DNA from: an archaeon
GTDB lineage: Archaea > Micrarchaeota > Micrarchaeia > Norongarragalinales > UBA97
Assembly (NCBI GenBank): GCA_020057405.1
Contig: JAGVFW010000013.1
Span: forward strand, 87,711 to 151,710
Reading direction: 5' to 3'
Length of the DNA: 64,000 bases
In this document: positions 1 through 64,000 of the stretch, in pieces
Numbering within the stretch: the first letter of the stretch is position 1
Layout: each line of letters starts with the position of its first letter
Position numbers and translations under genes: made by a program
Notes under the pieces: model-generated
Told to the model about the DNA's origin: nothing
The model's database searches: none
Seen by the model: only the letters and a program-made list of their open reading frames with translations

Positions 1-2
1 AC

Positions 3-125
3 GAGATGCTCACGCACGAGTTTGAAATAGAAAAGCGGTTGTTTGAGAAGCTTGACGTAACGCCAGAACAACTCAAAGACATCGTCCCGACTCGCGAATA
101 TCACGAAAGGCCGCGTAACGCTTAA
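3..125 (+). CDS. 3' end of a CDS truncated by the window edge (…EMLTHEFEIEKRLFEKLDVTPEQLKDIVPTREYHERPRNA*)
   Basis: Manually translated frame open from position 3 to TAA at 123-125; protein-like composition. Confidence 0.55.
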   Translation, partial: EMLTHEFEIEKRLFEKLDVTPEQLKDIVPTREYHERPRNA

Positions 126-373
126 AGTTAATCGAAAGTAGGCAGTCCGGTAGTGCGCCCAAAAGGAAGTGAGCGGTAGCCATGAAAGCAGAAGGACGGA
201 AGTCGTGTGGAACGTGCGGCAGGATGCAGTTTGTAAAGCAAAACCAATTGTCCCGCCGCAACGACGAGCGGATGCGCCTCACGATGTTCTTGTGCAAGTA
301 CTGCGGCGAAAGCGACGTGGTCGAGGCAGTGCCGCGGTAAAGAAACGAATCGAACAAACGAGGGTGGAAAGAA

Positions 374-694
374 ATGAGTTTAGGTAGGAAAAGTTTGGTG
401 GCCGTGCTACTGCTAATGGCAGTGCCTCTGGCGTTTGCGCAAACGCCCACGCCGCCGGGACAGGAAGTGGCTGGAAAGTTGTGCAGCATAGTGGATTTCG
501 TGCAGTACATTGCCGGCGCGGTGGGTATAGTGGTCCTCGCAGTATTGGGACTCCAGTTCGTCACGGTCGGCTCCAACCCCATGAGAAGAGAGGAGCTAAA
601 GACGCAGATGGGATTGGCGCTGATGGGCTTGTTCATCGTGCTTGTCTCGAAGTCCCTGGTTGGCCTCATACTGCCAAACGCGGCAACCTGCTAA
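374..694 (+). CDS. VirB2/TrbC-like pilin
   Basis: 106 aa; signal peptide ending AFA, then two hydrophobic helices separated by a charged loop (SNPMRREELK); first gene of a VirB4-containing operon. Confidence 0.75.
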   Translation: MSLGRKSLVAVLLLMAVPLAFAQTPTPPGQEVAGKLCSIVDFVQYIAGAVGIVVLAVLGLQFVTVGSNPMRREELKTQMGLALMGLFIVLVSKSLVGLILPNAATC

Positions 695-708
695 AACCGG
701 GTAAGCAC

Positions 709-2238
709 GTGGGATGGGTTTTGGCGGCAGCGGTACTGCTTGCAGTGGTCGGGATGGCGGCGGGGGAGAGTGTGCAAGAGATTGTCGCCGCTACAAACTT
801 GCTTGACAACACTCGACCCGCGTTCCAGCTAGTGCAGGCGGCTAACGCCAACTTGACTTGCTGCGGCAAAGGCCCGCCAGTAGGGGCCGCCAACGCAAGC
901 TCGCCTGCCGGAACTACGTTTGCGAAGCTCGTGGACTTTAGCCCAAGTGTTTTTGACGTGCTTTCTGGCGAGCTCGTGCTCAATCAAACTGGCAATGTCA
1001 CTACCTTTGCTTCTGCGACAATACTCAAGCCGCAGTTAAGCGGGCAAGGCGACTGCAAGACAGTGAAGCTGCTTTCAACAGTAAACTCGAGCCTGACCCT
1101 AACGCAAGTGCCGCAGGGAAAAGTTCTTGCGAGAACAGGACACTTTGAGTCCCCGCAACTTGACTTTAATTCCTTTCAAAACTATTCCGCCGGTTGGCCA
1201 AGGCGAGGGCGCACGGAGCTGCCGTACGACTTGGACGGCGGGGAAGGAAAAGAAGCGCTCGGCTTGAGGCTCAACTACTCGGTTCAAGCGACTTTCACCG
1301 TAGCGCACTACAAGAACGTGCAACACCGAGTTTGTTTCATCACTTGTTTCTACTACTGGACCTGCGACTACTCAAGCCAAGAACAAAAAGCCTACCTCTT
1401 AGCTGCAGTTCAAACGCAAAACGCATCGTACTACGCAGGAGGGCCCGGGGCCGAGTCGGTAGAAGAACTCGCAAGCGGGGGACTTACGTCAAACACGACG
1501 ATTGAGATGAAGACGCCATTCGACTACGTGAAAATCACGGCCGGCGCCGCCACTGCGAAAATCCGCACTGCCGCTTTCCCCCTTTCGTATGAGAATTCAA
1601 GTTACGAGTTCATCAGGATAAACGCAGTGCCAACGCACGCCAGCGAGACAGTGGGTGCACGTATTTTGAGGGAGTCGAAGTTAGGCACTACAGTAAATTT
1701 GGAAGTTTGGTTTCCTGCTTCATCACAAGCGCAAGTGCTCCTGCAAACGCCATTCGCGGAGGTACGCTTGGCTGCCAGCATAAGCCGGGTTAGTGCGGAA
1801 AGACTGGCCGTCATCGCAGCGCGGAGCGGTCGGGCTGGAGAGAAAATTAACGCGACTGCTAGCGTAACTTTTGAAAACGGCTCGCCTGTTGAAGGCAGGC
1901 TGGTGAAATTCACTTTGCCGGAATCGGCTGGTTACGACGCGATGACCAACGGCAGCGGGTTGGCCGTCGCGAGCTTTTTGATGCCTGAAGGGCAAAACGC
2001 GGTCGTGAAGGCAAGCGAATCAAACGGGGCGCGGGAGCTCGAGGCGCAAAGCACGGTTTTCGTGCAAAACTCTTCTCCTCGGCTGCTTCTCGACTACGCC
2101 CAACTGGCCTTAGCCTGCGCGATTGGATTTTGGTGCATTCTTTTCGGGCTTGGCTTGCGCCGTGAAGCGAGTCATGCACTTGGGACAGGGCTTGCTTGTG
2201 CGGCAATGCTGTTTGTCGCCTACTCGGTGGTCGGATGA
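709..2238 (+). CDS. secreted, C-terminally membrane-anchored protein with an Ig-like domain (T4SS-locus associated)
   Basis: Likely start is GTG 709 after the pilin stop; signal peptide, Cys cluster (CFITCFYYWTC), Ig/Big-like segment (ENGSPVEGRLVKF…TNGSGLA), two C-terminal TM helices. Confidence 0.7.
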   Translation: MGWVLAAAVLLAVVGMAAGESVQEIVAATNLLDNTRPAFQLVQAANANLTCCGKGPPVGAANASSPAGTTFAKLVDFSPSVFDVLSGELVLNQTGNVTTFASATILKPQLSGQGDCKTVKLLSTVNSSLTLTQVPQGKVLARTGHFESPQLDFNSFQNYSAGWPRRGRTELPYDLDGGEGKEALGLRLNYSVQATFTVAHYKNVQHRVCFITCFYYWTCDYSSQEQKAYLLAAVQTQNASYYAGGPGAESVEELASGGLTSNTTIEMKTPFDYVKITAGAATAKIRTAAFPLSYENSSYEFIRINAVPTHASETVGARILRESKLGTTVNLEVWFPASSQAQVLLQTPFAEVRLAASISRVSAERLAVIAARSGRAGEKINATASVTFENGSPVEGRLVKFTLPESAGYDAMTNGSGLAVASFLMPEGQNAVVKASESNGARELEAQSTVFVQNSSPRLLLDYAQLALACAIGFWCILFGLGLRREASHALGTGLACAAMLFVAYSVVG

Positions 2239-3149
2239 AGGTATCTGCTATTGCGGTTGCTGCGCTCTTGCTAACGGGTTTTGCCAGCGCCTTTGACGGA
2301 TGCCAGGACAACGGCTGCAACGATTTGCTGTGCAAGATTGCGGGATTGCCAAACGCGATTCAGTGCGCGCTGGAAACCGGGATAGCAAGCCAGCTTGAAA
2401 ACGCGGTGACCGGCATTCTCTCGCGGGTCACGCAGTTTATTGTCGGAAGCCCGCCCCTTGACGGCAGTTCGACTAGGGAACTGTTTTCGCTCGTGTCGTT
2501 TTTGGTCGAACTCTTGTTCGTGCCAATCCTGATGCTAAACGGCTTGAAGCTCACGTACTCGAGCATGTTTAGCGCGCAAGAACGCGCGGAGGCAAAAGAC
2601 GAGGTAAGGCAAGTTCTCGTGGCAATGGTGCTCGTGTGGGCGGCCTACGACTTGTACGCGCTTGCAACTGACGCGACAAACGCTTTTTCCGCCGCTTTGG
2701 CCCCGAGCCAGGCGGACTGGAATAATGCAGTAAACGCGAGTGCGGGCTTGTCCGGAATTGGGAACCTGGTTTTGCTCGGGTTAATCGTGTTTTCGCTACA
2801 GTTTTTCGCGTTTACGGCTTTCGCGAGATATATTCTGGCTTACGTCGGGCTCTTTACGCTAGTAATCTCGATGCCGCTTGAGGCGCTTCCCGCAACTTCC
2901 GGAATTGGTAGGGCAATGCGGAACCTAGTCGTGGCAAACTTCATCGTGCAAATTCTCCAGGCACTTTTCCTCAAAATTGCGGTAACAAGCATCGCGGACT
3001 TGAACACGAGCTACACTTACAAGTTCGCTTTCATTACGGGAGTTCTTTTGGTCGGGGCACTGGCGGGAATAGTGGTTTACGCCGCGGCCCTGCTTTCGTC
3101 AATTTCGAGGAGTCCGGCCGCTAGGATGCTTGCTTACGCGGCGAGGTGA
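2235..3149 (+). CDS. polytopic membrane protein, VirB6/CedA-like channel component
   Basis: ATG 2235 overlaps the previous stop (ATGA); signal peptide plus about 6 TM segments; lies between pilin and VirB4. Confidence 0.65.
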   Translation: MKVSAIAVAALLLTGFASAFDGCQDNGCNDLLCKIAGLPNAIQCALETGIASQLENAVTGILSRVTQFIVGSPPLDGSSTRELFSLVSFLVELLFVPILMLNGLKLTYSSMFSAQERAEAKDEVRQVLVAMVLVWAAYDLYALATDATNAFSAALAPSQADWNNAVNASAGLSGIGNLVLLGLIVFSLQFFAFTAFARYILAYVGLFTLVISMPLEALPATSGIGRAMRNLVVANFIVQILQALFLKIAVTSIADLNTSYTYKFAFITGVLLVGALAGIVVYAAALLSSISRSPAARMLAYAAR

Positions 3150-3155
3150 AAATAA

Positions 3156-4190
3156 ATGGAAGGGGAGTTTGGAAAAGGGCTGTTGTACGAAGTGCCGGAG
3201 GAACTCCGCCACGAGGAGCGGGTGCTGTGGGTGTTTTCGTTACGGCAACTGCTCATACTCCTGCCATTTGCCATCGTGGCGCTGGCTTGCTTCCTGGGAC
3301 TCGAGAACCTGGACTTTAAGGCGCGGCTCGCGATTCCGGCAATCATCTTATTTGCGGGTTATGCGCTTGCCTGCATTAAACCCGTGCAAGAGGCGGCTTG
3401 GCGCCACGTCAAGTACTTGATCACGCCTAGGCGGACAAGCTGGCGCGAGCCCCTCGCATCCGCTCACTTCGTCGGGGTTGAGGAAGTAAAAGCCAACGCG
3501 GTCTTCACTTCTGACGGCCACCTGCTTTCAGTGCTTTTGGTGACGCCCCTTGACTACAGCGTGCTTGGAGAGGACCAGAAGCACGCGCTCGTCTACGGCT
3601 ACCGCTCGTTTCTAAACGCAATCTCGTTTCCAGTGCAGGTGGTGATGCGCACGACGAAAGTCAACTTGAAAGAGTATTTTGCGAAAGCCAAGGCAAAGGC
3701 CGCTAAGGCGGGTGATTCTGCGGCGCTATTGGAAATTAGCAAGTTCGAGCAGTTCGTCGAAGACTTCATCTCTTCGCGGGGAGTCAATGACCGGCTGTTT
3801 TACCTCGTAATCCCGCAGGAGAAGGGAAAAGACCTCGAAAAGTCGTTGCGAGAGCTTGAAAACAAGACTGCCGTGTGCTGCGAAAAACTGGCGGCAATCG
3901 GCATTGCGTGCCGGAGGCTGGACGACAACTCACTAGTCTCGCTTTACGCAAGCTTTTTCGGGGGATTCGTGGAAGCCGGAGCCGATTACCTATCGCTCTT
4001 GACTTTCCTTGACTTTGCGCAAGAGCAACGGGAAAAACTCGAGGCTGCGGGAGCGAAAATGCGGGCTAAAGCCGTTTTCATTGGAATGGAGGTCGAACAA
4101 AGTGCTGGAAAGACTGTTTGGAAGGAAAAGGGAAGAACCGAAGCTCAAGGAAAGGCTATTGCCGTACCTGCTGGCGCCCTCAAGCATTGA
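3156..4190 (+). CDS. PrgI/VirB3-like protein with a C-terminal soluble domain
   Basis: N-terminal YEVPEEL…ERVLWVFSLRQL followed by two TM helices is the PrgI pattern; FLNAISFPVQVVMR region typical of conjugative TraE/PrgI fusions. Confidence 0.7.
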   Translation: MEGEFGKGLLYEVPEELRHEERVLWVFSLRQLLILLPFAIVALACFLGLENLDFKARLAIPAIILFAGYALACIKPVQEAAWRHVKYLITPRRTSWREPLASAHFVGVEEVKANAVFTSDGHLLSVLLVTPLDYSVLGEDQKHALVYGYRSFLNAISFPVQVVMRTTKVNLKEYFAKAKAKAAKAGDSAALLEISKFEQFVEDFISSRGVNDRLFYLVIPQEKGKDLEKSLRELENKTAVCCEKLAAIGIACRRLDDNSLVSLYASFFGGFVEAGADYLSLLTFLDFAQEQREKLEAAGAKMRAKAVFIGMEVEQSAGKTVWKEKGRTEAQGKAIAVPAGALKH

Positions 4191-6387
4191 AAACAAGCCA
4201 GACTACATAAAAATCGGCGAGCAGTATTGCCGCGTAATCGCAGTGCTTGGCGTCCCGCGAGTTGTGCGCGCTGGTTTTCTTAACGCGCTGATGATGCAGC
4301 AAGGCGATTTTGACGTGAGCATTCACGCTAGCCCGCGGCAAGTTGAGGACACTATAGCTGAACTAAACCACGAGCTGGTCAAGATGGCCGCGGACCTCTA
4401 CTCGATGGAAAGCAGGGGCGACGTGGTGCCACCTAGCCTGAAAATGAAGTACGACGACACTATGCGCATCCTACAGCTGCTGCAAAGCGGGGAGGAAAAG
4501 CTCTTCGACTTCTCCCTCTACATCAACATTCGTGCAAAAAGCCCGGAAAAACTAGACGAGATGACCGGGAGAATGGGCGCGACCCTAGGGCAACTGGCGC
4601 TTCTTTACAAGACTATGGATTTGCAGATGCACGAAGCGCTTCCAAGCGTCCTCCCAATCGCCAGAAACCGGCTCGGCATCACCCGAAACATGACGAGCTC
4701 GGCCCTCGCAGCGTGCTTCCCCTTCACAACAAGCAACCTGCAGGTAATGGAAAACGGGATAGTAATGGGCGTAAACGACCTCACAGGCATTCCGATAATC
4801 ATAGACTTGCACGCCCTCCAGAATTCAAACGCCTTGGTGCTCGGAGGCAGCGGCAGCGGAAAGAGCTTCAGCGTAAAAACCATTCTCTTGCGCTTGAGGC
4901 GCAACGGCACGCGCGTCTACGTAATAGACCCGCAAGGAGAGTACGCCAAGCTCGCCAAGAAATTTGGAAAAGGCGCGCAAGTAGTCGGATTCAACCCGCA
5001 AGACAACAACGCGATAAACCCATTTGACCTAAACGGGCTGCGGCTAAGTGAGAAAGTCCACTCGCTGATGAGCCTATACTCCATAATTTGCGGCGAACTT
5101 TCCCCGGCCCAAAAAAGCCTGCTTGACGAAGCCACTTACGCAATTTACGAGGAACGCGGAATAAGTGACTTTACGCAAGCGAATGAAAAAACTAGGATGC
5201 CGACCTTTCGCGACCTGCACGACTACTTCAGCAAGAAAGCAAACTCGCCGAATGACCTGATGCAGTCGCGTTCAACTGCTTTGGCGCTCTTAAACCGCGT
5301 AAAACCGTTCGCGACCGGCTCGATGAAGTGCTTCGACTCGCAGACTAGCGTAGACCTGGCGGCTGACTTCGTCGTTTTTGACGTCTCCTACTTTATCGAC
5401 AAGATGCAGACGGTCGCGCCCCCCGCGATGTTCATCGTACTCGACTTTTTACTCAACAAGATGAAGGAAGACTCACGCCAGAGAAAAGCAATAGTGGTCG
5501 ACGAAGCCTGGCGCCTTTTGCGTGGCCCCAGCATTTCGGAATACCTCCTCTTGTTCGCAAAAACAGCCAGGAAGTACAACACTTCCCTACAAATAATCAC
5601 CCAAGAACTAGGCGACCTTGGCAAAAGCGAGGCCGGAGCGGCGGTTCTGGCCAACACGTCAGTAAAACTAGTGCTGAGGCAAGAACCCTCTGAAATAGAA
5701 GCCGTTGGAAATGCGCTCAAGCTAAACGCGAACGAAAAAAACCGCCTTCTCTCGGCACAACCGGGCCACGGCGTGCTGTTCATCGAGAATTCCCGCATTC
5801 CGTACTACAGCATCCACATGCCTGAAGAAAAGGAATTCATTTCAACAAAACCAGAAGAAATGACGAGCCTAGAAAAAGAACACGCGGTCGTCAGGGCGGT
5901 TGAAGAGCAAGCGCCATTCGAGAAACTCGACTTCGAGAACGGCTTTTACAAGCGCGGCGACCTCACGCCCGGAGAGGTCATGCTATTGCTCAAAAATGGC
6001 TTTACCGTGGCGACAGCCTACGACATTCGGCTCATGCGGCCAGTTGACTTCGTAGTAAAACCCAAGGCACCGGAAAGCGCGCAGCACACAATCTACGTGA
6101 CTCAAGTCGAACGCCTAATTCGAGAACACACATCTAACGTAAAGGTGAACGTGGGCAACGATGCCGACATCGTCTTTGTTGACAAAGACGGTAAGAAAAT
6201 TGCGCTCGAAATTGAGACGGGAATGCGGCGCGACTACCTGCTCAAAGCCAACTCCGCACACCTGCGAAAGTACGACGAGGTATACTTCCTGGTTACGAGC
6301 GTGCACTTGGTGGAAAAATACCGGAAAATAGGGAGGGTGCTGACGAGGTCGGAAGTCCAGAGGTTTGTGGAAGAGAGATTGAACTAG
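4102..6387 (+). CDS. virB4: VirB4-like ATPase with a C-terminal PD-(D/E)XK-like domain
   Basis: Walker A GGSGSGKS, VIDPQGEY, Walker B IVVDEAW, ARKYN…ITQ, MTSSALAACFPF; GTG 4102 is preceded by GGAGGT; tail ESAQH…DADIVF…IALEIETG. Confidence 0.85.
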   Translation: MLERLFGRKREEPKLKERLLPYLLAPSSIENKPDYIKIGEQYCRVIAVLGVPRVVRAGFLNALMMQQGDFDVSIHASPRQVEDTIAELNHELVKMAADLYSMESRGDVVPPSLKMKYDDTMRILQLLQSGEEKLFDFSLYINIRAKSPEKLDEMTGRMGATLGQLALLYKTMDLQMHEALPSVLPIARNRLGITRNMTSSALAACFPFTTSNLQVMENGIVMGVNDLTGIPIIIDLHALQNSNALVLGGSGSGKSFSVKTILLRLRRNGTRVYVIDPQGEYAKLAKKFGKGAQVVGFNPQDNNAINPFDLNGLRLSEKVHSLMSLYSIICGELSPAQKSLLDEATYAIYEERGISDFTQANEKTRMPTFRDLHDYFSKKANSPNDLMQSRSTALALLNRVKPFATGSMKCFDSQTSVDLAADFVVFDVSYFIDKMQTVAPPAMFIVLDFLLNKMKEDSRQRKAIVVDEAWRLLRGPSISEYLLLFAKTARKYNTSLQIITQELGDLGKSEAGAAVLANTSVKLVLRQEPSEIEAVGNALKLNANEKNRLLSAQPGHGVLFIENSRIPYYSIHMPEEKEFISTKPEEMTSLEKEHAVVRAVEEQAPFEKLDFENGFYKRGDLTPGEVMLLLKNGFTVATAYDIRLMRPVDFVVKPKAPESAQHTIYVTQVERLIREHTSNVKVNVGNDADIVFVDKDGKKIALEIETGMRRDYLLKANSAHLRKYDEVYFLVTSVHLVEKYRKIGRVLTRSEVQRFVEERLN

Positions 6388-6440
6388 CCCGGAAAGGTGC
6401 TTTCGCAAGCAATTTAAACACGCACTACAACTTATTATAG

Positions 6441-6689
6441 GTGATTACAGTGGATTATACTACCATTCAAATCAGCACAAACATCCGCAATAGGCTTACT
6501 GAACTCAAAGACTCGCCCCGCCAGACTTACGACGAGGTTCTAGAAAAGCTCATAGAACTTGTCCCGAAAGGAGATGAAGAAGGAGAATACAAACCCGCTT
6601 TCAGAGGCAGCATCCTGCGCGGACTCCTTGACGCACGACACTCGAAAACCACAGCGCTGGCAGAACTGGAGAAACAATTCGGAACGTGA
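6441..6689 (+). CDS. putative antitoxin (RHH-like N-terminus)
   Basis: TTIQIS…RLTELK…TYDEVLEKL archaeal RHH pattern; GTGA overlap with the RelE-like gene. Confidence 0.7.
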   Translation: MITVDYTTIQISTNIRNRLTELKDSPRQTYDEVLEKLIELVPKGDEEGEYKPAFRGSILRGLLDARHSKTTALAELEKQFGT

Positions 6690-6946
6690 AACTCATGGCC
6701 TACTCCGTTCAGTTTTCGCAGGAAGCACGGGCAAACCTAGAGAAACTAGATCCACCTACGGCACGCAGAGTGATTGAAAAAATAAAGGTTGCAGCGGCAG
6801 ACCCCTTTCACTATTTCAAGCGGTTAACCAACAGCGAACTCTACAAGCTTCGCGCCGGCGATTGGCGCATCCTCGCACTCATCAACCCCACAAACGATAC
6901 CCTATTCATCGTCACCCTAGGTCATCGTAAGAACATCTACGAGTAG
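6686..6946 (+). CDS. relE: RelE/ParE family toxin
   Basis: YSVQFS…LEKLD…YKLRAGDWRI…LGHRKNIY RelE signature. Confidence 0.88.
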   Translation: MKLMAYSVQFSQEARANLEKLDPPTARRVIEKIKVAAADPFHYFKRLTNSELYKLRAGDWRILALINPTNDTLFIVTLGHRKNIYE

Positions 6947-8637
6947 GGCAAGCCGTCAGCCACTTCTAGTGCTTTCTCCCTCACCATCGCCGCCGACAAT
7001 CCAGCGTCAACCACGCGAATTAACCTCCATCCTTTTTTGGCCAACAGCGTTTCCTTTTCTCCGTCGCGTGCTTTTTGCTTGTCCTTTGCGTGAAAGAACG
7101 CCCCATCCCACTCCACCGCAAGCTTCCTTTCAGGAAAAGTGACGTCAATCTCGAAAGGCGGTAACACCGTCCTGTCGGAAAAAACTATCTTCTCGGCCGG
7201 CAAAAGCCTGCGAAGCTCTTCATAAAACAAGCGCTGGTTGAAGGAACCGGAAATGAACGGCGCCTCGGCTTCAGCGTTCTCCTTCACGCCGTCCTCCCAC
7301 AACGGCTTAACGCGCACTTTAGTCACCTCACGCTTGACACTCGTCGAGAAAAGCGCCTCGAACTGCTGAAGGGAATGCAATTCCTCCTCAACCAACCTCG
7401 CCTTGTCAGAATACTTTCCGCCGCAAAGCAAAGCAACCGCGTAAGCAGCGTCGTCAGGCTCGCGCGTCAAAAACACGGCATTAACCGCACAGTTAGCTGC
7501 AAGCGCCGGGTCAAGCGCTTTCACGCTCTGGCTTACGACAATCAAACCGAGCCGAAACTTTCGCGCTTCGCGTAATACCGTCGCGACGTACGACGGCTCT
7601 TCTTCAGTGCCAACGCAGAGCTTCTGCGCCTCATCTACCAAAGCAAACAAAACCGGCAGGTTTTCAAGCGACTGACAGTAAGAATAGAGCTTACGCAAGA
7701 AAACCTCGGCAAAAACAGCTTGCGCGTCAGCCGACCGCAACCCCTTAAGCTCAAAACAACAGGTCTGACCCGTGACAACCGAAAACGGAACCTGCGTTTT
7801 TGAAGAGAACACCCCGCTTAGAGAAATCATGTCGAGCCTGCGCTTCAACGAAAAGAGACTCGCGTCCGGCTTCTTCTGGCTCGACAAAAGAAAACTACAG
7901 TACGCCGACACTTCAGGAAGAGAAGGCGGCCGCCTGTTCCACGAACCCCTATCACCATCGCGAAAACCCCGCTCCTCAAACGCACCCTTGACGCATTTGG
8001 CCAAAAAATACGCTTGAATATCCCCAAGCCCTAAAACCCGCTTTAACATGGAAGAGCTTTCCGCAGATTTTTCAGCCGGCGTACAACCATCCAACTCAAA
8101 AAGCGCAAGATTGACTTTTCGAGCATCAAACACCCGCCCCCCACACGCACGAACGACGCCAGCGTACTCCTCGTGCGGGTCAAGCACGACCACTGGCGCC
8201 CCCGCTTTCGTCAACCCATAAACCAAGCGCTTCGCCAAAGTCGACTTACCAGAACCACTCGCCCCCACAATCAAGGTGGAAGGCGCCTGCTCCTTAGAGT
8301 AGTCGACGGAATAACCCCTAAACAATAATGGACTTACCCACGCGAAATCCGTTCGAGGCGAAGAACTCCCACGCGCATACAACCGCTTCAAGAGCCACAA
8401 CCACGGAAAAGCGAAGTAAAACGCGGTTTTCGCAACGTTCGACGCAGTAAAACTACCCGTCTTGCGCAACACCCACCTAACTTTACCTATCTTGACACTA
8501 ACATTTTCCATCTTTGCCAACTCCGACGCGAGCTGCAAAACTTTTTTCCGGGAAAAGCCCGCGTCAAAGCCACGGCGAAGGCGCGCCGCGAGCCTTAAAC
8601 TCCTTAGCGAGCCCACAAAGGCGAAGCGACCGCCCAA
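6937..8637 (-). CDS. HerA/DUF87 (VirD4-like) ATPase fused to a DUF559/Vsr-like endonuclease
   Basis: GASGSGKS, VLDPHEEY, LVDEAQ, EARKFRLG…SQ; C-terminal FEIDV…LAVEWDGAFFH…RDGEK…GWRLIRV. True start may be ATG 8511. Confidence 0.8.
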   Translation of the reverse strand: MGGRFAFVGSLRSLRLAARLRRGFDAGFSRKKVLQLASELAKMENVSVKIGKVRWVLRKTGSFTASNVAKTAFYFAFPWLWLLKRLYARGSSSPRTDFAWVSPLLFRGYSVDYSKEQAPSTLIVGASGSGKSTLAKRLVYGLTKAGAPVVVLDPHEEYAGVVRACGGRVFDARKVNLALFELDGCTPAEKSAESSSMLKRVLGLGDIQAYFLAKCVKGAFEERGFRDGDRGSWNRRPPSLPEVSAYCSFLLSSQKKPDASLFSLKRRLDMISLSGVFSSKTQVPFSVVTGQTCCFELKGLRSADAQAVFAEVFLRKLYSYCQSLENLPVLFALVDEAQKLCVGTEEEPSYVATVLREARKFRLGLIVVSQSVKALDPALAANCAVNAVFLTREPDDAAYAVALLCGGKYSDKARLVEEELHSLQQFEALFSTSVKREVTKVRVKPLWEDGVKENAEAEAPFISGSFNQRLFYEELRRLLPAEKIVFSDRTVLPPFEIDVTFPERKLAVEWDGAFFHAKDKQKARDGEKETLLAKKGWRLIRVVDAGLSAAMVREKALEVADGLPYS

Positions 8638-8700
8638 AGGCGGGAAGGATTTAAGAACGAGCGGCCGGCAAAGACTGGCTTAGCGGGCTTTGAAAGAAAA
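8631..8700. repeat. intergenic repeat R, copy 1
   Basis: cgggaaggatttaagaacgagcggccggcaaagactggcttagcgggcttt followed by an A-tract. Confidence 0.9.
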
Positions 8701-8824
8701 AAATGCGCGTAAGATAAGGGAAGTGTTGAGTGGAATGCATTGGTTCGAGCGTCTGCCGCCGATAGAGCGCGTCCTCACTCAAGGCAAACTGGTTTAAATT
8801 GGAAAAGGGAAGCTTTCTGTAGAG

Positions 8825-9319
8825 ATGGTTAACCGTGGTTTTGTGAAAAGGGTCAGAAAAAGGCTAAGGACTACTGCCTCGGGTTCGGTCGGGAAAAAAC
8901 GCGCGCGGACAAAAGCGCAGCTAAAAAAAGACTTGATGAAAACGCTCGCGGCCGCTCCGGTTACGGGAGTGCATTTCACAAAGAGAAAAATCACTCTAAA
9001 TTACATGGGCAAACGCATTACGGACGAAATCATTATAGATCGGGAAAGGCACGTGGCCGAGTGGAGCAGGAGAAGAAAACAGATAATCCTAGACCGGAAC
9101 CTTAGCGGGTTTGACAGGGAAACCTCCTTTCGCGCGCTGTGCGTACACGAAGTGGTAGAGAAGTTCGTGGCTGAAAAGTACGGCCTCCACGTGGATACCG
9201 AAGCGCACTTTGTAGCCGCAAAAAAAGAGGAAGAGTACGTGAAGGCACACGGCGGCAACTGGCGAAGCCACGAACTCATCGTTTACTGGGACTGGCACAA
9301 CCTGGGCGAAAAAGGATGA
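8825..9319 (+). CDS. hypothetical basic protein with an HExxE-type metal-binding motif
   Basis: ALCVHEVVEK…EAH…A…E; ATGA-coupled to the next gene. Confidence 0.6.
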   Translation: MVNRGFVKRVRKRLRTTASGSVGKKRARTKAQLKKDLMKTLAAAPVTGVHFTKRKITLNYMGKRITDEIIIDRERHVAEWSRRRKQIILDRNLSGFDRETSFRALCVHEVVEKFVAEKYGLHVDTEAHFVAAKKEEEYVKAHGGNWRSHELIVYWDWHNLGEKG

Positions 9320-10026
9320 AGCTGGAGTTCCACAAAATCACCTTCCGTCCCGGCGCCTACTACTGGGCATGGCTGGACGTCGACTACCTCCCCTACGCGC
9401 GGCTAGAGGAAAAAGACCTCAAAGCGCTCCCCTACCCGGTCTACATACCGTCAATCCACCCCGACTGCCCAATCGGCACGCCCTGCACCGGACCTGACAC
9501 TAAAACCAACGAACTCCACTTAACCAAAACCTTCGAAGAACTCCCCTTGCATGCCGACCTGAGAAAAGACCTACGCCGGGTAGAGAAAAAAAACGCGCAA
9601 ACCATCATAATAGAAAACGAGAAAGACGCGCTACTAAAGTCGCACAAATGGTTTCTCGAACAATTCGCAGAAGAGGAAGAAGACTTCAGACGCAGGCTGC
9701 ACGTCTGGAAAAACGCAAGAACCCTAAGCGCCTACACGAAAGACGAGCTACTAGCAGTCCACATAACCCTGCCAACAGAAAACACAGTGTACTACCTAGG
9801 CTGCTGGTGGAACAGAAACCACAAGACAAACTCGCCAGCCACCTACCTGCTCAAAAAAGACATCGAAAACGCCATCAAAAACGGCATTACCGTCTACGAC
9901 CTCGGAATCGGAAGCGAACCATACAAAAAACAATGGGGCGTAACCGAAAGAAACACCAAATACTACCTCAACATGCCAAAACCACTCGAAGAAGAACTCG
10001 TCGAAAAACAAGTAATCGAAAAATAA
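9316..10026 (+). CDS. GNAT-family acetyltransferase (FemAB/Acetyltransf_6-like)
   Basis: SPATYLLKKDIENA…YDLGIGSEPYKKQWG C-terminal GNAT motif. Confidence 0.75.
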   Translation: MKLEFHKITFRPGAYYWAWLDVDYLPYARLEEKDLKALPYPVYIPSIHPDCPIGTPCTGPDTKTNELHLTKTFEELPLHADLRKDLRRVEKKNAQTIIIENEKDALLKSHKWFLEQFAEEEEDFRRRLHVWKNARTLSAYTKDELLAVHITLPTENTVYYLGCWWNRNHKTNSPATYLLKKDIENAIKNGITVYDLGIGSEPYKKQWGVTERNTKYYLNMPKPLEEELVEKQVIEK

Positions 10027-10064
10027 ACCCCAACAACTTAACAAGCCAAAACAACCACCGCAGA

Positions 10065-10130
10065 CGGGAAGGATTTAAGAACGAGCGGCCGCCAAAGACT
10101 GGTTTAGCGGGCTTTCGAAAAGAAAAAAAA
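10065..10130. repeat. intergenic repeat R, copy 2
   Basis: 49 of 51 nt identical to copy 1 (8641-8691). Confidence 0.9.
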
Positions 10131-10183
10131 CGGCTTGCAAAAGGTTCGTACGGCCGAATAAAGGAATAAAGAGTCCTGAATTT

Positions 10184-10948
10184 ATGGGAAAACCCATCCA
10201 CGGAAAGTACTATTCCACCTCAGAATATCATCGGGCTTGGTTCACCGGCGAACTCTTCAAGGAAAAGCAATCATTCGGCACGTTTGCTAGGTTTCATCCC
10301 GAAATCCTAATCGACCAGATACGCGACTTGGTCAAAGACCCCAGTAAAAGCACCGTGCTCGAAATCGGCCCGGGAAACGCGCCAGTTTCCGCAGCATTGC
10401 CCTTCAAAAGACGAATATTTATTGACCGCAGCGCCAAAATTGCGACGGACCTAAAAACCCCAGCGGCCCTCATTGAAGTTACTGCGAAAAACTTAGACGC
10501 GTTTAAGGGCCATAGCTCGTTTGAAAAAATAAAGGAACGAGTGAACAAGGGCGAACCAACTTATGCCGGAATTCGTTTAGATTCAAAAAACACGCAAATC
10601 GTAGTCGGAGACGCTACCGCGCTGCCTTTTCGCAAAGACGTCATGCATGACTTGGTCGTAGTCAACGAAGTGCTCACCCACGTGAAACCCGAAGAACGAG
10701 TTAAGACATTAGAATCCATTGCCGCACTTACCGGCGCCATACTGATAGTAGACCGGAACCGACTGCCCTTAGAGCGAATATCCCATCACCCGCGTTTCAC
10801 CGAGGCAAACAGGCTCGAAATGGAAAGACAAGTTGACTTTAATGAATTGAGAAAAGCCCTTCCCACCAACGAGTGGCACGTCCAAACTATCGAAGTAACC
10901 AGTGAAAAACAGGCATACACCATCCTGAAGGCCGTAAGAAGGAAATAA
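10184..10948 (+). CDS. class I SAM-dependent methyltransferase
   Basis: VLEIGPG motif I, VGDATALPF, DLVVVNEVLTHV. Confidence 0.8.
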   Translation: MGKPIHGKYYSTSEYHRAWFTGELFKEKQSFGTFARFHPEILIDQIRDLVKDPSKSTVLEIGPGNAPVSAALPFKRRIFIDRSAKIATDLKTPAALIEVTAKNLDAFKGHSSFEKIKERVNKGEPTYAGIRLDSKNTQIVVGDATALPFRKDVMHDLVVVNEVLTHVKPEERVKTLESIAALTGAILIVDRNRLPLERISHHPRFTEANRLEMERQVDFNELRKALPTNEWHVQTIEVTSEKQAYTILKAVRRK

Positions 10949-10959
10949 AAAAAATGACT

Positions 10960-11028
10960 CGCCAAAGGCGGGAAGGGTTTAAGAACGAGCGGCCCGACTA
11001 AGTGGGGCAGCGAGCTTTGAAAAAAAAG
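10960..11028. repeat. intergenic repeat R, copy 3
   Basis: cgccaaaggcgggaagggtttaagaacgagcggcc…gcgagctttgaaaaaaaag; ends conserved, middle diverged. Confidence 0.85.
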
Positions 11029-11160
11029 CGCTCGCGATAAAAGAAAAATCGAGTCTGAAACTGAAAATCGTTTTAGTGCAGTTTCCTCATTATGTCCGTA
11101 CCCACCCTGGCCCACGCGTTTTCCTTCAGTAAACCGCTTCGCTCCAACCCATCCAGCACT

Positions 11161-11685
11161 TCAGGATTTGAAAAAATAGCCCCCACGGCGAAGCGCACGC
11201 AATAATGTTTCAGCCGCACGGGGCTTATCGTGCAGGAACATCACGTTGTAAAACAATATGGCGTGAGGCTGGTTTAAGGGAGTGAGGCTGAGGCCTTCTA
11301 CGTTGGCGTGATGAAAAGTATACTCTATTTTTGCGTCTGAATCAAAGACATTAGAAGCTAACGCGGCTTCGCGGGCCGCAGAAAGATTGGCCTCATTAAA
11401 GTCCAAAACACTTACGCAGGCAATCTTGCCGGCCGCACGCAAGTATTTCGCAACCTCAATGTGCTCACTAGGAAAGTCGGATGACGAACCGGGCACTTCA
11501 ACTAGAGTATTTCCGCGGACTAATTTAGTGTCTGACGGCCCGCCGACTCCCACAACCCAAGCACGAATGACTTTAGACCGAGATTTGGAAAACAACGAAG
11601 TAAGGGAAGAAAGCCGAGGATTCCGGTTTGGCACGGTTAAACCAAAGGCAACAAGCTTTTCAGTCATAACAAACACCTGAATCAA
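11161..11685 (-). CDS. divergent SAM-methyltransferase-like protein
   Basis: WVVGVGG, VLDFNEANL, ILFYNVMFLH…LRRGG Rossmann methyltransferase pattern. Confidence 0.55.
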   Translation of the reverse strand: MIQVFVMTEKLVAFGLTVPNRNPRLSSLTSLFSKSRSKVIRAWVVGVGGPSDTKLVRGNTLVEVPGSSSDFPSEHIEVAKYLRAAGKIACVSVLDFNEANLSAAREAALASNVFDSDAKIEYTFHHANVEGLSLTPLNQPHAILFYNVMFLHDKPRAAETLLRALRRGGYFFKS

Positions 11686-11736
11686 ACACTACTTTAAATC
11701 CAGCGATAAAAAAAAAGTCAGAACCAACCAGATAAC

Positions 11737-11780
11737 GGTTAAGCACGAGCCGACCGCCAAACGAGCTTAGCGCGCCAAAG
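11737..11780. repeat. degenerate repeat R, copy 4
   Basis: ggttaagcacgagccgaccgccaaacgagcttagcgcgc aligns to ttaagaacgagcggccgccaaagactggtttagcgggc. Confidence 0.55.
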
Positions 11781-12146
11781 CAGGAAAAAACAAACACACA
11801 CAAGACTAAACCAAACAACCAAGAACCACGCCGAAACAACGCATACACAAAAACATGCTACAAAACGACACGCACGCAAAGTATTTCGACGCGAAACTAC
11901 AAGAAGCGACAACAAAAAGAACCGCGCTCAAAGCACTACTAAGGAACGGATAAAACAAGCTAACTACGGCACACCACCTTTACCCCCACCGCGAAGAACG
12001 ACGGGAAGACCTTACTGCAAACGCAGCCGACCCCCGCCCTGCCTTCCTTTGATCAAATAAAGCCCCCTGACGCCTCAAAACACGCCGTTCGCGGCCCAAA
12101 AACCGCCGCTTTTAACGCTTAAAAAGTCGGGCCGCCTAATAACACT

Positions 12147-12497
12147 GTGATTCCGGACGTAGTCGAACGCATTGCCGCCGAAGTAAGCCTAGTCCTAAGC
12201 GTCATCGTCCTGATTTTCTGGGGCGCATACTCGCTCATCATAAGCCAACAACTAAAGCAAGGGACCGCCAGGAAGGACTGGAAAATTTCGATGGTATTCT
12301 ACGGCGGCATCATGCTTTTGGTGTCCTCAACCATCCTGATGGGCGCCAGCATGCTCTACAACACGCGCGAAGGAGAACAGCTCTCGACAATCCTAAACAG
12401 CATCTCGATGCTCATCTTCATCTACGGCTTCTACCTGCGCATGCAAAGCGTGCTGCCCGAAGACGGCATACTGCAACCTCACAAGAAAAAACGCTAA
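12147..12497 (+). CDS. small membrane protein (3 TM)
   Basis: Three hydrophobic helices and a basic tail; TATA-like ttaaaaa upstream. Confidence 0.7.
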   Translation: MIPDVVERIAAEVSLVLSVIVLIFWGAYSLIISQQLKQGTARKDWKISMVFYGGIMLLVSSTILMGASMLYNTREGEQLSTILNSISMLIFIYGFYLRMQSVLPEDGILQPHKKKR

Positions 12498-12515
12498 GAG
12501 ACGCACAATCGGCTA

Positions 12516-12920
12516 CTAACCGAACTCGCCTTCCTTTTCGAGCAACTTTTGCCCCAGGTGCGAATAGACTGCGAGCTTGAGTACCTTTAGCGGGAGGAGT
12601 GCGCACTTTGCCCGAACGGCCGAAATAGGAACGCCAAGAAGCGAGTAGGCAAAGTCCTTGTCGAGGAGACGGAGTTCGTCGAGCGATTTTCCAATGCAGG
12701 CTTCGCACAGCATGTCGGCCGAAGCAGTCGAAATCGCGCAACCAACGCCAGTAAACGACGCGTCCACCACCCTACCATCAGGCCCCAACTGCACGAAAAG
12801 CGTAAAATCATCCCCGCACACGGGATTGACGTCATGCGCTCGCAGTGCCGCCGACGCCAGCTCGCGCCTAAAACGCGGCGAACGATAGCGGTCCAGCACG
12901 TTCTCGGAATACATATCCAT
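12516..12920 (-). CDS. sufU: SufU/IscU-like Fe-S scaffold
   Basis: NPVCGD, GCAISTASA, RAKCALL. Confidence 0.93.
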   Translation of the reverse strand: MDMYSENVLDRYRSPRFRRELASAALRAHDVNPVCGDDFTLFVQLGPDGRVVDASFTGVGCAISTASADMLCEACIGKSLDELRLLDKDFAYSLLGVPISAVRAKCALLPLKVLKLAVYSHLGQKLLEKEGEFG

Positions 12921-12921
12921 T

Positions 12922-13065
12922 TTAGATCATGCCATGGAAAATTGCGTGAAGAACCGCGCCAAGCACAAAAATAATGCCGCCAATCAAGTAATCGCCAGTA
13001 AGCAAGGCAAACAAAAGCCCACCACCCATCAGCACATCATCTACCCAGTCTAACTGCTCAATCAT
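12922..13065 (-). CDS. 47-aa hydrophobic microprotein (not in the ORF track)
   Basis: Manual translation MIEQLDWVDDVLMGGGLLFALLTGDYLIGGIIFVLGAVLHAIFHGMI*; ATG overlaps the sufS TGA and the ORF ends 1 nt before sufU. Confidence 0.65.
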   Translation of the reverse strand: MIEQLDWVDDVLMGGGLLFALLTGDYLIGGIIFVLGAVLHAIFHGMI

Positions 13066-14303
13066 AGCCCGCCACTCCCAAAAACCCTCTTCACTTTCTT
13101 TAACGAGGCAATAAAGTAATCAACCTCATCCAAAGAATTGTAAACATAAGGCGACGCCCGCGCAGTAGCCGCAACTCCAAGCGCCCGCATCAAAGGCATT
13201 GCACAATGATGCCCCGACCGAATCGCGACCCCCTCGCCATCCAAAACCGAGGCAACATCGTGACCGTGAACGCCAGGCAAGTTAAAGGAAACCACGCCAG
13301 CCCGCTCGTGCACATCACTCGGGCCAAAAACAACTGCGCCAAGCGAGTCAAGCGACTCGAGCATCAAGGCTAGAAGCTGCTTCTCGTGCTCGCGCACCGC
13401 GCCAAGCCCGCCAATTTCAGACAAGTAGTCAAGGGCAACCCCAAAAGCAATCGCGTCACCGACATTCCCAGTACCGGCCTCAAACTTTAGCGGCGGCTCG
13501 ACAAAAGTGGAGGACTCAAAACTAACTTCGCGAATCATCTCCCCACCGTAGTTAAACGGACGCATCGAATCAAGCAACTCGCGCTTGCCCCAAAGCACCC
13601 CGACGCCCATTGGCCCAAGCATCTTGTGCGAACTAAATGCCAGAAAATCACAGCCGAGAGAAGAAACGTCAACAGGCAAGTGCGGCGCGCTTTGCGCAGC
13701 GTCCACCACAACAAGCGCACCGGCTTCGTGCGCGCGCCGGCTAATCGCCGCAACGTCATTAATCGTGCCAAGAACATTCGAAGCGTGCGTAACCGACACG
13801 AGCTTCGCACACGAAAGAAGAGAATCAAGCGACGCGAGGTCAAGACGGCCTTCCGGAGTAATCGGAATAAAGCGCAACACTGCACCAGTCTGGCCCGCGA
13901 CGAACTGCCACGGCACGATATTGCTATGGTGCTCCATCTGCGACAAGACGATGACATCGCCCTTGCGCAGGTTGGCCAAAGCCCACGAGTAGGCAATCAA
14001 GTTAAGCGATTCGGTCGTACCGCGGGTAAACACCGTCTCGCGCGCAGACGCGCCAATGAAAGCCGCAGCCTTCTTGCGCGCCGACTCATACGCATCCGTC
14101 GCCTCTGCAGAGAGCGCATGCAGCCCGCGGTGAGCGTTGGCGTTATAGCTACGGTAGTAATCCGAAAGCGCCTCAATCACTTGCACGGGTTTTTGAGTTG
14201 TCGCGGCATTATCTAGGTAAACGAGGGACTTGCCGTTAGGCAGCTTGCGCGAAAGAATCGGAAAATCTGCGCGAACGCGCGGCACGTCAATCAAGCCAAC
14301 CAC
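13062..14303 (-). CDS. sufS: cysteine desulfurase SufS
   Basis: YLDNAATTQKP, SSHKMLGP (PLP Lys), RSGHHCA. Confidence 0.97.
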   Translation of the reverse strand: MVGLIDVPRVRADFPILSRKLPNGKSLVYLDNAATTQKPVQVIEALSDYYRSYNANAHRGLHALSAEATDAYESARKKAAAFIGASARETVFTRGTTESLNLIAYSWALANLRKGDVIVLSQMEHHSNIVPWQFVAGQTGAVLRFIPITPEGRLDLASLDSLLSCAKLVSVTHASNVLGTINDVAAISRRAHEAGALVVVDAAQSAPHLPVDVSSLGCDFLAFSSHKMLGPMGVGVLWGKRELLDSMRPFNYGGEMIREVSFESSTFVEPPLKFEAGTGNVGDAIAFGVALDYLSEIGGLGAVREHEKQLLALMLESLDSLGAVVFGPSDVHERAGVVSFNLPGVHGHDVASVLDGEGVAIRSGHHCAMPLMRALGVAATARASPYVYNSLDEVDYFIASLKKVKRVFGSGGL

Positions 14304-15391
14304 TTCCTCGCGATTTCAGCCTCAATCGGCGCCAATGCCTGCGCAACACCCGCGCGCTCGGCAACCGACTCAAGAAAAGAAGAGGCGAGCGTCTTTTTCG
14401 CCTCGGGCTTAGGAATACCGCGGCTCGCCAGGTAAAAAAGAGAATCATCATCGGCGTGCGTGACCGACGAAGAGTGCGTCGCGCGCACGTCCGCCTCCTC
14501 AATCTCAAGAGTCGGCATCGCGTCAGCCCGCGCGCCCGGATTTAGCAGAAGCGCGTTTTGCGAAAGATAGGCGTCAGCATGCTTAGCGCCCTTGTCAATG
14601 CGAATGTTACCCCAAAAAACCGCGCGGCCGGAATCACGCAACACCGCGCGCATCACCGAACTCCCCTTGGTTAAAACCGCGCGGTGGTGCAGGTTGCTCG
14701 CCAAGTCAAAGTGCTGGGTGCCCGAAGCGAAAGCCAGGGAATTGTCGCGAGACGAGCTGCCCGCGCCCTCAAGCACCGCCTCAGAAAGCGACTTGCAAAG
14801 CGAAGCGCCAAAAACGGCAGTAAGAGAAGTGACTGACGCGCCGGGACCGGCGAAAAAGCGGCGCTGAGAAAGGGAAATCGCGGCAGGAGCTGACGCGAGC
14901 AAAGTCGAGTAGTGAAGAACCGCGTTTTCTCCAAGAAAAACCTCGGACGAGACTACGTGACTAGAGTTGAGCCGGTTTTCCTCAAGCACGCGAACCGCTG
15001 CGCCAACGCCAATGGAATAGAGCGTGAAGAACGTCGAAAGCTTGGCGCCGTCGCTTGAGGCGGGATAAGACAAGCGAATGGTGGCGGTCGCACCTGCGGG
15101 AACAACAACCAGAGAACCCGCAGCCGTCGCCTTGGCTAGCTCAAAGTATTTCGCAGACGACGCCGACATGGGCTGCGCCAAAAGCTTCTCAAGCAATGGC
15201 GCGGCGCGCGCGTCCGAAAGAGGCAAAACCTCGCAGCCATCTGCTTCAAGAGCCGCGCCCTGAACCGCCGAAAGCTTTAGGACGTCAAGCCCTGTGCGCG
15301 AAAGGTCGGTGTAATGGTTCTTCTCAAGCGCAGCGGCTACACTAGAGGAAAGAAAGCGCTTGCGCGCCGAGGAAAGAAAATCGCCGGCCAT
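14291..15391 (-). CDS. sufD: Fe-S cluster assembly protein SufD
   Basis: PTLEIEEADVRATH…LFYLASRGI; position in the operon. Confidence 0.9.
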   Translation of the reverse strand: MAGDFLSSARKRFLSSSVAAALEKNHYTDLSRTGLDVLKLSAVQGAALEADGCEVLPLSDARAAPLLEKLLAQPMSASSAKYFELAKATAAGSLVVVPAGATATIRLSYPASSDGAKLSTFFTLYSIGVGAAVRVLEENRLNSSHVVSSEVFLGENAVLHYSTLLASAPAAISLSQRRFFAGPGASVTSLTAVFGASLCKSLSEAVLEGAGSSSRDNSLAFASGTQHFDLASNLHHRAVLTKGSSVMRAVLRDSGRAVFWGNIRIDKGAKHADAYLSQNALLLNPGARADAMPTLEIEEADVRATHSSSVTHADDDSLFYLASRGIPKPEAKKTLASSFLESVAERAGVAQALAPIEAEIARKWLA

Positions 15392-15396
15392 GGAAA

Positions 15397-16803
15397 TCAG
15401 CCCACCGACCCGGACATGTCAAGCTCGACTAGCCGGTTTAACTCGATTGCGTACTCCATGGGCAGGCGCTTGCTGAAGTCCTCGATAAAGCCAAGGACTA
15501 TGAGGGCGAGCGCCTCGCTTTCGGTAAGCCCGCGGCTCATAAGATAGTAAAGTTGCTCCTCGCCAATCTTGCCAACAGTCGCCTCGTGGCCGACACTGAC
15601 CTGCTCTTCCTCAACTTCCATATACGGATACGTGTCACTGCGCGAAATCTCGTCAAGCAAAAGCGCGTCACACCGCACGCTCGACTTAACTCCGGTGCAG
15701 CCCTTCGCAACTTTAAGCAGGCCACGGTAGCTCGTGCGGCCGCCATCTTTTGAAACTGACTTCGAGGTAATAACCGAGGTCGTCCTAGGCGCTAGGTGAA
15801 TGACTTTGCCGCCCGAATCCTGCTGCTGCCCCTTGCCCGCATAAGCAAGCGAAAGAATCTCCGCCCGCGCACCCTCGCCCATCAAGTAAATCGACGGATA
15901 CTTCATCGTCACGCGGCTGCCGATATTGCAGTCAAGCCAAAAAACGTCCGAATTCGCGTAAGCAAACGCCCTCTTCGTCACGAGATTGTAGACATTGTTC
16001 GACCAATTCTGGATAGTGGTGTACTGCACCTTAGAACCAGGCAGGGCGACTATCTCGACAACTGCAGAATGGAGCGACGCGGCCGAGTAAACCGGCGCCG
16101 AACACCCTTCAACGTAATGCACTGAACTCCCTTCTTCCGCGATTATCAGCGTGCGCTCAAACTGCCCGACATTGGAGGCGTTGATGCGGAAGTACGCCTG
16201 CAGCGGCAAGTCCACACGCACGCCCTTCGGAACGTAAACAAAACTGCCGCCAGACCAAACAGCAGTGTTAAGCGCCGAGAACTTGTTGTCCCGATAGGGA
16301 ATAATCTTTCCGAAGTACTTGCGCACAAGTTCCGGATGCGTCTGCACCGCCGTCTCTACGTCACTGAAGATGACCCCCTTCGCCTCAAGGTCGGCGCGAA
16401 GAGAATGGTAAATATTTTCAGACTCGAACTGAGCGCCAACGCCGGCAAGAAACTTCTGCTCCGCCTCAGGGATGCCGAGCTTCTCAAATGTCTTCTTGTA
16501 CTCGTCGGGAACCATATCCCAAGTCTTGGCATTGTGCACATCAGTCGGGTTCACATAATAGTGGAGGTCGTCAAAGTCGATGCCGCTTAAGTCCGCCCCC
16601 CAAGTAGGCATCGCCCGCTTGTTGAAGTGGTCAAGCGCCTCAAGCCGCATCGCAAGCATCCACTCCGGCTCGTGCTTCTGCGCCGAAATCGTGCGCACTA
16701 ACTCTTCCGACAGGCCCTTTTCGGACTTGAAAGCATAGCCTTTCTCCGACGAATGGAAATCGAACTGCCTATAGTCGAACTCGAGGCGCATAGGCGCTTG
16801 CAT
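15397..16803 (-). CDS. sufB: Fe-S cluster assembly protein SufB
   Basis: GQFERTLII, YVEGCSAP, LHSAVVE, HEATVGKI. Confidence 0.97.
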   Translation of the reverse strand: MQAPMRLEFDYRQFDFHSSEKGYAFKSEKGLSEELVRTISAQKHEPEWMLAMRLEALDHFNKRAMPTWGADLSGIDFDDLHYYVNPTDVHNAKTWDMVPDEYKKTFEKLGIPEAEQKFLAGVGAQFESENIYHSLRADLEAKGVIFSDVETAVQTHPELVRKYFGKIIPYRDNKFSALNTAVWSGGSFVYVPKGVRVDLPLQAYFRINASNVGQFERTLIIAEEGSSVHYVEGCSAPVYSAASLHSAVVEIVALPGSKVQYTTIQNWSNNVYNLVTKRAFAYANSDVFWLDCNIGSRVTMKYPSIYLMGEGARAEILSLAYAGKGQQQDSGGKVIHLAPRTTSVITSKSVSKDGGRTSYRGLLKVAKGCTGVKSSVRCDALLLDEISRSDTYPYMEVEEEQVSVGHEATVGKIGEEQLYYLMSRGLTESEALALIVLGFIEDFSKRLPMEYAIELNRLVELDMSGSVG

Positions 16804-16804
16804 T

Positions 16805-17656
16805 TTAGCCGCCCCCTACCGACGGAACGCGGTCCGCCTTTTCCTTGTTCAACTTGATGAGCGAAGTATAGAACTCGTCCTTCCCGACGCCCTTTTCCTC
16901 GACTCGCGGAGAAAGCTTGGCGAGCGCCTCATATCCCTCGGCCTCAATTTCACTCGCGAGCTCCGGCCCCCCACTCTTCACAATGCGGCCATCAAGCATG
17001 ACGTGAACGAAATCAGGCTCGATGAACTCTAGAACGCGCTTGTAGTGAGTCATTAGAATGACCGCGCCGTTATTCTCGCGCTGCCAGCGATTGACTTCGG
17101 CCGAGGCCGTCTTGACTGAATCAACGTCAAGACCCGAATCGATTTCGTCAAGAAGCGCGAGTGACGGGCGAAGCAAGTTTAGCTGAAGCACTTCCGACCG
17201 TTTCTTCTCCCCACCAGACAGGCCGCGGTTGACGTCGCGATCCTCAAAGTCGGCAGGCAAATGCAAGTCCGCCGCGCGGGACGCGACCGTCTTTCGGAAT
17301 TCAAGCACAGTCGGCTTCTCCCCGCGAACCGCCTCGACCGCGCGCTTAAGAAAAGTGTGGAATTTTAGGCCCTGAATCTCAATGGGATGCTGAAACGCGA
17401 TGAAGACGCCCTTTCGCGCACGCTCATCTGGAGAGAGGGAAAGCAATTCCTCGCCCTTAAAGAGAAGCTGGCCAGTGGTAACGACTGCCACGGGACTCCC
17501 CGCAAGAACGTTGCCAAGCGTGCTCTTCCCGCTGCCGTTGGGGCCCATAATCGCATGCACTTCCCCCGCGTTGACCGAGAGGGTAATGCCCTTGAGAATG
17601 GACTTGCCGCCGATGCTGGCGTGAAGGTCCTTGATTTCAAGCAAAGCCATTTTCAA
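16805..17656 (-). CDS. sufC: Fe-S cluster assembly ATPase SufC
   Basis: GPNGSGKS, LSGGEKKR, LDEIDSGLD. Confidence 0.97.
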   Translation of the reverse strand: MKMALLEIKDLHASIGGKSILKGITLSVNAGEVHAIMGPNGSGKSTLGNVLAGSPVAVVTTGQLLFKGEELLSLSPDERARKGVFIAFQHPIEIQGLKFHTFLKRAVEAVRGEKPTVLEFRKTVASRAADLHLPADFEDRDVNRGLSGGEKKRSEVLQLNLLRPSLALLDEIDSGLDVDSVKTASAEVNRWQRENNGAVILMTHYKRVLEFIEPDFVHVMLDGRIVKSGGPELASEIEAEGYEALAKLSPRVEEKGVGKDEFYTSLIKLNKEKADRVPSVGGG

Positions 17657-18028
17657 TCACTTTACGTCACAATCCGCGTTGAGGCGGATGGACCCCTGGC
17701 GCAACGGCGCTTCATCCATGCCCCCGGCGCGAAGCTCGCGGCAGCACGTACACACAGTAGAAGAGGAAACCAAGTCAATTGGCTTCCGATCTGCAATGCC
17801 ATCAGCAGCAACCCGCGCAGCCTCAATAACCGAAGGCAACGAAATGGCCCCCTTCACATCCGCACCGTACTTGCCAGCAAGATACTTGCTAACCGCCGCC
17901 TGCGTAAGGCCAAGCGCCCCGGCTATTTCCATTTGCGAAAAGCCGTACTTTTCCGAAAGAATGCGGGCTGTTCGGGCCTTGACGGCCGGAACAAAACGCT
18001 TAAGCGTAACCTCACAAGGAAATATCAT
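17657..18028 (-). CDS. archaeal HTH transcriptional regulator with Cys motifs, heading the suf operon
   Basis: PCE…SQMEIAGALGLTQAAVSKY…CTCC. Confidence 0.8.
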   Translation of the reverse strand: MIFPCEVTLKRFVPAVKARTARILSEKYGFSQMEIAGALGLTQAAVSKYLAGKYGADVKGAISLPSVIEAARVAADGIADRKPIDLVSSSTVCTCCRELRAGGMDEAPLRQGSIRLNADCDVK

Positions 18029-18100
18029 GCTTTCACCCTCCCATCTAACTAGTAGAATAAGGGCGGACGAGCCTTATAATTATTACTGAGTTATAGGTCG

Positions 18101-19027
18101 GTGGGCTTGCAGGCAACTATCATCGGGGCAGGAAGGACAGGCAGCAGAATAGCTGCCGCACTGGCAAAAACCAGCCTGACGCTGACGATAATCGACCGCG
18201 ACTGCCTGGAAGAAAGCGACCTGACCGACAGCCCCGTTTACGGCCGCGCCGACTTGGGCAAAATGAAGGCCGAGGCGCTCGCAAAACACGTTGGCGCATA
18301 CGGAACTCCGATTTGCGAACACTTGTGCGCACAAAACATCGACGAACTGCTTGAAGGCACCCGAATCGTGCTTGACGCTACCGACAACTGGCACGCCCGC
18401 GCGCTAGTCAACGAATGGTGCTGGAAAACCAAAACCCCATGGATCTACTCGGGCGCCCTGGCCGCAAAAGCCATGGCTAGCGCCATCACCCCACCCCAAA
18501 AACCATGCTGGCTTTGTTGGAATGCGATTGAACCCACCCAAGTGCTAAGCTGCAGCACGAGCGGCATCGACGGACGCGCGGCAGACGCGGCCGCGCAAAA
18601 GGCGGTCGAACAAGCGCAAGCGATTGCGCAAGAAAAACGGCCAGAGCTGGCGGGAAAACTGTTTTTCGCCGATGTCGGAAAAAAAGTGGAGACGCAAACC
18701 CCCCTTGTCGCAAACCCGGAATGCCCGGTCTGCGCAAAGGGCAAGCTTCCGCTGCTTAACGGAACGGAAACGGCGCAACTCGTGTGTGGAAGCGGGCAAT
18801 GGCTCTTTCTGAATGTGGGCCTGAAGGAAAAAGTTAGGCACTACACCGTACAAGCGCTCGCGGCGAAACTTGGCCGCGGGGCAACGGCAATTGAAAGCGT
18901 GGTGCAAATAACGCGGGAAAAAGCAAGCGCCATCGTTTTTCCCGGCGGACGCGCCACAATAAGGGCAAAGGACGAGCCTGCCGCACGCAAGCTCAACGAC
19001 GAGATTGCCGAGCGCCTCTCCGCGTAA
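18101..19027 (+). CDS. ThiF/MoeB/E1-like adenylyltransferase
   Basis: IIGAGRTG, IDRD, VLDATDN, CWLC, SC…G, CPVC. Confidence 0.9.
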   Translation: MGLQATIIGAGRTGSRIAAALAKTSLTLTIIDRDCLEESDLTDSPVYGRADLGKMKAEALAKHVGAYGTPICEHLCAQNIDELLEGTRIVLDATDNWHARALVNEWCWKTKTPWIYSGALAAKAMASAITPPQKPCWLCWNAIEPTQVLSCSTSGIDGRAADAAAQKAVEQAQAIAQEKRPELAGKLFFADVGKKVETQTPLVANPECPVCAKGKLPLLNGTETAQLVCGSGQWLFLNVGLKEKVRHYTVQALAAKLGRGATAIESVVQITREKASAIVFPGGRATIRAKDEPAARKLNDEIAERLSA

Positions 19028-19074
19028 GCGGCCGCGATTGCCTTTAATACTTTTCAGGCACCTAATTCTTGCGC

Positions 19075-19185
19075 GCAGGGTTGGCGGAACGGCTACGCAT
19101 CCGACTGCAGACTCTTGAAAAACCGGCAAATGGTTTGGCAAGCGGCGTAAATCGGATTAAGCGAGTTCAACTCTCGCACCCTGCT
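19075..19185 (+). tRNA. tRNA-Cys(GCA) with a ~40-nt intron (19111-19150)
   Basis: Acceptor GCAGGGT/ACCCTGC plus U73; anticodon stem TCCGA/TCGGA; loop CT-GCA-G; T arm GCGAG-TTCAACT-CTCGC. Confidence 0.9.
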
Positions 19186-19186
19186 C

Positions 19187-19978
19187 TCACTTCTTCACTA
19201 ACCTGCGGCGCACGCGACCAACAAGCGAAAACACCTCATCACTGCCGGCGTCAACGAGGTCCGGCCGACGAAGGACTAGATACGCCATGCCGACTAGCGC
19301 CCCAAACAAGTGAACCGCCACGTCAGACACCGCCCCCGCCTCACGTAAAACCCCCGAGTCAATCAACGCGCGCTGCTCGACGACAGCGCGAAGCGAATTG
19401 TTCGCCGCCGCGGCCTCAACCGACTTGTTATCCAACACTAGCTGGGTTACCTGCGCCGAAAGATTCGCCTGCTGAGTCTCAAGTCCCGTCCGCTGCACTG
19501 AGACGCCCGCGTCAACGGCTGGAAAGACCACAAACTGCACCAAGAGCGGAAGCGCAAGCAAAAGAACAACCGCCAACTTCGGCCGCGCAAGGGCCGAAGC
19601 ACCAATGAGCCCGGCGACCCCGCCACTGGCACCCGCAAGCGCAATCGACGGGTTAAGTAAGGAAAAACCGATGCTTGCGGCAACACCAGAAAGGAAAAAC
19701 ACGGCCAAAACCGCGCCCACGCCTGCAGAGTACTCAAGCACCGCGGCGAAAAGTACTAAAGGCACAAGATTGCCAAGCAAGTGCCTCGTGCCAAGATGCG
19801 CAAACAAGTGAAGCACGAGATTTGCGGCAGGATTAGAGGAATAGAACGAAAGCGATAAGAGCTCGCCCTGTGGAATGAAAAGCCGCCCCCCACTAAAGTG
19901 CAGGTAAACTAAGACTATGGCCGCGGCAAGCGCGATTGTCGCTACGGGAAACCGCTTCACTAAAAGAGTTGAACGCAA
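19187..19978 (-). CDS. rhomboid-family intramembrane serine protease
   Basis: HLFAH…HLLGN, GASGG, distal HLFGALVG. Confidence 0.88.
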   Translation of the reverse strand: MRSTLLVKRFPVATIALAAAIVLVYLHFSGGRLFIPQGELLSLSFYSSNPAANLVLHLFAHLGTRHLLGNLVPLVLFAAVLEYSAGVGAVLAVFFLSGVAASIGFSLLNPSIALAGASGGVAGLIGASALARPKLAVVLLLALPLLVQFVVFPAVDAGVSVQRTGLETQQANLSAQVTQLVLDNKSVEAAAANNSLRAVVEQRALIDSGVLREAGAVSDVAVHLFGALVGMAYLVLRRPDLVDAGSDEVFSLVGRVRRRLVKK

Positions 19979-20237
19979 GGAAATAAAATGAGGGCAGACT
20001 GCAAGCTAAGAGCAGTAAAAGAACCGGCCGCGGAGAGAATTAGGCACTTTTCAGTGCGGGTGCGACCAGTTCAACCCACCTTCACAGAATCCGCAGAATC
20101 ATTACGGAAAGGATGTTAAAAAGGGTTGCGCACCACTGGGGGCGGGTGAAAAAAAGAGCGTTTTGAAGAACCTTTTGAGGAGCGGGAAGCGAGCCGCCAT
20201 CGGGGCGGGGGTCTCACAGCGACGAAAAAAGGTTCAG

Positions 20238-20356
20238 CGGGCGCGGAGGGATTCGGACCCTCGGCCTGCCGCACTTAGCTCACTAGCTGCTAAAACAACG
20301 CTCACTAGGGTCGCTGTTAAGAGCCGGCCGCTCTAACCAAACTGAGCTACGCGCCC
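20238..20356 (-). tRNA. tRNA-Lys(CTT) with a 44-nt intron (20272-20315)
   Basis: GGGCGCG/CGCGCCC acceptor, GCTC/GAGC D stem, GCCGG-CTCTTAA-C|CGGC, T stem GAGGG/CCCTC. Confidence 0.88.
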
Positions 20357-20393
20357 AAACTGAATAATAAACTGTGGTGAGCGTAGTTTTAAT

Positions 20394-20915
20394 ATGATTA
20401 CTGTACTGAGGCTCGGCCACCGCGCAGGCCGGGACGTCCGAATTACCACCCACTGCGCCCTAGTCAGCCGCGCCCTCGGCGCCGGCGAATGCGCAATCGC
20501 CGGGGACGCGTGCGAAGAAATCGTCGACAGCGTCGCAAAAGTCGTTGCCGCCTGGGGCGGCAACTTTGCCGCACGCTCTGAAAAAAACTGGCGAAAGTAC
20601 TTGCGCAACTTCAAGGGCGTCAAAGTGCACCTCACGATGTACGGAATGCCCGTTCAGGAAAAAATAGCGGCTGTGCGCAAGGCCGCGCGCGGGCACGACC
20701 TCCTCGTCGTCATCGGAGCCGAGCACGTGCCGGGTGAAGTCTACGGCGAATGCGACTACAACATCGCGGTAACCAACCAGCCGCACAGCGAAGTCGCCGC
20801 CCTCGCCATTTTCTTGCACGAACTTGGTGTGGGAAAGGAACTGGACGCGAAATTTGCAGGCGCGCGAGTGAAAATAACGCCGAGCGAGCGGGGCAAAAAC
20901 ATAGAGAAGAAATAA
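20394..20915 (+). CDS. trm56: tRNA (cytidine(56)-2'-O)-methyltransferase aTrm56
   Basis: VLRLGHR…RITTHCALVSRALGA, HLTMYG, NQPHSEVAALAIFL. Confidence 0.96.
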   Translation: MITVLRLGHRAGRDVRITTHCALVSRALGAGECAIAGDACEEIVDSVAKVVAAWGGNFAARSEKNWRKYLRNFKGVKVHLTMYGMPVQEKIAAVRKAARGHDLLVVIGAEHVPGEVYGECDYNIAVTNQPHSEVAALAIFLHELGVGKELDAKFAGARVKITPSERGKNIEKK

Positions 20916-20977
20916 ATACTGGCGGCGTATGGGTATTAACGTCCCAACACTTCCCGCGAAAAAGGTCGTAACAATCC

Positions 20978-21502
20978 ATGCCTAAAAAAACCGCTTCTGA
21001 CCACGTCTTTGAAGGATTCGTAAAAGACGTCGCAGGCGCGCCTGGACTCAAGGTTGTAAAGGGCCTGGGTAAGGAAGGCGGGACCGACGAGAAAATAGAA
21101 CTGGCAAGCGGCCTCAAGCTGGCAGTAGTGCGCTCGCTGCTAAACCAGCTCAACTACCACGGCATCGTAGAATACACCCGCGAGAAGAACATGCAGAGCG
21201 GCTGGTTCACATACACGTGGAGAGTCAACAAGAGCCGCGCGATGCAGAACTTTCTTGTGAAGAAAAAAGTTGAGTACGAAGCACTAAGAAAACAAATCAA
21301 CGCACAAGGCGAAGGCGCAGTCATCTACAACTGCCCTAAGGGCTGCGGCCGCGTGGCATTTGACAAGGCAATGGACACGCAATTCGCCTGCGGAAGCTGC
21401 AGCACCAAACTCAAGTTCGTCGAAGGCAGTAAAGAACTACGCGAACTCGAAACCCGCATCTCCGCGCTTGAGACCATCCTCGGGAAGCCCAACGTATTTT
21501 AA
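20978..21502 (+). CDS. tfe: transcription factor E (TFE alpha)
   Basis: Winged helix (TDEKI…GWFTYTW) plus a Zn ribbon CPKGC…CGSC. Confidence 0.88.
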   Translation: MPKKTASDHVFEGFVKDVAGAPGLKVVKGLGKEGGTDEKIELASGLKLAVVRSLLNQLNYHGIVEYTREKNMQSGWFTYTWRVNKSRAMQNFLVKKKVEYEALRKQINAQGEGAVIYNCPKGCGRVAFDKAMDTQFACGSCSTKLKFVEGSKELRELETRISALETILGKPNVF

Positions 21503-21540
21503 GCAGACCTCTGCGAAATAGTAATAACGACTGCTTCTAA

Positions 21541-21615
21541 AGCGGGGTAGGGTAGCCAGGAGTGCCCGCTGGGCTCATAACCCGGAGACCACAGGTTCAA
21601 ATCCTGTCCCCGCTA
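21541..21615 (+). tRNA. initiator tRNA-Met(CAT)
   Basis: AGCGGGG…CCCCGCTA with A1-U72; GGG-CTCATAA-CCC anticodon stem; GGTTCAAATCC. Confidence 0.95.
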
Positions 21616-21798
21616 CCTACTTTTCTTCCGCTTAGCTTGGGGCTTGGTCCGTTTCTTGCGCGCGAAAACTTTGGCTGGCGGCTGCTGGCTTCCGAAGTAC
21701 CTGAGCACTTTTTGCATCACACGGCCATTGACGCGCTTGCTCTCGACTAAGTAGTAGTAGAGGTTGCCCTTGATTTTCTTGCTGCGCACGAATGCCAT
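21613..21798 (-). CDS. small basic beta-sheet DNA-binding-like protein
   Basis: MAFVRSKKIKGNLYYYLVESKRVNGRVMQKVLRYFG plus a Lys/Arg tail; resembles the N-terminal module of IS1634-type transposases but has no catalytic domain. Confidence 0.75.
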   Translation of the reverse strand: MAFVRSKKIKGNLYYYLVESKRVNGRVMQKVLRYFGSQQPPAKVFARKKRTKPQAKRKKSR

Positions 21799-21856
21799 GG
21801 AAAAAGTTAGGCACTACAGGAATAAAAAGCGCTCGCTGGAAAAAGTTAGGCACTAC
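21798..21856. promoter_or_regulatory. two exact 20-bp direct repeats TGGAAAAAGTTAGGCACTAC (21798-21817 and 21837-21856)
   Basis: Read directly from the sequence; they fill the intergenic gap at the start codon of the small basic gene. Confidence 0.85.
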
Positions 21857-21858
21857 GC

Positions 21859-22191
21859 TTACTTCTTCATGTACCGATAGCGCATCGCGGTGTAGGGCTT
21901 GGGCGCTTCGGGCTGGACTTCGGCTTCCGGCTCCTCGATAGTTGGCGCTTCGGAGACGATGATGATTTTCTCGGCCGCCTTGACGTTTTTGTAGAGTATT
22001 GTCTTTTCCCTGAAGAGCTTGGCGGCATCAAGTTTGTTCGACGCGTGAATCGGCTCTAGGGACAGTCGCGAGACTTCGCCCTTCTGCAAGTCGATGATGG
22101 CATCCTGTACCGTGCCGATTTTTTTTGCGCCGCCAGCCGTGTAAACAGCCATACCGATGAGTTCAGAAACCCGTTTCATTACTATAACCAA
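21859..22191 (-). CDS. PRC-barrel domain protein
   Basis: SELIGMAVYT…IGTVQDAIID…G. Confidence 0.85.
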   Translation of the reverse strand: MVIVMKRVSELIGMAVYTAGGAKKIGTVQDAIIDLQKGEVSRLSLEPIHASNKLDAAKLFREKTILYKNVKAAEKIIIVSEAPTIEEPEAEVQPEAPKPYTAMRYRYMKK

Positions 22192-22200
22192 CCCCTTGCT

Positions 22201-22617
22201 TTAGTCAACCCTAATCGTCAAGCGCTTGAGCGCAGCGTTCTTCACATGAGAATAGTCGCGATCATGTTGTATGGCCTTGATTACCGCGAGGTAGCTGCCC
22301 GCGTCCGTCCGCTGGGTAGCCCAAACAGACACCTTAAAGTGGCGCTTCTCGCCCGCCTTTAGCTGGCCGAGTCGAATCTCGCGCGTCTGTGAAATGGCAC
22401 TGCGATCAACACCGAGGCCCTTGGCCAACGCGACGGTAATTGAAGTGAATTCGTTGTTGGCCGCCTGGTCGCCGGTAAAGTTCTCGAGGTCGATCTCCAA
22501 GTCCAAGTAGTCGTTGACGTTGGCCTTCAAGCTATATGGATGAAGCTCGCAGGCGAGGCCAAACACTGCAGCGTCGCGCGGCTTTTCGCCGCCTCCAAGA
22601 AAATCAAAAACACCCAT
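22201..22617 (-). CDS. hypothetical beta-sandwich protein
   Basis: ORF with an amphipathic MGVFDFLGG start and Ig-like alternation. Confidence 0.7.
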   Translation of the reverse strand: MGVFDFLGGGEKPRDAAVFGLACELHPYSLKANVNDYLDLEIDLENFTGDQAANNEFTSITVALAKGLGVDRSAISQTREIRLGQLKAGEKRHFKVSVWATQRTDAGSYLAVIKAIQHDRDYSHVKNAALKRLTIRVD

Positions 22618-22693
22618 GGGTTAGAAGCACCTTACTAAGGACAAGCAATTGCGAGGAGTTATTTTAACCTATTGGAGGGAGGGGCGCGAAGGC

Positions 22694-23137
22694 CTAGGGA
22701 GTTGGGGCATTCACCCAGCCTTCCCACCAGTTCGCGTACTCCCGCAGCGCCTGGCTGAAGGCCCCGTCAAGCGAATACCGCCCATCGGCACCTTTTTTCA
22801 CCAAACCCGATCGCTCTAGCGACAAGCAAAGCAGGTAAAGTGTCCCTTTGGGGGCCGAGAGCTCGCCAACAAGCGCGGCAAAAGACTTTGGCTCCTGCTT
22901 CAGGGCCTCCAAGAGCTTGAGCATCAGCCCTTTTCTGGAGGGAGAAAAAGCGAAGGAATTGGTGATGAAGTTATAGATGGTAAACTGCGACTTGCCCAAC
23001 CGCCCTACGTCCTCAGTGCTAACGCGGAAGTAGGCGAAGGCCGTGCCCTTCTGGCGCGCGTAATGCAGCTTGGTCGCGCCAGTGCGCTTAGTCGACCCGG
23101 TTCCCGGAGGCACACCCCCCTCACTTCCACTATTCAA
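22694..23137 (-). CDS. winged-helix domain protein
   Basis: LLEALKQEPKSF…KGTLYLLCLSLERSGLVKK…GRYSL. Confidence 0.7.
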   Translation of the reverse strand: MNSGSEGGVPPGTGSTKRTGATKLHYARQKGTAFAYFRVSTEDVGRLGKSQFTIYNFITNSFAFSPSRKGLMLKLLEALKQEPKSFAALVGELSAPKGTLYLLCLSLERSGLVKKGADGRYSLDGAFSQALREYANWWEGWVNAPTP

Positions 23138-23228
23138 GGTTTTTCACTTCCCCGGGCGCGCAAACGCCGGTTTTAGTCATTCTCACTCGGTGCGACTACT
23201 TAAATAGTTGCCTGCAATAAAGTCGATT

Positions 23229-24548
23229 ATGGCCGCGGGGTGGGAAACCGGCGCCGATTTAATTGTCGGGGTACGGGCTATCGAAGTCCTTGACTCTAGG
23301 GGTAACCCCACAGTCGAGGTGCATGTTGCCGCAAAACGCGGTAAGGGAGCCGCAATCGCACCCTCAGGAGCGTCAACGGGCATTTTTGAGGCAGTCGAAC
23401 TACGGGACGGGGGCAAGCGCTATGGTGGTAAAGGCGTTGCGACCGCCGTTTCTAACGTCAACAAGATAATCGGCCCGAAACTAGTCGGCATGCACGCAAC
23501 CGACCAAGTGGGGCTTGACTCGCTAATGCGCAAACTAGATGGCACTGACGACAAACACAAACTTGGAGCCAACGCCATTGTCGCTACAAGCATGGCCTGC
23601 GCAAAGGCCGCCGCTTCCTGCCTGGGCCTAAAGACTCACGAATACTTGGGCGCAAGAAAGCGAGTAGTGATACCCGTACCCTTTTGCAATGTAATCAATG
23701 GAGGCAAGCACGCGGCCAACGGACTCGCTTTCCAAGAGTATATGGTTGCGCCTATCGGCGCCAAGCGTTTTTCTGAGGCAATGGAAGCGACCTGTAGCAT
23801 TTACCACACACTAGGTAAGAAACTGCAAGCCAAGCACGGGCCGGGTTCAACCAACGTAGGCGACGAAGGCGGTTACGCGCCGCCCTTCGCAACCGTCGCG
23901 GAGCCGTTGGCTTTTTTGGAAGAAGTTGTCGAAGAAACTGGCTGGAAAGGAAAGGTATTTTTCGCACTTGATTTAGCAGCATCATCGTTTTTTGAGAACG
24001 GAAAATATTTGGTCGATGGTAAGAAACTAACCCCCGGCGAGCTGGCGGATGTGCTTTCCGGCTTGTGCAAAGAGTATCCGATAATATCCATTGAAGACCC
24101 GTTTGAAGAAAATGCGTTTGGTGATTTTGCGAGCTTTACAAAAAAACACCCAAAAATACAGGTGGTTGGTGACGATTTGCTCGTGACAAACACCACTCGC
24201 ATTAAAACCGCACTCGAACAAGGTGCTTGCAATGCCCTTTTACTCAAACCAAACCAAGCCGGTTCTCTTTCTGAAGCAGTGGCAGCAGTTGAAACCGCTT
24301 ACGAAAACGGCTGGGGCGTCATGGCATCTCACCGTTCAGGAGACAGCGAAGATGTGTTCATCGCCAGCCTCGCGGTGGGCCTGGGTATAGGCCAGCTAAA
24401 GAGTGGCGCGCCAGCCAGGGGCGAACGCACAAGCAAATACAATAACCTGCTTAGAATTGAATCTTTTTCCGAAGGGAGTGTTGAGTACGCGGGCAAAAAT
24501 TTCAGGCGACCAGTTACCAGTGTCCCAAAATTATGGCGCGGTGAATAA
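23229..24548 (+). CDS. eno: enolase
   Basis: LDSRGNPTVE, PSGASTG, GDEGG, LLLKPNQAG, SHRSGDSED. Confidence 0.98.
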   Translation: MAAGWETGADLIVGVRAIEVLDSRGNPTVEVHVAAKRGKGAAIAPSGASTGIFEAVELRDGGKRYGGKGVATAVSNVNKIIGPKLVGMHATDQVGLDSLMRKLDGTDDKHKLGANAIVATSMACAKAAASCLGLKTHEYLGARKRVVIPVPFCNVINGGKHAANGLAFQEYMVAPIGAKRFSEAMEATCSIYHTLGKKLQAKHGPGSTNVGDEGGYAPPFATVAEPLAFLEEVVEETGWKGKVFFALDLAASSFFENGKYLVDGKKLTPGELADVLSGLCKEYPIISIEDPFEENAFGDFASFTKKHPKIQVVGDDLLVTNTTRIKTALEQGACNALLLKPNQAGSLSEAVAAVETAYENGWGVMASHRSGDSEDVFIASLAVGLGIGQLKSGAPARGERTSKYNNLLRIESFSEGSVEYAGKNFRRPVTSVPKLWRGE

Positions 24549-24549
24549 G

Positions 24550-25785
24550 GTGGTTGGCTCAAAAATCGTTTTGATTGTGCTTGATGGGTTAGGTGACCGG
24601 CCGGTTGCGCAACTAAATAACTTAACTCCACTTGAAGCTGCCCGAACGCCTAATTTTGATTATATGGTTGATAGGGGGATTACGGGTATTGTTGACACAA
24701 TTGCGCCCGGAGTCCGGCCTGGAAGCGACACTTCACACATGGCCCTGCTAGGTTACGACCCGAAAACACAGTACACCGGCCGCGGTCCCATAGAAGCCGC
24801 GGGGGTAGGGCTAAAACTAAGGGCCGGCGACTTAGCTTTCAGAGCCAATTTTGCCACCCTGGACAAACAAAGCCAAATAATAGACCGCCGGGCCGGCCGC
24901 ATTACGGATGTAAGTGGATTTGAAACGGCACTCAATTCAATAAAACTAAAAAACATTCAAATGACTTTCCGAGCAGGAACTGCACACCGCGGCGCTTTGG
25001 TCTTAAGGCCAGATAAAACCATACATCTCAGCGACAAGATAAGCAGCAACGACCCCAAGGCCGAAAACGTGCGGGTGAAAGATGTCGCGCCCCTCGATTC
25101 AAGCAAAGAGGCAAAGGTAACTGCTCAAATTGTAAACGATTTTCTAACTCAAGCGAGAACAATTTTGGAGAACCACCCGCTAAACAAAAACCGGGTAAAA
25201 CAAAAACTACTTTCCGCAAACAGCCTTTTGGTGCGGGGGCCTGGTTTCACCCCGGTACTCGTCCCCTTTGAAACCAAGCACGGGTTGAAGGGGGCTTGCG
25301 TTGCCGGCGCGGCGATGTACAAGGGCGTTTCAACGCTTGTTGGACTTGACGTAATTCCTGTAAAGGGCGCGACTGGGAAAGTTGATACTAATGTCGAGGC
25401 AAAAACCACTGCAGTGCTGCAAGCCCTTGAAAAGTACGATTTCGTCTTCATGCACGTCAAGGCAACAGATTCACTAGCCGAAGATGGTGATGCAGCAGGA
25501 AAAACGGCATTTATAGAAAAAATAGACGCCGCGCTGCCAAAGCTCGTAGCCCGGGAAGATACGGTTATTGTAGTGACTGCAGACCACACAACTTCAAGCG
25601 AACTAAAACGACACACCGGCGACCCCGTTCCCATCTTGTTCTACGGGCCGGGTGTACGGCGTGATGCAGTGCGGAAATTCGGGGAACGCGAATGCGCCAA
25701 AGGCGATGTCGGCAGGATACGCGGCCTTGACGTAATGAGCGAGGCAATCAACTTAGCCGGGCGCGCGCCAATGTACGGCACTTAA
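24550..25785 (+). CDS. apgM: 2,3-BPG-independent phosphoglycerate mutase (archaeal ApgM)
   Basis: [43 protein letters not shown]; GGTGA RBS before GTG 24550. Confidence 0.96.
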
Positions 25786-25948
25786 CTCCTTTCTTTTTTT
25801 GCCCAAATGGCCGTCAGGGGCAACAGCCAGTTTGGCCGATTAGTGGAAGTGAGGGGGGAGTCGGGCAATTTATGGGCGCACCCCACCCAAACAATGCCCG
25901 ATTACCAGAACTGCGGGGCGGGTCAAACTTCCTTCTCATCCCGAATCA

Positions 25949-26338
25949 TCAGAGTATGACAAAGGAAATGGGTTTGCCCTTCGAGCTGAAAGCCGCAGTC
26001 ATGCCCACGGAGTAGGGTGGGCCGGAAGCAATCAAGTGCGCGCGGCCGTAACGGCCGAACAGGTGCAGGTCCGCAGACGACGGTCGCGCCGGGCTGTTGG
26101 GGTGCGAGTGGAACGTTCCAACGATGCCTGCCGAAAGCGGGACGTTAACCGAGTCAAACCACACGCTAGAGGAATTGGCTTCCGAAAGCGGCGCGAGATA
26201 GAGTTTTTCGACAATCACGTCCTCGCCATCGTAGCGGCCGGGAAACAGGCCGAGAAACTCGTTCGGGTAGCTGTTGGCCGCGCCAAGCAGGCAACTTTCA
26301 AAAACATCGCGCGGGAGCAGGAGTCGCATCAAAATCAC
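25949..26338 (-). CDS. JAMM/MPN+ (Mov34) metalloprotease
   Basis: PNE…FHSHP…PSSAD. Confidence 0.9.
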   Translation of the reverse strand: MILMRLLLPRDVFESCLLGAANSYPNEFLGLFPGRYDGEDVIVEKLYLAPLSEANSSSVWFDSVNVPLSAGIVGTFHSHPNSPARPSSADLHLFGRYGRAHLIASGPPYSVGMTAAFSSKGKPISFVIL

Positions 26339-26443
26339 TCTTTGTAGTGCCTAACTTTCCTTCCTCATCCACGGGCGCCCGGTTTCTGTCACTGCGGTTC
26401 CCCCTTACTGTTATTAAGTTGCTTGCCTACATATACTTTCATA

Positions 26444-26794
26444 ATGACTGTATTTTCCTGCAGCAATTGCGCCTTTCGTTTCGAGGGCGACGCGCCCAAG
26501 GCGTGCCCGCGCTGTGCAAGTATTGACATTACTGAATTCCGCCAGACGCGTCACGAGCGTGGAGGCGTAACTATCGTCCGCGAGGAACGCCCGGCGCCCG
26601 AAGGCACGGACGGGAAGCCCCACAAACTAATGCACTACCGTGAGGGCAAGGCGGGCTGGCAGGACTTCCACAATCAACAGTCGACCGCGTGCCCCAACTG
26701 TGGGGGCACCGAATTCGACCGAGACGCCAAACGCAAGGAAAAAGTCTGCCGCAAGTGCGGCGAAGTCATGCCCCTCCCGCGCAGGTACGCGTAG
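26444..26794 (+). CDS. double zinc-ribbon protein
   Basis: CSNC/CPRC and CPNC/CRKC pairs. Confidence 0.75.
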   Translation: MTVFSCSNCAFRFEGDAPKACPRCASIDITEFRQTRHERGGVTIVREERPAPEGTDGKPHKLMHYREGKAGWQDFHNQQSTACPNCGGTEFDRDAKRKEKVCRKCGEVMPLPRRYA

Positions 26795-26824
26795 CTTTAG
26801 CTTCTTTTCTTCCTGTGCACTAAA

Positions 26825-28243
26825 TTAGTATTGCTGGCGCGAGCGGTAGTACTGGTAGGAAAGCGCGCCCGCCACTGCGACTAGGAGTGCAAATCCAATC
26901 AACTCGGCAGTCGAGACGCCGGGAATCTGCTGCGAGAGCGACGCGGGCGAACTCGCTTGCTTGTCAAGGGCATCGCGTTCGGCGACAAGCCGCGCCGTGA
27001 CGTTCTGGAAATCAGCGCGCGAGGCGTTTCCGTTGATGCGCAGGTTCTGCTCGAGCACTATAAAGTCGGTTTCAAGTCGCGTTACGCGGTCGGCAATTTG
27101 CTGCGCGTTGTTAGGGTCCGAGTTCGCAAGTGCCCGTCCCGCCGGTTCCTCGATGGCAGACAGCGCCCTTGTGGCGGTACGGTAGTCCCCAAGCACGGCC
27201 CCCGCAGCGCTAATCCGGCCAATCGCGTGCGCGTACGCTTTCGAAAACTCACGAGTCTTTGTGATTGCGTCGTCGTACGTAGTCGCGTCAGAGCTGGCAA
27301 GCGTGCGTAGGTTTTCCTCGTCCGAGAATGAAAAGAGCGAGCGAGCGCCGCGAACGGAAGTAAATTCGCTGTTGAATTCAGAGGCGCTCGTGCTATACTC
27401 GTCAAGGCGGGAAATCGCCCACGTGGAGTAGTAGGGGGCGGCCCCGCGCGTTAGCGTCGCCGCGACCTTGGCGCGAATCGCATCCTTGCCCGCGGTCGTA
27501 TCGGCGTCAATGTAGGCTCCTGCGATGTCGCTCATCCTGTCAAGGTCCGCCGACCCAAGGGTACAGCGGTTTAGCCGGCCGTTAGTGGCAAACGGGGGGT
27601 ACGCAACCATGTGCAAGTGCTGGGTGGTAAAGAGCCCATACCCGGCCTTGGCTTTTCCAAGCGCCGTTGCCGCTGCTCCCGCGGCAGTCGCGTCGCCAGT
27701 CTCAAGCGCGCGGCCTGCAGCTTCCAAGTCGCTTGCGGCGAGGGTCATTTCAGCAAGGCCGGCGTCAATCCCGGCCTTGGCTTCGACAATGGAGAAACTG
27801 ATGATGCCCCGCCACAAGCCGGTGCCCCAAAGGTAGCCGCAGCGGAACTTGTAGTAGCTGGTTTCCATGCAGTTGGACCCGGCGCCGGAGGCAAAATCGT
27901 CGTAAACTTGCCGGCACACGGCAACTCCGTTCCCCAAAGCAGTCGCCCGCGCACTGAATTCCTTGGCTTCTGCGGGGGAAATCGCCAGCCGCACGTCGCT
28001 TAGGGCCTCAACCGCTTCGTCGGGTGAGAGCGGCCCGCCCGTGACGTTATCCAAAAGCACGAGTGAACCCACCGAGCCCTTCACGACGACCGCCCAACCA
28101 TCGGCGTAGTGCACAGTTGGTGAGTCAACCACGTCCTCGTTAGGCAGCAAAAACGCCCTTGCGTCATCCGCTGGAGACGCCCAAGCTAGGGGCGCAAACA
28201 GGGCGGTCCACGCAAGCAAAAGTAAGGCGGCAAATCGGCGCAT
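26825..28243 (-). CDS. secreted alpha-helical protein with a C-terminal membrane anchor
   Basis: Signal peptide, helical body, C-terminal TM followed by YYRSR. Confidence 0.75.
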   Translation of the reverse strand: MRRFAALLLLAWTALFAPLAWASPADDARAFLLPNEDVVDSPTVHYADGWAVVVKGSVGSLVLLDNVTGGPLSPDEAVEALSDVRLAISPAEAKEFSARATALGNGVAVCRQVYDDFASGAGSNCMETSYYKFRCGYLWGTGLWRGIISFSIVEAKAGIDAGLAEMTLAASDLEAAGRALETGDATAAGAAATALGKAKAGYGLFTTQHLHMVAYPPFATNGRLNRCTLGSADLDRMSDIAGAYIDADTTAGKDAIRAKVAATLTRGAAPYYSTWAISRLDEYSTSASEFNSEFTSVRGARSLFSFSDEENLRTLASSDATTYDDAITKTREFSKAYAHAIGRISAAGAVLGDYRTATRALSAIEEPAGRALANSDPNNAQQIADRVTRLETDFIVLEQNLRINGNASRADFQNVTARLVAERDALDKQASSPASLSQQIPGVSTAELIGFALLVAVAGALSYQYYRSRQQY

Positions 28244-28341
28244 TGCACCAACCTCACTCTACGCGCGCTTTTAATTCTATACGGCAAGGGGGCCGCAATT
28301 ACTGGGGTTAAAAGCAGCCCTGCGGGCAAAAGCAACCTTAA

Positions 28342-29079
28342 ATGTATTACCTTGCGGTACATGTTGTTATGGGAAAAAAAGAGGGCCTAGACCTAGTTTG
28401 GTCGGGCGCGACATCGGGTGCTTACGCAGCGTGCTTTGGTAAGTGGCGAAAGGTGACCGAAGTCTATGGCATGCTCTACGGCAAGGAAGGTCAAGCCTAC
28501 AATACCGGCCGCGTGTCTGTAGCAATCAAGCAGCTGGCCAAGGCGGGGTTTCTCAAGGCCGCCAAGCACCCCAGCACAACCTGGCGGCTCTACACTTCGA
28601 CACTTGAGCCCCTCTTCACCGAAGCGGAGCTTTACGGCGTCGAATTCGACGACAAGCAAAAGCAATTCATTGAAGCTTACCTTGGATGCGCTGCCGGAAA
28701 GCCCATTGGCGCGCTTATAACTCCCCGAATTGCCTTTGTCAAGAAAGCGCCCTTCCCTGCAATGGAGCGGATGCGCGCCGAACTCTCGGCCCTCGTGTCG
28801 CTTGCCCTAGTCCACTTGTTTTTCAAGCAGCTAGAGGGCTATAAAATCCAGGCCTACGTCGAAGCACTATCCGAAACCCTTGGGAAGGAAGGCAAGGACG
28901 TAAAGCCGCTAAGTGCGTCTCCCGCAAGCGACGTGGCCGCCCGCCTTGCCCTGGAGGCCAAGGAAGAGCTGGCCAAGGCCGGGGGCAAGCCCGAGGGAAC
29001 CGCCCTTTTCCGCCTCATCAAGTACCTTTACCCCGGCGCCTACGTCGAGCTCCTAGAGCTTGGCCGCCAGGCGGTTTGA
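28342..29079 (+). CDS. hypothetical protein with an N-terminal winged helix
   Basis: VSVAIKQLAKAGFL…WRLYTS pattern. Confidence 0.6.
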   Translation: MYYLAVHVVMGKKEGLDLVWSGATSGAYAACFGKWRKVTEVYGMLYGKEGQAYNTGRVSVAIKQLAKAGFLKAAKHPSTTWRLYTSTLEPLFTEAELYGVEFDDKQKQFIEAYLGCAAGKPIGALITPRIAFVKKAPFPAMERMRAELSALVSLALVHLFFKQLEGYKIQAYVEALSETLGKEGKDVKPLSASPASDVAARLALEAKEELAKAGGKPEGTALFRLIKYLYPGAYVELLELGRQAV

Positions 29080-29146
29080 AAAAGCTTATTACCCAGTTCC
29101 GACCCAATAAGTAGTGCTAGTTTTCGTGTTTAGTGAGGTAAAATAG

Positions 29147-29635
29147 ATGATGAACCAAGGCGGCGTCAGGCCGCTTAACAAGCGTTGGCTGACTTCATTT
29201 AGGAAGGAAAAGAAACTCGAAGACTACCTCCTAGTGGGCGAGCCGCTCGTCCAGTGGCTGACGCAAAAAGGCGAGTGGCGCAAGCTTCTAGTCCGCTGCA
29301 CCGCAATCGAGTGCCTCGCAGTGTTCAAGCACGCGCGCCTCAAGCGGAGGCTCAACGTCGTCATCCGCGGCAAGGGCGGAGAGTTCAACAACTTCACCGA
29401 ATCGCTAGGCGAGCTTGTCTTCCTTACCGACCGCCTCGGCGCTGCCGACTACGCGGCACTGGCGTTTCCCGTCAGCATGAAGACGCTCATCGTCAGCCAG
29501 GCGCAGAACATGCCCGCGAACTGGAAGAAACTCGGCAAGACTTTTAACGCAACTCACGTCTTCTTCGTCTCCGAAACCCAGCCCACCGCGGTTGAGGAAA
29601 TCTCGTGGGACGGCGTCCTCAAGCAAAAAGTCTGA
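29147..29635 (+). CDS. hypothetical protein
   Basis: GAGGT RBS upstream; coding-like codon usage. Confidence 0.65.
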   Translation: MMNQGGVRPLNKRWLTSFRKEKKLEDYLLVGEPLVQWLTQKGEWRKLLVRCTAIECLAVFKHARLKRRLNVVIRGKGGEFNNFTESLGELVFLTDRLGAADYAALAFPVSMKTLIVSQAQNMPANWKKLGKTFNATHVFFVSETQPTAVEEISWDGVLKQKV

Positions 29636-29640
29636 AGTTC

Positions 29641-30303
29641 ATGGACTCGCTTAAAGTCCGCGACGCCAAGATAACGTGGCTCGGTCACGCGACCTTCACC
29701 GTTGACTGGCAAGGGGGCCGCGCGTGCTTCGATCCCTTTCTATTGCCCCCCTCTGCCCCAAAGGCAGCTTGCGACCTCGTGCTTGTCACGCACGAGCACT
29801 TCGACCACTGCAACCCAGAAAAGCTGGCGCGCGTTAGCAACGCGAGCACGACCGTAGTTTGCGGGCCCAACTGCGCAGCCAAATTCTCGCAACTGAACCT
29901 GAAGACAACCGAGCTTACCGCGGGCCAGTCGGCAACCGTAGCCGGAGTGAAAATCATAGCAGTGCCCGCCTACAACGTGGCAAAGCCGTTCCATCCCCGC
30001 GGCCTCGGTGTTGGATTCGTCGCCGACTTTGGTGGGGTGAAAATCTACCATGCCGGTGACACCGACCACATTCCGGAAATGAAATCATTTGCGGCAATGA
30101 AAATAGACGTGGCGCTCTTGCCAATCGGCGGTCACTACACTATGGACTCGGAGGAAGCCGCCCGCGCCGCAAACGACATTGCCCCCGCTTTCGTCGTGCC
30201 AATGCACTACGGCACGATGCCCGAAATCAAGGGCGATGTCAAGGCATTCGCTGCCCTTGTCGAAAAGAAAACAAAAGTAGTGGAGCTAGAGCCGCTAAAG
30301 TAA
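29641..30303 (+). CDS. MBL-fold metallo-hydrolase
   Basis: WLGHA, THEHFDH, YHAGDT, LPIGG, PMHYG. Confidence 0.93.
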   Translation: MDSLKVRDAKITWLGHATFTVDWQGGRACFDPFLLPPSAPKAACDLVLVTHEHFDHCNPEKLARVSNASTTVVCGPNCAAKFSQLNLKTTELTAGQSATVAGVKIIAVPAYNVAKPFHPRGLGVGFVADFGGVKIYHAGDTDHIPEMKSFAAMKIDVALLPIGGHYTMDSEEAARAANDIAPAFVVPMHYGTMPEIKGDVKAFAALVEKKTKVVELEPLK

Positions 30304-30331
30304 AAACCGCGGGAAACGAAGGCCCGCGGCC

Positions 30332-30790
30332 TTAGCGCTTTCGTTTAAGCTTCTTTTTCACGCTCTTCTTGGCCGCGTGCTTTCTCACACGGGCCTTGAG
30401 GCGCGCCTCAGCTTTGGAACCCGTCAGCTTCACGGGCTTTCTCCGGCCCGCGGCCCCCCGTTTTGCAGCGTGCTTTACCGAACCTGTCACGCGCTCGATT
30501 GCCTCAATCAAGCGGCCGATGAGGTTCCCTCGCGTAGGTTCCCTGTCGACTGGCGTCATGTCGCGCCCGTGGTGCTTTGGCTGCGCCCCGTGGCTGGCTG
30601 TGATTCGCTTCCCGCACTTACGGCACACGAATTCGAGTGTGGCCCCGCGCCTGTCACCGACCGTGGCGGCAGTGTTCTCGCCCCCATCGTCATCGTATTC
30701 CTTAGGGTTCATGCGCTCGTCGAGGTCATCCGCCTCGTGCACCTCGCGCGCCTCTTCTTCAGCAATAGCTTCCTTCAAGTCCCGTGCCAT
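30332..30790 (-). CDS. hypothetical protein: acidic N-terminus, CxxC…HH metal site, basic tail
   Basis: FVCRKCG…PKHHGRDM; GGTGA RBS. Confidence 0.7.
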   Translation of the reverse strand: MARDLKEAIAEEEAREVHEADDLDERMNPKEYDDDGGENTAATVGDRRGATLEFVCRKCGKRITASHGAQPKHHGRDMTPVDREPTRGNLIGRLIEAIERVTGSVKHAAKRGAAGRRKPVKLTGSKAEARLKARVRKHAAKKSVKKKLKRKR

Positions 30791-30901
30791 TTCTCATCAC
30801 CTGCTTATGTTATAGTGCAACGTAGTGGTGAAATAAAAAAGAGAAGCAAGGGCGGAAAACAAAAAGAAGAAGGAATTGGGGCGTTTGCCCCGTTTCCGAA
30901 C

Positions 30902-31063
30902 TTAGGGCTTCTTCATCAAGTTCTTGCGCTTTACGAATGCCCAGAGCTTCTTGGTCATTTCGCTTGGCGCGATTGGACTCGTGCCGAAGACTTCGCCGAC
31001 TGTAGTGTCCTTGACACTTGCGAAGCCGACGGTAATGCCGCCGAATGGTTTCTTAACTACCAT
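30902..31063 (-). CDS. 53-aa SWIB/MDM2-like microprotein (not in the ORF track)
   Basis: Manual translation MVVKKPFGGITVGFASVKDTTVGEVFGTSPIAPSEMTKKLWAFVKRKNLMKKP*; AGGTGA RBS. Confidence 0.75.
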   Translation of the reverse strand: MVVKKPFGGITVGFASVKDTTVGEVFGTSPIAPSEMTKKLWAFVKRKNLMKKP

Positions 31064-31218
31064 TTACATCACCTATTTTTTAATTGGATCCCGTCGAAGC
31101 AACGCGCGTCGCCCCTTCCCCGGAAAACCAAAATCCTTACCCCCCCTCCCTTTAAATAGGTAGTGTTTTTCTCCCTCGCAAAAAACAGTTTAAACACTTT
31201 GCCCGCGTAACGCATTTC

Positions 31219-32736
31219 ATGCCCCGGCGCATACCTGCGACAATGGCAACCCAGCATCCCGACAACGCCGCGGCGCCCGCGTGGCTTGCCGCAAGCGATG
31301 GCTTCATCGACACGCGCCACGAAATCGAGGAGTGCCACCGTTCGTTTGCCGAGTTAGGCTGCACGGAATACATGTGGGACTGGGAAGGCAAGCACGTCGA
31401 CGAGGCCGTAATCGAGCGTCTGCTTGAAAAGCACCATGCCTTCTTTTCACGCCACCAGCTTGGCAAAGACCTTTTCCTGACTTACCGGCTGCCAAACGTC
31501 TGGGTCGAGAAGGGCTACCGCATCGCAAGGGCCTTTGCTTCAATCATCAGCGCCAATGACGTGGCCCGCGAGGTAAAACTCCAATGCCCGCCTGTCTTCG
31601 AATGCATTTTGCCCCTGACGACTACTGGCGCTCAGCCTTACCTCGTGCGCCGCCAGTACGCCGCCATCGCAAAAGCCTTTGGCGGCGAGGAAATCTCAAA
31701 AGCGTTTGCACTAGAGAAAGTCGGCCCCGCCGACGTCCGCGTCATTCCGCTCATCGAGCATCCCGATAACCTGATTGGGGCAGACGAGATCCTCTCCGAC
31801 TACGCCAAGGCCTGCGAGCAAGCGCACTTTCCACTCGATTACCTGCGCGTGTTCATTGCCCGAAGCGACCCCGCGCTCAACATGGGCCTATCTTCGGCTG
31901 TAATCGCCTCAAAGGCGGCGCTTTCCCGCTGCGCCGAGTTTGAAGAAGAGTCGGGCATTCCAGTCCACCCGATGATCGGCGTCGGTTGCCTGCCTTTCCG
32001 CGGCGGTCTCTCGCCGGAAACGGCAACCGCGTTTGCGAAAATGCACGAAGGAACGCACACTTACTCCATCCAGTCGGCCTTCCGCTACGATTATCCCCAA
32101 GCGCAAGTCAAAAAGGCAATTCGGGTGCTAAACGGCCGTCGGCGCAGCCGCTCGCCTGACAGTTTCGACTACCGAAAGCTAGCCAAGCTCTCCAACATCT
32201 TCAGCAAGCACTACCAGCACGTCATCGCGGGTGCGGCAACCACCATCAACAAGGCCGCGGCGTTCACTCCCGGCCGCCGCGAGCGCAAGCTGCACATAGG
32301 CCTCTTCGGTTATTCGCGCAAAGTCGGTACAAATGCCCTCCCGCGCGCAATAGGCTTTACTTGCGCCGCATATTCGCTTGGCGTTCCCCCCGAACTTTTC
32401 GGAACCGGCCGAGGCATTGCCGAGGCAAGGAAGGCGGGGTTGGGCGAGGAGCTCGAGGCATTCTGGCCGCTTTTGCACTCCAACATCCGCTCGGCAGGCT
32501 ACTACCTCAACAAGGAGAACCTCGCGATGCTTTCAGCCGGCAATTCCGCGTGGAAGGGAGTCCAGCAGGACGTGCGGTTCCTTGAGGAGTTCATCGGCGA
32601 GCCGCTCGGCCCCCTTGACGAAGACCACTTCGTCCACCGAAACCTCACGAGCAACATCCTGCTGCTATTGCGCAAGGGCCGCGACTGCAAGGAAGACGTC
32701 GTGAGAGCGGCCAAAGTCAGAAGAAGCGTCGGATAG
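31219..32736 (+). CDS. ppcA: archaeal-type phosphoenolpyruvate carboxylase
   Basis: MATQHPDN, YMWDWEGK, ARSDPALN, LPFRGG, QSAFRYD, LPRAIGF. Confidence 0.96.
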   Translation: MPRRIPATMATQHPDNAAAPAWLAASDGFIDTRHEIEECHRSFAELGCTEYMWDWEGKHVDEAVIERLLEKHHAFFSRHQLGKDLFLTYRLPNVWVEKGYRIARAFASIISANDVAREVKLQCPPVFECILPLTTTGAQPYLVRRQYAAIAKAFGGEEISKAFALEKVGPADVRVIPLIEHPDNLIGADEILSDYAKACEQAHFPLDYLRVFIARSDPALNMGLSSAVIASKAALSRCAEFEEESGIPVHPMIGVGCLPFRGGLSPETATAFAKMHEGTHTYSIQSAFRYDYPQAQVKKAIRVLNGRRRSRSPDSFDYRKLAKLSNIFSKHYQHVIAGAATTINKAAAFTPGRRERKLHIGLFGYSRKVGTNALPRAIGFTCAAYSLGVPPELFGTGRGIAEARKAGLGEELEAFWPLLHSNIRSAGYYLNKENLAMLSAGNSAWKGVQQDVRFLEEFIGEPLGPLDEDHFVHRNLTSNILLLLRKGRDCKEDVVRAAKVRRSVG

Positions 32737-32760
32737 CGTGTTCCGCCTGCCGTTTTTGTT

Positions 32761-32842
32761 TGTAGTGCCTAACTTGGCGTGCGCTGATTGGCCTGTAGTG
32801 CCTAACTGTGTTAGCCGGGCTTGCCGTTTGTAGTGCCTAACT
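32761..32842. repeat. three direct copies of TGTAGTGCCTAACT (starts 32761, 32794, 32829)
   Basis: Exact 14-mers with unrelated 19- and 21-nt spacers, between convergent ppcA and minD. Confidence 0.9.
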
Positions 32843-32853
32843 TTATTTGGCCC

Positions 32854-33789
32854 TTAGCGGTCAAATCCCATCATTTCGTCAAACCGCTCGTCCGCGCCCT
32901 TTAGACCGCGCCAGAGTTTTTCGTGGAACTTTAGTTTTTTTGGCGTTTCCTCGAACTCTCCGCACACTTTGGCAGCCAAGTCGATTAGTTCCTTGCCCGC
33001 GGGGCTCTTTGGCTTTGAGATTACGACGGGGATTTCCGCGGCAAGGCTGCGGTGCACTTCGACGTCGGTGGGCACTTTGGAAATCACCTTTAGCTGTGAT
33101 AGCTTCTCGACTTCGTCGACCGACATCTGGTGTTCCTTTCCGTCAAACATGTTTAGCACGATGCCCAGGTGCACCTTGTCTTCGCCTTGCAGGGCCTGCC
33201 GGTAGCGCACGATGTCGATTACCGATGGCATGGTTGGTATTGAGACGTAAAGGAGCTTTTCGGCAGCGAACAGGGTGGCAAACGCTTCCCGTCCCAGGCC
33301 CGGGCCGGCGTCAAGCACGACGTAGTCATATGAGAGTGCGAGCTGCTTGGCGATTTTCTTGATTTGGGAAACGTCGACGGCCTGGATGTTGGTCGCCTTC
33401 ATTGACGCCGGCAGCACGGTCATGCCGCTTGGCTCGTGCTTGTATAGCGCTTCGGTGAGCTTGGCTTTCCCGCGCAGCACGTCGTTTAGCGTGTGCGGCG
33501 CGTAATGCATGCCGAGGGCCACACCTAGGTGCGACGTGCCGATGTTGCAGTCAATGACGACTACTTTTTTTCCAAACTCGTGCGCGAGGGCAGCGGCGAG
33601 GTTGATTGACACCGTAGTTTTGCCTACCCCGCCCTTGCCGGAGACTACGCCGATGAGTTCGCCCGGAGGCCTGGGCCCGGTTTTCTTCCCTTCTTTTTTT
33701 TCCTCTAGCGTCTTTTTTTCCTCTGGGGGTTTGGCATTTTTTCTCTCTTCCGCCTTCTTATCTTCTTTTCCGCTTTCCTTTGCGCCCAT
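32854..33789 (-). CDS. minD: MinD/ParA-family ATPase
   Basis: Deviant Walker A SGKGGVGKTT, VIDCN, LDAGPG; Lys/Glu-rich N-terminal extension. Confidence 0.9.
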   Translation of the reverse strand: MGAKESGKEDKKAEERKNAKPPEEKKTLEEKKEGKKTGPRPPGELIGVVSGKGGVGKTTVSINLAAALAHEFGKKVVVIDCNIGTSHLGVALGMHYAPHTLNDVLRGKAKLTEALYKHEPSGMTVLPASMKATNIQAVDVSQIKKIAKQLALSYDYVVLDAGPGLGREAFATLFAAEKLLYVSIPTMPSVIDIVRYRQALQGEDKVHLGIVLNMFDGKEHQMSVDEVEKLSQLKVISKVPTDVEVHRSLAAEIPVVISKPKSPAGKELIDLAAKVCGEFEETPKKLKFHEKLWRGLKGADERFDEMMGFDR

Positions 33790-33802
33790 TTAGTTCACGG
33801 CA

Positions 33803-36800
33803 TTACTTTTGTTGGTTTAGTAGGTCCCGCACTTTCTTTAGCCGCGCGTCATTGCGCCTGCGCAGCTCGTCGTATGCCGCGCGTGATATTGAGCCTTGGC
33901 GCAGCTCTTCCTCGAGGAGGCTTATTGCGCGGGAAATGCGTTCCTCTTCCTCTTGGAGGTCTTCCTTCGACTTGACTGAGACGACCTCAACCACTTTTTC
34001 CGTCGTCTTGGCGGCTTGTGGCAGCGCCCTCTCTATTTGCTGGCGCCGCCTGTAGATGTAAATGCCCGCGGCGGTGGCCAGTATTGTAAAGCCGATTATC
34101 GCAAGCACGGTAAGCGGGGCGATGCCTTGCTCTGCGCTTGGCGCCTGGAAGCCTGCCGCAATCAAAAGTCCGGCTGCCTTTGAGACAAGCACTTCCGCAA
34201 TGCGCACGTTGCCAAGCGCGTCATCGACGAGGCCGTCCTGCAGGCCGGACTTTGCAAGTTCGGTGTAGTTCTTGGCTTCCTCAAGCGTCTTCCACACTGC
34301 GTCAACGTTCTTGCCCAAAAGCTGCGCGCTGCGCGCGTCTTTAGTAATCTGCGCTATCTTTTCGTCAAGCCGCCGGACCTCGTACTCTATGAGTGCGGCC
34401 CGCGATTCGAAGATCGCTATCTGCGAGGTTTTGTCGGCTTTCTTCTCGTCTGCGAGGGCGATGAAGCGGATTGGCCGCACGCCTGCCGGTGCGGAGAAGG
34501 GCACGCTGATGTGTACTAGGAAGTCCTCCTGGTCGCCGCTAGCGAGCACGTTGAGTTTAGCGGGCTGGACTTCGACCCAGCTTGATGGAATGCCGGAAAC
34601 GACGAGCTGCAGGTTGTGGAGTGCCATGAGCCCGGTGTTGCGTACCGTGACTTTCGGGAACTTCGTGTCTCCCTTCTCGACCAAAATCTCGTTGGGATAG
34701 TCTATTATCTCGATTGCCGAGTAGGGTGGCGGCGTGGCAACCGGCAGGAGGATTCCTGGCGTTGGAGTCACTACTTCTCCACCTCCCCCTCCGCCCCCGC
34801 CTACGCTGCCGCTAGAGGTGGCGGCCCTGACTTGGAAGCTCTTCTCGCCTTCAAGGGGCGGCTTTTGCAGGTCGTAAGTGACGCGCACGTGCACCGTGTA
34901 CGGGCCAAGGGGCTGGTTGCTGAAGATAAACGCGCTTCTTGGAAAAGTTTTTAGCCCTTGTGACGGCACGAACAAGAGTTCGCTTGCCGAGAACCATGTG
35001 CGGGTGCCGTCTGAAACCCAATAGTCGACGGTCACGTCCTGTGACACGTCTCCCATGTTCTGCAGCGTGAGCGTAAAGTCGAGGTACTGGCCGGGCGAGA
35101 CTTCGGGGTTCGGAATTGCGATGATTACGTCGAACGGGCCGCCCGATGAAACGCGGAAGTCCTTGTTCGTTATAGTGCTGCGGTTGTTGGCAGTCGCGTT
35201 TAGCATCGCAGTATACCCGCCGATTGCGGTGTTTGAGGGCATGGTGTAGCTAAAGAGGTAGAGGCCGGTGTCCCGATGGGTGAAGTTGGGTAAAAACACG
35301 GTGAGATAGATGTTGCGGTCATTATCCAAGATTGTCAGGTTCATTGCAGTCGCGTCAATGGGCCCCCCTTGCGAGTCCGTCAACGCAATCGCGAAGGTCA
35401 TCGTGTTGTCCGGATACCACACTACGTCTGTCTCAAGTTCGGCGTGCAGGCTCGCGCTGATTGTGAACAGGTCGAACGCTTTTGTAAACGCGCTGCCATA
35501 AGTCGCGTTCACTTGCGCGAAGTAATTGCCCGTAGGTGTGTTTTGGGAAAGCGTGTAGGAATAGCTGTAGACGCCGGTGGACACGATGGTCAGGGCGCTC
35601 GTTTGTACGCTAAAGAGCGTCTGCCCGCCTGTGCTGTACGCCGTTAGGTTAAGTGAGTCAGCCGGCACGAACGTGCCGTTTGCGGCCTTCACCGTAATTA
35701 AGAAAGTCGCGTTGTCCCCCGGGCTCCATACTTCGATGGTGTTGACGTCGGCAACCACGCCGCTTGACCCACTCGAGCCGTTTACGACTTGGAAGCTATA
35801 GTTCTTTGATTCGACAAATGTGGTGTTGGAGACTGTGTCGTAGTAGCTTACGTTTGCAGACAAGGTGAACGTTCCGGGCGCCTGATCGTTTGATATCGTA
35901 AATTGTGGCAGCGGCTCGATTGGCGAGTTTGCGCTTACGTAGTTTTGTATGAATATGACGACCGAGTTGTTGTTCCGCACAGAAATGGTCACATTCGACG
36001 GAGCGAGTGGTTCGCGTCCAGTGCCCCTTGCGGCAAAGTAAATGGATGCCACCTCGCCGACGCTGTAGGTATCCTTTAGCGTGAAGAGGTCCGAGCTAAG
36101 GTTTGCAAAAATCGTGAAGTTGGCGGCCGCCGAGCCGTTTGACCCCACGTTGTCAAGGCTGAGTGCAAGGGCGGTGTAAGTGCCGCTAAGCTGGGTTCCG
36201 GAGTAGTTGCCGTACCACCTGCTGACATTCGTCGGCCCACCCGTCACGATGTCGACAAACGACAGGTTAATCACGACGACCGTGCCGTTCGGCATTGTGA
36301 TGTTCGCCACGGCATTCGCGATTCCTACGAGGTTGTCGTCACTCACGTTCAATCCGATAGTGACGTTGTTGCCCGCCTGCGTGAAGTTCGGGACTACCGT
36401 GACGTTGCTTGTGATGCTGCTAAAGGTAGTAAGGGCCACGACGACGGTCCTAGTGTTCGGCGTGCCTGCTGGCGTGGTGTTGATTACATAGGTCGAGTTG
36501 CGGTTGATTTTAGGCACGCCGCTCACGTTGTAGGTAAAGGCCAGGTCAAACGAAGTCTGCTTGTCGAGGCTGAATGTGGCGTTAGTGGCGTTGGTGAAGT
36601 TGACGCCAGCTGGAGTTACTGTGAAGTTGATTTGCGTGTTGCCCGTGTTGTTGATTTGCACGACGCAGGCAACGCCGATGTCTGGTGATTCGAACTTTAC
36701 GCATTCGGTTTGGTTCAGTATCCACGTGAGGTTGGCCGGCACCGTAATCGAGAGCGAGAGGTTGCGGTTGCCGCCTTGCGAGCTGTTGATGTAGATTGAG

Positions 36801-39800
36801 CCGTTATACGTGCCGGCATCAAAGGCGTAAGGCACGGTGGCATTCACCGCCACAAGCGCGGTCGAAGCGCCGGCCAGGTTGGTGACGTTGCCGAAAAGCT
36901 CGACTAAAAACGGAATGCCGCTGATTTCGTAGGTGATGTTGGTCAAGTTGCCGCTGCCGTCCGAGCGGAGGGTGAAGTTGGTGACTGTTGTGGTGTACCC
37001 GCTTGGCGCATTGCCCGTCAGGTTGGCTTCGGTCGTGTTTAAGCGGAAGTTGGCAGTGACGTTGGCGATTATTTCGGTAGTGTTGGTGCGATTGCCAATC
37101 TGTTGGTCAAGCCAAGTGGCGGTTGCGTTGACCGTGTAGTTCCCCTCGGTCGTGCTGTTTGCGATGGTTACGTTAAGCGTCCTCACGCACGAAGTGCCGA
37201 TGGCGATGTTCCCGCAAGTGTACGCGGTTGCGTTGACCGTCCACAGCGGGGGCAATTGGAACGTGAGATTGGCGGCATAGGCGGTTACGTTCCCGTCGTT
37301 AGTCGCGTTTATCAAAAGCGTGAAGGTAGGGTTGTCGTACGTAGTGACGTTGTCGACCCGCACGTAAGTTGGCGTCACCTCGACGCTTACGTTCGTCCCG
37401 CTCACTATAACCTGTACTGGGAGCGACGCGTTGACTCCGCTTGCCGTGCTTACGTTAAGGACGCCGTCGTAAGTTCCAGTCGGGAAGCCTGCGGGCACGG
37501 TGACGTTGACCGACACGGTGACGATTACGGTTGGTCCGATTGACGAGAAGTTGGCGGGCGTGAAGTTGAATGTGAACTGCGTGAAGTTGGTGGTGCTAAA
37601 GGTCACGTTAAGGAGAAAATCGTTGCCGGTAGCATTCACCGTGAAGTTTCCGATAAACCTCGTAGAGCCGGGCGGGATGAACCCGCTTAAGCCGGCGGTG
37701 GAAACGGCAATCTGCGGGTTTGAAGTAACGTTGACGGTCATGTTGGTGGCGTTGTAGCCCACCGAGCCGTTGGCTTCGCCCCAGGACGCGTTGAATGTGA
37801 GGAAGTAAAGCCCGGGACTGGTGTTTGCCGGCACGGTGACGTTGAATGCAGAGAGGCAGTGTCCCGTGATGTTGATATTCCCGCACGAGACGATCGTGGC
37901 GTTTGCGCTCCAGCCCGCAGGCAAGAGCAGGCTGACGTTAGCCGCCCGCGCGGAGGCAAACCCGTCGTTGCTGAGGTTGACTGCGGCCACGAAACTAGCG
38001 CTGTAAACTTGGCTGATGTTGTAGACCGTGTCGTTGGCGGGGGTGGCGTTAATGGCGAGGGTGGTCGTGGGTGCCTCGCTACTAAACAAATCGCTTGCCG
38101 TGCCGTTGTTGTCAAAGCGGGCGGCGCTGCACGTGAGGTTAAATATGCTTGGCGAGTTCCCGGCCCCGAAAGTCACGAGGTAAGTGCCGTTTAGGTAGTC
38201 TGTGACGTTGCTTGGCGCAACCATAGTCCCGTTGAAGATGCACGATACGTTTGAGGACGGGATGTAGTCGTCCAGCCTGTAGTTTCGTACGACGACCGTC
38301 GCGTTTACTTGCCTGCCGGTAAGGCCGAGCGGGTTTAGCACGACGACTGCCAGGTTGTAGAGGGCAGTCACGTTGAAGAGAGTTGAGTTGGCGCTGACTA
38401 GTATGCTCGTGCCGTTAAACACCCGCACCGTCAGGTTCCAGATTCCTACGGCGGACGCGTTGGCGAGGGTGAAGTTATTCGTGAACACGCGGTCGCTTGC
38501 GGTAATGTCGCCGTGGCTGCCGTCGTCGTAGAGCGTGAAGTTGAAGTCATCGCTTGCGTCAAGGGGCGTGCCGTTGTCGACAGTCGCGTTTGCGCTTGTG
38601 GCAAGCGCATAGGTGTCGTTGGTTACGTTTGCCAGCACAACCACGATTTCCCCGCGGTTGAATATCGAGTAGTTTACTCGCGCCAGTACGGTCGCGTTCC
38701 AAGCGTCGGTTCCCGAGACTACGATGTCCTTTTGTTGACCTAGTGCCAAGCTTAGGTCCTGCAGGTTATTCACATTCGAGCCCGTGTCGTTGAACACCTC
38801 AACTGCCTCATCGTAGATGCTGCCCCCTGCCGGGATTGTCGAAGTATTCAAGTTGATGCCGGCTATGCCAAGGCCGTTGTCGAAAGCTGCGCTGAAGTTG
38901 GCGATGAAGGACTGGTTGACCTGCAGGATGCTGGCTTCCCGGTTTCCGAACTCGTCAGTCCCCCATACCCATGGCGCGGGAGCGCTGTAGTTGACGTCAT
39001 ATTGATAGGTGGATCCAAATGCCTGCAGTATGCCCAGGGCAAGGGCAGTCGCGTTGGTAGAGCTGCGCACAATCGCCGCTCCTGCCGTGTTTGAGTAGTT
39101 CTGCGTCACGCGCACCCATGTGAGGTTCTCGTAAAAGTAATAGCGCTTGACGAGGAAACCCTGGCCGGTCTTTCTGTCGGGGTCGTTGTAGTAGGTTTCG
39201 TTCACCCGCTGCTCGACCACCATCCTGACTGGCCCACTGTAGACTAAGGTGGCGTTGTTCCTAAAGTCAAACGAGAAATTGTGCGTGCCGTTAGAGTACT
39301 TCTGGAATTCGATTGTTCGGGCCGTCGGGTCGGGTTCGTCAATCGCGAAGAACTGCCCGCCCGTAGCGCCCTGCACGCGGTAGAGGCCGGACGAGTTCTC
39401 GCCCCGAGACGTGTCAACGTAAAAGCGCATGAGCGTGTTGTTTACGTTAAACTCGTCCGAGTAGTTGACGTAAGCCAGGTTCGACGAGTAGCTCACGGTG
39501 GGCTTAATCCCCGTGCGGTTTGAGTCAAAGTAGACGAAGAACCTGCGCAGCGTGTTGGCCTGCGTGCTTCCGTTCATTTGGAACGAAAGAGTGCCAACTG
39601 CGTTGCCTGCGTCGGCATAACCCGAAGCCCGGTCAAACTGGAACGGCACTTGCCACAACCGCCTGCCGGCAGCGTTGTATTCGAGCACGCGCACGGACAG
39701 GTTGTCGAAAGTGTCGTTGTCGCTCTTCTGGGCAAGCAGTTGCGTGAAGTTTAAGTCAAGTTCGACTGGCCAGTAGTCGCGCATTACTGGCGCCGCAGTG

Positions 39801-39916
39801 ACTGAAACAGAAAGCCGGTAGTGCCACGAGGCGTTGTACCAATCGTCAACTGCGCTTGCGCTTGAAGCGAGCGCGAAAAGCGCGATTATTGCCACTAGCA
39901 GCACGCGATTCCTCAT
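33803..39916 (-). CDS. 2037-aa surface glycoprotein: DUF2341-like N-terminus, many Ig/CARDB-like domains, TM and a SHOCT-like tail
   Basis: Signal peptide; WYNASWHYRL…; LYDDGSHGD motif; dense NxS/T sequons; TM near the C-terminus; GSISRAAYDELR. Confidence 0.85.
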   Translation of the reverse strand: MRNRVLLVAIIALFALASSASAVDDWYNASWHYRLSVSVTAAPVMRDYWPVELDLNFTQLLAQKSDNDTFDNLSVRVLEYNAAGRRLWQVPFQFDRASGYADAGNAVGTLSFQMNGSTQANTLRRFFVYFDSNRTGIKPTVSYSSNLAYVNYSDEFNVNNTLMRFYVDTSRGENSSGLYRVQGATGGQFFAIDEPDPTARTIEFQKYSNGTHNFSFDFRNNATLVYSGPVRMVVEQRVNETYYNDPDRKTGQGFLVKRYYFYENLTWVRVTQNYSNTAGAAIVRSSTNATALALGILQAFGSTYQYDVNYSAPAPWVWGTDEFGNREASILQVNQSFIANFSAAFDNGLGIAGINLNTSTIPAGGSIYDEAVEVFNDTGSNVNNLQDLSLALGQQKDIVVSGTDAWNATVLARVNYSIFNRGEIVVVLANVTNDTYALATSANATVDNGTPLDASDDFNFTLYDDGSHGDITASDRVFTNNFTLANASAVGIWNLTVRVFNGTSILVSANSTLFNVTALYNLAVVVLNPLGLTGRQVNATVVVRNYRLDDYIPSSNVSCIFNGTMVAPSNVTDYLNGTYLVTFGAGNSPSIFNLTCSAARFDNNGTASDLFSSEAPTTTLAINATPANDTVYNISQVYSASFVAAVNLSNDGFASARAANVSLLLPAGWSANATIVSCGNINITGHCLSAFNVTVPANTSPGLYFLTFNASWGEANGSVGYNATNMTVNVTSNPQIAVSTAGLSGFIPPGSTRFIGNFTVNATGNDFLLNVTFSTTNFTQFTFNFTPANFSSIGPTVIVTVSVNVTVPAGFPTGTYDGVLNVSTASGVNASLPVQVIVSGTNVSVEVTPTYVRVDNVTTYDNPTFTLLINATNDGNVTAYAANLTFQLPPLWTVNATAYTCGNIAIGTSCVRTLNVTIANSTTEGNYTVNATATWLDQQIGNRTNTTEIIANVTANFRLNTTEANLTGNAPSGYTTTVTNFTLRSDGSGNLTNITYEISGIPFLVELFGNVTNLAGASTALVAVNATVPYAFDAGTYNGSIYINSSQGGNRNLSLSITVPANLTWILNQTECVKFESPDIGVACVVQINNTGNTQINFTVTPAGVNFTNATNATFSLDKQTSFDLAFTYNVSGVPKINRNSTYVINTTPAGTPNTRTVVVALTTFSSITSNVTVVPNFTQAGNNVTIGLNVSDDNLVGIANAVANITMPNGTVVVINLSFVDIVTGGPTNVSRWYGNYSGTQLSGTYTALALSLDNVGSNGSAAANFTIFANLSSDLFTLKDTYSVGEVASIYFAARGTGREPLAPSNVTISVRNNNSVVIFIQNYVSANSPIEPLPQFTISNDQAPGTFTLSANVSYYDTVSNTTFVESKNYSFQVVNGSSGSSGVVADVNTIEVWSPGDNATFLITVKAANGTFVPADSLNLTAYSTGGQTLFSVQTSALTIVSTGVYSYSYTLSQNTPTGNYFAQVNATYGSAFTKAFDLFTISASLHAELETDVVWYPDNTMTFAIALTDSQGGPIDATAMNLTILDNDRNIYLTVFLPNFTHRDTGLYLFSYTMPSNTAIGGYTAMLNATANNRSTITNKDFRVSSGGPFDVIIAIPNPEVSPGQYLDFTLTLQNMGDVSQDVTVDYWVSDGTRTWFSASELLFVPSQGLKTFPRSAFIFSNQPLGPYTVHVRVTYDLQKPPLEGEKSFQVRAATSSGSVGGGGGGGGEVVTPTPGILLPVATPPPYSAIEIIDYPNEILVEKGDTKFPKVTVRNTGLMALHNLQLVVSGIPSSWVEVQPAKLNVLASGDQEDFLVHISVPFSAPAGVRPIRFIALADEKKADKTSQIAIFESRAALIEYEVRRLDEKIAQITKDARSAQLLGKNVDAVWKTLEEAKNYTELAKSGLQDGLVDDALGNVRIAEVLVSKAAGLLIAAGFQAPSAEQGIAPLTVLAIIGFTILATAAGIYIYRRRQQIERALPQAAKTTEKVVEVVSVKSKEDLQEEEERISRAISLLEEELRQGSISRAAYDELRRRNDARLKKVRDLLNQQK

Positions 39917-40308
39917 TTCTTTTCTCCGTTCGAATGGTACCTAAACGACCCGCGGTTCCCCTGATGGCCGAGTATGCCCGTCTTTAGAAACGACTTGTAA
40001 AGCGCAGGATAAAGCGAAGTGCCCCTATAGTTTACGCTGCGGCTGTGAAGTTCCGACTTTATTTCCGCAAGCGAGCGGGGTTTTTCAAAGAAGCCGGACG
40101 ACAGCAGGGACTCAAGCGCAGCCTTAAGCGAGCCGCGTGGTGCTGGGGGGGCCGAATCAAAGTCAAGCTGTTTAATTGCAACCGAGACTGCCTCGGGCGA
40201 GCCCTCAAGCTCAACAGAGCCGCTTGACAGGTGTACCTTTGCGCGGACAATTAAGTCACTCAAGCAGTTCGCAACCCCGATTAGTAATATTAGGGAATAT
40301 GTTAGCAA
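39913..40308 (-). CDS. winged-helix domain protein (start uncertain)
   Basis: GFFEKPRSLAEIKSEL…TSLYPAL; ATGA-coupled to the 2037-aa gene. Confidence 0.7.
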   Translation of the reverse strand: MLTYSLILLIGVANCLSDLIVRAKVHLSSGSVELEGSPEAVSVAIKQLDFDSAPPAPRGSLKAALESLLSSGFFEKPRSLAEIKSELHSRSVNYRGTSLYPALYKSFLKTGILGHQGNRGSFRYHSNGEKK

Positions 40309-40529
40309 TATGTCTTTGTCGCGCTGTTCGGAATTGCTGTCCGCCTCTTTTCATACTAGGGGAACGGCTTTTGCTTTTTAAAGCTTTTTGCTGGCGTGTT
40401 CCTGCAGAAAATTCTAGACATAATGACATATTGCGTCTTTAGGGAGGGGGGTGATAGCCAGCTGGCGCCACTCGCAACCACTTGCTTTTATTTCACCCTC
40501 CGCCATAATCGCATTCGGTGCATCGTGCC

Positions 40530-40745
40530 ATGGGCTTGTTTGACGGACTTTTGAAAATGGCTTCCAGTACCTTTTCCTACAGGGACAAGAAGGGCCGCGT
40601 GTGGTTCCTGCACGAGAAAATGTCGCGAAGCGGCGTGATGCTGCATTACTTTTCCAAAGACCAACAGGACGGCGTCGCCATGCCTGATGGCTTTTTCGTC
40701 ATCGAGAGCGAAAAGACAGGCCTTCCCGTGCTCAAAAGAATGTGA
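40530..40745 (+). CDS. small conserved-looking hypothetical beta protein
   Basis: YRDKKGRVWFLH…YFSKD…PDGF…TGLPVLKR. Confidence 0.7.
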   Translation: MGLFDGLLKMASSTFSYRDKKGRVWFLHEKMSRSGVMLHYFSKDQQDGVAMPDGFFVIESEKTGLPVLKRM

Positions 40746-41803
40746 GTGTGCATCAAAGCCCCATGCGTCTTTCCCCAGCCCTTCTCGTACTTCTTGCGCT
40801 CGTCTGCATTGCGCGGGCGGCAAGCCCGCTTGACGAAGCTTCGTTTTACGCATACCCGGACGAAAAACCAAGCATCGTACCCCTGCCGTTCAACAACACT
40901 CTTTACTACCTCGTCATTTCAAACAACTCGCCTGTAGCACTCTTCTTTCCCAACGGCACGTCATTCGTCAGGGTCACCGACTACGACGTGCTAAGCGCAG
41001 TGTTTGCGTCAAACGCGTCAGTCATCCAAGCCGCAACAAACTACTCTGCACAAGCGGCCGCCGACTACGCCATCCGCCAGACCGACCGCGCACAGTACGC
41101 CTTTAAGCGACAAGCGCGTTTCCTGCGGGAAACCAAGCTAAAGTCCCTAGCCGACAGTTGGGCAAACGTCTCCCGCGACTATTCCGTCCCCCGCAACCTC
41201 AAATTGCCAGTGATGGACACCTACCTTCAAACCATGAAGGAAACGCTTGACGCAATAGCCGCGTCAAAGACGCTTGAGGCCTCCCAGCGATACGCCGCAC
41301 AGTTCGACATCTACTACGGCCAGGCAATTGCCCTCTACCGCGCCTACCTCGCCGTCCTGCCAGACTACCGCAAAAGCGCAGTCTCGCTAATCAACGCCAC
41401 ACAATCAATAGACGCCGCGCTAAAACGCGGCGTGATAAGCGCGACTGAAGCCGAAGCCGCCCGCCGCGACAAGCTTTCCATCGAGGCCGACCTCGTCGGG
41501 GCCGAAAACCAGATGATAAACGGCAAGCCCTTCTTTACCGACACGCCCGAACTGCTCGCCAGCATTTCTGCAAACGCCACGCGCATAACCGCGCTAAACA
41601 AACGCAAGCGAACCGACAACACCGGGCTCTACGTTGCCGCCATCCTAGCGTTCGTCTGCATCGCCGCAATCGCTTACTTCTTCCGCACCCGCATTGCAGA
41701 ATTCCTCTCGGGCCAAAAAGAGGAAGTGACGGGGGAGTTCTCAGAAAAAATCGGCAAGCTCATGAACAAGCTCTCCAAAGTCGAGCAAGAAGGGGAAAAG
41801 TAA
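40742..41803 (+). CDS. secreted helical protein with a C-terminal membrane anchor
   Basis: Signal peptide, coiled-coil body, TM and charged tail. Confidence 0.75.
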   Translation: MSVHQSPMRLSPALLVLLALVCIARAASPLDEASFYAYPDEKPSIVPLPFNNTLYYLVISNNSPVALFFPNGTSFVRVTDYDVLSAVFASNASVIQAATNYSAQAAADYAIRQTDRAQYAFKRQARFLRETKLKSLADSWANVSRDYSVPRNLKLPVMDTYLQTMKETLDAIAASKTLEASQRYAAQFDIYYGQAIALYRAYLAVLPDYRKSAVSLINATQSIDAALKRGVISATEAEAARRDKLSIEADLVGAENQMINGKPFFTDTPELLASISANATRITALNKRKRTDNTGLYVAAILAFVCIAAIAYFFRTRIAEFLSGQKEEVTGEFSEKIGKLMNKLSKVEQEGEK

Positions 41804-41830
41804 TTGCCCGGGCGTGTTGCACTAGCCGGA

Positions 41831-42097
41831 CTATTCCTGCAGCTGCTGCCATAACCCGCGTTTTTTGAGCAACAACTCGCGCGCAACCGACTGTAGCACG
41901 GTGCTAAACCGCAGGGCCTCGTCGGGGCTCATGCGGAATCCCACGTTCCCGACGCTGTTGTTGAGCCTAACCGTGAGCAACCCGTCCCTTGGAAAGCCTT
42001 TCACCATTTGCGGGCCCTCGCTTTCCAACCCCAGGCTTGAGCGGTGCGTCTCGCCCTTGTCGTCCTTGTACCAGTGGACGATTTCGTCCTCAATCAT
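41831..42097 (-). CDS. hypothetical protein
   Basis: 88-aa ORF filling the gap; protein-like composition. Confidence 0.65.
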   Translation of the reverse strand: MIEDEIVHWYKDDKGETHRSSLGLESEGPQMVKGFPRDGLLTVRLNNSVGNVGFRMSPDEALRFSTVLQSVARELLLKKRGLWQQLQE

Positions 42098-42265
42098 CGC
42101 ATTCCAATCTCCCTGTCGTGCCGTTTCCCCATCTTTTGGCCTGACCCGCTTTCTTCACAACAACAAAACCGCCCCCGATTAATAGCCGCTTTCGCCAGTG
42201 GCTTGCCGGGGTTGCCGGGGCCTCCGCGGCCTTTAAATTCCCGCCCGAAAACAGTTTTGTTGCAT

Positions 42266-43843
42266 ATGTTCCGCAACCCGCTCCGCCGTCTTTCCAACCT
42301 GTTTGCGCGTTCAAAGGGCGACCGGATGCAAATCCCGCAGGCAAAGCCGCCACTCAAGGACAACCCCGAGGCCGGCCAATCCCCTCCGCCCAATGCGAAG
42401 CAGAAAATAGTCATCATCAGTGCAGGCGGCACGCCACTTCAGGAAGTTACTCATGGCGTGCTTAGTAGCCGGCCATTTGACGCTGACGTCAAACGCCACA
42501 AGCAGCTAACTAAATTAGTGCGAAAACTTCGGGAAGGCCCGAAGCGGCAAACTGCAGGGGCGGAACTTGCCGAAATTGAGAAAGAACTTGCACCATTCCG
42601 CGTCAGTCTGGAAGAAAAGCTGGCCCCCATCCTCGACCCCCTGCGCAAGCAATACGATTTTGAAATCATCGACTTGTTCCGGGCGGAGGGCGACGAGTTC
42701 CGCGGAGGCGTCGACTCGAATGAGATGGACATGGCGCGCACGAAAAAACTCGCCGAGACAATAGTGCATTACCAAAACGACGATTCTGTAAGCGGCATAG
42801 TCGGCATTCACGGCACTGACACCATGCCGGAAACGCTGATGGAACTAGAGTACGCGATAAAAAACCTCAAAAAGCCAAACGTCCTTACCGGCGCGCAATA
42901 CCCCATGTTTGACGATCCCCGGTTTGCAAATCCCGATCCCCAAAATTCCAAGCCTTCAAACCCGTTCAAAGCGTTTGAGAAGAATCTCAAGCGGTCGATA
43001 ACGCTGGCCGCTGCGGATAATTTCAACCGCAACGCAATATGCTTTGGCTACGCGACCGGGGATACGAACCGCAACTACGTCATAGGCGCGCGCAACGCGG
43101 AGAAGGAGAGCGCCGAGTCACAGAATGCGTTTTTGCATCCCGATGCAACTATTTATGGCCGCGTTGCCGTCAAGCACGGCTTCACTCTTGGAAACGACCC
43201 GTATGAGCGGGAGAATCCTATTCTCATGAGGCAGCTGGCTCAGTGGGTGAAGTTAGAGCCCAATTACGACGCGCCAACCACGCTGGACTTCAAGTTCGCA
43301 GGCGGAGTCAAAAAGCGCGACATATACAAGCAGCACGTCGACCTCCCAATTTTCGCCAGGGGGTTAGTCCTCGGCCTTCGGCCAAAGGGCAACGCGCCGG
43401 CGGAAGTGGCGCGTCGGCTGAAATGGCGGTCGCGCTTCTACCCTCTCATCGCAACTTCGCATACCAAGGGCAAAGTCAGCCTCATCGGCATGTCTCCCGA
43501 AGGCAGCCATTTTTCCTACGACGCCGGAAGCGGGGTCCTGGCGGCAGGCGCGCTTCCCTCAGGTGGGCACACTCCCCTCTCTGCCCTAAAGCGCCTGTCC
43601 TACATCCTCGCACACAACCAACAAATCAAGTCTTTTGCGAAGCGCTCGAAGCTCAAGTACCGTTCCCTGCGGGACGCGCTTTACCTCTCCGGCGGCCAGT
43701 TCGACAACGACGAGATAAAGCGGGCCCACGCAGAAGCCCTCAAGCTGCCCATAACCGAGCAAGACCTGCTAGTGCACATCCCCTTCGAACAGGCCCTTTC
43801 CATCATTGCGAAGCGCCTTCGCAGCCCGCGGCTGAAAATCTAG
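42266..43843 (+). CDS. divergent L-asparaginase/GatD-like amidohydrolase
   Basis: SAGGT, HGTDTM, LTGAQ, EK…NAF; TATA tttaaat about 30 nt before ATG 42266. Confidence 0.8.
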   Translation: MFRNPLRRLSNLFARSKGDRMQIPQAKPPLKDNPEAGQSPPPNAKQKIVIISAGGTPLQEVTHGVLSSRPFDADVKRHKQLTKLVRKLREGPKRQTAGAELAEIEKELAPFRVSLEEKLAPILDPLRKQYDFEIIDLFRAEGDEFRGGVDSNEMDMARTKKLAETIVHYQNDDSVSGIVGIHGTDTMPETLMELEYAIKNLKKPNVLTGAQYPMFDDPRFANPDPQNSKPSNPFKAFEKNLKRSITLAAADNFNRNAICFGYATGDTNRNYVIGARNAEKESAESQNAFLHPDATIYGRVAVKHGFTLGNDPYERENPILMRQLAQWVKLEPNYDAPTTLDFKFAGGVKKRDIYKQHVDLPIFARGLVLGLRPKGNAPAEVARRLKWRSRFYPLIATSHTKGKVSLIGMSPEGSHFSYDAGSGVLAAGALPSGGHTPLSALKRLSYILAHNQQIKSFAKRSKLKYRSLRDALYLSGGQFDNDEIKRAHAEALKLPITEQDLLVHIPFEQALSIIAKRLRSPRLKI

Positions 43844-43892
43844 ATTTCCCTTTGCCTTTTCGAAGCGGTTTTAAACGCTGTTAGCGTAATGA

Positions 43893-44228
43893 ATGCACAG
43901 TCAGTGGGTGGGGCAAATGTTGGGGGTTAACGAGGTTGTCAGGTTCGGCGCGCTAGCCGCGCTATTTGCCTTCGCGTTTCTGCTCTTCCTAGCCTACCGC
44001 CAGCAAAAGGAGGCTCTCGCCCGCCTTCGCGACGTGAAAGTCAGGCTCGATCGCCTCTCGACGCTCGTCGAGGCGCTAGGGGAGGAAAAAAAGGTAATCG
44101 CCGGCCAGATTGACAAGAAAGTCGAGCGCCACTCGCTCTCGGCAATCCTCGAGCAGACTGTTGACGCCCTTTACACTGCAATGCCGAAGCCCGAAGTTGC
44201 GGTAGTCCGCGCCCGGCAAAAAAGATGA
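43893..44228 (+). CDS. single-TM coiled-coil protein
   Basis: N-terminal TM followed by heptad repeats. Confidence 0.7.
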   Translation: MHSQWVGQMLGVNEVVRFGALAALFAFAFLLFLAYRQQKEALARLRDVKVRLDRLSTLVEALGEEKKVIAGQIDKKVERHSLSAILEQTVDALYTAMPKPEVAVVRARQKR

Positions 44229-44234
44229 TAAAAA

Positions 44235-44519
44235 ATGGCTGAAGAACTTAGCGCAGAAGCGCTCATTTTCCTCGTCGTCTTCCTAATCGCTACTTTCTGG
44301 GTCGTGCGCCTCTTCATGAAACTAAACCGCGAAGTGCGCGAAAAGACCGACAAGATAACCGAGAAGATGAACGAGCTCGAGCGCGAGTACGTCGGCATCA
44401 AGCCCGAGCTGGCGGAATTGCGTGCCATGCTTGACGCCCGCGTCGACTACTCGTTTCTCGAAAAGAAGCTCCACGAGCTAGTCGTCATGGTAATGGACAG
44501 AACGAAGTCAAGGCGCTAG
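44235..44519 (+). CDS. single-TM coiled-coil protein (possible paralog of the previous gene)
   Basis: Same layout; LDARVDY vs IDKKVER. Confidence 0.7.
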   Translation: MAEELSAEALIFLVVFLIATFWVVRLFMKLNREVREKTDKITEKMNELEREYVGIKPELAELRAMLDARVDYSFLEKKLHELVVMVMDRTKSRR

Positions 44520-44548
44520 TTTTTTCCTGCGGATTTAAAGCGCCCCCT

Positions 44549-46102
44549 TCACTTCTTGTTTCCCCTGAACCGTTTCTCGATGCCGGCGGCGATTTTGTCG
44601 ACTTCCTCGCCGATGCCCTTGGCGATAGATGCCCCTTCCTTTTCGCCCTTGCCTATCTTTCTAGAGTAGTGCCCTATTGCGATTGCAACTATTGCTGCGA
44701 TGAGCAGGAGCAGCAGGTTGATCCAAATCGTCATCCATAAAAGCTGGAAGCTGACTGGGGCCGAGTCTTTCGAGATACCTTCGTAGACGTCGGCAAAGAC
44801 GTTTGCAGTGAGCGTATAAGTGCCCTGCGAGGGCGGGTTGGGCCACAAGAGCTGCACCGTCCGAGCTTCTCCAGCCGGGACATTCATGACGTCGCTTGGC
44901 CGAAGCACTGCTACCGCCTGGTTTTGCGAGTCAATCACGCGCACGACGAGGTTAAGTGGGATTTCGATGTTGCCGTTGTTGCGCACCGTTGCCTTGATTG
45001 TTACCGGCGGGGCGGGCTTCGGAGTTCGCAACTGGTCGGCGAGGTCAAAAATGACTGCGTGGCCCGTGCTTGTTCCGAACAAGTCTGCGTAGTCGGGGTA
45101 AATGTCCTCCACTTCGAAAGTGTAGTTTGGCAACGGCGCCTGGTATCCGCGCAGCACGTTTAGCAGGTCTTCGCGCACGAAGGACGCCCCCGCGTTGGGC
45201 TTTATTTTCGTGAGCTTGACGATGAAGCGCACGCCGGCCGCGGTCTTTAGCACTTCGCCCGCGTTTATCACGCTCTGCCCAACCCCGACGACCACTTCCT
45301 GGTGCGTCTGGTTTAAGAGTGTGGCAAGCTGGGCGAGTGAATAGACGCTGACTTCGGGCACGACGTAGACGGGGTACTCGTGCGAGTAAAGCAGCGTGTT
45401 TTCAAGCACCTCGCCGGTTGTCACCAGGCTTTGCGAGCCCGGCGGCTTTATCTTGAAAGCGAATTCGTTGACCTTTCGAGTTGTCTCGAACTCGTCGCGG
45501 CCCCTGATGAAAGTCACGTCGAGGTCGGCTAACTGCCTCATGCGCGTTTCCTCGATGTTGCCAACGACGATGACCCGCCTGACGCCAACCTGCCTCATCG
45601 CATCGATGACGTCCTGCTTGGGGCCTAAAGTTCCTTCGCTTGGCACCATCGCGGCTCCAAGCGTGCGTGCGAGGTAAGTCGAGGAGATTGCGTCGAGGGC
45701 AAAGTCGTCGCGCGTTATTATGACTGTCTTCGGCCTCATTTTCTGAAGCAAGAGTATTGCCAGGTCATGGTGGTCGACGTATGGTGCGGCCTTGACGCTC
45801 AGGCCAACCGAGCGCAGGCTTATCGTAAGGGCAGGCAGTTCGCTCGTCCGCTTGTAGTAGAGGAGCGCTTCGCTCACGCGCAGGCCGTAGACTTCTTGGA
45901 CGAGCGTGCGCAAGTCCTCGTTTCCAAGGATGTACTTGAACTTGTAGCCTTCAGCATACGAGTACTGGGCCGCAATCACCGCGTCCTGCCAGGCCGGGGA
46001 GTTGAGCACGACTACGGCCGTAGCAGTGTTGGCAGTCTGGGCCGAGGCGAAGCTAGCTGCAGTAATCAAGAGGAACAAAAATGCAAAGGCACGCCGTATC
46101 AC
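44549..46102 (-). CDS. surface protein with cell-wall-binding-2-like repeats, a CARDB/Ig domain and a TM
   Basis: IRGRDEFETT, DDFALDAISSTYLA, ATVRNNGN; signal peptide and C-terminal TM. Confidence 0.7.
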   Translation of the reverse strand: MIRRAFAFLFLLITAASFASAQTANTATAVVVLNSPAWQDAVIAAQYSYAEGYKFKYILGNEDLRTLVQEVYGLRVSEALLYYKRTSELPALTISLRSVGLSVKAAPYVDHHDLAILLLQKMRPKTVIITRDDFALDAISSTYLARTLGAAMVPSEGTLGPKQDVIDAMRQVGVRRVIVVGNIEETRMRQLADLDVTFIRGRDEFETTRKVNEFAFKIKPPGSQSLVTTGEVLENTLLYSHEYPVYVVPEVSVYSLAQLATLLNQTHQEVVVGVGQSVINAGEVLKTAAGVRFIVKLTKIKPNAGASFVREDLLNVLRGYQAPLPNYTFEVEDIYPDYADLFGTSTGHAVIFDLADQLRTPKPAPPVTIKATVRNNGNIEIPLNLVVRVIDSQNQAVAVLRPSDVMNVPAGEARTVQLLWPNPPSQGTYTLTANVFADVYEGISKDSAPVSFQLLWMTIWINLLLLLIAAIVAIAIGHYSRKIGKGEKEGASIAKGIGEEVDKIAAGIEKRFRGNKK

Positions 46103-46105
46103 ACC

Positions 46106-49100
46106 CTATCCTGCCTCCAAATAAGTGTCCAATCGTCCAAGCGCACCCGGAAAAACGATTTCGTAGTCAGCCACGGTGCCGGTATAGTCCATGGCGTTAT
46201 AGTTGACATTCGCGCAGAATATAATGCTGTCGCCACCCGTGTACGTTCCGCTGTTGTCCTGGTCGGAATACAGCGATCCAATGAACGAATTGTTGTCACT
46301 TGAGTTCATCACATTCACATTCGCCAGCCGACACGTGTTGCGCAAAGTCGCGTTGTAGTTCCACGCGAGCTTGTCCTGCGAGCGCACCAAATTTAGGAAC
46401 GTGTCCATCGCCGGCATGTCGTCCGCCAGTGACGCCGTTCGCAGCCTTGACCACGTGATTGGGCTGCCGCTTCGGGTGATGTAGATTGTCGCGTTTTTAA
46501 TCCTGCCTGCCGGGGGTTTGATGAACGCGCTGTTGCCGCTGCCGTTAAGTTGCATGAAAACCTGGCCCCGGTATGCCGTGTAGTTTTCAGTCCCCCCGAC
46601 AGGATTGAGCGTGTAGTTGATAAACGCTAGGGCCGAGGCGTTCATGTTCCCCTCGGTGTCGGTGACGTAATACCGCCAGCGCAGGGAACTGTAGCCCGAC
46701 AAGTTGACGAACTTCGTGACGTTGCTCCAGTTGGCGTTGCCAGTAAAGTCAACTGCCGAATCGTTGACGAGCACGCCGCTGCCGTTGTCAAACTCGAAGA
46801 TGTAGGACTCGAACTGCACGTTATCAGTCCAATAAGCGCTGAAAGTGATGTTAGTCGCCGCCCGCCTGCCGCTTGTGGTGTTACCCGACCAGTTCGGCGG
46901 TTCCGTGTCGTTTGACACAACTATCCAGACCGTCTGGCTGAAGTTTACCGTCGCGTTCGTGCTATTCACCAGGCTGTTGGTAGCGTTTGCGGTGAAGTTG
47001 TGCGGCGTGTAAGTGTTGTTGAACGTGTTGTTGCCGATAACTTGCGTGACTTCAACCCACGGCGTCACGCCGTCAACATCAGTCACCAGGTTTTTCCACA
47101 TGGGGTTGGTGAAAGAACCCGTAGTGTTCGTTATGTTGACGAGCGCGTTCGAGATTGCCGTATTGTTTTCCCAAGTGACATTGACGCGCACGAACCACTT
47201 GACTGTGAAGTTGTTGGACCACCCGGCACTCCATCCGACTGCAGTGAGATTGAATGTCGTGTTGACGATTGTGACGTTTGAGTCGCCCTTCAAAAACACG
47301 TCGGCGTAGTTGGTGTCGCAGCCGTTGTTGCACGAGTGCATGACGCTCTGGGTAAGTGCGTTGTCGGCAGACGCGGTAGAGTTATAGCCTGCGGAGAATG
47401 AGTCGAAAGTCGTGTTTGTGAAGTTGTGCATGTTGCTTCCGTAGAGGTAGGCCGCGTAGGCACGCGTGAAGCCGGCGGTCGGCAAAAAGCTCGCGTTGAG
47501 CACGACGTGCGTGAAAGTGCCGTTTGAGGTGTTAAGCAAGGTCAGGGCGTTTGCAAGCCTGCCGTTTGTGAAGATGGCGCTTGAGGACACGCTTAGGCCG
47601 AAGCTGTAGAGTGCGTAAATGCCGCTTGCGTTCGTGTCGTTGGTCGCAATTTCGCTGTCAATGACGGTAATGTTGCTTGACCGAAGCAGGTAGATGCCGC
47701 TTGCATTCGTGCTGTTTGTAAGTATTGTCGTTGAATCGATGAATAGGTTTGTCGAGTCCGTCGCGTTGATGCCGTCGGCGTTCGTGCCGTTTGTGATGAA
47801 CGTGCAAAGAGTCGCGTTGAACCTATCGACGTTGAGGAGCGACACTGCGTCGGAGTTCGTGCGGTTGGTGCGGATCGTCACGCCAATGAGCGTGATGTTG
47901 TTGGCGTTGACCACGCGCAGGCCGTGCGAGCGCGTGCCATTTGTGGTAATGGTGGTGTTGATGATGGTGACATTGATGCTGTTGCTAATGCCCGTGCCGT
48001 TTAAGTAAATCGCGGGCGAGTCGATGAGCGCAACGCCCGACTGTCCGATGCGGCAGCCCCGGATGGTGATGTTCTCGAGGCCGACTGTGCTGTAGTTGAT
48101 TCCCACTCCGGCCGAAGTAGTGGCGTAGGTGATGTTGTAGCCCTCGCAGTCAAGTGTGATGTTGCTGTGGGTAAACGTGATGCAGTTGATTGTTGCCGAA
48201 ATGCTCTTGTTTAGGGTGTAAAGCGAGTTGAACCCTTCCTCGGCGCCGGTGTAGGGCAGCCCGCCGCAGCGGTTTATCGCATGGGGGTCTGCTGCGATGA
48301 ATGTGTTGATTTGCGTTGCATTCATGTTGCCTTGCGTGTCGTTGGCGTAGACGCGCCAGCGCACGACGCTGCCGATGGCCGGAAGGATTTTGGTGACGTT
48401 GGTCTGGTTTCGCTTGTCGTAGAAGTTGACGAGCGAATCGTTCACCATCGTGCCGCTGCCGTCGTCGTACTCAAAGACGTACCCCCACAACTGGTTTTCA
48501 TCCTGCCAGTCTACCATGAAGAGCGCCGCTTCGCCGGCTCTCGTGGTGTTGGTGTAGTTGCGCGTGTAGTTGGGCGTGAGCAGGTCGCCGTGGAATGAGA
48601 GGTTGGCGATGGTGAAGTTGCCCATAAACCGGGGTGTGCTTCCGTCCTCGTACCACATTTTTACCCTGCCGATTGCGCTTGTCTGTAGCTGTATGATTAC
48701 TGCCAAGCGGCTTCCGGTGGGCAGGAACTTGGAGGTTACCACGCCGAATGTGAGTTGTCTTGCGATGCAGGCTGCGGTTGTAGTGACGTTGAAGTAGGCC
48801 GTCTGGCCGATTTTCGTCATGGATCCGGTATAAGTGCTGTAGTTGTAGAGCCAGGCGCGCGCGCCGTTGCTTCCCGCGGCTGCCGTGACGTTGAGGCAAA
48901 CGAAGACGCCTGCAGTGCCGCTCATGTTGCGCATTTGACTTGAGTTAACTGGGTCTTCGTAGAACGTGAAGTTTACTATGTTGTTGCTGACTTCGTCGTG
49001 CGCAAGTGTCTTTGCCGGTAAGCTCGTCTGGTTCATCGTGTAGAATGAGGCAGTGTCGTTGATTGTCACGAGTGTGGTGCTGTTTCTGAGAAACAGCGTG

Positions 49101-49165
49101 GCGGCGTTGACATTCGGCACTGTAACGACGATAAGCAGTAGGAGCAGAAACAGCCTTCCCTTCAC
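46106..49165 (-). CDS. 1019-aa secreted right-handed beta-helix (PbH1/NosD-like) glycoprotein
   Basis: Repeating ITTNGTRSHG/IRTNRTNSDA/ILTNSTNASG rungs, flanked by two homologous Ig-like modules (W.D…F..D.GSG..VND…RWR.Y..DT.GNMNA). Confidence 0.85.
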   Translation of the reverse strand: MKGRLFLLLLLIVVTVPNVNAATLFLRNSTTLVTINDTASFYTMNQTSLPAKTLAHDEVSNNIVNFTFYEDPVNSSQMRNMSGTAGVFVCLNVTAAAGSNGARAWLYNYSTYTGSMTKIGQTAYFNVTTTAACIARQLTFGVVTSKFLPTGSRLAVIIQLQTSAIGRVKMWYEDGSTPRFMGNFTIANLSFHGDLLTPNYTRNYTNTTRAGEAALFMVDWQDENQLWGYVFEYDDGSGTMVNDSLVNFYDKRNQTNVTKILPAIGSVVRWRVYANDTQGNMNATQINTFIAADPHAINRCGGLPYTGAEEGFNSLYTLNKSISATINCITFTHSNITLDCEGYNITYATTSAGVGINYSTVGLENITIRGCRIGQSGVALIDSPAIYLNGTGISNSINVTIINTTITTNGTRSHGLRVVNANNITLIGVTIRTNRTNSDAVSLLNVDRFNATLCTFITNGTNADGINATDSTNLFIDSTTILTNSTNASGIYLLRSSNITVIDSEIATNDTNASGIYALYSFGLSVSSSAIFTNGRLANALTLLNTSNGTFTHVVLNASFLPTAGFTRAYAAYLYGSNMHNFTNTTFDSFSAGYNSTASADNALTQSVMHSCNNGCDTNYADVFLKGDSNVTIVNTTFNLTAVGWSAGWSNNFTVKWFVRVNVTWENNTAISNALVNITNTTGSFTNPMWKNLVTDVDGVTPWVEVTQVIGNNTFNNTYTPHNFTANATNSLVNSTNATVNFSQTVWIVVSNDTEPPNWSGNTTSGRRAATNITFSAYWTDNVQFESYIFEFDNGSGVLVNDSAVDFTGNANWSNVTKFVNLSGYSSLRWRYYVTDTEGNMNASALAFINYTLNPVGGTENYTAYRGQVFMQLNGSGNSAFIKPPAGRIKNATIYITRSGSPITWSRLRTASLADDMPAMDTFLNLVRSQDKLAWNYNATLRNTCRLANVNVMNSSDNNSFIGSLYSDQDNSGTYTGGDSIIFCANVNYNAMDYTGTVADYEIVFPGALGRLDTYLEAG

Positions 49166-49190
49166 GCACTAGGGTAGGTTGGATGGTCTT

Positions 49191-52100
49191 TTATTTTCGG
49201 CGCTTTGGCGCTGCCTTTGCTGGCGTGGGCTTGCCTTTCGCCGCGGCTGGTTTTTGGGCATTTGGCGTTGCTTTGGCTGGCGTGGGCGTTAAAACCGCCT
49301 GTTTTGGCGGAGTTATTTTCTTTGCCGGAGCCGCCTTTGGAGCGGCTGTAGGCACTCGAGCTTTGGCCGCGGCGGCTTTTGGCCAAGGCCTGCTTTTCGT
49401 CCGCGTTGCGGCGGGCGTCTTTGGTTTTTGAACCGCAATTTTTGCCGGCGTTTTTTCTCGCCCGGCCTGTTCTTCAAGCTCTTCCTTTACTGTTGCGGCG
49501 CTTGTTTTGAGTTTCTTGAGGTCGGCCCGCAGCCGGTCTAGCAGTACTGTAACGTCAACTTCCTCCTTGGGATTCACCTGCGCTTGTTCCGCCGCGGGCG
49601 CGGCCTTGGTTTTTGCCTCCGCTTTTGCGTCTTGCGCTTCCTTTACCTTCTCTTGCCTGGCGGCTTTTCTTGCCGCAGCCTCGCGTGCTTTTCGTTCAGC
49701 CGGTGTAAGCTCGTCCATGATGCCTGAGATGATGTCCGCAACGCCCGAGTTCTTGAGATTATGGGTGTGCGCGTCGAGTTCTGGCTGCGGGATTGAGGCC
49801 AAGTCGATTTCCGGCTCTGAAACGGTTGGTTCGGCGGGTGCGGTTTTCGTGCCCATGTACATCCTGCGGCGGCTGGGCGCTTGTGGGACTGGCTGTTCTG
49901 CCGCTGCGGGCACTTGAGCTGCAGCCGCGGCTTTTTCCATTGGCGTTTGGACGCCTATAGCTCCGGGCGCGGGTTTGGCTGGCGTTTCGTCGGGTACTCC
50001 TTCGACGACCGGCTGGACTTGCGGCGCTTCGGCCTCCTCTTTCTTTGGAGCCGTCGCCGTTACCGCCTTGGGCCGTGCTTTGGAGATTGCAGTTGAAACG
50101 CGGTTTACCATGCTTGAGAAGGCTGAAGTGACTTTGGCCGCCGGGGCTGGGTGTGCGGCCTCGACGTTCTCCTGCGCTACTTTGAGCCTCTGGGTCACGA
50201 CCGCGACGGCCTTCTTTTCCTCGTCGTCGGTCATCGGAGATTTTTCAATCGGCACTTGCGCTTGGGCAACAACTGCAGCCGCTGGCGTCTGTGGCGCGTC
50301 GGCTTCCGGCATTGGCGCGTGCTCTTCCTCTTGCTCAACAACAGGCACCGGCGCCTTTGACCGTACTGCGGCCCTGACTTTGGCGACCACGCTAGCGGCT
50401 GAAGCGGGCTTCCCGATAGTCATTGGTTCTGCTTGGGGTTCCTGCGTTTCCTCGTCTCGCGGCGCCTCTTCCTGCACTACCCTTGCCGTGCTCTGACCAA
50501 TTGAGGTTGCCTTTAGCGTGTCTCGGTCCTCGGTTTGGGTTACTTCAGCCAGCCGGCGCGAGATTTCCTGCTCGAGTTCTCGCATTTTCCTGAAGTTCGT
50601 CTCGCGGATTTTCTTGTAGTCAACTTCGCTGATGGTCTTGTCGAGGTATTCCTCCTCGGTTTCGGCCAAAATGAGCTTGACGCTGTTGATTTTCTTTCGC
50701 AGTTCCTTTACGGGCTCTGGCAAGTCGCGGCCTTGTTGCGCGAGGATGATTTTCGCGTTGAATTCCTTTAGCGACTGCTTGAGGTCTTCAATCTCGTGGC
50801 TGGCGGTCTTGGAATCCTCTTTAGTCGAGAACTCGCCTAGCTTGGCGTTTAGCGACTCGACCATCGTCACAAGTTCCTTGACGCTCTCGGCAAGCAAGTC
50901 TTGTCTGCCGCGGTAAGTGCCGAAGTCCTGCAGGCGGCGGTTTAGCTCGACGAATTCAGTGCTTAAGTCCTCGTTTAGCCGCTCGGCCTTGCCAAGCATG
51001 CTCTCCATGCGGCCGGTCTTTACCGCGACGTCCTTGTTTACTTCTGAAATGTTGCGCAGGCTGCCGATGCTCTCTAGAAGCGACCTGACTGCCGAAACGC
51101 CGTGGGCAAGGTCTTGGACCATTCCCTCGAGCTTTTCGACCCGCAAGGCCATTTGCTCGGACTCGCCGTCGCGCTTCTCAAGTTCCTTCATGTACTTTTG
51201 GGGCTCGATGCTCTTGACGAGGTCGGTGAATTGCTCGGTGGTCGCTTCCTGTTTCTTTATCGCGCCGTCAACCGAAAACACCATCGAGCGGATTTCGCCC
51301 ACGTTCTCCATAATCGTGCTGACCCGCTCGTAGAGGCCTTCGCGCATCTCGCCAAGAGCATCAACGCGCGTCTTTAGCTTCTCAAGCTCGATCTCAAGCT
51401 TGGCGCTTGAGGCGCCTCCCGTTGCAGTCGAGGCGGCTTCAGTGCCCGTCGCTTGCGAGAACCCCGAGGTAGGCTGCGCGGATTGTTGTTGCGCTTGCTG
51501 TTGTGGAGCATGGTGCGTCACCGTCTCGGCCGCCTGGCTTATAGCCCCCCTTAGCCTGCCGATGATGTCGTCGGGGTTGGACGCGGCGGCAGGTGCAGTG
51601 TCAGCAATTGGCGTCGGCATCTTGGGCTTGTCCTTCTCGTCGCCCATTGCCGCCTTTTCAGCAGGAGTTAGGGGCATCGCTTCGGCCGAAAACCCGCGGG
51701 CGCTGCCTGCCGTGGCATAGGCCGTGTCGCGCGAGCTAACTGGTCCTCCGCCACTAGCCTGCGAGTATGACGTGTCATCCGCACCAGGCGATAGCCGCAG
51801 CCGCGAGATGATGTCACGCGCTTCGCGCATTGAACTGTCGTCGATTACGGGTGCCCGCGGTGAGGGGGGCGTGTATTGCTTGCCGTAGGCGCTCTCGTCG
51901 TCGTGGTAGCCTTCTACCCACGGCCCATTGCTTTGTCCTTGCGCTTCGTCCCCTCCTTCGCCCTCGGCGGAGTCAGCGTATTCGCCAGTGCTAAAGTCGG
52001 TCTCGTCAGTGTAAGTGCGGTTTGAGGGAAGTTCGTAGTTGCGTAGCCTGCCGCCTGCCGGTCTCGCCTCTTCGTCAGCGTACCTGGCTCCACGCCGTGG

Positions 52101-52838
52101 CGCCTCGTCGTAGTCCCTGCCTTCGTCCCTTGCCGTGCTCCTTGGCCGCGGTGAGTCAACGCCGCGGGTCGCGCGCCCGGGCGTGCGGTAGTCTTCCCCC
52201 CCTCCGTATGCGCGCTCGTCGTCACTTGCATGCCGTGAACCGCCCAAGTCGCCTGCCCTGGCGTCGGTAAATTGCGTTTCGTTAATCAGTTGGGTGATTC
52301 TATCGAGCTTGCGGCCGTTCTCCTTTCGTAGCTCGAGATAAGTTGCTTGCGTGATGCTGCCTTCGTTAAAGCCCTCTTCGAGAACCTCTAGCATTGCCTC
52401 AACGTTCCTCTTCGCCTCGACTAGTGACGCGCGTTCTTTTGCAATGCGCGCAATCTGGTCTTTTCGCGTCGCTCGCGGCCTGTCGACCCGCTCGACGAAG
52501 TTCTCGACCACTTCCTCGGGGCCCATGGCGTCGTACTCGCCGTCCCAGTCGTAGCCTTCCTCCTCGTACTTGTCAAGAATTCGCTTGTAGTCGTCTAGGC
52601 GGCCGAACTTCTTGACGTGCGCGAGTTTCTTGAGCGCCTCGCCCTTGACTTCGTAGTAAGTGTCGTCGCTAATCCCACTTTGCTTGTGGCTGTGTTCAAT
52701 GAACTTTAGGAGCGCGACAATGCCGCGGTTCATTGAGTCAAAGTCCGGCCGGTGTCTCGCCAAGCCTTCCAAGTCGCGGCTGGGGCGGTCTACGCGCCGG
52801 CGTACGACGCGGATGTCTGGGTCTTGCGGTTGCGGCAT
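49191..52838 (-). CDS. 1215-aa cytoplasmic coiled-coil/low-complexity protein with three SHOCT-like motifs
   Basis: No signal peptide or TM; long heptad region; Ala/Pro/Lys-rich tail. Confidence 0.8.
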   Translation of the reverse strand: MPQPQDPDIRVVRRRVDRPSRDLEGLARHRPDFDSMNRGIVALLKFIEHSHKQSGISDDTYYEVKGEALKKLAHVKKFGRLDDYKRILDKYEEEGYDWDGEYDAMGPEEVVENFVERVDRPRATRKDQIARIAKERASLVEAKRNVEAMLEVLEEGFNEGSITQATYLELRKENGRKLDRITQLINETQFTDARAGDLGGSRHASDDERAYGGGEDYRTPGRATRGVDSPRPRSTARDEGRDYDEAPRRGARYADEEARPAGGRLRNYELPSNRTYTDETDFSTGEYADSAEGEGGDEAQGQSNGPWVEGYHDDESAYGKQYTPPSPRAPVIDDSSMREARDIISRLRLSPGADDTSYSQASGGGPVSSRDTAYATAGSARGFSAEAMPLTPAEKAAMGDEKDKPKMPTPIADTAPAAASNPDDIIGRLRGAISQAAETVTHHAPQQQAQQQSAQPTSGFSQATGTEAASTATGGASSAKLEIELEKLKTRVDALGEMREGLYERVSTIMENVGEIRSMVFSVDGAIKKQEATTEQFTDLVKSIEPQKYMKELEKRDGESEQMALRVEKLEGMVQDLAHGVSAVRSLLESIGSLRNISEVNKDVAVKTGRMESMLGKAERLNEDLSTEFVELNRRLQDFGTYRGRQDLLAESVKELVTMVESLNAKLGEFSTKEDSKTASHEIEDLKQSLKEFNAKIILAQQGRDLPEPVKELRKKINSVKLILAETEEEYLDKTISEVDYKKIRETNFRKMRELEQEISRRLAEVTQTEDRDTLKATSIGQSTARVVQEEAPRDEETQEPQAEPMTIGKPASAASVVAKVRAAVRSKAPVPVVEQEEEHAPMPEADAPQTPAAAVVAQAQVPIEKSPMTDDEEKKAVAVVTQRLKVAQENVEAAHPAPAAKVTSAFSSMVNRVSTAISKARPKAVTATAPKKEEAEAPQVQPVVEGVPDETPAKPAPGAIGVQTPMEKAAAAAQVPAAAEQPVPQAPSRRRMYMGTKTAPAEPTVSEPEIDLASIPQPELDAHTHNLKNSGVADIISGIMDELTPAERKAREAAARKAARQEKVKEAQDAKAEAKTKAAPAAEQAQVNPKEEVDVTVLLDRLRADLKKLKTSAATVKEELEEQAGREKTPAKIAVQKPKTPAATRTKSRPWPKAAAAKARVPTAAPKAAPAKKITPPKQAVLTPTPAKATPNAQKPAAAKGKPTPAKAAPKRRK

Positions 52839-52908
52839 GCCTATCTTCCTACCCCCGATAATTTTACTACGCCTGTGTTTAAAACGGCGATTCTTCCCCT
52901 ATTCGGGC

Positions 52909-53685
52909 TCAGTCTATCCATTTCACTCTTCCAACAAGTTTCTCTAGAAGTTGTGGGTCGGACCGCCGTTTTTCCAATAGTCTGTTTAGGTAATCCCGGG
53001 CGTGGAAAACGGCCTTGGCGGTTCTCACGTTTTGGCTCGTTTGGCTATAGTCCGCGTTTTTCCCGTTGTGAATAAGATCGGGCGGCAGCCACTTGCTTCT
53101 CTTAACCCCGCCAAGATAGGGCTGTCGGCTGGCGACAATCAAGAGTCGCGTAGCATCTTCTGGTTCGAAATTCCTTGCCGTGCCCGCAAGATTGAGGCCT
53201 AGCCAATGCATGTATCCGGCGTGTTGTTCGGCTGAGAAATCGTGGGCTTGGGGTCTAGCTAGTTGGTCAATGCCCAACAGTTGGAGGAGTCTAACCGCGT
53301 CAACCCGGTTATCTCTTCCGGCTACAGCGAGTTCCAGCCACCGTATCGCTTCGACAAACACGGCTCCGGCGCTTAGGTGCGTCTGCATCTGTGAGGGGCC
53401 CAAGCCTTTTTTTTCACCTAATTTTTCCCGTACGTGATTCATCACGACGTGCAGAGCCTCGTGGCTGATCGTTTCTTCACTAGCGTCCGGGCTTAGTCTA
53501 ATGGCGTAGTCAAGCAAATCGTAAGTCGGTATTCCGCTTGCCTGCCCGACGCCGCTTTTTTCCGCAACAACGAGCCGATATTTTGGCAAGCTCTTCACGC
53601 GCAGGACGGATGCCCACTCGGCTAAGTGGTGGTTGATGCGCTTGCGCAGCCTTTCCCGGTGGTCTTCCCGCTCTGCTTTTCTCAT
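52909..53685 (-). CDS. HExxH zinc metallopeptidase-like protein
   Basis: TISHEALHVV followed by FVEA. Confidence 0.65.
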   Translation of the reverse strand: MRKAEREDHRERLRKRINHHLAEWASVLRVKSLPKYRLVVAEKSGVGQASGIPTYDLLDYAIRLSPDASEETISHEALHVVMNHVREKLGEKKGLGPSQMQTHLSAGAVFVEAIRWLELAVAGRDNRVDAVRLLQLLGIDQLARPQAHDFSAEQHAGYMHWLGLNLAGTARNFEPEDATRLLIVASRQPYLGGVKRSKWLPPDLIHNGKNADYSQTSQNVRTAKAVFHARDYLNRLLEKRRSDPQLLEKLVGRVKWID

Positions 53686-53707
53686 TCGCGTTTCGCTCTT
53701 GTTTGCC

Positions 53708-56700
53708 CTAGCCGCCGAGGCCCTTGAGCCGGGCGTTGAGCGAGTCGATGTAGCTTTGCGCCATGCGCAGGCTGCCCTGCTTCATCTTGTCGCCGGCAAT
53801 CTTGAGCTCGAGCTCCAGGTCGTAAGTGTCCCTGCCGCCTGCCTTGAGTGCGGCAATGCGCTTGGCCGTCTCGTCAATCTGCATTTGCACTGCGTCAAGG
53901 GCATCCAATTCGGCGTCTGTGAGAGCAAACGTGCTGTGCTTGAGTGCCCTGAAGCTGACGAACCATGGCTTGCCGTCGTTGTACTCTGGGTTCTGGAAGA
54001 GGCCCGAGCCGATGGTGAGTTTGGTGACGCGGTTGGCGTAGTCGCTGCCGTACTTGGTCTTGACGCGGCCGATGTCTCCCTCGTACTTGGTGCGCAGCTG
54101 GATTTCATTGCTGATGTTGGCCCGAATCGCGCCCTTGAAGTCGAGGAGCACTTGGGAAATGAGGAACAAGCCGATGCCCCACTTGCGGAATTCGCGGAAG
54201 CCGCGCTCTAGGGAGACGTAGCCGCCCTTGCCGCCGTACTTTGGCAACAACCTGTGGACTTCATCGAAGATGAGGAGGACCCGCAGGTTCTTGCTTTCAG
54301 GCGGCCTTGAGGCGAAGATGTTCTCGACGCTCTTTCGCACGAACCCGTCAATCAAGTCGTTGGGCAGCTTGTTCATCACGAAGACCGTGATTTCGCCGGG
54401 CTTCATGTGGTCAAAGATGTTCACGCCAACGCTTGGGTCCTTGATGAGGATGATGTTGGTCTTGTAGCTTCGCGCGGCCTCGGGTTTCATGCCAAAGTTT
54501 CGGTAGAGCGCAAGCATTTGCGCGTCGGTCTGTGGCCTGATGAAGCCAGTCCACTGGGCCGTCGGGTCGAACACTATGACCGGCAGGTTGCGTTCAAGCA
54601 GTTCTTCGGTGATGACTTGTGCCGAGACTGACTTACCTGAACCAGTACCGCCTGCCGCGATGCTGTGCATCTGCAGCTTGTTTAAGTCAACATAGGCCGT
54701 GATGTCGGTTTCCGCAATCCTGCCGACGGGAATGGCGTTGGGGCCGGGCTGAGGCAGTTTCTTGAAGTCAAGCGGGAAGATGTAGCGCGCCGCCTGCCTC
54801 TTGCCTGTCATGTAGCCGCGGTAGACGCGCCTGCCGACAAGCGTTGCAACTATGAGCAGGAGTATGATGTAGGTGAAGATGCTCGAGGTGATGCCGCCGA
54901 TGACTAAACCGACTAGCGATGGTGAGGTCAGCTCGAAGTCGTCAACGGCCTTTGAGTTCCTTCCGCCAGAGTAGGTGATGATTGCCTCAAGCACGTACTT
55001 GTCTGCGGGAACGTCTTCGGGAATCGGGATTGCAACGACGCGCGTAACTATGTCGCGCACTGCGACCGTGTCTGACGTGGTGAGGATGGCCGCGTCTTCG
55101 CCGACGGTCTTGACGTTTAGCGTAAGCTGGCCGTCGGTCACTTCAGAAACTTCGCCGATGTTCACTATAGTGACTTCGCCGCGAAGCGTGTTGCCGGGTT
55201 GCATGACCTTGCTTAGCACTTTGAGCCTGACTTCGAGGATGGGTTCCGGCGCGCGGACTATCTTGACCGTAATCGGCCTGCGGTGCACGACGCCGTCGAC
55301 AGTGATGATGATGGTGCCCTGGTACGTGCCTGGCAGCGAGTTTTCAGTGCTGATGATGTTGACTACAACCCCGCCGACGCTGTTGGGGCCCAAGGTAACC
55401 GACGGGGAGTCGAAACTAATGAAGTCCGCTGCATCGCCTTCTACCCTCGCCGTAGCCGTTGTCGTCCTGCCGAGGTTGTTCGTCACCGAAATCGAGTACT
55501 TGACGCTCTCGCCGGGCTTGATGGTGACAAAGATGATGTTGGCTTCAACCTGTGATGGTGGTGCCGAGATGTTGGCTTGTCCGCTGCCAGCCTGTCCCGT
55601 GCCAGCTCCTCCGCCCGCTCCTGGCGTTGGCGAGCCTTCACCACCGCTTCCGCCTCCTCCGCCACCGCCTCCTCCTCCGCCACTGCCTCCTCCGCTTCCG
55701 TTGCCAGTGCCGTTACCGGTGCCGTTGCCGACGTTTCCGCAGTCGGCGTTGCACACTGAAGCGCCTTCGCCGTGGTTTGATTCGCAGATGCCGTCGCCGC
55801 AAATGAATTGCGCAAGCGCGTAGGCCGGCTTAAGCAAGGTTGTGCGTTCGACCATGATGTTCTGGCTTGAGACGAGTACTGAGTTGTTGCTGCGCACCCA
55901 GCTGTTGTTGTCGCACCCGACTGTTGGCGTGTAGTTGGCGCACGAGTAGATGCCAAGGTTTGATTCTGAAAAGCCGGTGTAGCCCGTGTAGTTCAGCGAG
56001 ACGTTGGCATTTCCGTAGGTAAGCTGGTTTGCTAGGTAAAGGCCCTTGATTGCACCCGCTCCGATGCGCACTGCCGGGATGTTGCCAAAGAGAACCGGGT
56101 TGTAGACACTAGCGGTAATCGGGACCGATATCAGCAACAGGCGGTCTGAAGTGAGGTTGAACGACAGTCGGTTGTAAGTGTCGCCGTAGACGGTCTTGTT
56201 GTAAGTGCCGTTTGACAGTGTAGCGAACTCGAACGGGTGGGCGCCAAGGCTGTCGAAGAAGTCAAACACTATCGGCAGGGCCGAACTGCCGCCGGTCTCC
56301 TGGTCAGTAGAAACGCCGTGGAAGAGGAACGCGTTTCCGACTACGAACGTACCGCTTGCCGTGCCGCAATTGGCGCTGGCATCGCAGGCCCGCGCGTCAA
56401 TGGTGTACGTTCCGGTTGTCGTGGTGTTGGTCAGGTTAAGCGCGTAGTGGTAGATGTCCCCAGCCCGGCCAAGGTAGGTGAGGGACTGGGCCTGCACCAT
56501 GCCGCCTGGATAGGTGATGTTGAGCGTGACGTTCGCGTTGTTGATGATGCCGCCGTCAGTGACGTTGAGTGTGATTTGCTGGACCGTGCCCGCTGCAATT
56601 ATCGCAGTGAAGTTAATTCCTAGCACCGGGGCGGCATTGTCAATGTAGGCAACCGCGCGTTGTTCAATGTCATAAGCCGTGAGGCTGCGGTTTAAGTCGT

Positions 56701-59700
56701 ATGCCGTGACGTTAAGGTCGTAGGTCTTGCCCGCCGCTATCGAGGGCGCGGTGACGTTAATCAGCCACAAGCCAAGAACGTCGGAGTAGTTGATTGCGGT
56801 GAAGTTGGTAACCGGGTTTGACGTGCCGTCGGCGTCAAGGCTTACGTTGAAGGCCACGCTCGAGTTAATCGCGAGGGCCTCGTAGCTTACGTTGACGAGC
56901 AACTGCAGCGTGTCACCCGAGCTGACGTTGGTGTAAGGCTGCGCTTCGGTCGGCTGCGTGATGTTGACGAGCAGCGGCTCAAGGGTGATGTTGACTGCGG
57001 TGTTGACATCGGACGGAATCGCACTCGTGTTCCTCGTCGTGATGTTGCCCAAAAGCTCGAGGTGGTTGTTCGAGAAGGGCGTGTTGTAGGTGACTAACAC
57101 TGCCGTGCTTGCGCCCGGGCTAAGGCTAAGGTAGGTCGTGTTGAATGTGACGTAGGGCGCGATTGCACCCTGGGCGAGCACGGTGAATTCGCCGTAAATG
57201 TTTCCGGTGTTGGTGACAAGCAGCGTAGTGAGCGTGCCGTTGGTGCTTTGCACTGCAACCGTGCTCACGCTTGTCGGCGTCTGGCTCCAGCTTAGGTTGG
57301 ATGGCACTGTCACCTCGATGGTGAGCGAGTCGTTGGTGCCGTTAGCGCTCGTTGCCGTCAGGGTGCCCGTATATAGCGCGGGCGGCTGCGCGGCCGGTAC
57401 CGTTACCGACACGTTTATCGCAGCCGCCGCGCCTGGGGCAAGGAAGGATACGCTTGAGATGTTGAGGTTGACTGTGAAGCTTGTGCACACGGCGCCCGAC
57501 GCGCAGGTTAAGGCGACGTTGAAGAGCGGCGAGTTGCCAGTCGAGTTTAGCACCGCGACCTTGCTTGAGGTTCCGGCAGCCGAGATGGTGTAGGCGAGGG
57601 TCTTGGGCGTGAAGTTGGCGATTGCCGAGGCAGCCACCCTAATTGTGAAGGATGTGGTGTTGATGCTGGTGGTGTCATCAAGGTTAGTCCAGTTTGAGGT
57701 TGCGTTGAACTGGTAGTCTCCGGCAGCGGTGCCAGCGGGCAGGGATATGAGCACGGTGGTGTTATACGTGCTTTCTGCCGACGTGTTCTTGAGAAGCGCG
57801 CCGATTATGGTGAAGTTGGGCGCCAGGCTGCCGGTAGCGATAGTCAGGTTGAGCGTCGTGTTTTGCGTACGTGAGAAGCCCGAGTTGTTTGCAAACACTA
57901 TTACTGCGACAGCCGCACCAGCGCTCCTGCTGACGTTGTAGACGTTGATGATGTTGCCCGTGTAGTTGGTTGACGTCGTGACGTTGGTGGTCGCGGATGC
58001 CGTGCGATTGAACGCCTCGGTGCAGTTGATGTTGCCGACCGTGTCGTTCGCGCACAGCTGCACCGCGTAGGCGCCGCCGACGTTCGTCGAGTAGTTGGTG
58101 CCGTAAAGGCCTCCCCCTAACGCGGTCAGGTAAGAGATTATGCTCGTCGAATTCGGCATGGTGATGTTTGTCCAGGCAAAGTCGACTGCGAAGTTGTCGG
58201 TGATATTCGCGCTTATCGAGAGGTTTTCGTAGATTATCTCGAAGACCTGCGGGGTGACGTTGATGTTCTTAAACTGCGGCGGCGTGTCGGTGACGTTTAG
58301 GTGAACCGTCGTGAAGTTCTGCGTTACCGTGTCGTTGAACATTGTTATCGTGATGTCGTAGATTCCGGGAGGCTGTATGCCGGGTATGACGTAGCTGACG
58401 TTGACCGTGATGGACGCCTGCTTGTCAATGTCTGCGGCGTAGAGGGTAAGGTCATTTAGCCGCAGGAGGTTTGGCCCGTCCTGGCTCACTAGCAGGCCGA
58501 GCTTGATGTTGCCCGTGTTGTTGATTACGAGGGTGCCGATTGTGCCACTGCCGCCAATGGGCACGGTGACGTTGCCAAACGTCGTGGGCGAGCGCACGAA
58601 GTGCTTGTCAACGGACACTGTGAGGTTCATCACAAGCGAGTCGGTGCCGTCGTTGGTAGAGTTCGCTTGCAGGCTAGTCCAGTAGAAGCCCGGCGCCTGG
58701 CCGGCGGGCACGGTGATTGTCAGGTTGACTGTGAAGTTCGTGCCGGCCTGAACAAGGCCCTGGAAGTTCGGGTTGATGGTGAGGATGCAGCCCGAGCAGC
58801 TTGTGGCCAAGTCGCCACCTTGGGTGAACACGTGGACGCCCTGCAGTGCGGCATTGCCCTTGGAGAGAACCACGATTGTGCCAATGTTGGTAGTCACGCC
58901 ATGCGGCGTGTTGGCGTTGAGCGCAGTTTCCACAATGTCAAGCACGGGGTTTGACGCAACTATGATGAGGGTGGTGTTCTGCGTGAAGTTGTTCGTCAGG
59001 TCGGGGTTGCGCCAGGTGACGTTGTAGGTTATGGTGATGAGCTTGGGTGGGGTTGCAGCCTCGACAGTCACGAGCACGTTTCTCACGCACGAAACGTTGG
59101 GCCGCACGATGCCGCAGCTGATGCTCGTCTGGTTGTAGGTGATTTCGTTGTTCGAGTCGTCCGTCAGGTTGATGCTGGTGACGTATGATGGCGCGGGGCC
59201 GGTGTTGGTGAAGTTGATTGTGACGTTAAACGTGAAGTTGTCGGTCTGCGTGATGCCGGAGGCAGTTATCTGCGTCACCGATACGGGTACCCTGCCGGTC
59301 GTCTTGCCGTCGACCTGGAATGTGCCTGCAAACGTGGTGTTGAGGTTCCTTTCGGGCGGCAGGTCGATGGCAAAGAGCGTCACGAGGTAGGTGCCGTCAA
59401 TGGCCGGTACGTAAGTGACGTTGTAGGTGGAGTTGTCGATAGTAGTGAGCGTGAGGTTTATTGCAGTGCCATTTGGCATCGTGACCGTCGCGTAGGCGCT
59501 TGAGATGCCGTTGTCGTCGGTGATATTCGCGCTGATTACCGTGATGTTGAGGTTGGCTTCAAGGCTCGCGTTTGGCAGGATGCTTACGCTGTAGAATTGC
59601 GGCGGGTTCTGGTCTTGGACCGTCACCGTGACTATTGAGGCGTTGGTGCCCGCGCTGTAGAACTTGGGCACGTCGTCGCCGATTCCGCACGCTATCGTGA

Positions 59701-62700
59701 GCGCGCCCTTTTGGCCGGGCGTGAAGTTGGCGACCGCGTAGCCCGTTGAGTTTGTGGTGACGTTGGCAAACAACACCGAGCCGGGGGTGTAGTTGTAGTA
59801 GAAGCTGATGTTGTAGTCAGGCACGTTTGCCCCGCTTTCGCTGTCGAGGACAGTGCAGGTTACGTTGAACTCCTGCGGGTAGGGGAGTGTGGCGCCGTCT
59901 GTGGGTGAGTTGACGAGCACGTTGGCGACACCGCTAACTGTGATGATGACTGACTTGTTGCCGTCGTCGTAGTACGGCAGGCTGGTCCGAAGCGTGTAGT
60001 TGCGGAAGCCGGTGGTCTGCGTCGTTAGCGGGAAGGTCGCGCTGATGCCGGTTGCAATCAGTTGCGTCTCGTTGTACCAGTCAAACTGCGGGTTGACTGA
60101 GTAGTTGTTGTTCTCGTCACTCAAGTTTGCCGAGAAGAGCACGGAGCCGGCCTTGCTGTAGAAGCTGCCGTTAAGGGGCGAGGTGATGTTGGCCAGAAGC
60201 TTGCCGAACACGTTGAGGCTCGTCGTGTTGGTCGACGCGTTTTCATTCGAGTTTCTAGTGGCATTCACGCTGAAGTTGTAGTTGCCGGGCATCGCGTCGT
60301 CGGGTGGGTTGATGAGGACGTAGCAGCTGCCGATTGCGTTTGTGGTGCAGTTTGCCACAAAGCCGCTTTCGTTGTAGAAGCGCACGTCGGCACCAGCCGC
60401 CGTGCCGATTGCGGCGTCAAGCACGCGCACGGTGATGTTTGCTGTAAACGGCGAGAACGAATCGTTGCGGTAGATGGTCTGGTTCACCGTGACGAACTGG
60501 TCAATCACGAGCTGCCTTGCGAGCCGCACGTTGATGCGCTTTTCAAAGTCCGACGTGTTGTAGTTGAGGCCGTCTGCGGTGCTGATGTTGCAGCTTATCG
60601 AATAGTTCGCGGGAAGGTCGATAGCCGTGTTCCAAATCCAGTTGGCCTCGCCGCTTCCGTCTGTTGTGGTGCTTGACTGTAGCGTGTCGTTCTTGTAGAA
60701 GTTAACCGCATAGCCGCTAAGCGGGGCGAACGTGTCGTTGTCGTAAACCGCGCAGGTAACGGTAAGCAACTGGCCTGCGGTCGCGTCAGTGTTGTTGGCG
60801 GGCGAGATGCGCGTGACGTTGGCCCAGCCGTAGACGACAATCGAAGTCAGGTTCGTGCCGTTATCGTAGAACTGCTTGCTTGCGTTTGCAGTCACATTCG
60901 TCGTCCCAAGGGTGTAGCGGCTGGTGAGCGTCCAGTTGGTGAGGTTGCCTGAACCGACTGTCCTGCGGCTGGCGTTATACCATGTGATTGTCGCATCGCT
61001 GATTACCGCGGCGCAGTCGTCATTCGCCGTCATGTTTAGCAGGAACGGCTTGTTGCGGTTGGCGACCTTGCCCGGAGTGGGTGAAGTGACGTTTGCAAAG
61101 AGCTGGCCGACTACCGTCAGGCTGGTGGCCGACCCGTTCACCGGCTTGTAGCAGCTGTCGGTAGTGCCGCCAGTCCACTGGCGCACGCCCACTGAAGTTG
61201 CGCACGTAGGGTCGTGGTCAATCGAGCAGTAGCCGTTTGAAGACGAGCAGGTCGGCGAGAGCGTGTAAGTCGAACCGCTTTCGGTAATCCACACTGTTCC
61301 CGCAGTGCCGTTGGGATAGACCCCGAGGTCGGAGTCGAAAATCCGCGTGCTCAGGAACGCGTTACTCGTGCCCGTCCTTCTGATCGTCGAGTTGCTGCTA
61401 GCGTTGAAAATCGTCACGTCGTCGGGCTCAAGGGTGAAGTTGAGCCACGAGGAGTTGTACGTGTAGGACAAGTTGAGGTAGTCTGTCGAGACGTTGCCGC
61501 CCATCGCGCCTACCGCGAGGAAGTAGATGCGCGTGTCGTTGACGTACCGGCTGATGTTGCCGGAAAACACGTTCGTCAGGACTTGTGACGATGCCGACGT
61601 GTGGTTGGCGAATCCCTGCCAGGCGGTTGCGTTGTTGTCCCAGATAAACAGCGAGTCGCTGGAGGTTGTCGCATTCTTGCCAAAGCCCTTGTACCACACT
61701 GTGAAGTTGAGTGTCTGGAACTGGTCGCCGGCGACACGGAAACTGAATTTCTGCGTCGGCCAGTTGGCGCCAGAGGCATTCGTGACGGCAAGAGTGCCCT
61801 CGTCTGCAGATACATCCGAGTAGTTGTTGGTTGCCGCCTGGGCGCCGGAGCCGAACTCGGCTTCGGCAGTGATGTTGTTGGCCGCGGGCGGGAACGCGGC
61901 GGTTGTCGAGTATGTGGCGTTGTGCAGGGCCGTCGGGAACACTATTGAGGCGAAGTCATAGGTTGCCGTGGTGGCCGTGGCCACGGCCGGCACTTCGGCC
62001 CCGTAGCCGAAGAAGTCTGTTGTGTTGAACTTGAAGTAGTTGACTCCCTGCTCGTCGCACTGGAACCGGTGTGCGAACTCGTATTGTTTGTTCTGCACGC
62101 CGCTGCCTGCGACGACCGTGTTGTTCATCAGGTGCCAGTCGAGCCCGTCCCGGCTCTTCCAAAGCGTGAGGTTGTTCTGGTTGAGGTCGGGGTCGTTGAT
62201 GGTCACGCGGAACAGGTAGGATTCGCCCCAGCCGCCGAAGAAGTGGTTAACGCTCTGCAGGCTGAGTGCGGGCGCCGCGCCGATGAAGAACGCGTTTTCC
62301 TTGCGCGTGAAGTTGGTTGCATAGAACGGGCGCGAAGTGTTGAACGTGACGTTATAGTAGCCTATGGTCGTTACACTCTGCCAGCTGCAGTTGTACCAGC
62401 CGTTGCCAATCGTGTTGTTGGTGCAGAAGAACGAGTTGGCGCCCGTGCGCTGGTTAAACGCGGGGGTAGCGTCAGTCACGGTGGTGTTTGTCGTTGCAGA
62501 GCAGTCGTCATCGAGGTAGCCGAGCAGCGGGACTATCGAGTTGCGCAAGTAGCCTTCCCCGTTTGGCGCGGTCAGGCTCGGCTGCAAGTCGCCCCAAATC
62601 TGAACAGTCAGGTTAGTCGAGTTCACATCCTTGTAGCAGGTGTTCCTGTCGGTGCCGCCAAACCACTTCTGCAGCCCTACCTTGTAGTTGCAGCTTGGGT

Positions 62701-64000
62701 CAAAGTCGAAGATTATGTTACCTGAGTCGTTCGTCTGCAGGCCTTGGCTCTGGCGCACATCGGTGCCGTTGATGGTCGTCCAGATTGTGGCATTCCATCC
62801 GAGGCTAAGCGGCGTGCTCCTATCGTAGTCGGTGGCGAGTAGTACGAGCTCTCCACTCGTCGTGCCGTTTCGGTAAATTACTGAATTGTTTCCGCTAAAG
62901 TGCGTGATGTTGATGTCATCTGCTTCGATGGTGAAGTTCAAGGCCGTCGTGTTTGTCGCGTACGTGCGGTTGTCGGTCGCGGTGAACGAGAATTCCCACG
63001 CGCCAAGGTCCGAACAGCTATATCCGCCAAACGGTCCGCGCGTGCTTAGCACCACGGTAGTGTTTGAGGGATTGTCGATGAACGTATTGTTGGCTTCGTT
63101 CCAGGCGGCGTTACCAAACGCCCTTACGTAGAGTGTGATGGTGATGTTGTCCGCGTCAAGGTCGCTCAAGTTAACCGAGAATGGGAATTCCTCTCCCCAG
63201 CCAGCGACAGGCTTGAGTGCCGTTGCGTTTGACAGGGCCGGCCGCGTTTCGACGAAGAGCGCGTTGCCCTGGGTCGTAGTGACGTTGTTGTGGAATGCCT
63301 TTGACGCGTTCATGGTGAAGTTGTGCCACTTGGCATCCATGTCGGTCGTGTTGCGGTCGCAGGCAAAGAGGCCGCCTCCGAAGTTGACGGGCGGGTAGCA
63401 GGTCTGGTTAAGGTACGTAAAGACGTTGGTGATGCTCATGTTGACGTTAGCCACGTCAACGCCGGCGCCGCAGTCGTCGGAAAGCGTGCCCTGGAACGTC
63501 ACGTTAGTGCCCCGCAGTGTTGTCAGGCCGATGGGGTCGGTGATGACAAGCGAGAGCGTGCCGAGCACCGTTGTGGTGAAGTTTGCACCGGTGGTGTTGG
63601 TAGGCTTGTAGCAAACGTCGTTAAACACGCCCGCCGTCCAAGTCTGCATCCCGGGCGTGTAGTCGCAGGTCGGGTCGAAGTAGTGGCTGTTAAAGCCACT
63701 GGAGTTTGTGCTGTTAGAGGACCGCTCGACAGTCCCGTCGCCCCTGCTCACCCACGTGCTGACGTTTACGCTGGACGGAGCATAGGCGTTGCTGTCATTG
63801 TTGAACACGCGCACGCCAAATAGCTGCACGCCGGGGTCAGAGCGGTTTACCGTAGTGGCGTTGCCGATGGAATAGTAGACCGTGACGTCATTTTGCTCGA
63901 TTTGGAAGCCGGTGTCGTTGGTGGTCGTGTTGAAGATGTTTGTTCCGTCGCGGATTTCGAACTTGAATTGCGTGCTTGAACTGAGGTCGCCGCAAGTGTA
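53708..64000 (-). CDS. giant (>3430 aa, 5'-truncated) surface protein with a TM and a C-terminal HerA/DUF87-type ATPase
   Basis: Frame stays open from 63829 to the window end by manual translation; Ig-like repeats, CGDGIC…C…DC, Gly linker, TM, then GGTGSGKS, VFDPT, IFDEVH, EFRKWGIG…SQ. Confidence 0.92.
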   Translation of the reverse strand, partial: YTCGDLSSSTQFKFEIRDGTNIFNTTTNDTGFQIEQNDVTVYYSIGNATTVNRSDPGVQLFGVRVFNNDSNAYAPSSVNVSTWVSRGDGTVERSSNSTNSSGFNSHYFDPTCDYTPGMQTWTAGVFNDVCYKPTNTTGANFTTTVLGTLSLVITDPIGLTTLRGTNVTFQGTLSDDCGAGVDVANVNMSITNVFTYLNQTCYPPVNFGGGLFACDRNTTDMDAKWHNFTMNASKAFHNNVTTTQGNALFVETRPALSNATALKPVAGWGEEFPFSVNLSDLDADNITITLYVRAFGNAAWNEANNTFIDNPSNTTVVLSTRGPFGGYSCSDLGAWEFSFTATDNRTYATNTTALNFTIEADDINITHFSGNNSVIYRNGTTSGELVLLATDYDRSTPLSLGWNATIWTTINGTDVRQSQGLQTNDSGNIIFDFDPSCNYKVGLQKWFGGTDRNTCYKDVNSTNLTVQIWGDLQPSLTAPNGEGYLRNSIVPLLGYLDDDCSATTNTTVTDATPAFNQRTGANSFFCTNNTIGNGWYNCSWQSVTTIGYYNVTFNTSRPFYATNFTRKENAFFIGAAPALSLQSVNHFFGGWGESYLFRVTINDPDLNQNNLTLWKSRDGLDWHLMNNTVVAGSGVQNKQYEFAHRFQCDEQGVNYFKFNTTDFFGYGAEVPAVATATTATYDFASIVFPTALHNATYSTTAAFPPAANNITAEAEFGSGAQAATNNYSDVSADEGTLAVTNASGANWPTQKFSFRVAGDQFQTLNFTVWYKGFGKNATTSSDSLFIWDNNATAWQGFANHTSASSQVLTNVFSGNISRYVNDTRIYFLAVGAMGGNVSTDYLNLSYTYNSSWLNFTLEPDDVTIFNASSNSTIRRTGTSNAFLSTRIFDSDLGVYPNGTAGTVWITESGSTYTLSPTCSSSNGYCSIDHDPTCATSVGVRQWTGGTTDSCYKPVNGSATSLTVVGQLFANVTSPTPGKVANRNKPFLLNMTANDDCAAVISDATITWYNASRRTVGSGNLTNWTLTSRYTLGTTNVTANASKQFYDNGTNLTSIVVYGWANVTRISPANNTDATAGQLLTVTCAVYDNDTFAPLSGYAVNFYKNDTLQSSTTTDGSGEANWIWNTAIDLPANYSISCNISTADGLNYNTSDFEKRINVRLARQLVIDQFVTVNQTIYRNDSFSPFTANITVRVLDAAIGTAAGADVRFYNESGFVANCTTNAIGSCYVLINPPDDAMPGNYNFSVNATRNSNENASTNTTSLNVFGKLLANITSPLNGSFYSKAGSVLFSANLSDENNNYSVNPQFDWYNETQLIATGISATFPLTTQTTGFRNYTLRTSLPYYDDGNKSVIITVSGVANVLVNSPTDGATLPYPQEFNVTCTVLDSESGANVPDYNISFYYNYTPGSVLFANVTTNSTGYAVANFTPGQKGALTIACGIGDDVPKFYSAGTNASIVTVTVQDQNPPQFYSVSILPNASLEANLNITVISANITDDNGISSAYATVTMPNGTAINLTLTTIDNSTYNVTYVPAIDGTYLVTLFAIDLPPERNLNTTFAGTFQVDGKTTGRVPVSVTQITASGITQTDNFTFNVTINFTNTGPAPSYVTSINLTDDSNNEITYNQTSISCGIVRPNVSCVRNVLVTVEAATPPKLITITYNVTWRNPDLTNNFTQNTTLIIVASNPVLDIVETALNANTPHGVTTNIGTIVVLSKGNAALQGVHVFTQGGDLATSCSGCILTINPNFQGLVQAGTNFTVNLTITVPAGQAPGFYWTSLQANSTNDGTDSLVMNLTVSVDKHFVRSPTTFGNVTVPIGGSGTIGTLVINNTGNIKLGLLVSQDGPNLLRLNDLTLYAADIDKQASITVNVSYVIPGIQPPGIYDITITMFNDTVTQNFTTVHLNVTDTPPQFKNINVTPQVFEIIYENLSISANITDNFAVDFAWTNITMPNSTSIISYLTALGGGLYGTNYSTNVGGAYAVQLCANDTVGNINCTEAFNRTASATTNVTTSTNYTGNIINVYNVSRSAGAAVAVIVFANNSGFSRTQNTTLNLTIATGSLAPNFTIIGALLKNTSAESTYNTTVLISLPAGTAAGDYQFNATSNWTNLDDTTSINTTSFTIRVAASAIANFTPKTLAYTISAAGTSSKVAVLNSTGNSPLFNVALTCASGAVCTSFTVNLNISSVSFLAPGAAAAINVSVTVPAAQPPALYTGTLTATSANGTNDSLTIEVTVPSNLSWSQTPTSVSTVAVQSTNGTLTTLLVTNTGNIYGEFTVLAQGAIAPYVTFNTTYLSLSPGASTAVLVTYNTPFSNNHLELLGNITTRNTSAIPSDVNTAVNITLEPLLVNITQPTEAQPYTNVSSGDTLQLLVNVSYEALAINSSVAFNVSLDADGTSNPVTNFTAINYSDVLGLWLINVTAPSIAAGKTYDLNVTAYDLNRSLTAYDIEQRAVAYIDNAAPVLGINFTAIIAAGTVQQITLNVTDGGIINNANVTLNITYPGGMVQAQSLTYLGRAGDIYHYALNLTNTTTTGTYTIDARACDASANCGTASGTFVVGNAFLFHGVSTDQETGGSSALPIVFDFFDSLGAHPFEFATLSNGTYNKTVYGDTYNRLSFNLTSDRLLLISVPITASVYNPVLFGNIPAVRIGAGAIKGLYLANQLTYGNANVSLNYTGYTGFSESNLGIYSCANYTPTVGCDNNSWVRSNNSVLVSSQNIMVERTTLLKPAYALAQFICGDGICESNHGEGASVCNADCGNVGNGTGNGTGNGSGGGSGGGGGGGGGGGSGGEGSPTPGAGGGAGTGQAGSGQANISAPPSQVEANIIFVTIKPGESVKYSISVTNNLGRTTTATARVEGDAADFISFDSPSVTLGPNSVGGVVVNIISTENSLPGTYQGTIIITVDGVVHRRPITVKIVRAPEPILEVRLKVLSKVMQPGNTLRGEVTIVNIGEVSEVTDGQLTLNVKTVGEDAAILTTSDTVAVRDIVTRVVAIPIPEDVPADKYVLEAIITYSGGRNSKAVDDFELTSPSLVGLVIGGITSSIFTYIILLLIVATLVGRRVYRGYMTGKRQAARYIFPLDFKKLPQPGPNAIPVGRIAETDITAYVDLNKLQMHSIAAGGTGSGKSVSAQVITEELLERNLPVIVFDPTAQWTGFIRPQTDAQMLALYRNFGMKPEAARSYKTNIILIKDPSVGVNIFDHMKPGEITVFVMNKLPNDLIDGFVRKSVENIFASRPPESKNLRVLLIFDEVHRLLPKYGGKGGYVSLERGFREFRKWGIGLFLISQVLLDFKGAIRANISNEIQLRTKYEGDIGRVKTKYGSDYANRVTKLTIGSGLFQNPEYNDGKPWFVSFRALKHSTFALTDAELDALDAVQMQIDETAKRIAALKAGGRDTYDLELELKIAGDKMKQGSLRMAQSYIDSLNARLKGLGG

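Follow-up and report, generated by a model that had tools for sequence, protein, structure and literature searches.

An exact, asymmetric DNA word and its candidate binding protein in two families of archaea with small genomes

Short DNA words recur in several described chromosomal systems. parS is a 16-bp palindrome bound near the origin by a dimer of the HTH/CTPase protein ParB; parS sites are grouped in one part of the chromosome, some of them inside genes. matS, also palindromic, has 13 bp and is restricted to a single macrodomain. Known uptake sequences number hundreds to thousands per genome, evenly distributed at about one copy per kb. On the protein side, the domains with which tyrosine recombinases such as lambda Int and Tn916 Int bind arm-type sites, like AP2-type domains, are small three-stranded sheets. 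The word described here recurs in a 64,000-nucleotide stretch of archaeal DNA (the window) and throughout the genome that contains it (G000). We consider it probable (roughly 60%) that its copies are cognate sites of an autoregulated protein of the type of P0001, which is encoded in the window, and that this protein serves as a regulator or nucleoid organiser with sequence specificity.

The 13-mer AGTTAGGCACTAC has eight exact copies in the window, four on the forward strand (starting at 1679, 18832, 21805 and 21844) and four as its reverse complement (26344, 32762, 32795 and 32830). The original prediction listed the same eight; its expectation of 0.002 copies under a uniform base model is also arithmetically correct. 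The mean count in 100 dinucleotide-preserving shuffles of the window is 0.00. With up to two mismatches, one extra site appears (36385), where shuffles yield 0.76 on average. The 13-mer is part of a longer word, AGTTAGGCACTACR; the extension GGAAAAAGTTAGGCACTAC, which had been seen on several copies, is found at 18832, 21805 and 21844.

The G000 assembly (1,224,631 bases in 17 contigs, 90.6% complete) contains 21 exact copies of the 13-mer and 24 of the 12-mer GTTAGGCACTAC; a third-order Markov model predicts 0.081 of the latter, and the word is enriched in eight related genomes as well. The density in G000 is one copy per 51 kb. The 14-mer AGTTAGGCACTACA occurs 19 times exactly, 4 times with one mismatch, 3 times with two and 48 times with three, while thirty letter-permuted control words have means of 0, 0.23, 5.2 and 60.1, respectively. 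The motif is therefore all-or-none: degenerate copies are nearly absent, those with one to three mismatches being at background. The word differs from its own reverse complement, as the prediction had noted, which speaks against matS/MatP; the 12-mer copies are spread over 10 of the 17 contigs, although a draft says little about confinement to a macrodomain.

Most copies do not lie in promoters. Sixteen of the 24 G000 copies are within ORFs, eight in sense and eight in antisense orientation. Intergenic loci fall between convergent genes in 2/5 cases in G000 and in 4 of about 9 in G002; about two thirds of copies are inside genes or between convergent genes. Since in-gene copies are equally divided between sense and antisense strands, a function at the transcript level is disfavoured. 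An RNA-level element, or a promoter for a phage-type single-subunit RNA polymerase, is hardly credible as an explanation. No Rfam family overlaps a motif copy. PF00940 was not found in G000, which is a weak argument as the control genomes gave no match either. One table of a review (PMC11617373) gives TAGGCACTACAATA as a promoter of Escherichia phage ECBP5, and 6 of the 21 G000 copies of the 13-mer run on as ...ACAAT; as far as that table goes, the resemblance is a post-hoc coincidence, a 10-mer matched across a very large literature.

The copies inside genes indicate that the constraint is on DNA rather than on protein, as originally proposed. The copy at 1679..1691 (+) lies in an ORF of 585 residues (481-2238), whose product matches no family in a Pfam search; here it is read as KLGTT, with LGTT at residue 401. 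The copy at 18832..18844 (+) lies in a ThiF-family (E1-like) gene (18101-19027; ThiF match 3e-32) and is read in a different frame, as KVRHY. At the ThiF site, G000, G001 and G002 agree in all 12 motif letters, but the two 60-letter flanks are alike at only 38 and 22 positions in G001 and at 18 and 19 in G002. A site in enolase is identical in G017, G021 and G025 despite diverging flanks. Some in-gene copies are thus held at the DNA level, letter-perfect amid diverging flanks. An in-gene G002 copy in L025 differs from its motif-free ortholog by five substitutions and no indel.

The putative operator lies at the gene for P0001 (21613..21798, reverse strand; 61 residues). The proximal copy (21805..21817, +) is 7 nt upstream of the ATG at 21798 and downstream of a TATA-like ctttttatt; the distal copy (21844..21856, +), 39 bp away, is upstream of the TATA-like box, so that the two copies flank it. 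The 39-bp spacing recurs at G002:C15:112060/112099 and in inverted pairs of other families. The full word is also found 7 nt before the ATG of the short genes of G002 and G025. In total, the word is directly upstream in four of eight short genes (G000, G001, G002 and G025) and is absent there in G003, G005, G017 and G021.

A related layout is found in homologues headed by the same domain. Half-sites, GGCACTAC, flank the TATA box of the own promoters of the Fic-headed homologues. At all six loci examined (five Fic-fused genes and one 43-aa gene), the order is GTAGTG[GC][GC], about 29 nt with a TATA-like box (mostly TTAAATA), CACTAC preceded by GG, GC or TC, then 4 to 24 nt and the start codon; this layout is present twice upstream of the G098 Fic-fused gene. 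Paralogues with divergent N-domains have the same layout with other words (GGCGTAGTCAC and ATGGCTACA in G000; GTTATTACTCAT in L069), and these words are not amplified in G000 (1-5 copies). Half-sites flanking the TATA box of the own promoter imply autoregulation.

P0001 is most likely a tiny, previously undescribed candidate DNA-binding protein. Its AlphaFold2 model predicts a three-stranded antiparallel sheet (residues 2-36; strands 2-9, 12-23 and 26-36; pLDDT 93-95 for residues 1-30) followed by a disordered Lys/Arg-rich tail. No Pfam, PHROG or NCBIfam family was matched. A profile search of PDB sequences gave nothing at E <= 10, and Foldseek against the PDB gave no significant match (best E 0.42), although so short a sheet is hard to match. 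As the fold search had no significant match, DNA binding by this fold is suggested by genomic context. A 36-residue sheet alone is not expected to read 12-14 bp, which counts against it.

P0001 is the sole member of its domain class found in G000 at E <= 0.01. Its domain belongs to a large unannotated family that heads Fic enzymes, IS1634 transposases and other proteins. The same N-domain precedes a Fic core in G004, G019, G023, G033 and G038, with Fic confirmed for P0109 and P0087. P0001 itself ends at 61 residues and has neither a Pfam match nor the HPFxDGNGR core of Fic (PF02661). The short protein is kept as a whole gene across eight genomes; the domain is conserved while the basic tails vary, and Lys/Ala/Arg-rich low-complexity tails are strongest in the family f6 homologues. 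Genes of the domain family carry the motif in their own coding sequence. Among 151 family representatives, the in-frame readings of the motif and its complement are common (observed, with shuffled values in brackets): LGTT 25 (0.3), FGTT 14 (0.04), VVP[KN] 13 (0.5) and VVPT 8 (0.27). In the G003 homologue, three tail VVPKT repeats coincide with three copies of the DNA motif.

The domain also heads the IS1634-family transposase P0139 and P0148, which has integrase-like domains. The small gene abuts a tRNA-Met gene at its 3' end (21541..21617, +); tRNA-Met is also beside the short-protein homologues in G002 and G025, in an altered form. In other families, inverted pairs of the word lie 36-39 bp apart, some near ORFs for nucleotidyltransferases, methylases and integrase-like proteins (read by eye). 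These features could mean that a mobile element, with IS1634-type or MITE ends or integrated at tRNA-Met, once lay here and left the word and the small ORF behind; we regard this as very improbable. Flank composition in G000 is near random outside position -3/+1 of the copies, nothing is common to the flanks of the 24 copies past about 15 bp, and the in-gene copy described above arose without an indel. IS1634 transposase (NF033559) has no match in G000. The short protein is whole and conserved in its eight genomes, and in both families the surrounding housekeeping DNA is syntenic. The copies are thus not the IS or MITE ends that the original prediction had named as its possible undoing.

The abundance of the word largely follows the occurrence of the short protein. 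Of 301 genomes of the class, 292 have 0-4 copies of the 11-mer TTAGGCACTAC. The remaining nine, with 16-30 copies each, all belong to families f1 and f6. The word has lineage 'dialects' (GTTAGG versus TTTAGG). A tail-bearing short homologue is found in seven of the nine site-rich genomes (G000, G002, G003, G005, G017, G021 and G025) and a fragment, cut at a contig end, in G001; these counts are drawn from related genomes and are not independent. In the ninth, G033 (19 copies, 78% complete), no short homologue was found and the only homologue detected is Fic-fused. The short homologue was not found in the four site-poor f1/f6 genomes (G004, G006, G011 and G029). The co-occurrence expected for the 21613-21798 protein family is therefore present.

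Sites also pile up around the short gene in 5/5 genomes: 4, 5, 5, 4 and 4 sites lie within 10 kb of it in G000, G002, G017, G021 and G025, compared with about 0.4-0.5 expected in each. In G000, five motif loci fall inside 32 kb, a clustering reached by 117 of 5000 random placements. This distribution bears on whether the word is a DNA-uptake sequence serving the VirB4/HerA-type (Ced- or T4SS-like) import machinery at 4-9 kb of the window, where a TraG/VirB4-like ATPase (4009-6387) and a HerA-like ATPase (6937-8637) are encoded. An exact, non-palindromic word conserved across relatives, found in genes and spacers and arising by substitution, would suit such a role. However, 24 copies in 1.22 Mb is far too few for a typical uptake sequence, copies are concentrated about one small gene, and the same word is a putative promoter-flanking operator in families with just two copies. 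A DNA-binding regulator therefore fits the clustering and the operator role better than an uptake tag, which we consider improbable.

Other copies lie near candidate targets. One (26344..26356, -) is in the divergent spacer between a JAB-domain gene (25949-26338, -) and a Zn-ribbon protein gene (26423..26794, +), and its reverse complement faces the latter. The G025 orthologue of the Zn-ribbon protein (40% identity, E 2e-23) has an upstream copy in the same orientation as in G000, making this upstream site common to two families. The regulon operator that was originally suggested thus fits the P0001 promoter, the upstream copies in G001, G002 and G025, and the Zn-ribbon gene. It does not extend to sites mainly in promoters with graded affinity: 16/24 copies are in ORFs, 2/5 intergenic loci are convergent and there is no excess of sites with two or three mismatches. 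A plain operator model covers only a minority of copies because most are in ORFs or convergent spacers.

A set of three direct repeats (32762, 32795 and 32830; 32762..32842, -; spacing 33 and 35 bp) lies in a 117-bp convergent spacer. The flanking genes encode an archaeal PEP carboxylase (31219-32736, +) and a ParA/MinD-like ATPase (32854-33789, -), and the repeats lie 12 bp past the stop of the latter. G001 retains one variant motif copy after its PEP carboxylase gene. The arrangement in G000 could represent centromere-like (parS/segS-type) sites, whose binder would work in chromosome segregation with the ATPase encoded beside the triple repeat. The sites cluster regionally and lie partly within genes, relatives have direct-repeat arrays (e.g. 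five copies in G002:C23), and P0001 itself could be the centromere-binding protein. Several observations make a centromere unlikely. G000 alone has the ParA-like gene next to the sites, and five relatives lack this arrangement: in G001, G002, G017, G021 and G025, the closest ATPase homologues share no contig with the short gene, and for most of them the nearest site is 1-5 kb or more away. The word is not palindromic, and ParB_N (PF02195) has no match in G000 (90.6% complete), while 11 of 14 control genomes were matched. The only orc1/cdc6 (Cdc6_C, C10:92639-92953) is on C10 and the cluster is on C17 of the 17-contig draft.

All four left-hand copies of the window are on the forward strand and all four right-hand ones on the reverse strand. 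A polar chromosome signal (Ter-like fork traps or KOPS/Chi-like guides) with its switch point, a terminus or dif, at 21.8-26.3 kb would give this pattern; it is very unlikely to be the cause. On a 452-kb contig (G021:C9) the orientations are interleaved (- - - - - + + - - - - + - - - + + +), and in G000 site orientation is independent of local GC skew. No tyrosine recombinase gene is found apart from one that lies 53 kb ahead of the window, and the 21.8-26.3 kb stretch is occupied by housekeeping genes. Of the functions originally listed, the matS/Ter-like organiser is thus disfavoured along with the centromere and the uptake sequence; the more general proposal of a protein-binding site is supported by enrichment, conservation and promoter layout.

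If the copies are cognate sites of a P0001-type protein, AGTTAGGCACTACR would be a 14-bp recognition site with the 13-mer as its core, read by P0001 from a gene at the centre of the cluster. One paralogue would, in two archaeal families, have become a stand-alone domain with a histone-H1-like tail, and its operator word would have spread until each chromosome of 1.1-1.3 Mb carried 16-30 exact copies. Copies would arise in place by point substitution and then be held by selection in promoters, convergent spacers and ordinary coding sequences, most densely near the protein's own gene. P0001 most likely acts as a repressor at its own promoter and at a few nearby ones, and elsewhere as a sequence-specific roadblock or nucleoid-organising protein. 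A further possibility, which we hold only tentatively, is that archaea with small genomes organise their chromosomes in a sequence-specific way with this protein and its exact, asymmetric 14-bp sites, a system derived by domestication of the DNA-binding, autoregulatory N-domain of a Fic toxin-like enzyme, whose operator was sown by point mutation. If so, such chromosomes would have fixed anchor or roadblock points with a logic like that of ParB-parS or CTCF sites, even within the coding sequences of enolase and a ThiF-type E1.

The system resembles ParB-parS in having a few to a few dozen near-exact sites, many in genes and near the gene of the binder, under selection at the DNA level. It departs from ParB-parS in its asymmetric word, in the lack of any ParB_N match, in a candidate binder built on a 36-residue beta-sheet domain and in a cluster that does not adjoin orc1/cdc6. 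Like the DUS of Neisseria and the USS of Haemophilus (exact asymmetric 10-12-mers), the word has lineage dialects and an in-gene origin by substitution; it differs in a density about fifty times lower, in clustering at one gene and in a role as promoter operator.

P0001 retains the half-site/TATA promoter layout of autoregulated toxin/Fic modules with a fused DNA-binding domain. In contrast to these modules, it has no Fic domain, it has gained a basic tail and its operator is found at about 20 other loci, including coding sequence; operators of Fic paralogues in the same genome have not spread. The sheet may be likened to the domains of lambda Int, Tn916 Int and AP2, as a presumed monomeric reader of asymmetric sites of about 10 bp that are arranged as direct repeats; P0001 has no significant structural or sequence match to solved structures. 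The Lys/Ala/Arg-rich tails of P0001-type proteins recall those of histone-H1-like, PAKKA-tailed nucleoid proteins (mycobacterial Hlp, chlamydial Hc1). Hlp and Hc1 bind without sequence specificity, whereas the tail of P0001 is attached to a domain whose target of 12-14 bp appears to be exact.

The 13-mer AGTTAGGCACTAC, part of the 14-mer AGTTAGGCACTACA, occurs exactly eight times in the window, at 1679, 18832, 21805 and 21844 on the forward strand and at 26344, 32762, 32795 and 32830 on the reverse strand. The original prediction had these positions and strands right, and 100 dinucleotide-preserving shuffles contain no copy; with up to two mismatches tolerated, only one further site appears, and it is doubtful. 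The enrichment proposed for the rest of the genome is also found: the source genome (G000), a 1,224,631-base draft in 17 contigs with a G+C content of 55-58%, has 21 exact 13-mers, and the 12-mer core GTTAGGCACTAC is present 24 times, where a third-order Markov model predicts 0.081. The window itself corresponds to bases 87711-151710 of contig C17 of this draft. The decamer TAGGCACTAC is part of the full word in 24 of its 25 occurrences, while GGCACTAC on its own is not enriched in this genome (75 observed, 64 expected).

Copies are either exact or nearly so. The 14-mer has 19 exact copies and four with one mismatch, which alters an end letter in every case; more degenerate forms (three with two mismatches, 48 with three) are no commoner than those of 30 permuted controls, which average 5.2 and 60.1, respectively. 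The 12-mer is preceded by A in 21 of its 24 copies and followed by a purine in 23, giving the consensus AGTTAGGCACTACR; beyond this, the upstream side is mildly A-rich and nothing else is conserved. Such all-or-none exactness is atypical of transcription-factor regulons. The word represents a genuine system of DNA sites, conserved and not due to chance.

Most copies are genic. In a greedy ORF set of the source genome, 16 of 24 copies lie within ORFs, eight on the coding strand and eight on the opposite strand; their reading frames are those left open by the stop codons of the word. This equal use of gene strands argues against a role of the word as an RNA element, as does the absence of any Rfam family overlapping a copy. 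The other eight copies are intergenic and occupy five loci: one tandem spacer (the promoter of P0001, a 61-residue candidate binding protein), two divergent spacers and two convergent spacers. In G002, a relative from another genus, 9 to 11 of the 19 loci lie in spacers, four of which are convergent. Since intergenic DNA makes up only about 7% of the source genome, spacers are favoured by the word; a promoter role is nevertheless impossible for several spacer copies.

Copies also occur in arrays. Five direct copies spaced 45-66 bp apart are found in G002 (C23:64147-64365), where they occupy the 5' end of a gene or immediately precede it; by eye, this gene resembles one for a multi-pass membrane protein, and the copies, if translated, would give a GVRHY(G/K)K repeat. 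In three genomes of f6, one of two site-rich families, two head-to-tail copies lie 13 bp apart, start to start (G017:C2:84767/84780, G021:C9:127796/127809 and G033:C23:6262/6275), a spacing that suggests two monomers could bind side by side. In the window, a ThiF-type E1-like gene (18101-19027) and a prokaryotic JAB deubiquitinase-like gene (25949-26338) are 7 kb apart and each contacts a copy; the two possibly belong to a ubiquitin-like (SAMP-type) modification system.

The word is under selection at the DNA level. The copy in the ThiF-family gene (18832) has the same letters in G000, G001 and G002, although G001, of the same genus as the source genome, shares only 65-76% DNA identity with it; in the 60-base flanks, 38 and 22 letters are kept in G001 and 18 and 19 in G002. 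The copy at C17:16736 is also retained in G002. In f6, the enolase gene carries a copy in a variable loop (TKLGTT) with identical DNA in G017, G021 and G025; the enolase of the source genome has no copy at the corresponding position. The majority of the remaining copies are not common to G000 and G002, which indicates that sites turn over, though some persist for long periods.

The copies are not the ends of a known IS or MITE, an outcome named beforehand as fatal to the site reading. Their flanks show no similarity past the word. An in-gene copy of G002 aligns without gaps with its ortholog in the source genome, where the site reads GCAAAGCAATAC (VRHY in G002, AKQY in G000), so this copy arose by substitution. 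No IS1634-type transposase was detected in the source genome.

Enrichment in relatives, also proposed by the original prediction, is strong and confined. A survey of 41 relatives from the same order counts the 12-mer 12 times in G001, 26 in G002, 30 in G017, 28 in G021, 23 in G025 and 15 in G033; it is scarcer in G003 (three copies) and G005 (two), single in G013 and G019, and missing from the remaining 30, with 0-1 copies of a reversed control word. G001, G003 and G005 additionally use the dialect TTTAGGCACTACA. Across 301 genomes of the class, the 11-mer TTAGGCACTAC reaches 16-30 copies in nine, all in the two families f1 (which includes the source genome) and f6, and 0-4 in the remaining 292; G297 enters this survey only as a count of two. 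Four genomes within f1 and f6 (G004, G006, G011 and G029) are site-poor, with 0-1 copies each. The word has thus expanded in two families.

The P0001 gene (21613-21798, reverse strand, 61 codons) has two copies of the word, 39 bp apart, directly upstream; these bracket a TATA-like ctttttatt, and 7 nt separate the proximal copy from the ATG. P0001 matches no family in Pfam, PHROGs or NCBIfam. Two of its relatives only have a weak match to phrog_1468, 'transcriptional repressor' (E 0.0015-0.007); a protein atlas gives unnamed clusters and a weak DUF6788 lead, which Pfam does not support. A word-index homologue search found one relative only. An AlphaFold2 model built from a 13-sequence alignment predicts a three-stranded antiparallel sheet (strands 2-9, 12-23 and 26-36; pLDDT 93-95 at residues 1-30 and 89 at 31-40) followed by a disordered Lys/Arg tail. 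Neither Foldseek against the PDB nor a profile search of PDB sequences matches it to a solved structure.

A profile search of 1.84 billion metagenome cluster representatives places P0001 in a family of 2,358 proteins at E <= 0.001 (157 at <= 1e-10). The domain is always N-terminal, either alone or heading Fic, IS1634 transposase (P0139), integrase-like (P0148) or other domains, and defines an unannotated candidate DNA-binding domain family of undescribed fold. Among relatives, short homologues (51-101 residues), whose basic tails are often rich in Ala and Lys, are found in G002, G003, G005, G017, G021 and G025, and homologues of about 305 residues, with the N-domain fused to a Fic core (HPFxDGNGR), in G004, G019, G023, G033 and G038; G022 has a 43-residue homologue without a basic tail. 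An SSV-type int(N) integrase fragment was considered for P0001 in view of a YYYLVES motif and its abutment on tRNA-Met; this was dropped because the long homologues are Fic proteins and the short form is conserved as a whole gene.

Co-occurrence of the word with the P0001 family was borne out. The short tail-bearing form was found in seven of the nine site-rich genomes and in none of the four site-poor ones in f1 and f6, counts that come from related draft genomes and hence are not independent. In G001, it is a fragment cut at a contig end; in the source genome, the search found no protein of this class other than P0001. The word also surfaces in the family's own peptides: in 151 representatives, LGTT, FGTT, VVP[KN] and VVPT, which are in-frame readings of the word and its reverse complement, occur 25, 14, 13 and 8 times compared with 0.3, 0.04, 0.5 and 0.27 in shuffles. 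In G003, three VVPKT repeats in the tail fall on three DNA copies. Family genes thus tend to hold their own sites within the coding sequence, as judged from peptides alone, with the DNA seen for G003 only.

At genes of this domain family, the word flanks the promoter. All six loci compared (five Fic-fused genes and the 43-residue gene of G022) share one layout: GTAGTG[GC][GC], about 29 nt with a TATA-like box (mostly TTAAATA), CACTAC preceded by GG, GC or TC, and 4-24 nt to the start codon. The upstream copy is absent from half of the short genes. Where a genome in another family has two copies of the 11-mer, these often form an inverted pair with a spacing of 36-39 bp; in G098, two pairs of this kind immediately precede a Fic-fused gene of the same domain family. 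Two loci in G109 and G085 have inverted pairs of the word beside a second repeated word, GTAGTCACCT, so several operator classes coexist at such loci; their neighbours, read by eye, are small ORF pairs and nucleotidyltransferase-like ORFs.

Paralogues with divergent N-domains keep the layout and change the word. Outside the window, the source genome has two divergently placed Fic genes of this kind (C6:79700-81900); one has GGCGTAGTCAC twice as direct repeats at its promoter, the other ATGGCTACA/TGTAGCCAT as inverted repeats. A further paralogue locus (L069) has GTTATTACTCAT in the same layout. These words have only 1-5 copies in the source genome and are not amplified. The joint variation of domain and flanking word argues most strongly that the domain recognises the word and regulates its own promoter, and the C6 pair would form a natural specificity series for the candidate domain. 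The word set is most likely a set of dispersed operators of a new small candidate DNA-binding protein, and P0001 most likely derives from the autoregulatory head of Fic-type proteins.

Copies are concentrated around the short gene. Within 10 kb of it there are four in G000, five in G002, five in G017, four in G021 and four in G025; copy number and genome size give an expectation of about 0.4-0.5 per genome. The five loci within 32 kb in the source genome are matched by 117 of 5000 random placements. The region is syntenic in f1 and f6, with TFE, Trm56, tRNA-Met, a 138-residue protein, an HTH protein, enolase and a Zn-ribbon protein; the Zn-ribbon genes in G000 and G025 are orthologous (40% identity, E 2e-23), and each has an upstream copy in the same orientation. 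TFE, aTrm56, Cdc6 and an archaeal PEP carboxylase identify the source genome as archaeal.

Other features accompany the region. A 119-nt tRNA, presumably intron-bearing, lies at 20238-20356 on the reverse strand (found by Rfam, missed by ARAGORN). Beside the G002 homologue (C18, about 1235-1400), a tRNA-Met has by eye two intron-like inserts, one of which contains a full copy of the word; ARAGORN called no tRNA there. In G025, a tRNA-Met-like stretch beside the short gene is without its 5' end. At 33803-63829 on the reverse strand are very large genes of 2037, 1019, 1215 and 3373 residues, with NEW3, MG2 or CARDB-type domains or none, which probably encode surface proteins.

Several chromosomal roles were considered. 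For a parS-like centromere, raised by the original prediction, no ParB_N match was found in the source genome, and adjacency to a ParA/MinD-like ATPase is limited to G000 and not conserved; a ParA-linked centromere was rejected. The orc1/cdc6 gene, on another contig (C10), and the single tyrosine recombinase, at C17:34369-34866, both lie outside the window, and a link of the cluster to origin or terminus was dropped. The orientation of copies in the source genome is unrelated to GC skew, and the strand split seen in the window is absent from a long contig of G021, which argues against a polar Ter/KOPS-like signal.

Beside the first copy of the word is a TraG/VirB4-like P-loop ATPase (4009-6387), followed by a HerA/DUF87-like ATPase (6937-8637) whose C-terminus may hold a restriction-endonuclease-like domain (sub-threshold Pfam match); together they resemble a conjugation-, Ced- or defence-like locus. 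The TraG/VirB4-like ATPase would suit a DNA-uptake sequence, as once proposed, but the density of copies is about 50-fold too low, and clustering and an operator role fit such a sequence poorly.

Full-text searches for the 10-mers TAGGCACTAC and GTAGTGCCTA and for DPANN with motif terms found, among the matches listed, no description of the word or the protein. An ECBP5 phage promoter in a published table resembles the word over 10-13 letters (PMC11617373), which would make the word a promoter of a phage-type RNA polymerase; no PF00940 polymerase was matched in the source genome, a weak test because control genomes are also without a match, and the resemblance is taken as coincidence. Apart from this table, none of the listed matches to the two 10-mers concerns archaea.

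If the word set serves as operators of P0001, the protein would occupy each site as a monomer, since the sites are asymmetric and mostly single. The sheet would enter the major groove and the basic tail would add non-specific contacts. P0001 would repress its own promoter, because the proximal site overlies the expected start point; elsewhere it may form a stationary protein block or a point of nucleation. The sites in convergent spacers suggest a possible roadblock or domain-border role, and the H1-like tails suggest that local compaction may occur.

The 61-residue protein and the 14-bp word form a candidate pair; as the host organisms are uncultured, it could be tested wholly in vitro, and it might be used as a compact orthogonal DNA-binding module. 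The pair would also show clearly how an operator private to one autoregulated gene could evolve into a site set dispersed over the chromosome, with selection keeping a DNA word within conserved enzymes. Hardly any archaeal counterparts are known except for origin boxes and SegB sites. Chromosome-wide sequence-specific site systems are familiar in bacteria (parS, matS, NBS/SBS, Ter and DUS); the system described here belongs with these chromosomal protein-binding-site sets, a kind already known.

Follow-up and report, generated by a model that had tools for sequence, protein, structure and literature searches.

The window analyzed here is the whole 64-kb stretch spanning positions 87711 to 151710 of contig C17 in the 1.22-Mb genome of an uncultured, symbiotic archaeon (17 contigs, 56% G+C; hereafter G000). 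It harbors a short gene embedded among PRC-barrel, TFE, Trm56, and tRNA genes that encodes a small, strongly basic protein of 61 aa and 7.3 kDa (MAFVRSKKIKGNLYYYLVESKRVNGRVMQKVLRYFGSQQPPAKVFARKKRTKPQAKRKKSR). With 12 lysines and 8 arginines (20 K/R in total) next to a single glutamate and no aspartate, and with a pI of 11.6, the translated ORF bears out the Lys/Arg-rich composition ascribed to it by the original prediction. The protein is composed of an N-terminal module and a K/R-rich tail, which are listed with the surrounding features in Table 1. At its 3' end the gene overlaps the 3' end of a tRNA-Met gene on the other strand by 5 nt. A second ORF of 73 aa that overlaps in another frame was rejected as spurious, being merely the repeats of this locus read through.

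Table 1. Features of the basic-protein locus and of further word sites in the window (positions are those of the window).
Feature	Position	Strand	Context
Word site	1679-1691	minus	antisense in ORF 481-2238 (plus), reads KLGTT
Third exact 20-mer copy, GGAAAAAGTTAGGCACTACA	18826-18845	minus	in ThiF-family gene 18101-19027 (plus)
tRNA-Met gene	21541-21617	plus	3' end overlaps that of the basic-protein gene
Basic-protein gene	21613-21798	minus	ORF of 61 aa; ATG at 21796-21798 on the plus strand
Predicted beta-sheet module	residues 1-36		N-terminal
K/R-rich tail	residues 37-61		11 of 25 residues are K or R
20-mer TGGAAAAAGTTAGGCACTAC, copy 1	21798-21817		letter-perfect
20-mer TGGAAAAAGTTAGGCACTAC, copy 2	21837-21856		letter-perfect
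Promoter-proximal site GTAGTGCCTAACTTTTTCC	21799-21817	minus	between TATA-like box and start
12-mer core of the proximal site	21806-21817		stops 7 nt short of the ATG
TATA-like box TTTTTATT	21821-21828	minus	center ~27 nt before the ATG; read from the sequence
Distal site, identical 19-mer	21838-21856	minus	upstream of TATA-like box
PRC-barrel gene	21859-22191		stop lies next to the distal site
Word site	26344-26356	plus	divergent intergenic region: JAB-domain gene (25949-26338, minus) / zinc-ribbon gene (26423-26794, plus)
Three direct copies	32762-32842	plus	starts at 32762, 32795, and 32830; spacing 33 and 35 bp

Read in the direction of the gene, the stop codon of the PRC-barrel gene is followed by GTAGTGCCTAACTTTTTCC (beginning 2 nt past this stop), 19 nt containing TTTTTATT, a second GTAGTGCCTAACTTTTTCC, and the ATG. 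The two exact direct repeats of 20 bp (also written as TGTAGTGCCTAACTTTTTCC) that had been predicted are thus present letter by letter, and copy 1 indeed touches the start codon by sharing one base with it, the A. The distance of 39 bp given for them holds as the start-to-start period, while the gap between the copies is 19 bp. Relative to the ATG, the proximal core occupies positions -8 to -19, the TATA-like box -24 to -31, and the distal core -47 to -58. A TATA-like box centered ~27 nt before the ATG agrees with the typical archaeal TATA position in a leaderless promoter and would imply a leaderless mRNA. Two sites that flank the TATA-like box and the start of their own gene form, at the sequence level, the operator layout of an autorepressor. 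The motif is not a chance feature of the window, where a 13-mer version of it occurs 8 times compared to 0.01 expected and where none of 100 shuffles reached this count.

A family scan that covered 1.84 billion representative sequences retrieved 247 homologous representative clusters at E<=1e-3, mostly of 43 to 100 aa with some of 200 to 540 aa. In an alignment of 82 sequences G36 is invariant and K7, Y14, Y16, V18, Q29, and Y34 are conserved at >=90%, and the N-terminal segment of ~36 aa with these same seven residues in the 61-aa protein marks it as a member of this family. Based on the same alignment, AlphaFold2 predicts three antiparallel strands (E2-9, E12-23, and E26-36) followed by a low-confidence tail (mean pLDDT 83.5, with pLDDT >=90 for 36 residues), in agreement with the three-stranded beta-sheet module of the original prediction. 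The 61-aa ORF is a real gene given the 247 homologous clusters and the confident fold prediction. It would be extremely improbable that the repeats instead belong to a non-coding element beside tRNA-Met without any gene, as the shortness of the ORF, its overlap with the tRNA gene, and the 73-aa ORF in another frame might suggest, since hundreds of homologs share conserved residues in variable DNA, the fold is predicted with confidence, and Rfam finds tRNAs only.

The module family is undescribed. At E<=1 the 61-aa protein had no match in Pfam, NCBIfam returned a chance-level match only (ramA_TF at E 0.02), and Pfam searches with all 82 family members gave scattered chance matches only. Named family members are annotated as "hypothetical protein", e.g., those from Woesearchaeota, and the protein atlas contains unnamed clusters only, including one that is mostly bacterial. 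No PDB sequence matched the family profile at E<=10, and in a Foldseek comparison with the PDB nothing significantly resembled the stand-alone model (best E 0.42), so that structural homology lends no support to DNA binding. Three-stranded sheets serve as DNA-binding domains in the arm-binding domain of Tn916 and lambda integrases and in AP2/ERF proteins. Their sheet-then-helix topology is similar to that predicted in the model of a Fic-fused family member (E2-9, E12-23, E26-35, and helix H38-47, then a FICD-like domain). For the stand-alone model, Foldseek lists the integrase arm-type domain 3jtz only at rank 48 with E 2.4. A helix after the sheet is seen in this Fic-fused model alone, while the stand-alone model shows the sheet.

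Besides stand-alone proteins, the module heads transposases of the IS1634 family (P0062, L058, and L060; NF033559 at E 6e-103 to 1e-71), where its consensus over ~40 aa reads MxFIRxKxxKGxxYYYLVExxRxxGKVxQKxLxYLG. Other N-terminal fusions are to Fic, HNH nuclease, integrase SAM-like, EgtD-like methyltransferase, and PEP-utilising domains. In a sample of the phylum the module occurs in 114 of 251 genomes (a tally that counts the unpublished genome G216), mostly in frames of ~300 to 320 aa. The IS1634 family has been called poorly characterised (PMC4549789). The N-terminal position of the module in these transposases, which the original prediction had presented as established, is confirmed by the NF033559 matches. 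Searches of the main text of freely accessible papers found no description of the module, of its word, or of DNA binding by the IS1634 N-terminus, so this placement is not established knowledge in print. Within the same coverage there was no paper on over-represented or uptake-type words of archaea that are tolerated in coding DNA, and neither 12-mer was present in the best 10 of 476 papers listed.

For each module gene in the loci retrieved, we determined where it starts and inspected the DNA upstream. An inverted GTAG[TC]...[GA]CTAC pair lies <=110 nt upstream of 19 out of 40 distinct module genes compared to 2 out of 137 control ORFs taken from the same loci. The word itself differs between subfamilies (TGTAGTG.., TGTAGYCAT, GTGCCCCCTAA, or GTGGACACAA). 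Among stand-alone genes, that of G025 (L002) has TTTTATAA enclosed by two direct GTAGTGCCTAAC copies at a distance of 43 bp, of which the proximal copy is 7 nt away from the ATG, and that of G002 (L014/L057) has one GTAGTGCCTAAC copy between a TTTTTAATTTTT TATA box and the ATG. A Fic-fused subfamily with the signature KGNxYYYELVES..KVxQK (...YFPSxxEAxxYAK) shows an inverted pair, tGTAGTG(G/C)GGAAC and (G/C)GCACTACa, on either side of a TATA box, with the downstream site 8 to 10 nt before the ATG, and this pattern is kept across many families. In the SPTKVxKVR subfamily the word is TGTAGTCAT or TGTAGCCAT, whereas the KWKKxRKYLG subfamily has two direct GTGCCCCCTAA and the PEP-utilising fusions of 577 aa have two direct GTGGACACAA. 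In IS1634 elements with a module-headed transposase, (g)accACTACa is found 25 to 55 nt before the ATG, in the left ends. A paired subfamily word that brackets a TATA box occurs both at the 61-aa gene of the window and at its relatives.

G000 itself provides an internal comparison, because the sole other module gene found in this genome, a Fic-type paralog of 313 aa at C6:81634-81816, belongs to the SPTKVxKVR subfamily: two module proteins go with two words, and GTAGTGCCTAAC stands at the stand-alone gene only. The residues that vary between subfamilies lie in strand 1 (R5/K7 vs. E-K-Q) and strand 3 (KVxQKVL vs. KVxKVRV or KWKKxRK), probably where the sheet would touch bases. Since the word changes with the subfamily, the module appears to be its reader and the gene to be under its own repression. 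As the module alone is common to all these proteins, the simplest reading would be that it is the reader and that each gene is controlled by its own product. This comparative evidence supports the original suggestion that a stand-alone domain and its word form a protein-plus-site system.

The position of the operator is not constant among stand-alone genes, yet a copy of the word always lies near them. The original prediction had proposed to look for the motif in the upstream regions of homologs, and the word or a subfamily variant is indeed found at promoters, but in G017 and G021 no full copy lies <=120 nt from the ATG of the stand-alone gene. Instead, these genes have only a CTAACTTT fragment there, with the nearest full copies ~860 to 1100 nt upstream. 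In two further genomes the copies are not upstream but within the gene's 3' part or beyond it: G003 has four GTAGTGCCTAAA copies with a 24-bp period in the 3' part of the ORF, and G005 has one copy, at codon 37.

Taken together, we consider it likely that the 61-aa protein binds the word and represses its own gene. It would be a sequence-specific binder of double-stranded DNA whose N-terminal three-stranded sheet reads the asymmetric word TGTAGTGCCTAAC(T-rich) of ~14 bp as a monomer, while the K/R-rich tail may touch DNA non-specifically or engage a partner. Two copies placed head to tail bracket the TATA-like box of what is probably its own leaderless gene. Given this arrangement, the bound protein should block the assembly of the transcription machinery and keep its own level constant. 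The same protein may occupy ~22 further exact sites on the chromosome, which stand alone, in pairs, or in arrays, within genes as well as between them, and are under selection strong enough to dictate codons and even amino acids.

The genome-wide distribution of the word argues for this wider reach. In the 1.22-Mb genome GTAGTGCCTAAC is both the most frequent and the most over-represented 12-mer, with 24 exact copies or 1 per 51 kb. The 14-mer TGTAGTGCCTAACT has 19 exact copies and 4 more with one mismatch that always affects an end base, compared to 0 exact and 0 to 1 one-mismatch matches for nine control words, so there is no halo of degenerate sites. By crude longest-ORF calls, and with the promoter-proximal copy moved out of the spurious 73-aa ORF, 16 of the 24 copies fall within ORFs and 8 are intergenic. 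Two further words that are over-represented in this genome are mostly intergenic (11 of 15 and 11 of 11 copies), and presence in coding regions is therefore special to GTAGTGCCTAAC. All three stop-free frames are used, giving VVPN eight times, xLGTT (antisense) six times, and VRHY (antisense) twice. The word spells 8 of the 9 VVPN peptides in ORFs of >=100 aa (0.03 expected) and 2 of 4 VRHY peptides (0.1 expected). It also accounts for 6 of 13 LGTT peptides (0.09 expected) through TTAGGCACTAC, where TTA makes up only 4.4% of leucine codons. Coding copies encode, for example, the GGVVPN motif in endonuclease III and part of the C-terminus in seryl-tRNA synthetase, and the copy in the ThiF-family gene is antisense, being read as EKVRHYT, with a copy at the same place in the G002 ortholog. 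The word thus overrides codon usage, which demonstrates selection at the DNA level. The original prediction did not take into account that two thirds of the genomic copies lie in coding DNA, which makes the system more than an operator. Scattered over the chromosome and letter-perfect, these sites indicate that selection maintains a second, chromosome-wide role of the protein or at least of the word. Candidates for this role are a regulon with repressing and activating sites, roadblocks at gene ends, and architectural anchoring or a centromere-like function.

Copy numbers of 12 to 30 are found in only 7 of the 41 genomes of the order (G000, G001, and G002 of f1; G017, G021, G025, and G033 of f6), while the other 34 have 0 to 3 copies. 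Across the sample of 251 genomes of the phylum, more than 2 copies occur only in G000 and G002. The original prediction that motif-rich genomes carry the gene holds for most of the seven: complete stand-alone homologs with a basic tail are present in five (G000, G002, G017, G021, and G025) and G001 has a homolog fragment of 34 aa at a contig end. In G033 (15 copies; 78% complete) no stand-alone gene was found, and a Fic fusion has a TGTAGTGCC operator. Short module forms also occur in 4 of the 34 motif-poor genomes. As the motif-rich genomes represent two related clades, the association of gene and motif is suggestive rather than independent or statistical.

The stand-alone gene is syntenic across two families, where it shares a neighborhood of TFE, PRC-barrel, enolase, JAB, and zinc-ribbon genes, and sites tend to lie close to it. 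In G000, 3 of 20 other loci are <=12 kb away (P ~0.006), and G017, G021, G025, and G002 each have 4 to 5 sites within 3 to 6 kb of it. The individual sites turn over. Among 26 sites of G002 compared with G000, 7 could be aligned across the site, comprising 1 exact match, 1 displaced site (the one in the ThiF gene, at the same place with a 3-nt shift), and 5 absences, while 11 had no match and 8 had a match that does not cover the site. Similarly, G000, G017, and G021 share an exact site in endonuclease III that has decayed by 2 mismatches in G001 and is missing from G002 and G025. In a comparison of 5 loci, the seryl-tRNA synthetase site is found in G000 only.

Pairs and arrays are mostly direct repeats with spacings of 13, 23 to 25, 33 to 35, 39 to 43, or 45 to 66 bp, and arrays of 2 to 5 direct copies occur in intergenic DNA. 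Their settings include the upstream region of ribD, the interval separating iscS from iscU, a position immediately ahead of a TTTATAAA box that no ORF follows, and repeatedly the space between convergent gene ends. Many pairs lie at convergent gene ends or within genes, where a promoter operator would make no sense. Apart from two tRNAs, the window and the arrays contain no RNA family known to Rfam. A replication fork trap was considered and rejected. Opposed orientation of sites holds locally near the gene in 4 to 5 genomes but breaks down along the 452-kb contig G021:C9, with 9 sites in agreement and 9 in conflict, and the cumulative skew on C17 is dominated by gene strand with no switch at the cluster. 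Likewise, we rejected an origin at the cluster, near which there are neither ORB-like repeats nor an AT-rich stretch and whose contig differs from that of the single Cdc6_C match (C10). A test for regular spacing gave P 0.045 on one contig and no signal on two G000 contigs.

The alternative that survives best, though we regard it as unlikely, is that the system is centromere-like or organizes the chromosome: an adaptor of the ParR/ParG/SegB type would coat arrays and dispersed sites, its tail would engage, e.g., a MinD/ParA-type ATPase, and autoregulation would be a by-product. This would extend rather than exclude binding and self-repression as set out above. It would account for direct repeats that bracket the protein's own promoter as well as for intergenic arrays, for the clustering of sites around the gene, and for exact sites that are tolerated in coding DNA while turning over. 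The disordered basic tail in the stand-alone forms of G000, G002, G017, G021, and G025 fits as well. The triple array of the window lies where a PEP carboxylase gene and the gene of a MinD/ParA-type ATPase (32854-33789; GKGGVGKT as a deviant Walker A motif) converge with their 3' ends. The array ends 12 nt from the stop of the ATPase gene, which is ~11 kb from the 61-aa gene. However, none of the ATPase homologs in five relatives (G001, G002, G017, G021, and G025) adjoins an array, with the nearest listed site at 4 to 5 kb in three genomes and at 16 kb in G002. Moreover, the small gene is not in an operon with any NTPase gene, origin features are missing near the cluster, and MinD-like ATPases have many roles in archaea. 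A related evolutionary scenario seems to us possible if rather doubtful: this DPANN-type lineage may have freed an ancient transposase or Fic-regulator module from its enzyme, added a basic tail, and seeded a 14-bp word at ~25 exact sites, making a chromosome-anchoring or segregation system. If so, the fold class would be new to that job, with arrays adjoining both the gene itself and a MinD/ParA-type ATPase gene, and selection for the word would be rewriting codons and amino acids even in conserved enzymes.

It is considerably less probable that the word is read by another factor, or is itself a terminator, insulator, or uptake signal, with the small gene merely one of its targets. Most copies are indeed away from promoters, several pairs sit at convergent gene ends, and exact sites tolerated in coding DNA recall bacterial DNA uptake sequences. 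Yet the promoter word follows the subfamily of the module even where unrelated enzymes are fused to it, and the two module proteins of G000 have different words, with this one at the stand-alone gene only. DNA uptake sequences (DUS/USS) have hundreds to thousands of copies per genome, far above the density of 24 copies in 1.22 Mb, and neither a T-run nor a hairpin is consistently seen after the word.

Even more improbable is an origin of the copies as relics of mobile elements (IS1634-type ends or MITEs) with a truncated transposase as inhibitor. Small N-terminal fragments of transposases are known as repressors, e.g., InsA of IS1, and IS1634 transposases share with the 61-aa protein the homologous module of ~40 aa, with CACTACA words in the ends of their elements. 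However, no shared sequence is found around the copies beyond ~14 to 20 nt, and copies lie in frame in conserved proteins like endonuclease III and seryl-tRNA synthetase. Unlike an IS1634 transposase gene, the 61-aa gene is chromosomal, syntenic, and single-copy without element ends, its product lacks a DDE catalytic domain and an NF033559 match, and a basic tail takes the place of the remaining transposase. Apart from this gene, the Fic-type paralog is the one module gene found in G000.

By sequence homology the 61-aa protein is closest to the N-terminal regions of two protein groups, IS1634 transposases and archaeal Fic proteins. The latter (FICD/HYPE-like, in DPANN-type archaea) have the same module, the core TGTAGTG(C/G), and two sites around a leaderless TATA box. 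Their sites are inverted with 0 to 2 genomic 12-mers, in contrast to the direct repeats, basic tail, and 12 to 30 copies of the stand-alone form. In behavior, the protein would by analogy come closest to small centromere-binding autoregulators (ParR/parC, ParG/parH, and SegB) and to Tus/TerB. ParR of plasmid R1, ParG of TP228, and SegB of Sulfolobus likewise bind specific sites, are small, and have a basic region that is flexible; they form ribbon-helix-helix dimers and are encoded beside their NTPase, and direct repeats at their own promoters serve both autoregulation and higher-order complexes. The 61-aa protein differs by its predicted three-stranded sheet, by the lack of an NTPase in its operon, and by dispersed sites that also lie in coding DNA. 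Its neighbors (PRC-barrel, TFE, Trm56, and tRNA genes) likewise set it apart from ParB/parS and from type Ib or II partition systems. Tus/Ter and MatP/matS have asymmetric or exact sites of ~13 to 23 bp in 10 to 25 copies per chromosome, partly inside genes, and TerB in the tus promoter gives autoregulation through a site in the binder's own promoter. The local opposed orientation near the gene is similar to Tus/Ter, but this likeness fails on G021:C9 and there is no relation in sequence or fold. Sul7d and Cren7 are basic, beta-rich archaeal chromatin proteins of 7 kDa with an SH3-like fold and without sequence specificity; the 61-aa protein is similar in size, charge, and beta content, but appears to be tied to one exact word instead. 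Since the defining features of ParR/parC, ParG/parH, SegB, and Tus/TerB are lacking, we file the system apart from these. It probably represents a candidate site-specific binder with an autoregulatory operator that is built on an undescribed DNA-binding domain and has an unusual genome-wide extension.

If the pairing of module and word holds, it would reveal an undescribed and widespread DNA-binding domain with at least 247 clusters that occurs in 114 of 251 genomes of the phylum and, according to the protein atlas, also in bacteria. Four subfamilies with four words would provide a readable recognition code. The pairing would also explain how IS1634 transposases find their own ends and how DPANN enzyme genes (Fic, methyltransferase, PEP-utilising, and HNH fusions) regulate themselves. 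The stand-alone form would be a rare archaeal case in which selection preserves an exact genomic word within coding DNA. With a 61-aa peptide and a 20-mer, chromosome organization or global regulation would become testable in archaea that are not culturable alone.

Peptides spelled by the word are also common next to the module itself. VVP[NKT], LGTT, or VRHY lie just outside it in 25 of 137 metagenomic homologs with a located module, at a rate of 3.18 per 1000 aa in those homologs compared to 0.093 in the ORF set of G000. N-terminal extensions of metagenomic homologs read, e.g., VPNFF or VRHY.

The second gene of the source genome G000 to carry the predicted three-stranded beta-sheet module encodes a 313-aa Fic-type paralogue, and its promoter (on contig C6) has the inverted pair ATGGCTACA ... 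TGTAGCCAT in place of the word repeated at the window's 61-aa protein gene. This Fic paralogue is flanked by six copies of GGTCTAAGTGCAGGGGGAG within C6:79.6–87.2 kb. The genome holds 11 copies in total, on contigs C1, C6, C11, and C16 (outside the window), which are without exception intergenic (11/11) and often adjoined by TCTAGA-type palindromes; a mobile region or the borders of cassettes may be what they indicate. Further fusions link the module to an EgtD-like methyltransferase, a 784-aa glycoside-hydrolase-like protein, and a PEP-utilising-domain protein (loci L013, L018, and L022/L024; genomes G005, G023, G034, and G030 of relatives), and in each case the TATA box is surrounded by a repeated word particular to that fusion. 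In the stand-alone orthologue of another relative (L004, G003:C30), the variant GTAGTGCCTAAA occurs four times with a 24-bp period inside the 3′ part of the open reading frame, where the copies encode a VVPK-repeat tail, and similar VVPx/LGTT/VSTT repeats follow the module in many metagenomic homologues.

The window's word also forms arrays, the largest seen being the five-copy array of G002. At three loci of other relatives (L084, L085, and L090 in G017:C2, G021:C9, and G033:C23), two abutting word copies with a 13-bp period directly precede TTTATAAA, and downstream of these lies a conserved stretch with neither a convincing open reading frame nor an Rfam match. This arrangement may represent the activated promoter of a small RNA. 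Inside the window, a three-copy array ends 12 nt downstream of the stop codon of a gene for a MinD/ParA-type ATPase with a deviant Walker A motif (GKGGVGKT) and a Lys/Glu-rich N-terminal extension of 40 aa; no array next to this gene was found in the five relatives compared.

Coordinates of module, array, and neighboring features
Feature	Location	Strand	Details
Second module gene of G000 (Fic-type)	C6:81634-81816 (outside window)		subfamily 'SPTKVSKVR'
MinD/ParA-type ATPase gene	window 32854-33789	minus	AAA_31, E 2e-20
Five direct word copies (L082)	G002:C23:64147-64365		copies lie within a repeated unit, GTAGTGCCTAACcccat..., roughly 45-66 bp long
Second tRNA gene, 119 nt	window 20238-20356	minus	Rfam tRNA, 49.9 bits

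Another element, CGGCAAGCCACT, occurs at 15 places in G000 (one at window position about 42197, C17:129907), is intergenic in 11 of these, and typically precedes a TATA-like box by 10 to 15 nt; it has the appearance of a conventional upstream promoter element used by a different regulator. The second tRNA gene is absent from the ARAGORN output and presumably contains an intron.

Follow-up and report, generated by a model that had tools for sequence, protein, structure and literature searches.

A giant micrarchaeal surface protein of the SPEARE type joined in one frame to a compact HerA-like ATPase, and its recurrent gene module

Introduction

Attachment to other archaea is the way of life of DPANN archaea, and giant proteins may bear on how they grip and exploit their hosts. 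The closest described system is that of the SPEARE proteins, giant membrane-anchored extracellular proteins of Nanohaloarchaeota, such as NAR1_1133 of Ca. Nanohaloarchaeum antarcticus (5,998 aa) and SVXNc_0300 (9,409 aa) (PMC6642349, PMC10266531). As described by Hamm 2019, these giant proteins are produced in culture and can account for several percent of a genome of 1 Mb; the SPEARE ectodomain has at least one laminin-G domain, the cytoplasmic P-loop domain is 'type III restriction'-like, and cytoplasmic domains resembling it occur in Micrarchaeota, Aenigmarchaeota and Woesearchaeota. Reva 2023 re-read the SPEARE architecture as Ig repeats, a transmembrane helix (TM), an ATPase and a coiled coil. 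In these two accounts the architecture is described and roles in attachment, as a pore or as a 'straw' are proposed. The fused adhesin-ATPase architecture is thus already published, and the locus analyzed here adds little to it. A full-text literature search returned no paper pairing DPANN with DUF87.

Two further systems are relevant to the cytoplasmic part of such proteins. CedB and CedD are TM-anchored ATPases of the HerA clade that, according to the published description, are required for DNA import in Sulfolobales (PMC11868833). HerA rings are described as nearly inactive until a partner orders them, and both the HAS barrel and the helix bundle are reported to contribute to their ring interfaces (PMC11291478).

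In this study, we analyzed a 64,000-nt stretch of DNA (hereafter the window) from a 1.22-Mb archaeal genome whose closest relatives carry the Micrarchaeota label, which agrees with the DPANN host supposed in the first-pass annotation of this DNA. The giant gene at its end is a micrarchaeal member of the SPEARE type; the likeness was drawn from the published descriptions and from relatives with nanohaloarchaeal labels (P0051, Nanohaloarchaeota, 51% identity; P0236, Nanohalobium, 46%; L034, Nanohalarchaeota, 61%). In common with SPEARE proteins, it has a giant adhesion-type extracytoplasmic part, a DPANN host, a single TM near the C-terminus followed by a basic stretch, and a cytoplasmic P-loop domain with a helical or coiled-coil end, here a HerA-like ATPase with a three-helix tail. 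Several relatives have precomputed PF04851 (ResIII) matches. Unlike the described SPEARE genes, the giant gene is micrarchaeal and truncated, and Pfam found no protease or toxin-like domain in the part present. No laminin-G match was observed in the 3,430 aa present (Pfam, E ≤ 0.01), although the N-terminus may extend some 1,900 residues further. The ATPase was nearest to HerA, whereas Reva 2023 assigned it to VirB4/TraG, and the downstream gene encodes a coiled-coil partner rather than the second VirB4-type ATPase given in that account. We consider the sequence present to be, in all likelihood, the last two-thirds (3' part) of the gene for a giant surface protein of the SPEARE type; for the whole explanation, which comprises a SPEARE-type adhesin-ATPase, its gene module and a ring switched by the partner, we estimate a probability of roughly 0.75.

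Results

Extent of the giant gene and reality of the fusion

ORF analysis revealed that the giant gene is a single stop-free frame of 10.3 kb encoding 3,430 aa, open at its 5' end, where the end of the window coincides with the end of the contig (C17, base 151,710; Table 1). The missing N-terminus was absent from the other 16 of the 17 contigs (tblastn with aa 1-2730, E ≤ 1e-5), the sole match being paralogous and located inside the 2,037-aa gene of the same window. Because residue 1 of the giant protein corresponds to residue 1936 of a 5,201-aa relative (P0002) in a co-linear alignment, the N-terminal portion that is cut off may amount to roughly 1,900 aa.

Table 1. Features of the giant gene and of its neighbourhood; coordinates are positions in the window
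Feature	Coordinates	Strand	Remarks
Giant SPEARE-type gene	53708..64000	-	3,430 codons + stop; 5' end cut by contig end
Distal ectodomain (aa 1-2229)	57314..64000	-	NxS/T-rich; ~325-aa modules; motif DPxCxY..QxWxGG..CYK
Conserved stem (aa 2230-2731)	55808..57313	-	Homologous stretch in 60-62/80 related loci
4-Cys motif CGDGICE...C..DC (aa 2734-2754)	55739..55807	-	'Cys knot' of the first-pass annotation
Gly-rich linker, predicted disordered	55562..55738	-	pLDDT <50, model residues 32-77
Two membrane-proximal Ig-like beta-sandwich domains	54920..55561	-	AF2 pLDDT ~97
Single transmembrane helix (aa 3029-3057)	54830..54919	-	Positive residues on C-terminal (cytoplasmic) side
HerA-clade P-loop ATPase core, cytoplasmic	53918..54829	-	K3123, D3246/E3247, R-E-x-R-K-x-G, Q3283
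Three-helix C-terminal tail of ATPase	53711..53917	-	Model helices 335-402
258-aa ORF with HEALH motif (orphan)	52909..53685	-	Between giant gene and partner
Cytoplasmic coiled-coil partner, 1,215 aa	49191..52838	-	No TM; conserved core aa 456-800
Secreted NxS/T-rich protein, 1,019 aa	46106..49165	-	Beta-helix-like repeats (judged by eye only)
517-aa protein	44549..46102	-	Signal peptide, CARDB-like domain, C-terminal TM; kept in three relatives' loci
Second large surface protein, 2,037 aa	33803..39916	-	Signal peptide, 124 sequons, TM 1931-1955
ParA/MinD-type ATPase	32854..33789	-	Directly downstream of second surface protein gene

The first-pass annotation had read ectodomain, TM and ATPase as one protein, and the frame joining them indeed runs through all 3,430 aa without a stop. 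The fusion was found to be carried by at least 296 giant relatives (1,886-6,003 aa), nearly all of which are labelled DPANN archaea. Relatives fell into 352 clusters at 50% identity (E ≤ 1e-30); among the best 150 representatives, a TM-like segment stood directly ahead of the ATPase module in 142 and at least 150 aa preceded the module in 138. The possibility that ectodomain and ATPase are separate genes mis-joined by the assembler, or that the frame is a chance ORF, could appeal to the contig break within the giant gene, which indicates that the repeats trouble the assembler. On the other hand, such a chimera would have to account for a 10.3-kb frame without a stop, for the co-linearity of the giant relatives over their full length, and for an Ig-TM-ATPase junction that lies in a single frame in 75 of 80 independent loci, one single-cell genome and one 1.3-Mb contig among them. 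Since there is no stop in frame and the same fusion recurs in hundreds of independently assembled relatives, the fusion is no assembly artefact, and a chimera has next to no probability. Absence from relatives had also been named in advance as an outcome that would count against the fusion, and this did not come about, as hundreds of relatives share it. A search of 6 genomes from the window's own family (70-85% complete), however, did not recover it.

Ectodomain, linker and topology

More than 3,028 ectodomain residues are present. Sequon counting gave 187 NxS/T sites in aa 1-2960, compared with 65.9 expected by composition, and a single site beyond aa 2960, in good agreement with the NxS/T-rich ectodomain of more than 3000 aa claimed at first. 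The genome contains an AglB/STT3 gene. The segment assigned as TM is the sole strongly hydrophobic stretch, with RRVYRGYMTGKR directly after it. The continuous ORF, the topology, the sequon excess and the presence of AglB/STT3 support the reading of the giant protein as a type-I membrane protein with a heavily N-glycosylated ectodomain of more than 3,000 aa outside and the ATPase inside the cell.

The Ig-like character given to the whole ectodomain by the first-pass annotation held by fold for the two membrane-proximal domains, for which Foldseek returned tandem Ig/FnIII-like chains and which are kept in 75 of the 80 loci; for the remainder there were sub-threshold Pfam matches only (MG2, Filamin and DUF4625 in the distal ectodomain). 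The distal ectodomain is the part that varies most between relatives. Its adhesin-like modules are recognisable by short motifs only, and BLASTP self-comparison of the giant protein (E ≤ 1e-4) gave no internal repeat pairs. The Cys-rich motif, the poly-Gly hinge and the TM described earlier were all found again at coordinates agreeing with the first description. The 4-Cys motif (nt ~55739-55801) was present in 28 of the 80 loci, always 273-308 aa ahead of the ATPase module, and the poly-Gly part of the linker spans about aa 2759-2804 (nt ~55590-55725); the hydrophobic stretch itself lies at nt 54830-54916.

A compact ATPase of the HerA clade

The cytoplasmic region comprises 373 aa and, as had been read from the letters, its Walker A (GTGSGKS at 3118) and Walker B (LLIFDEVH at 3242) motifs are intact. 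Pfam analysis assigned it to DUF87/HerA (PF01935) with 45.9 bits against a cut-off of 23.2, and its best PDB matches were HerA (phmmer, E 1.6e-7 to 1e-6). With the AF2 model of the ATPase (pLDDT 90.8), the Foldseek list contained HerA chains only ahead of FtsK at rank 44 (top E 2.5e-14), and VIA-align Z scores decreased from HerA (25.7) through DndH-C (23.8), VirB4 (22.5), TrwB (17.9) and FtsK (17.4) to EccC (16.7); VirB4 (PDB 4ag5) thus lay within about 3 Z units of HerA. NCBIfam scores for HerA were 39 bits (cut-off 800) and 23.7 bits (cut-off 970); the second-best match was CedD (30.3 bits, cut-off 600), CedB was unlisted for the giant protein, and TraC and CD1110 scored far under their cut-offs. 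Both sequence and predicted fold thus point to a compact member of the HerA clade that is nearest to HerA rather than to VirB4/TraG, which falls within the HerA/VirB4 class first proposed.

Conservation of the catalytic residues was strict. In all 340 aligned relatives, which extend down to ~45% identity, the Walker A Lys, the Walker B Glu, R3250, R3269, R3272 and Q3283 were identical, and the Walker B Asp was kept in 339; judged by these residues, the ATPase appears catalytically intact. The absence of the large helical insert noted in the first reading was confirmed by comparison with HerA proteins: the insert takes 44 aa (query 122->166) versus 116 aa in Sulfolobus HerA (180->296), and 66 aa (query 148->214) versus 192 aa in Thermococcus HerA (243->435). 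No HAS barrel was seen before the ATPase core in the AF2 model, where the TM helix, a ~18-aa linker and a two-strand hairpin are all that lies upstream of Walker A.

A coiled-coil partner, a second surface protein and their linkage

Analysis of the gene neighbourhood revealed a homologue of the coiled-coil partner downstream of the ATPase gene in 77 of 80 loci, that is, in 77 of the 77 that were testable, the three remaining loci having at most 304 nt of downstream sequence. In 64 of 78 matches the partner started within 100 nt of the ATPase stop. ATPase and partner occurred in the identical 12 of 41 related genomes, and no fusion of the two was present among 362 relative proteins. Searches of Pfam and PDB with the partner family gave generic coiled-coil matches only, and its matches in the Atlas were archaeal clusters only, with DPANN as the known phylum labels (best score 0.91). 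Over 40 aligned partner sequences (the window's core and 39 relatives), Pfam called SHOCT in 7 and SHOCT_2 in 6; at E ≤ 1, SHOCT was not called in the window's own partner or in the tail of the second surface protein.

The second surface protein ends in an 82-aa cytoplasmic tail that is homologous to the C-terminal module of the partner (E 7.4e-8 against the partner profile, all 9,427 genome ORFs searched). Among the 64 loci with at least 3 kb of downstream sequence, a homologue of this protein was found in 49 and a ParA-like gene in 11. In one relative (G011) the same cytoplasmic tail is followed by ParA; in the window, this pair does not adjoin the partner but is separated from it by ~9 kb. 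The C-terminal domain of the 1,019-aa secreted protein is kept at the loci of the three nearest relatives. The 258-aa HExxH ORF belongs to no Pfam or NCBIfam family, and neither 40 relatives nor the gaps between genes at related loci yielded a counterpart. Of the 64 loci, 17 contain a 3-TM HExxH protein and 4 a 5-TM protein, and no channel-forming membrane partner is conserved beside the giant gene in related loci.

These data show genetic linkage of a recurrent module composed of the giant adhesin-ATPase, the coiled-coil partner, the second surface protein and ParA/MinD. Neither the partner nor the four-gene module was found in the passages of the literature searched; the supplement of Hamm 2019 (Tables S2/S3, Fig. 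S17) may list micrarchaeal members or neighbours.

Discussion

Proposed mechanism and alternatives

Because solved members of the clade form rings, we propose that the ATPase, like every one of them, would form a ring beneath the membrane, and that this ring would draw some six stalks together in a single host-contact structure. The coiled-coil partner would be tied to the ring and would probably switch it on, since partners activate HerA rings in HerA-DUF4297 and HerA-NurA, and ParA/MinD would position the assembly. A ring is not guaranteed, because the ATPase lacks the HAS barrel and retains little of the helix bundle, both of which contribute to the ring interfaces of HerA. The hexameric, six-stalk, ATP-powered conduit suggested in the first-pass annotation would be an extrapolation from the hexamers among solved relatives. 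The motor might use ATP to assemble, cluster or remodel the adhesion complex, to which we give somewhat less than an even chance; that it might pump a polymer, either DNA or protein, where the cells touch seems rather unlikely, and we rate some other job the same. Only tentatively can a DPANN-wide, membrane-spanning host-contact machine be envisaged, in which a partner-switched, cross-linked HerA-like ring would be combined with a SHOCT-like module coupling two kinds of stalk and with ParA/MinD placing the whole; if so, hydrolysis of ATP by the ring would power assembly, retraction or gating where the cell meets its host.

Several other explanations of the fusion were considered. The ATPase could be a VirB4/TraG-type secretion motor whose ectodomain forms an effector-injecting channel, a 'straw' hypothesis that is in print (Reva 2023) and that gains from the structural closeness of VirB4 (Z 22.5 vs 25.7 for HerA) and from genes at 2196-6387 of the window for a PrgI-like protein, a VirB4-like protein (319 bits, cut-off 325) and a polytopic membrane protein. 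However, these T4SS-like genes lie ~47 kb from the giant gene, and VirB4-, PrgI- or p317-like genes were present within 6 kb in none of the 80 related loci. HerA comes first by sequence as well as by fold, Pfam did not find a VirB4 N-terminal domain, and the gene conserved next door encodes a soluble coiled-coil protein rather than a channel. In addition, tandem beta-sandwich domains and a linker modelled as disordered would hardly fit a hollow tube, and we regard a secretion straw as improbable.

A tethered ring that pumps DNA or another polymer in or out, as in the Ced system, with the ectodomain merely gripping the host, is unlikely as well. It is favored by the transport of DNA or protein by membrane-anchored superfamily members, CedB and CedD being themselves anchored and needed for import, by the structural matches to TrwB, FtsK and EccC, by the second place of CedD among NCBIfam matches and by the strictly kept catalytic residues; but CedD reaches only 30 bits against a cut-off of 600, a channel built from six lone TM helices would be a poor one, and linkage to a polytopic membrane protein is not consistent, given the counts for the 3-TM and 5-TM proteins. 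The loss of the HAS barrel and the reduction of the helix bundle to a remnant might instead suggest a passive anchor, in which the fold is retained for oligomerisation or anchoring and ATP hydrolysis has been lost. This is very improbable in view of the catalytic residues, six of which are identical in 340 of 340 relatives and the seventh in 339.

Our analysis provides independent confirmation that the motor is a pared-down HerA whose catalytic residues are strictly conserved, that one soluble coiled-coil partner accompanies it at every testable locus, and that the tail module of this partner recurs in a second surface protein. A small and concrete set of proteins to be studied jointly is thereby defined, made up of the cytoplasmic domain, the coiled-coil partner, the tail of the second surface protein and ParA.

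Comparison with known systems

HerA of Sulfolobus solfataricus (PDB 4D2I) and the ATPase of the giant protein have in common a beta-hairpin that runs into Walker A, the Walker B motif, the R-E-x-R-K-x-G motif and a Gln following the next strand. In contrast with HerA, the giant protein's ATPase lacks a HAS barrel, its helix-bundle insert is much shorter, and it is tethered to the membrane and fused to an ectodomain. It also differs from the HerA-NurA end-resection helicase in having no NurA neighbour; a separate genomic HerA lies on contig C1 and NurA on contig C3. The phage-defence systems HerA-DUF4297 and Sir2-HerA were among the structural matches, but these are soluble bacterial systems with DNA or NAD as their target, and their HerA partners bind the HAS domain that the giant protein lacks. 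VirB4, VirD4/TrwB, FtsK and EccC, all of them membrane-associated ring translocases, share the superfamily fold; they are less similar than HerA, and their accessory domains and neighbour genes are missing at this locus. CedB and CedD, as described, differ in having a VirB4-like N-terminal domain, no ectodomain and the polytopic co-workers CedA and CedE. Like the giant protein, they place a HerA-clade ATPase at the cytoplasmic side of a TM helix, and the Ced system is described as acting between contacting cells.

The giant gene and its stem

The giant gene is a single frame, open over 3,430 codons up to the edge of the window, where contig C17 (151,710 bases) also stops. Thus, the 5' end of the gene has been lost. 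A tblastn search with aa 1-2730 (E<=1e-5) found no ectodomain match on the 16 remaining contigs (genome size 1.22 Mb), the sole match being paralogous and located in the window's 2,037-aa gene. In a co-linear alignment with the closest full-length relative (P0002, 5,201 aa, on a 1.3-Mb contig), residue 1 fell on residue 1936, and identity was 41% in the first 672 aa and 54% in the final 618; roughly 1,900 N-terminal residues are therefore probably missing. The topology is that of a large ectodomain joined through one TM segment to a cytoplasmic ATPase, and the 4-Cys motif, Gly-rich stretch, TM segment and Walker motifs lay where the first-pass annotation had placed them (Table). NxS/T sequons were concentrated in aa 1-2960 (187, versus 65.9 expected from composition), with one in the remainder, and an STT3/AglB homologue encoded in the same genome passed the Pfam cut-off.

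The membrane-proximal stem is conserved. The predicted model of aa 2728-3075 (61 sequences; pLDDT 86.7) begins with a small Cys-rich element and a Gly-rich linker that is disordered (pLDDT below 50), followed by a pair of beta-sandwich domains (pLDDT ~97) and the TM helix; its Foldseek matches were tandem Ig/FnIII-like chains. Among 80 related loci, 75 had both Ig-like domains, 60-62 had the 530-residue stretch that precedes them, and 28 had the Cys motif in its exact form. The proposal of an Ig-like ectodomain therefore held for the two membrane-proximal domains, which have both model and Foldseek behind them; for the distal part, the label comes only from sub-threshold Pfam matches and Ig-type families precomputed for relatives.

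Features of the giant gene and its surroundings (window coordinates, or residues of the giant protein where marked aa)
Feature	Position	Strand	Remark
Polytopic membrane protein	2196-3149		Conjugation-like cluster
PrgI/VirB3-like protein	3156-4190		Conjugation-like cluster
VirB4-like ATPase	4009-6387		NCBIfam conju_CD1110, 319 bits (cut-off 325)
DUF87/TraG-type P-loop protein fused to REase_MTES_1575 nuclease domain	6937-8637		Opposite strand of cluster
ParA/MinD gene	32854-33789		Next after 2,037-aa gene
Second surface protein, 2,037 aa	33803-39916		Homologue of the loci's large secreted protein
Its 82-aa cytoplasmic tail	33806-34051	-	
CARDB-like membrane protein, 517 aa		-	After 1,019-aa protein
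Secreted NxS/T-rich protein, 1,019 aa		-	Downstream of partner
Partner, 1,215 aa	49191-52838	-	No TM; much low-complexity and coiled-coil sequence
Orphan ORF, 258 aa	52909-53685	-	HEALH (HExxH-like) motif; between giant gene and partner
Giant gene	53708-64000	-	
4-Cys motif	aa 2734-2754		
Gly-rich stretch	around aa 2774		
TM segment	aa 3029-3057		Sole strongly hydrophobic one; basic stretch after
Walker A	aa 3118		
Walker B	aa 3242		

The ATPase module

In Pfam, the ATPase matched DUF87 ('Helicase HerA, central domain'; 45.9 bits, cut-off 23.2) and scored under the cut-offs of HerA_C, FtsK_SpoIIIE and T4SS-DNA_transf. The best PDB sequence matches were HerA of Thermococcus (E 1.6e-7), HerA of Sulfolobus (1e-6) and a Sir2-HerA system (1.4e-6). 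The top NCBIfam families, crenarchaeal HerA (39 bits, cut-off 800) and CedD (30 bits, cut-off 600), were far below their cut-offs; thus, the ATPase falls outside these curated families. AlphaFold2 modelling of the C-terminal 403 residues (47 sequences) gave a mean pLDDT of 90.8. All Foldseek chains ahead of FtsK (rank 44) were HerA (best 4d2i, E 2.5e-14), and an independent fold search gave HerA 4d2i (Z 25.7; 253 residues, rmsd 2.9), DndH-C (23.8), VirB4 (22.5), Deinococcus HerA (21.9), TrwB (17.9), FtsK (17.4) and EccC (16.7). With HerA leading in both sequence and fold, the original designation 'HerA/VirB4-class' is right, HerA ranking first.

In the model, the TM helix extends into the cytoplasm and is followed by a short linker, a two-strand hairpin and then Walker A; a three-helix tail (model residues 335-402) follows the core, and the HAS barrel is absent. 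The span from Walker A helix to Walker B strand is 44 aa, compared with 116 in Sulfolobus HerA, and 66 compared with 192 in Thermococcus HerA, supporting the earlier description of a compact ATPase lacking the large helical insert. The HerA-clade active site is intact, as first described, and strictly conserved: Walker A Lys, Walker B Glu, R3250, R3269, R3272 (R-E-x-R-K-x-G motif, also present in HerA) and Q3283 were invariant in all 340 relatives covering the core, and the Walker B Asp was conserved in 339. A role as the repair helicase was ruled out because the genome has separate genes for a HerA of the usual kind (contig C1, 95.8 bits) and for NurA (contig C3).

Occurrence of the fusion in relatives

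When proteins between 1,886 and 6,003 aa long were searched with the cytoplasmic region, 296 matched. The best 120 showed 45-67% identity and, where named, came from Micr-, Aenigmat-, Nano- and Nanohaloarchaeota or bore just the label 'archaeon' or 'uncultured archaeon'. Short matches (221-706 aa) were mostly on short contigs or flagged partial. An exhaustive search yielded 352 clusters at 50% identity (E<=1e-30). Among the best 150 representatives, 142 had a TM-like segment directly ahead of the module, and the remaining eight were two fragments and six sequences narrowly below the TM threshold; at least 150 residues preceded the module in 138, at least 1,000 in 76 and at least 3,000 in 25. 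Since the fusion recurs in so many relatives, mis-assembly is excluded for practical purposes. Residues beyond the module (100-484) were observed in 66 of these 150 (e.g. P0272, P0273 and P0326), and the partner profile gave no match to these extensions.

Of 599 candidate stretches in GTDB species genomes, 540 encoded a relative. The 80 best loci carried DPANN labels except for one Altiarchaeota and one Heimdallarchaeota-binned contig. The latter (L051, 3.5 kb), whose module and partner are 61% identical to those of the window, looks like mis-binned DPANN. The ATPase was present in 11 of 40 relatives of the same order and in none of six searched genomes (70-85% complete) of the window's own family. 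A tree of 81 modules placed that of the window with five Micrarchaeota (support 100/99). One genome of the same order (G031:C12, locus L009/L019) has a 12,373-aa open frame ending in the same module.

The coiled-coil partner and the second surface protein

The giant gene is tightly linked to a soluble coiled-coil partner. Of 80 loci, 77 had a homologue of the partner core (aa 456-800) downstream of the ATPase, and the other three had at most 304 nt beyond the ATPase stop. The partner started within 100 nt of that stop in 64 of 78 matches, none of which had a TM-like segment. Its profile was positive in the same 12 of 41 genomes as the ATPase; as these genomes are kin, the agreement does not amount to a statistical test. 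Pfam returned coiled-coil noise, plus SHOCT in seven and SHOCT_2 in six of 40 aligned sequences; nothing meaningful was found in PDB, and Atlas gave unnamed archaeal clusters and no named family. The intervening 258-aa ORF, with no family and no relative among 40 related genomes searched, may be a lineage-specific insertion or a non-gene.

Downstream ORFs were clustered for the 64 loci whose flank measured 3 kb or more. All 64 had the partner, 48-49 had a large secreted protein directly after it, 11 had a ParA/MinD ATPase, and 17 had a small HExxH protein with three TM helices. This HExxH protein (~150 aa, HEIAH motif), which lies some 2.9 kb beyond the ATPase in loci such as L053, is absent from the window's operon. 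The 2,037-aa protein showed 34-37% identity to the large secreted proteins over about 1,400 aa. Its tail matches partner profile positions 328-402 (E 1.8e-13 alone, 7.4e-8 against the genome's 9,427 ORFs), and this profile match makes it a homologue of the partner family's C-terminal module. The related genome G011 has the same gene order: its homologue of 2,067 aa carries this tail at the end (E 1.6e-8), and the next gene is a ParA with 48% identity. The partner profile also gave a weaker match (E 3.4e-4) to an ORF of 535 aa on contig C11.

Possible functions and relation to SPEARE proteins

By analogy with all solved relatives, the ATPase would form a ring and thereby gather several stalks. 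HerA rings of defence systems are described as almost inactive until ordered by a partner, and HAS barrel and helix bundle both contribute to the ring contacts of HerA (PMC11291478). Because the barrel is missing here, the bundle is mostly gone and defence rings are partner-dependent, ring formation and ATP turnover would be expected to be controlled by the coiled-coil partner or by ectodomain clustering on the host; ParA/MinD may position the complex.

We tentatively favor assembly, clustering or remodelling of an adhesion complex as the motor's job (probability about 0.4). The first-pass annotation had proposed a hexameric, six-stalk, ATP-powered host-attachment or translocation conduit. Pumping of DNA or protein, for which CedB/CedD, TrwB, FtsK and EccC offer analogies, seems only somewhat less likely than assembly. 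No conserved channel protein was found, which argues against a conduit, as does a stalk of beta-sandwiches with a floppy linker. VirB4-, PrgI- or polytopic p317-like genes occurred in none of 80 flanks; the window itself carries a conjugation-like cluster at 2196-8637, in an archaeal genome. That the motor does something else altogether we consider about as likely as pumping.

The name SPEARE was given by Hamm et al. (2019; PMC6642349) to very long nanohaloarchaeal proteins, described there as lying largely outside the cytoplasm, having a TM towards the C-terminal end and being detected by proteomics; their most conserved part, intracellular and read as a type III restriction domain, was also reported in Woese-, Aenigm- and Micrarchaeota. 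Several relatives' records have precomputed ResIII (PF04851) matches, which plausibly reflect the P-loop match behind that annotation. The re-analysis of Reva et al. (2023; PMC10266531) describes a signal peptide, tandem Ig-like domains, a TM, a 'VirB4/TraG-like' ATPase and a coiled-coil tip, and proposes a secretion 'straw'. Our assignment rests on architecture, the papers' descriptions and relatives' labels (Nanohaloarchaeota P0051, 51% identity; Nanohalobium P0236, 46%; Nanohalarchaeota L034, 61%), the named records being compared by description only. The first-pass interpretation repeats published ideas, and the conserved partner module is the part that deserves follow-up. The giant gene itself is a real, truncated, micrarchaeal addition to the published SPEARE kind.
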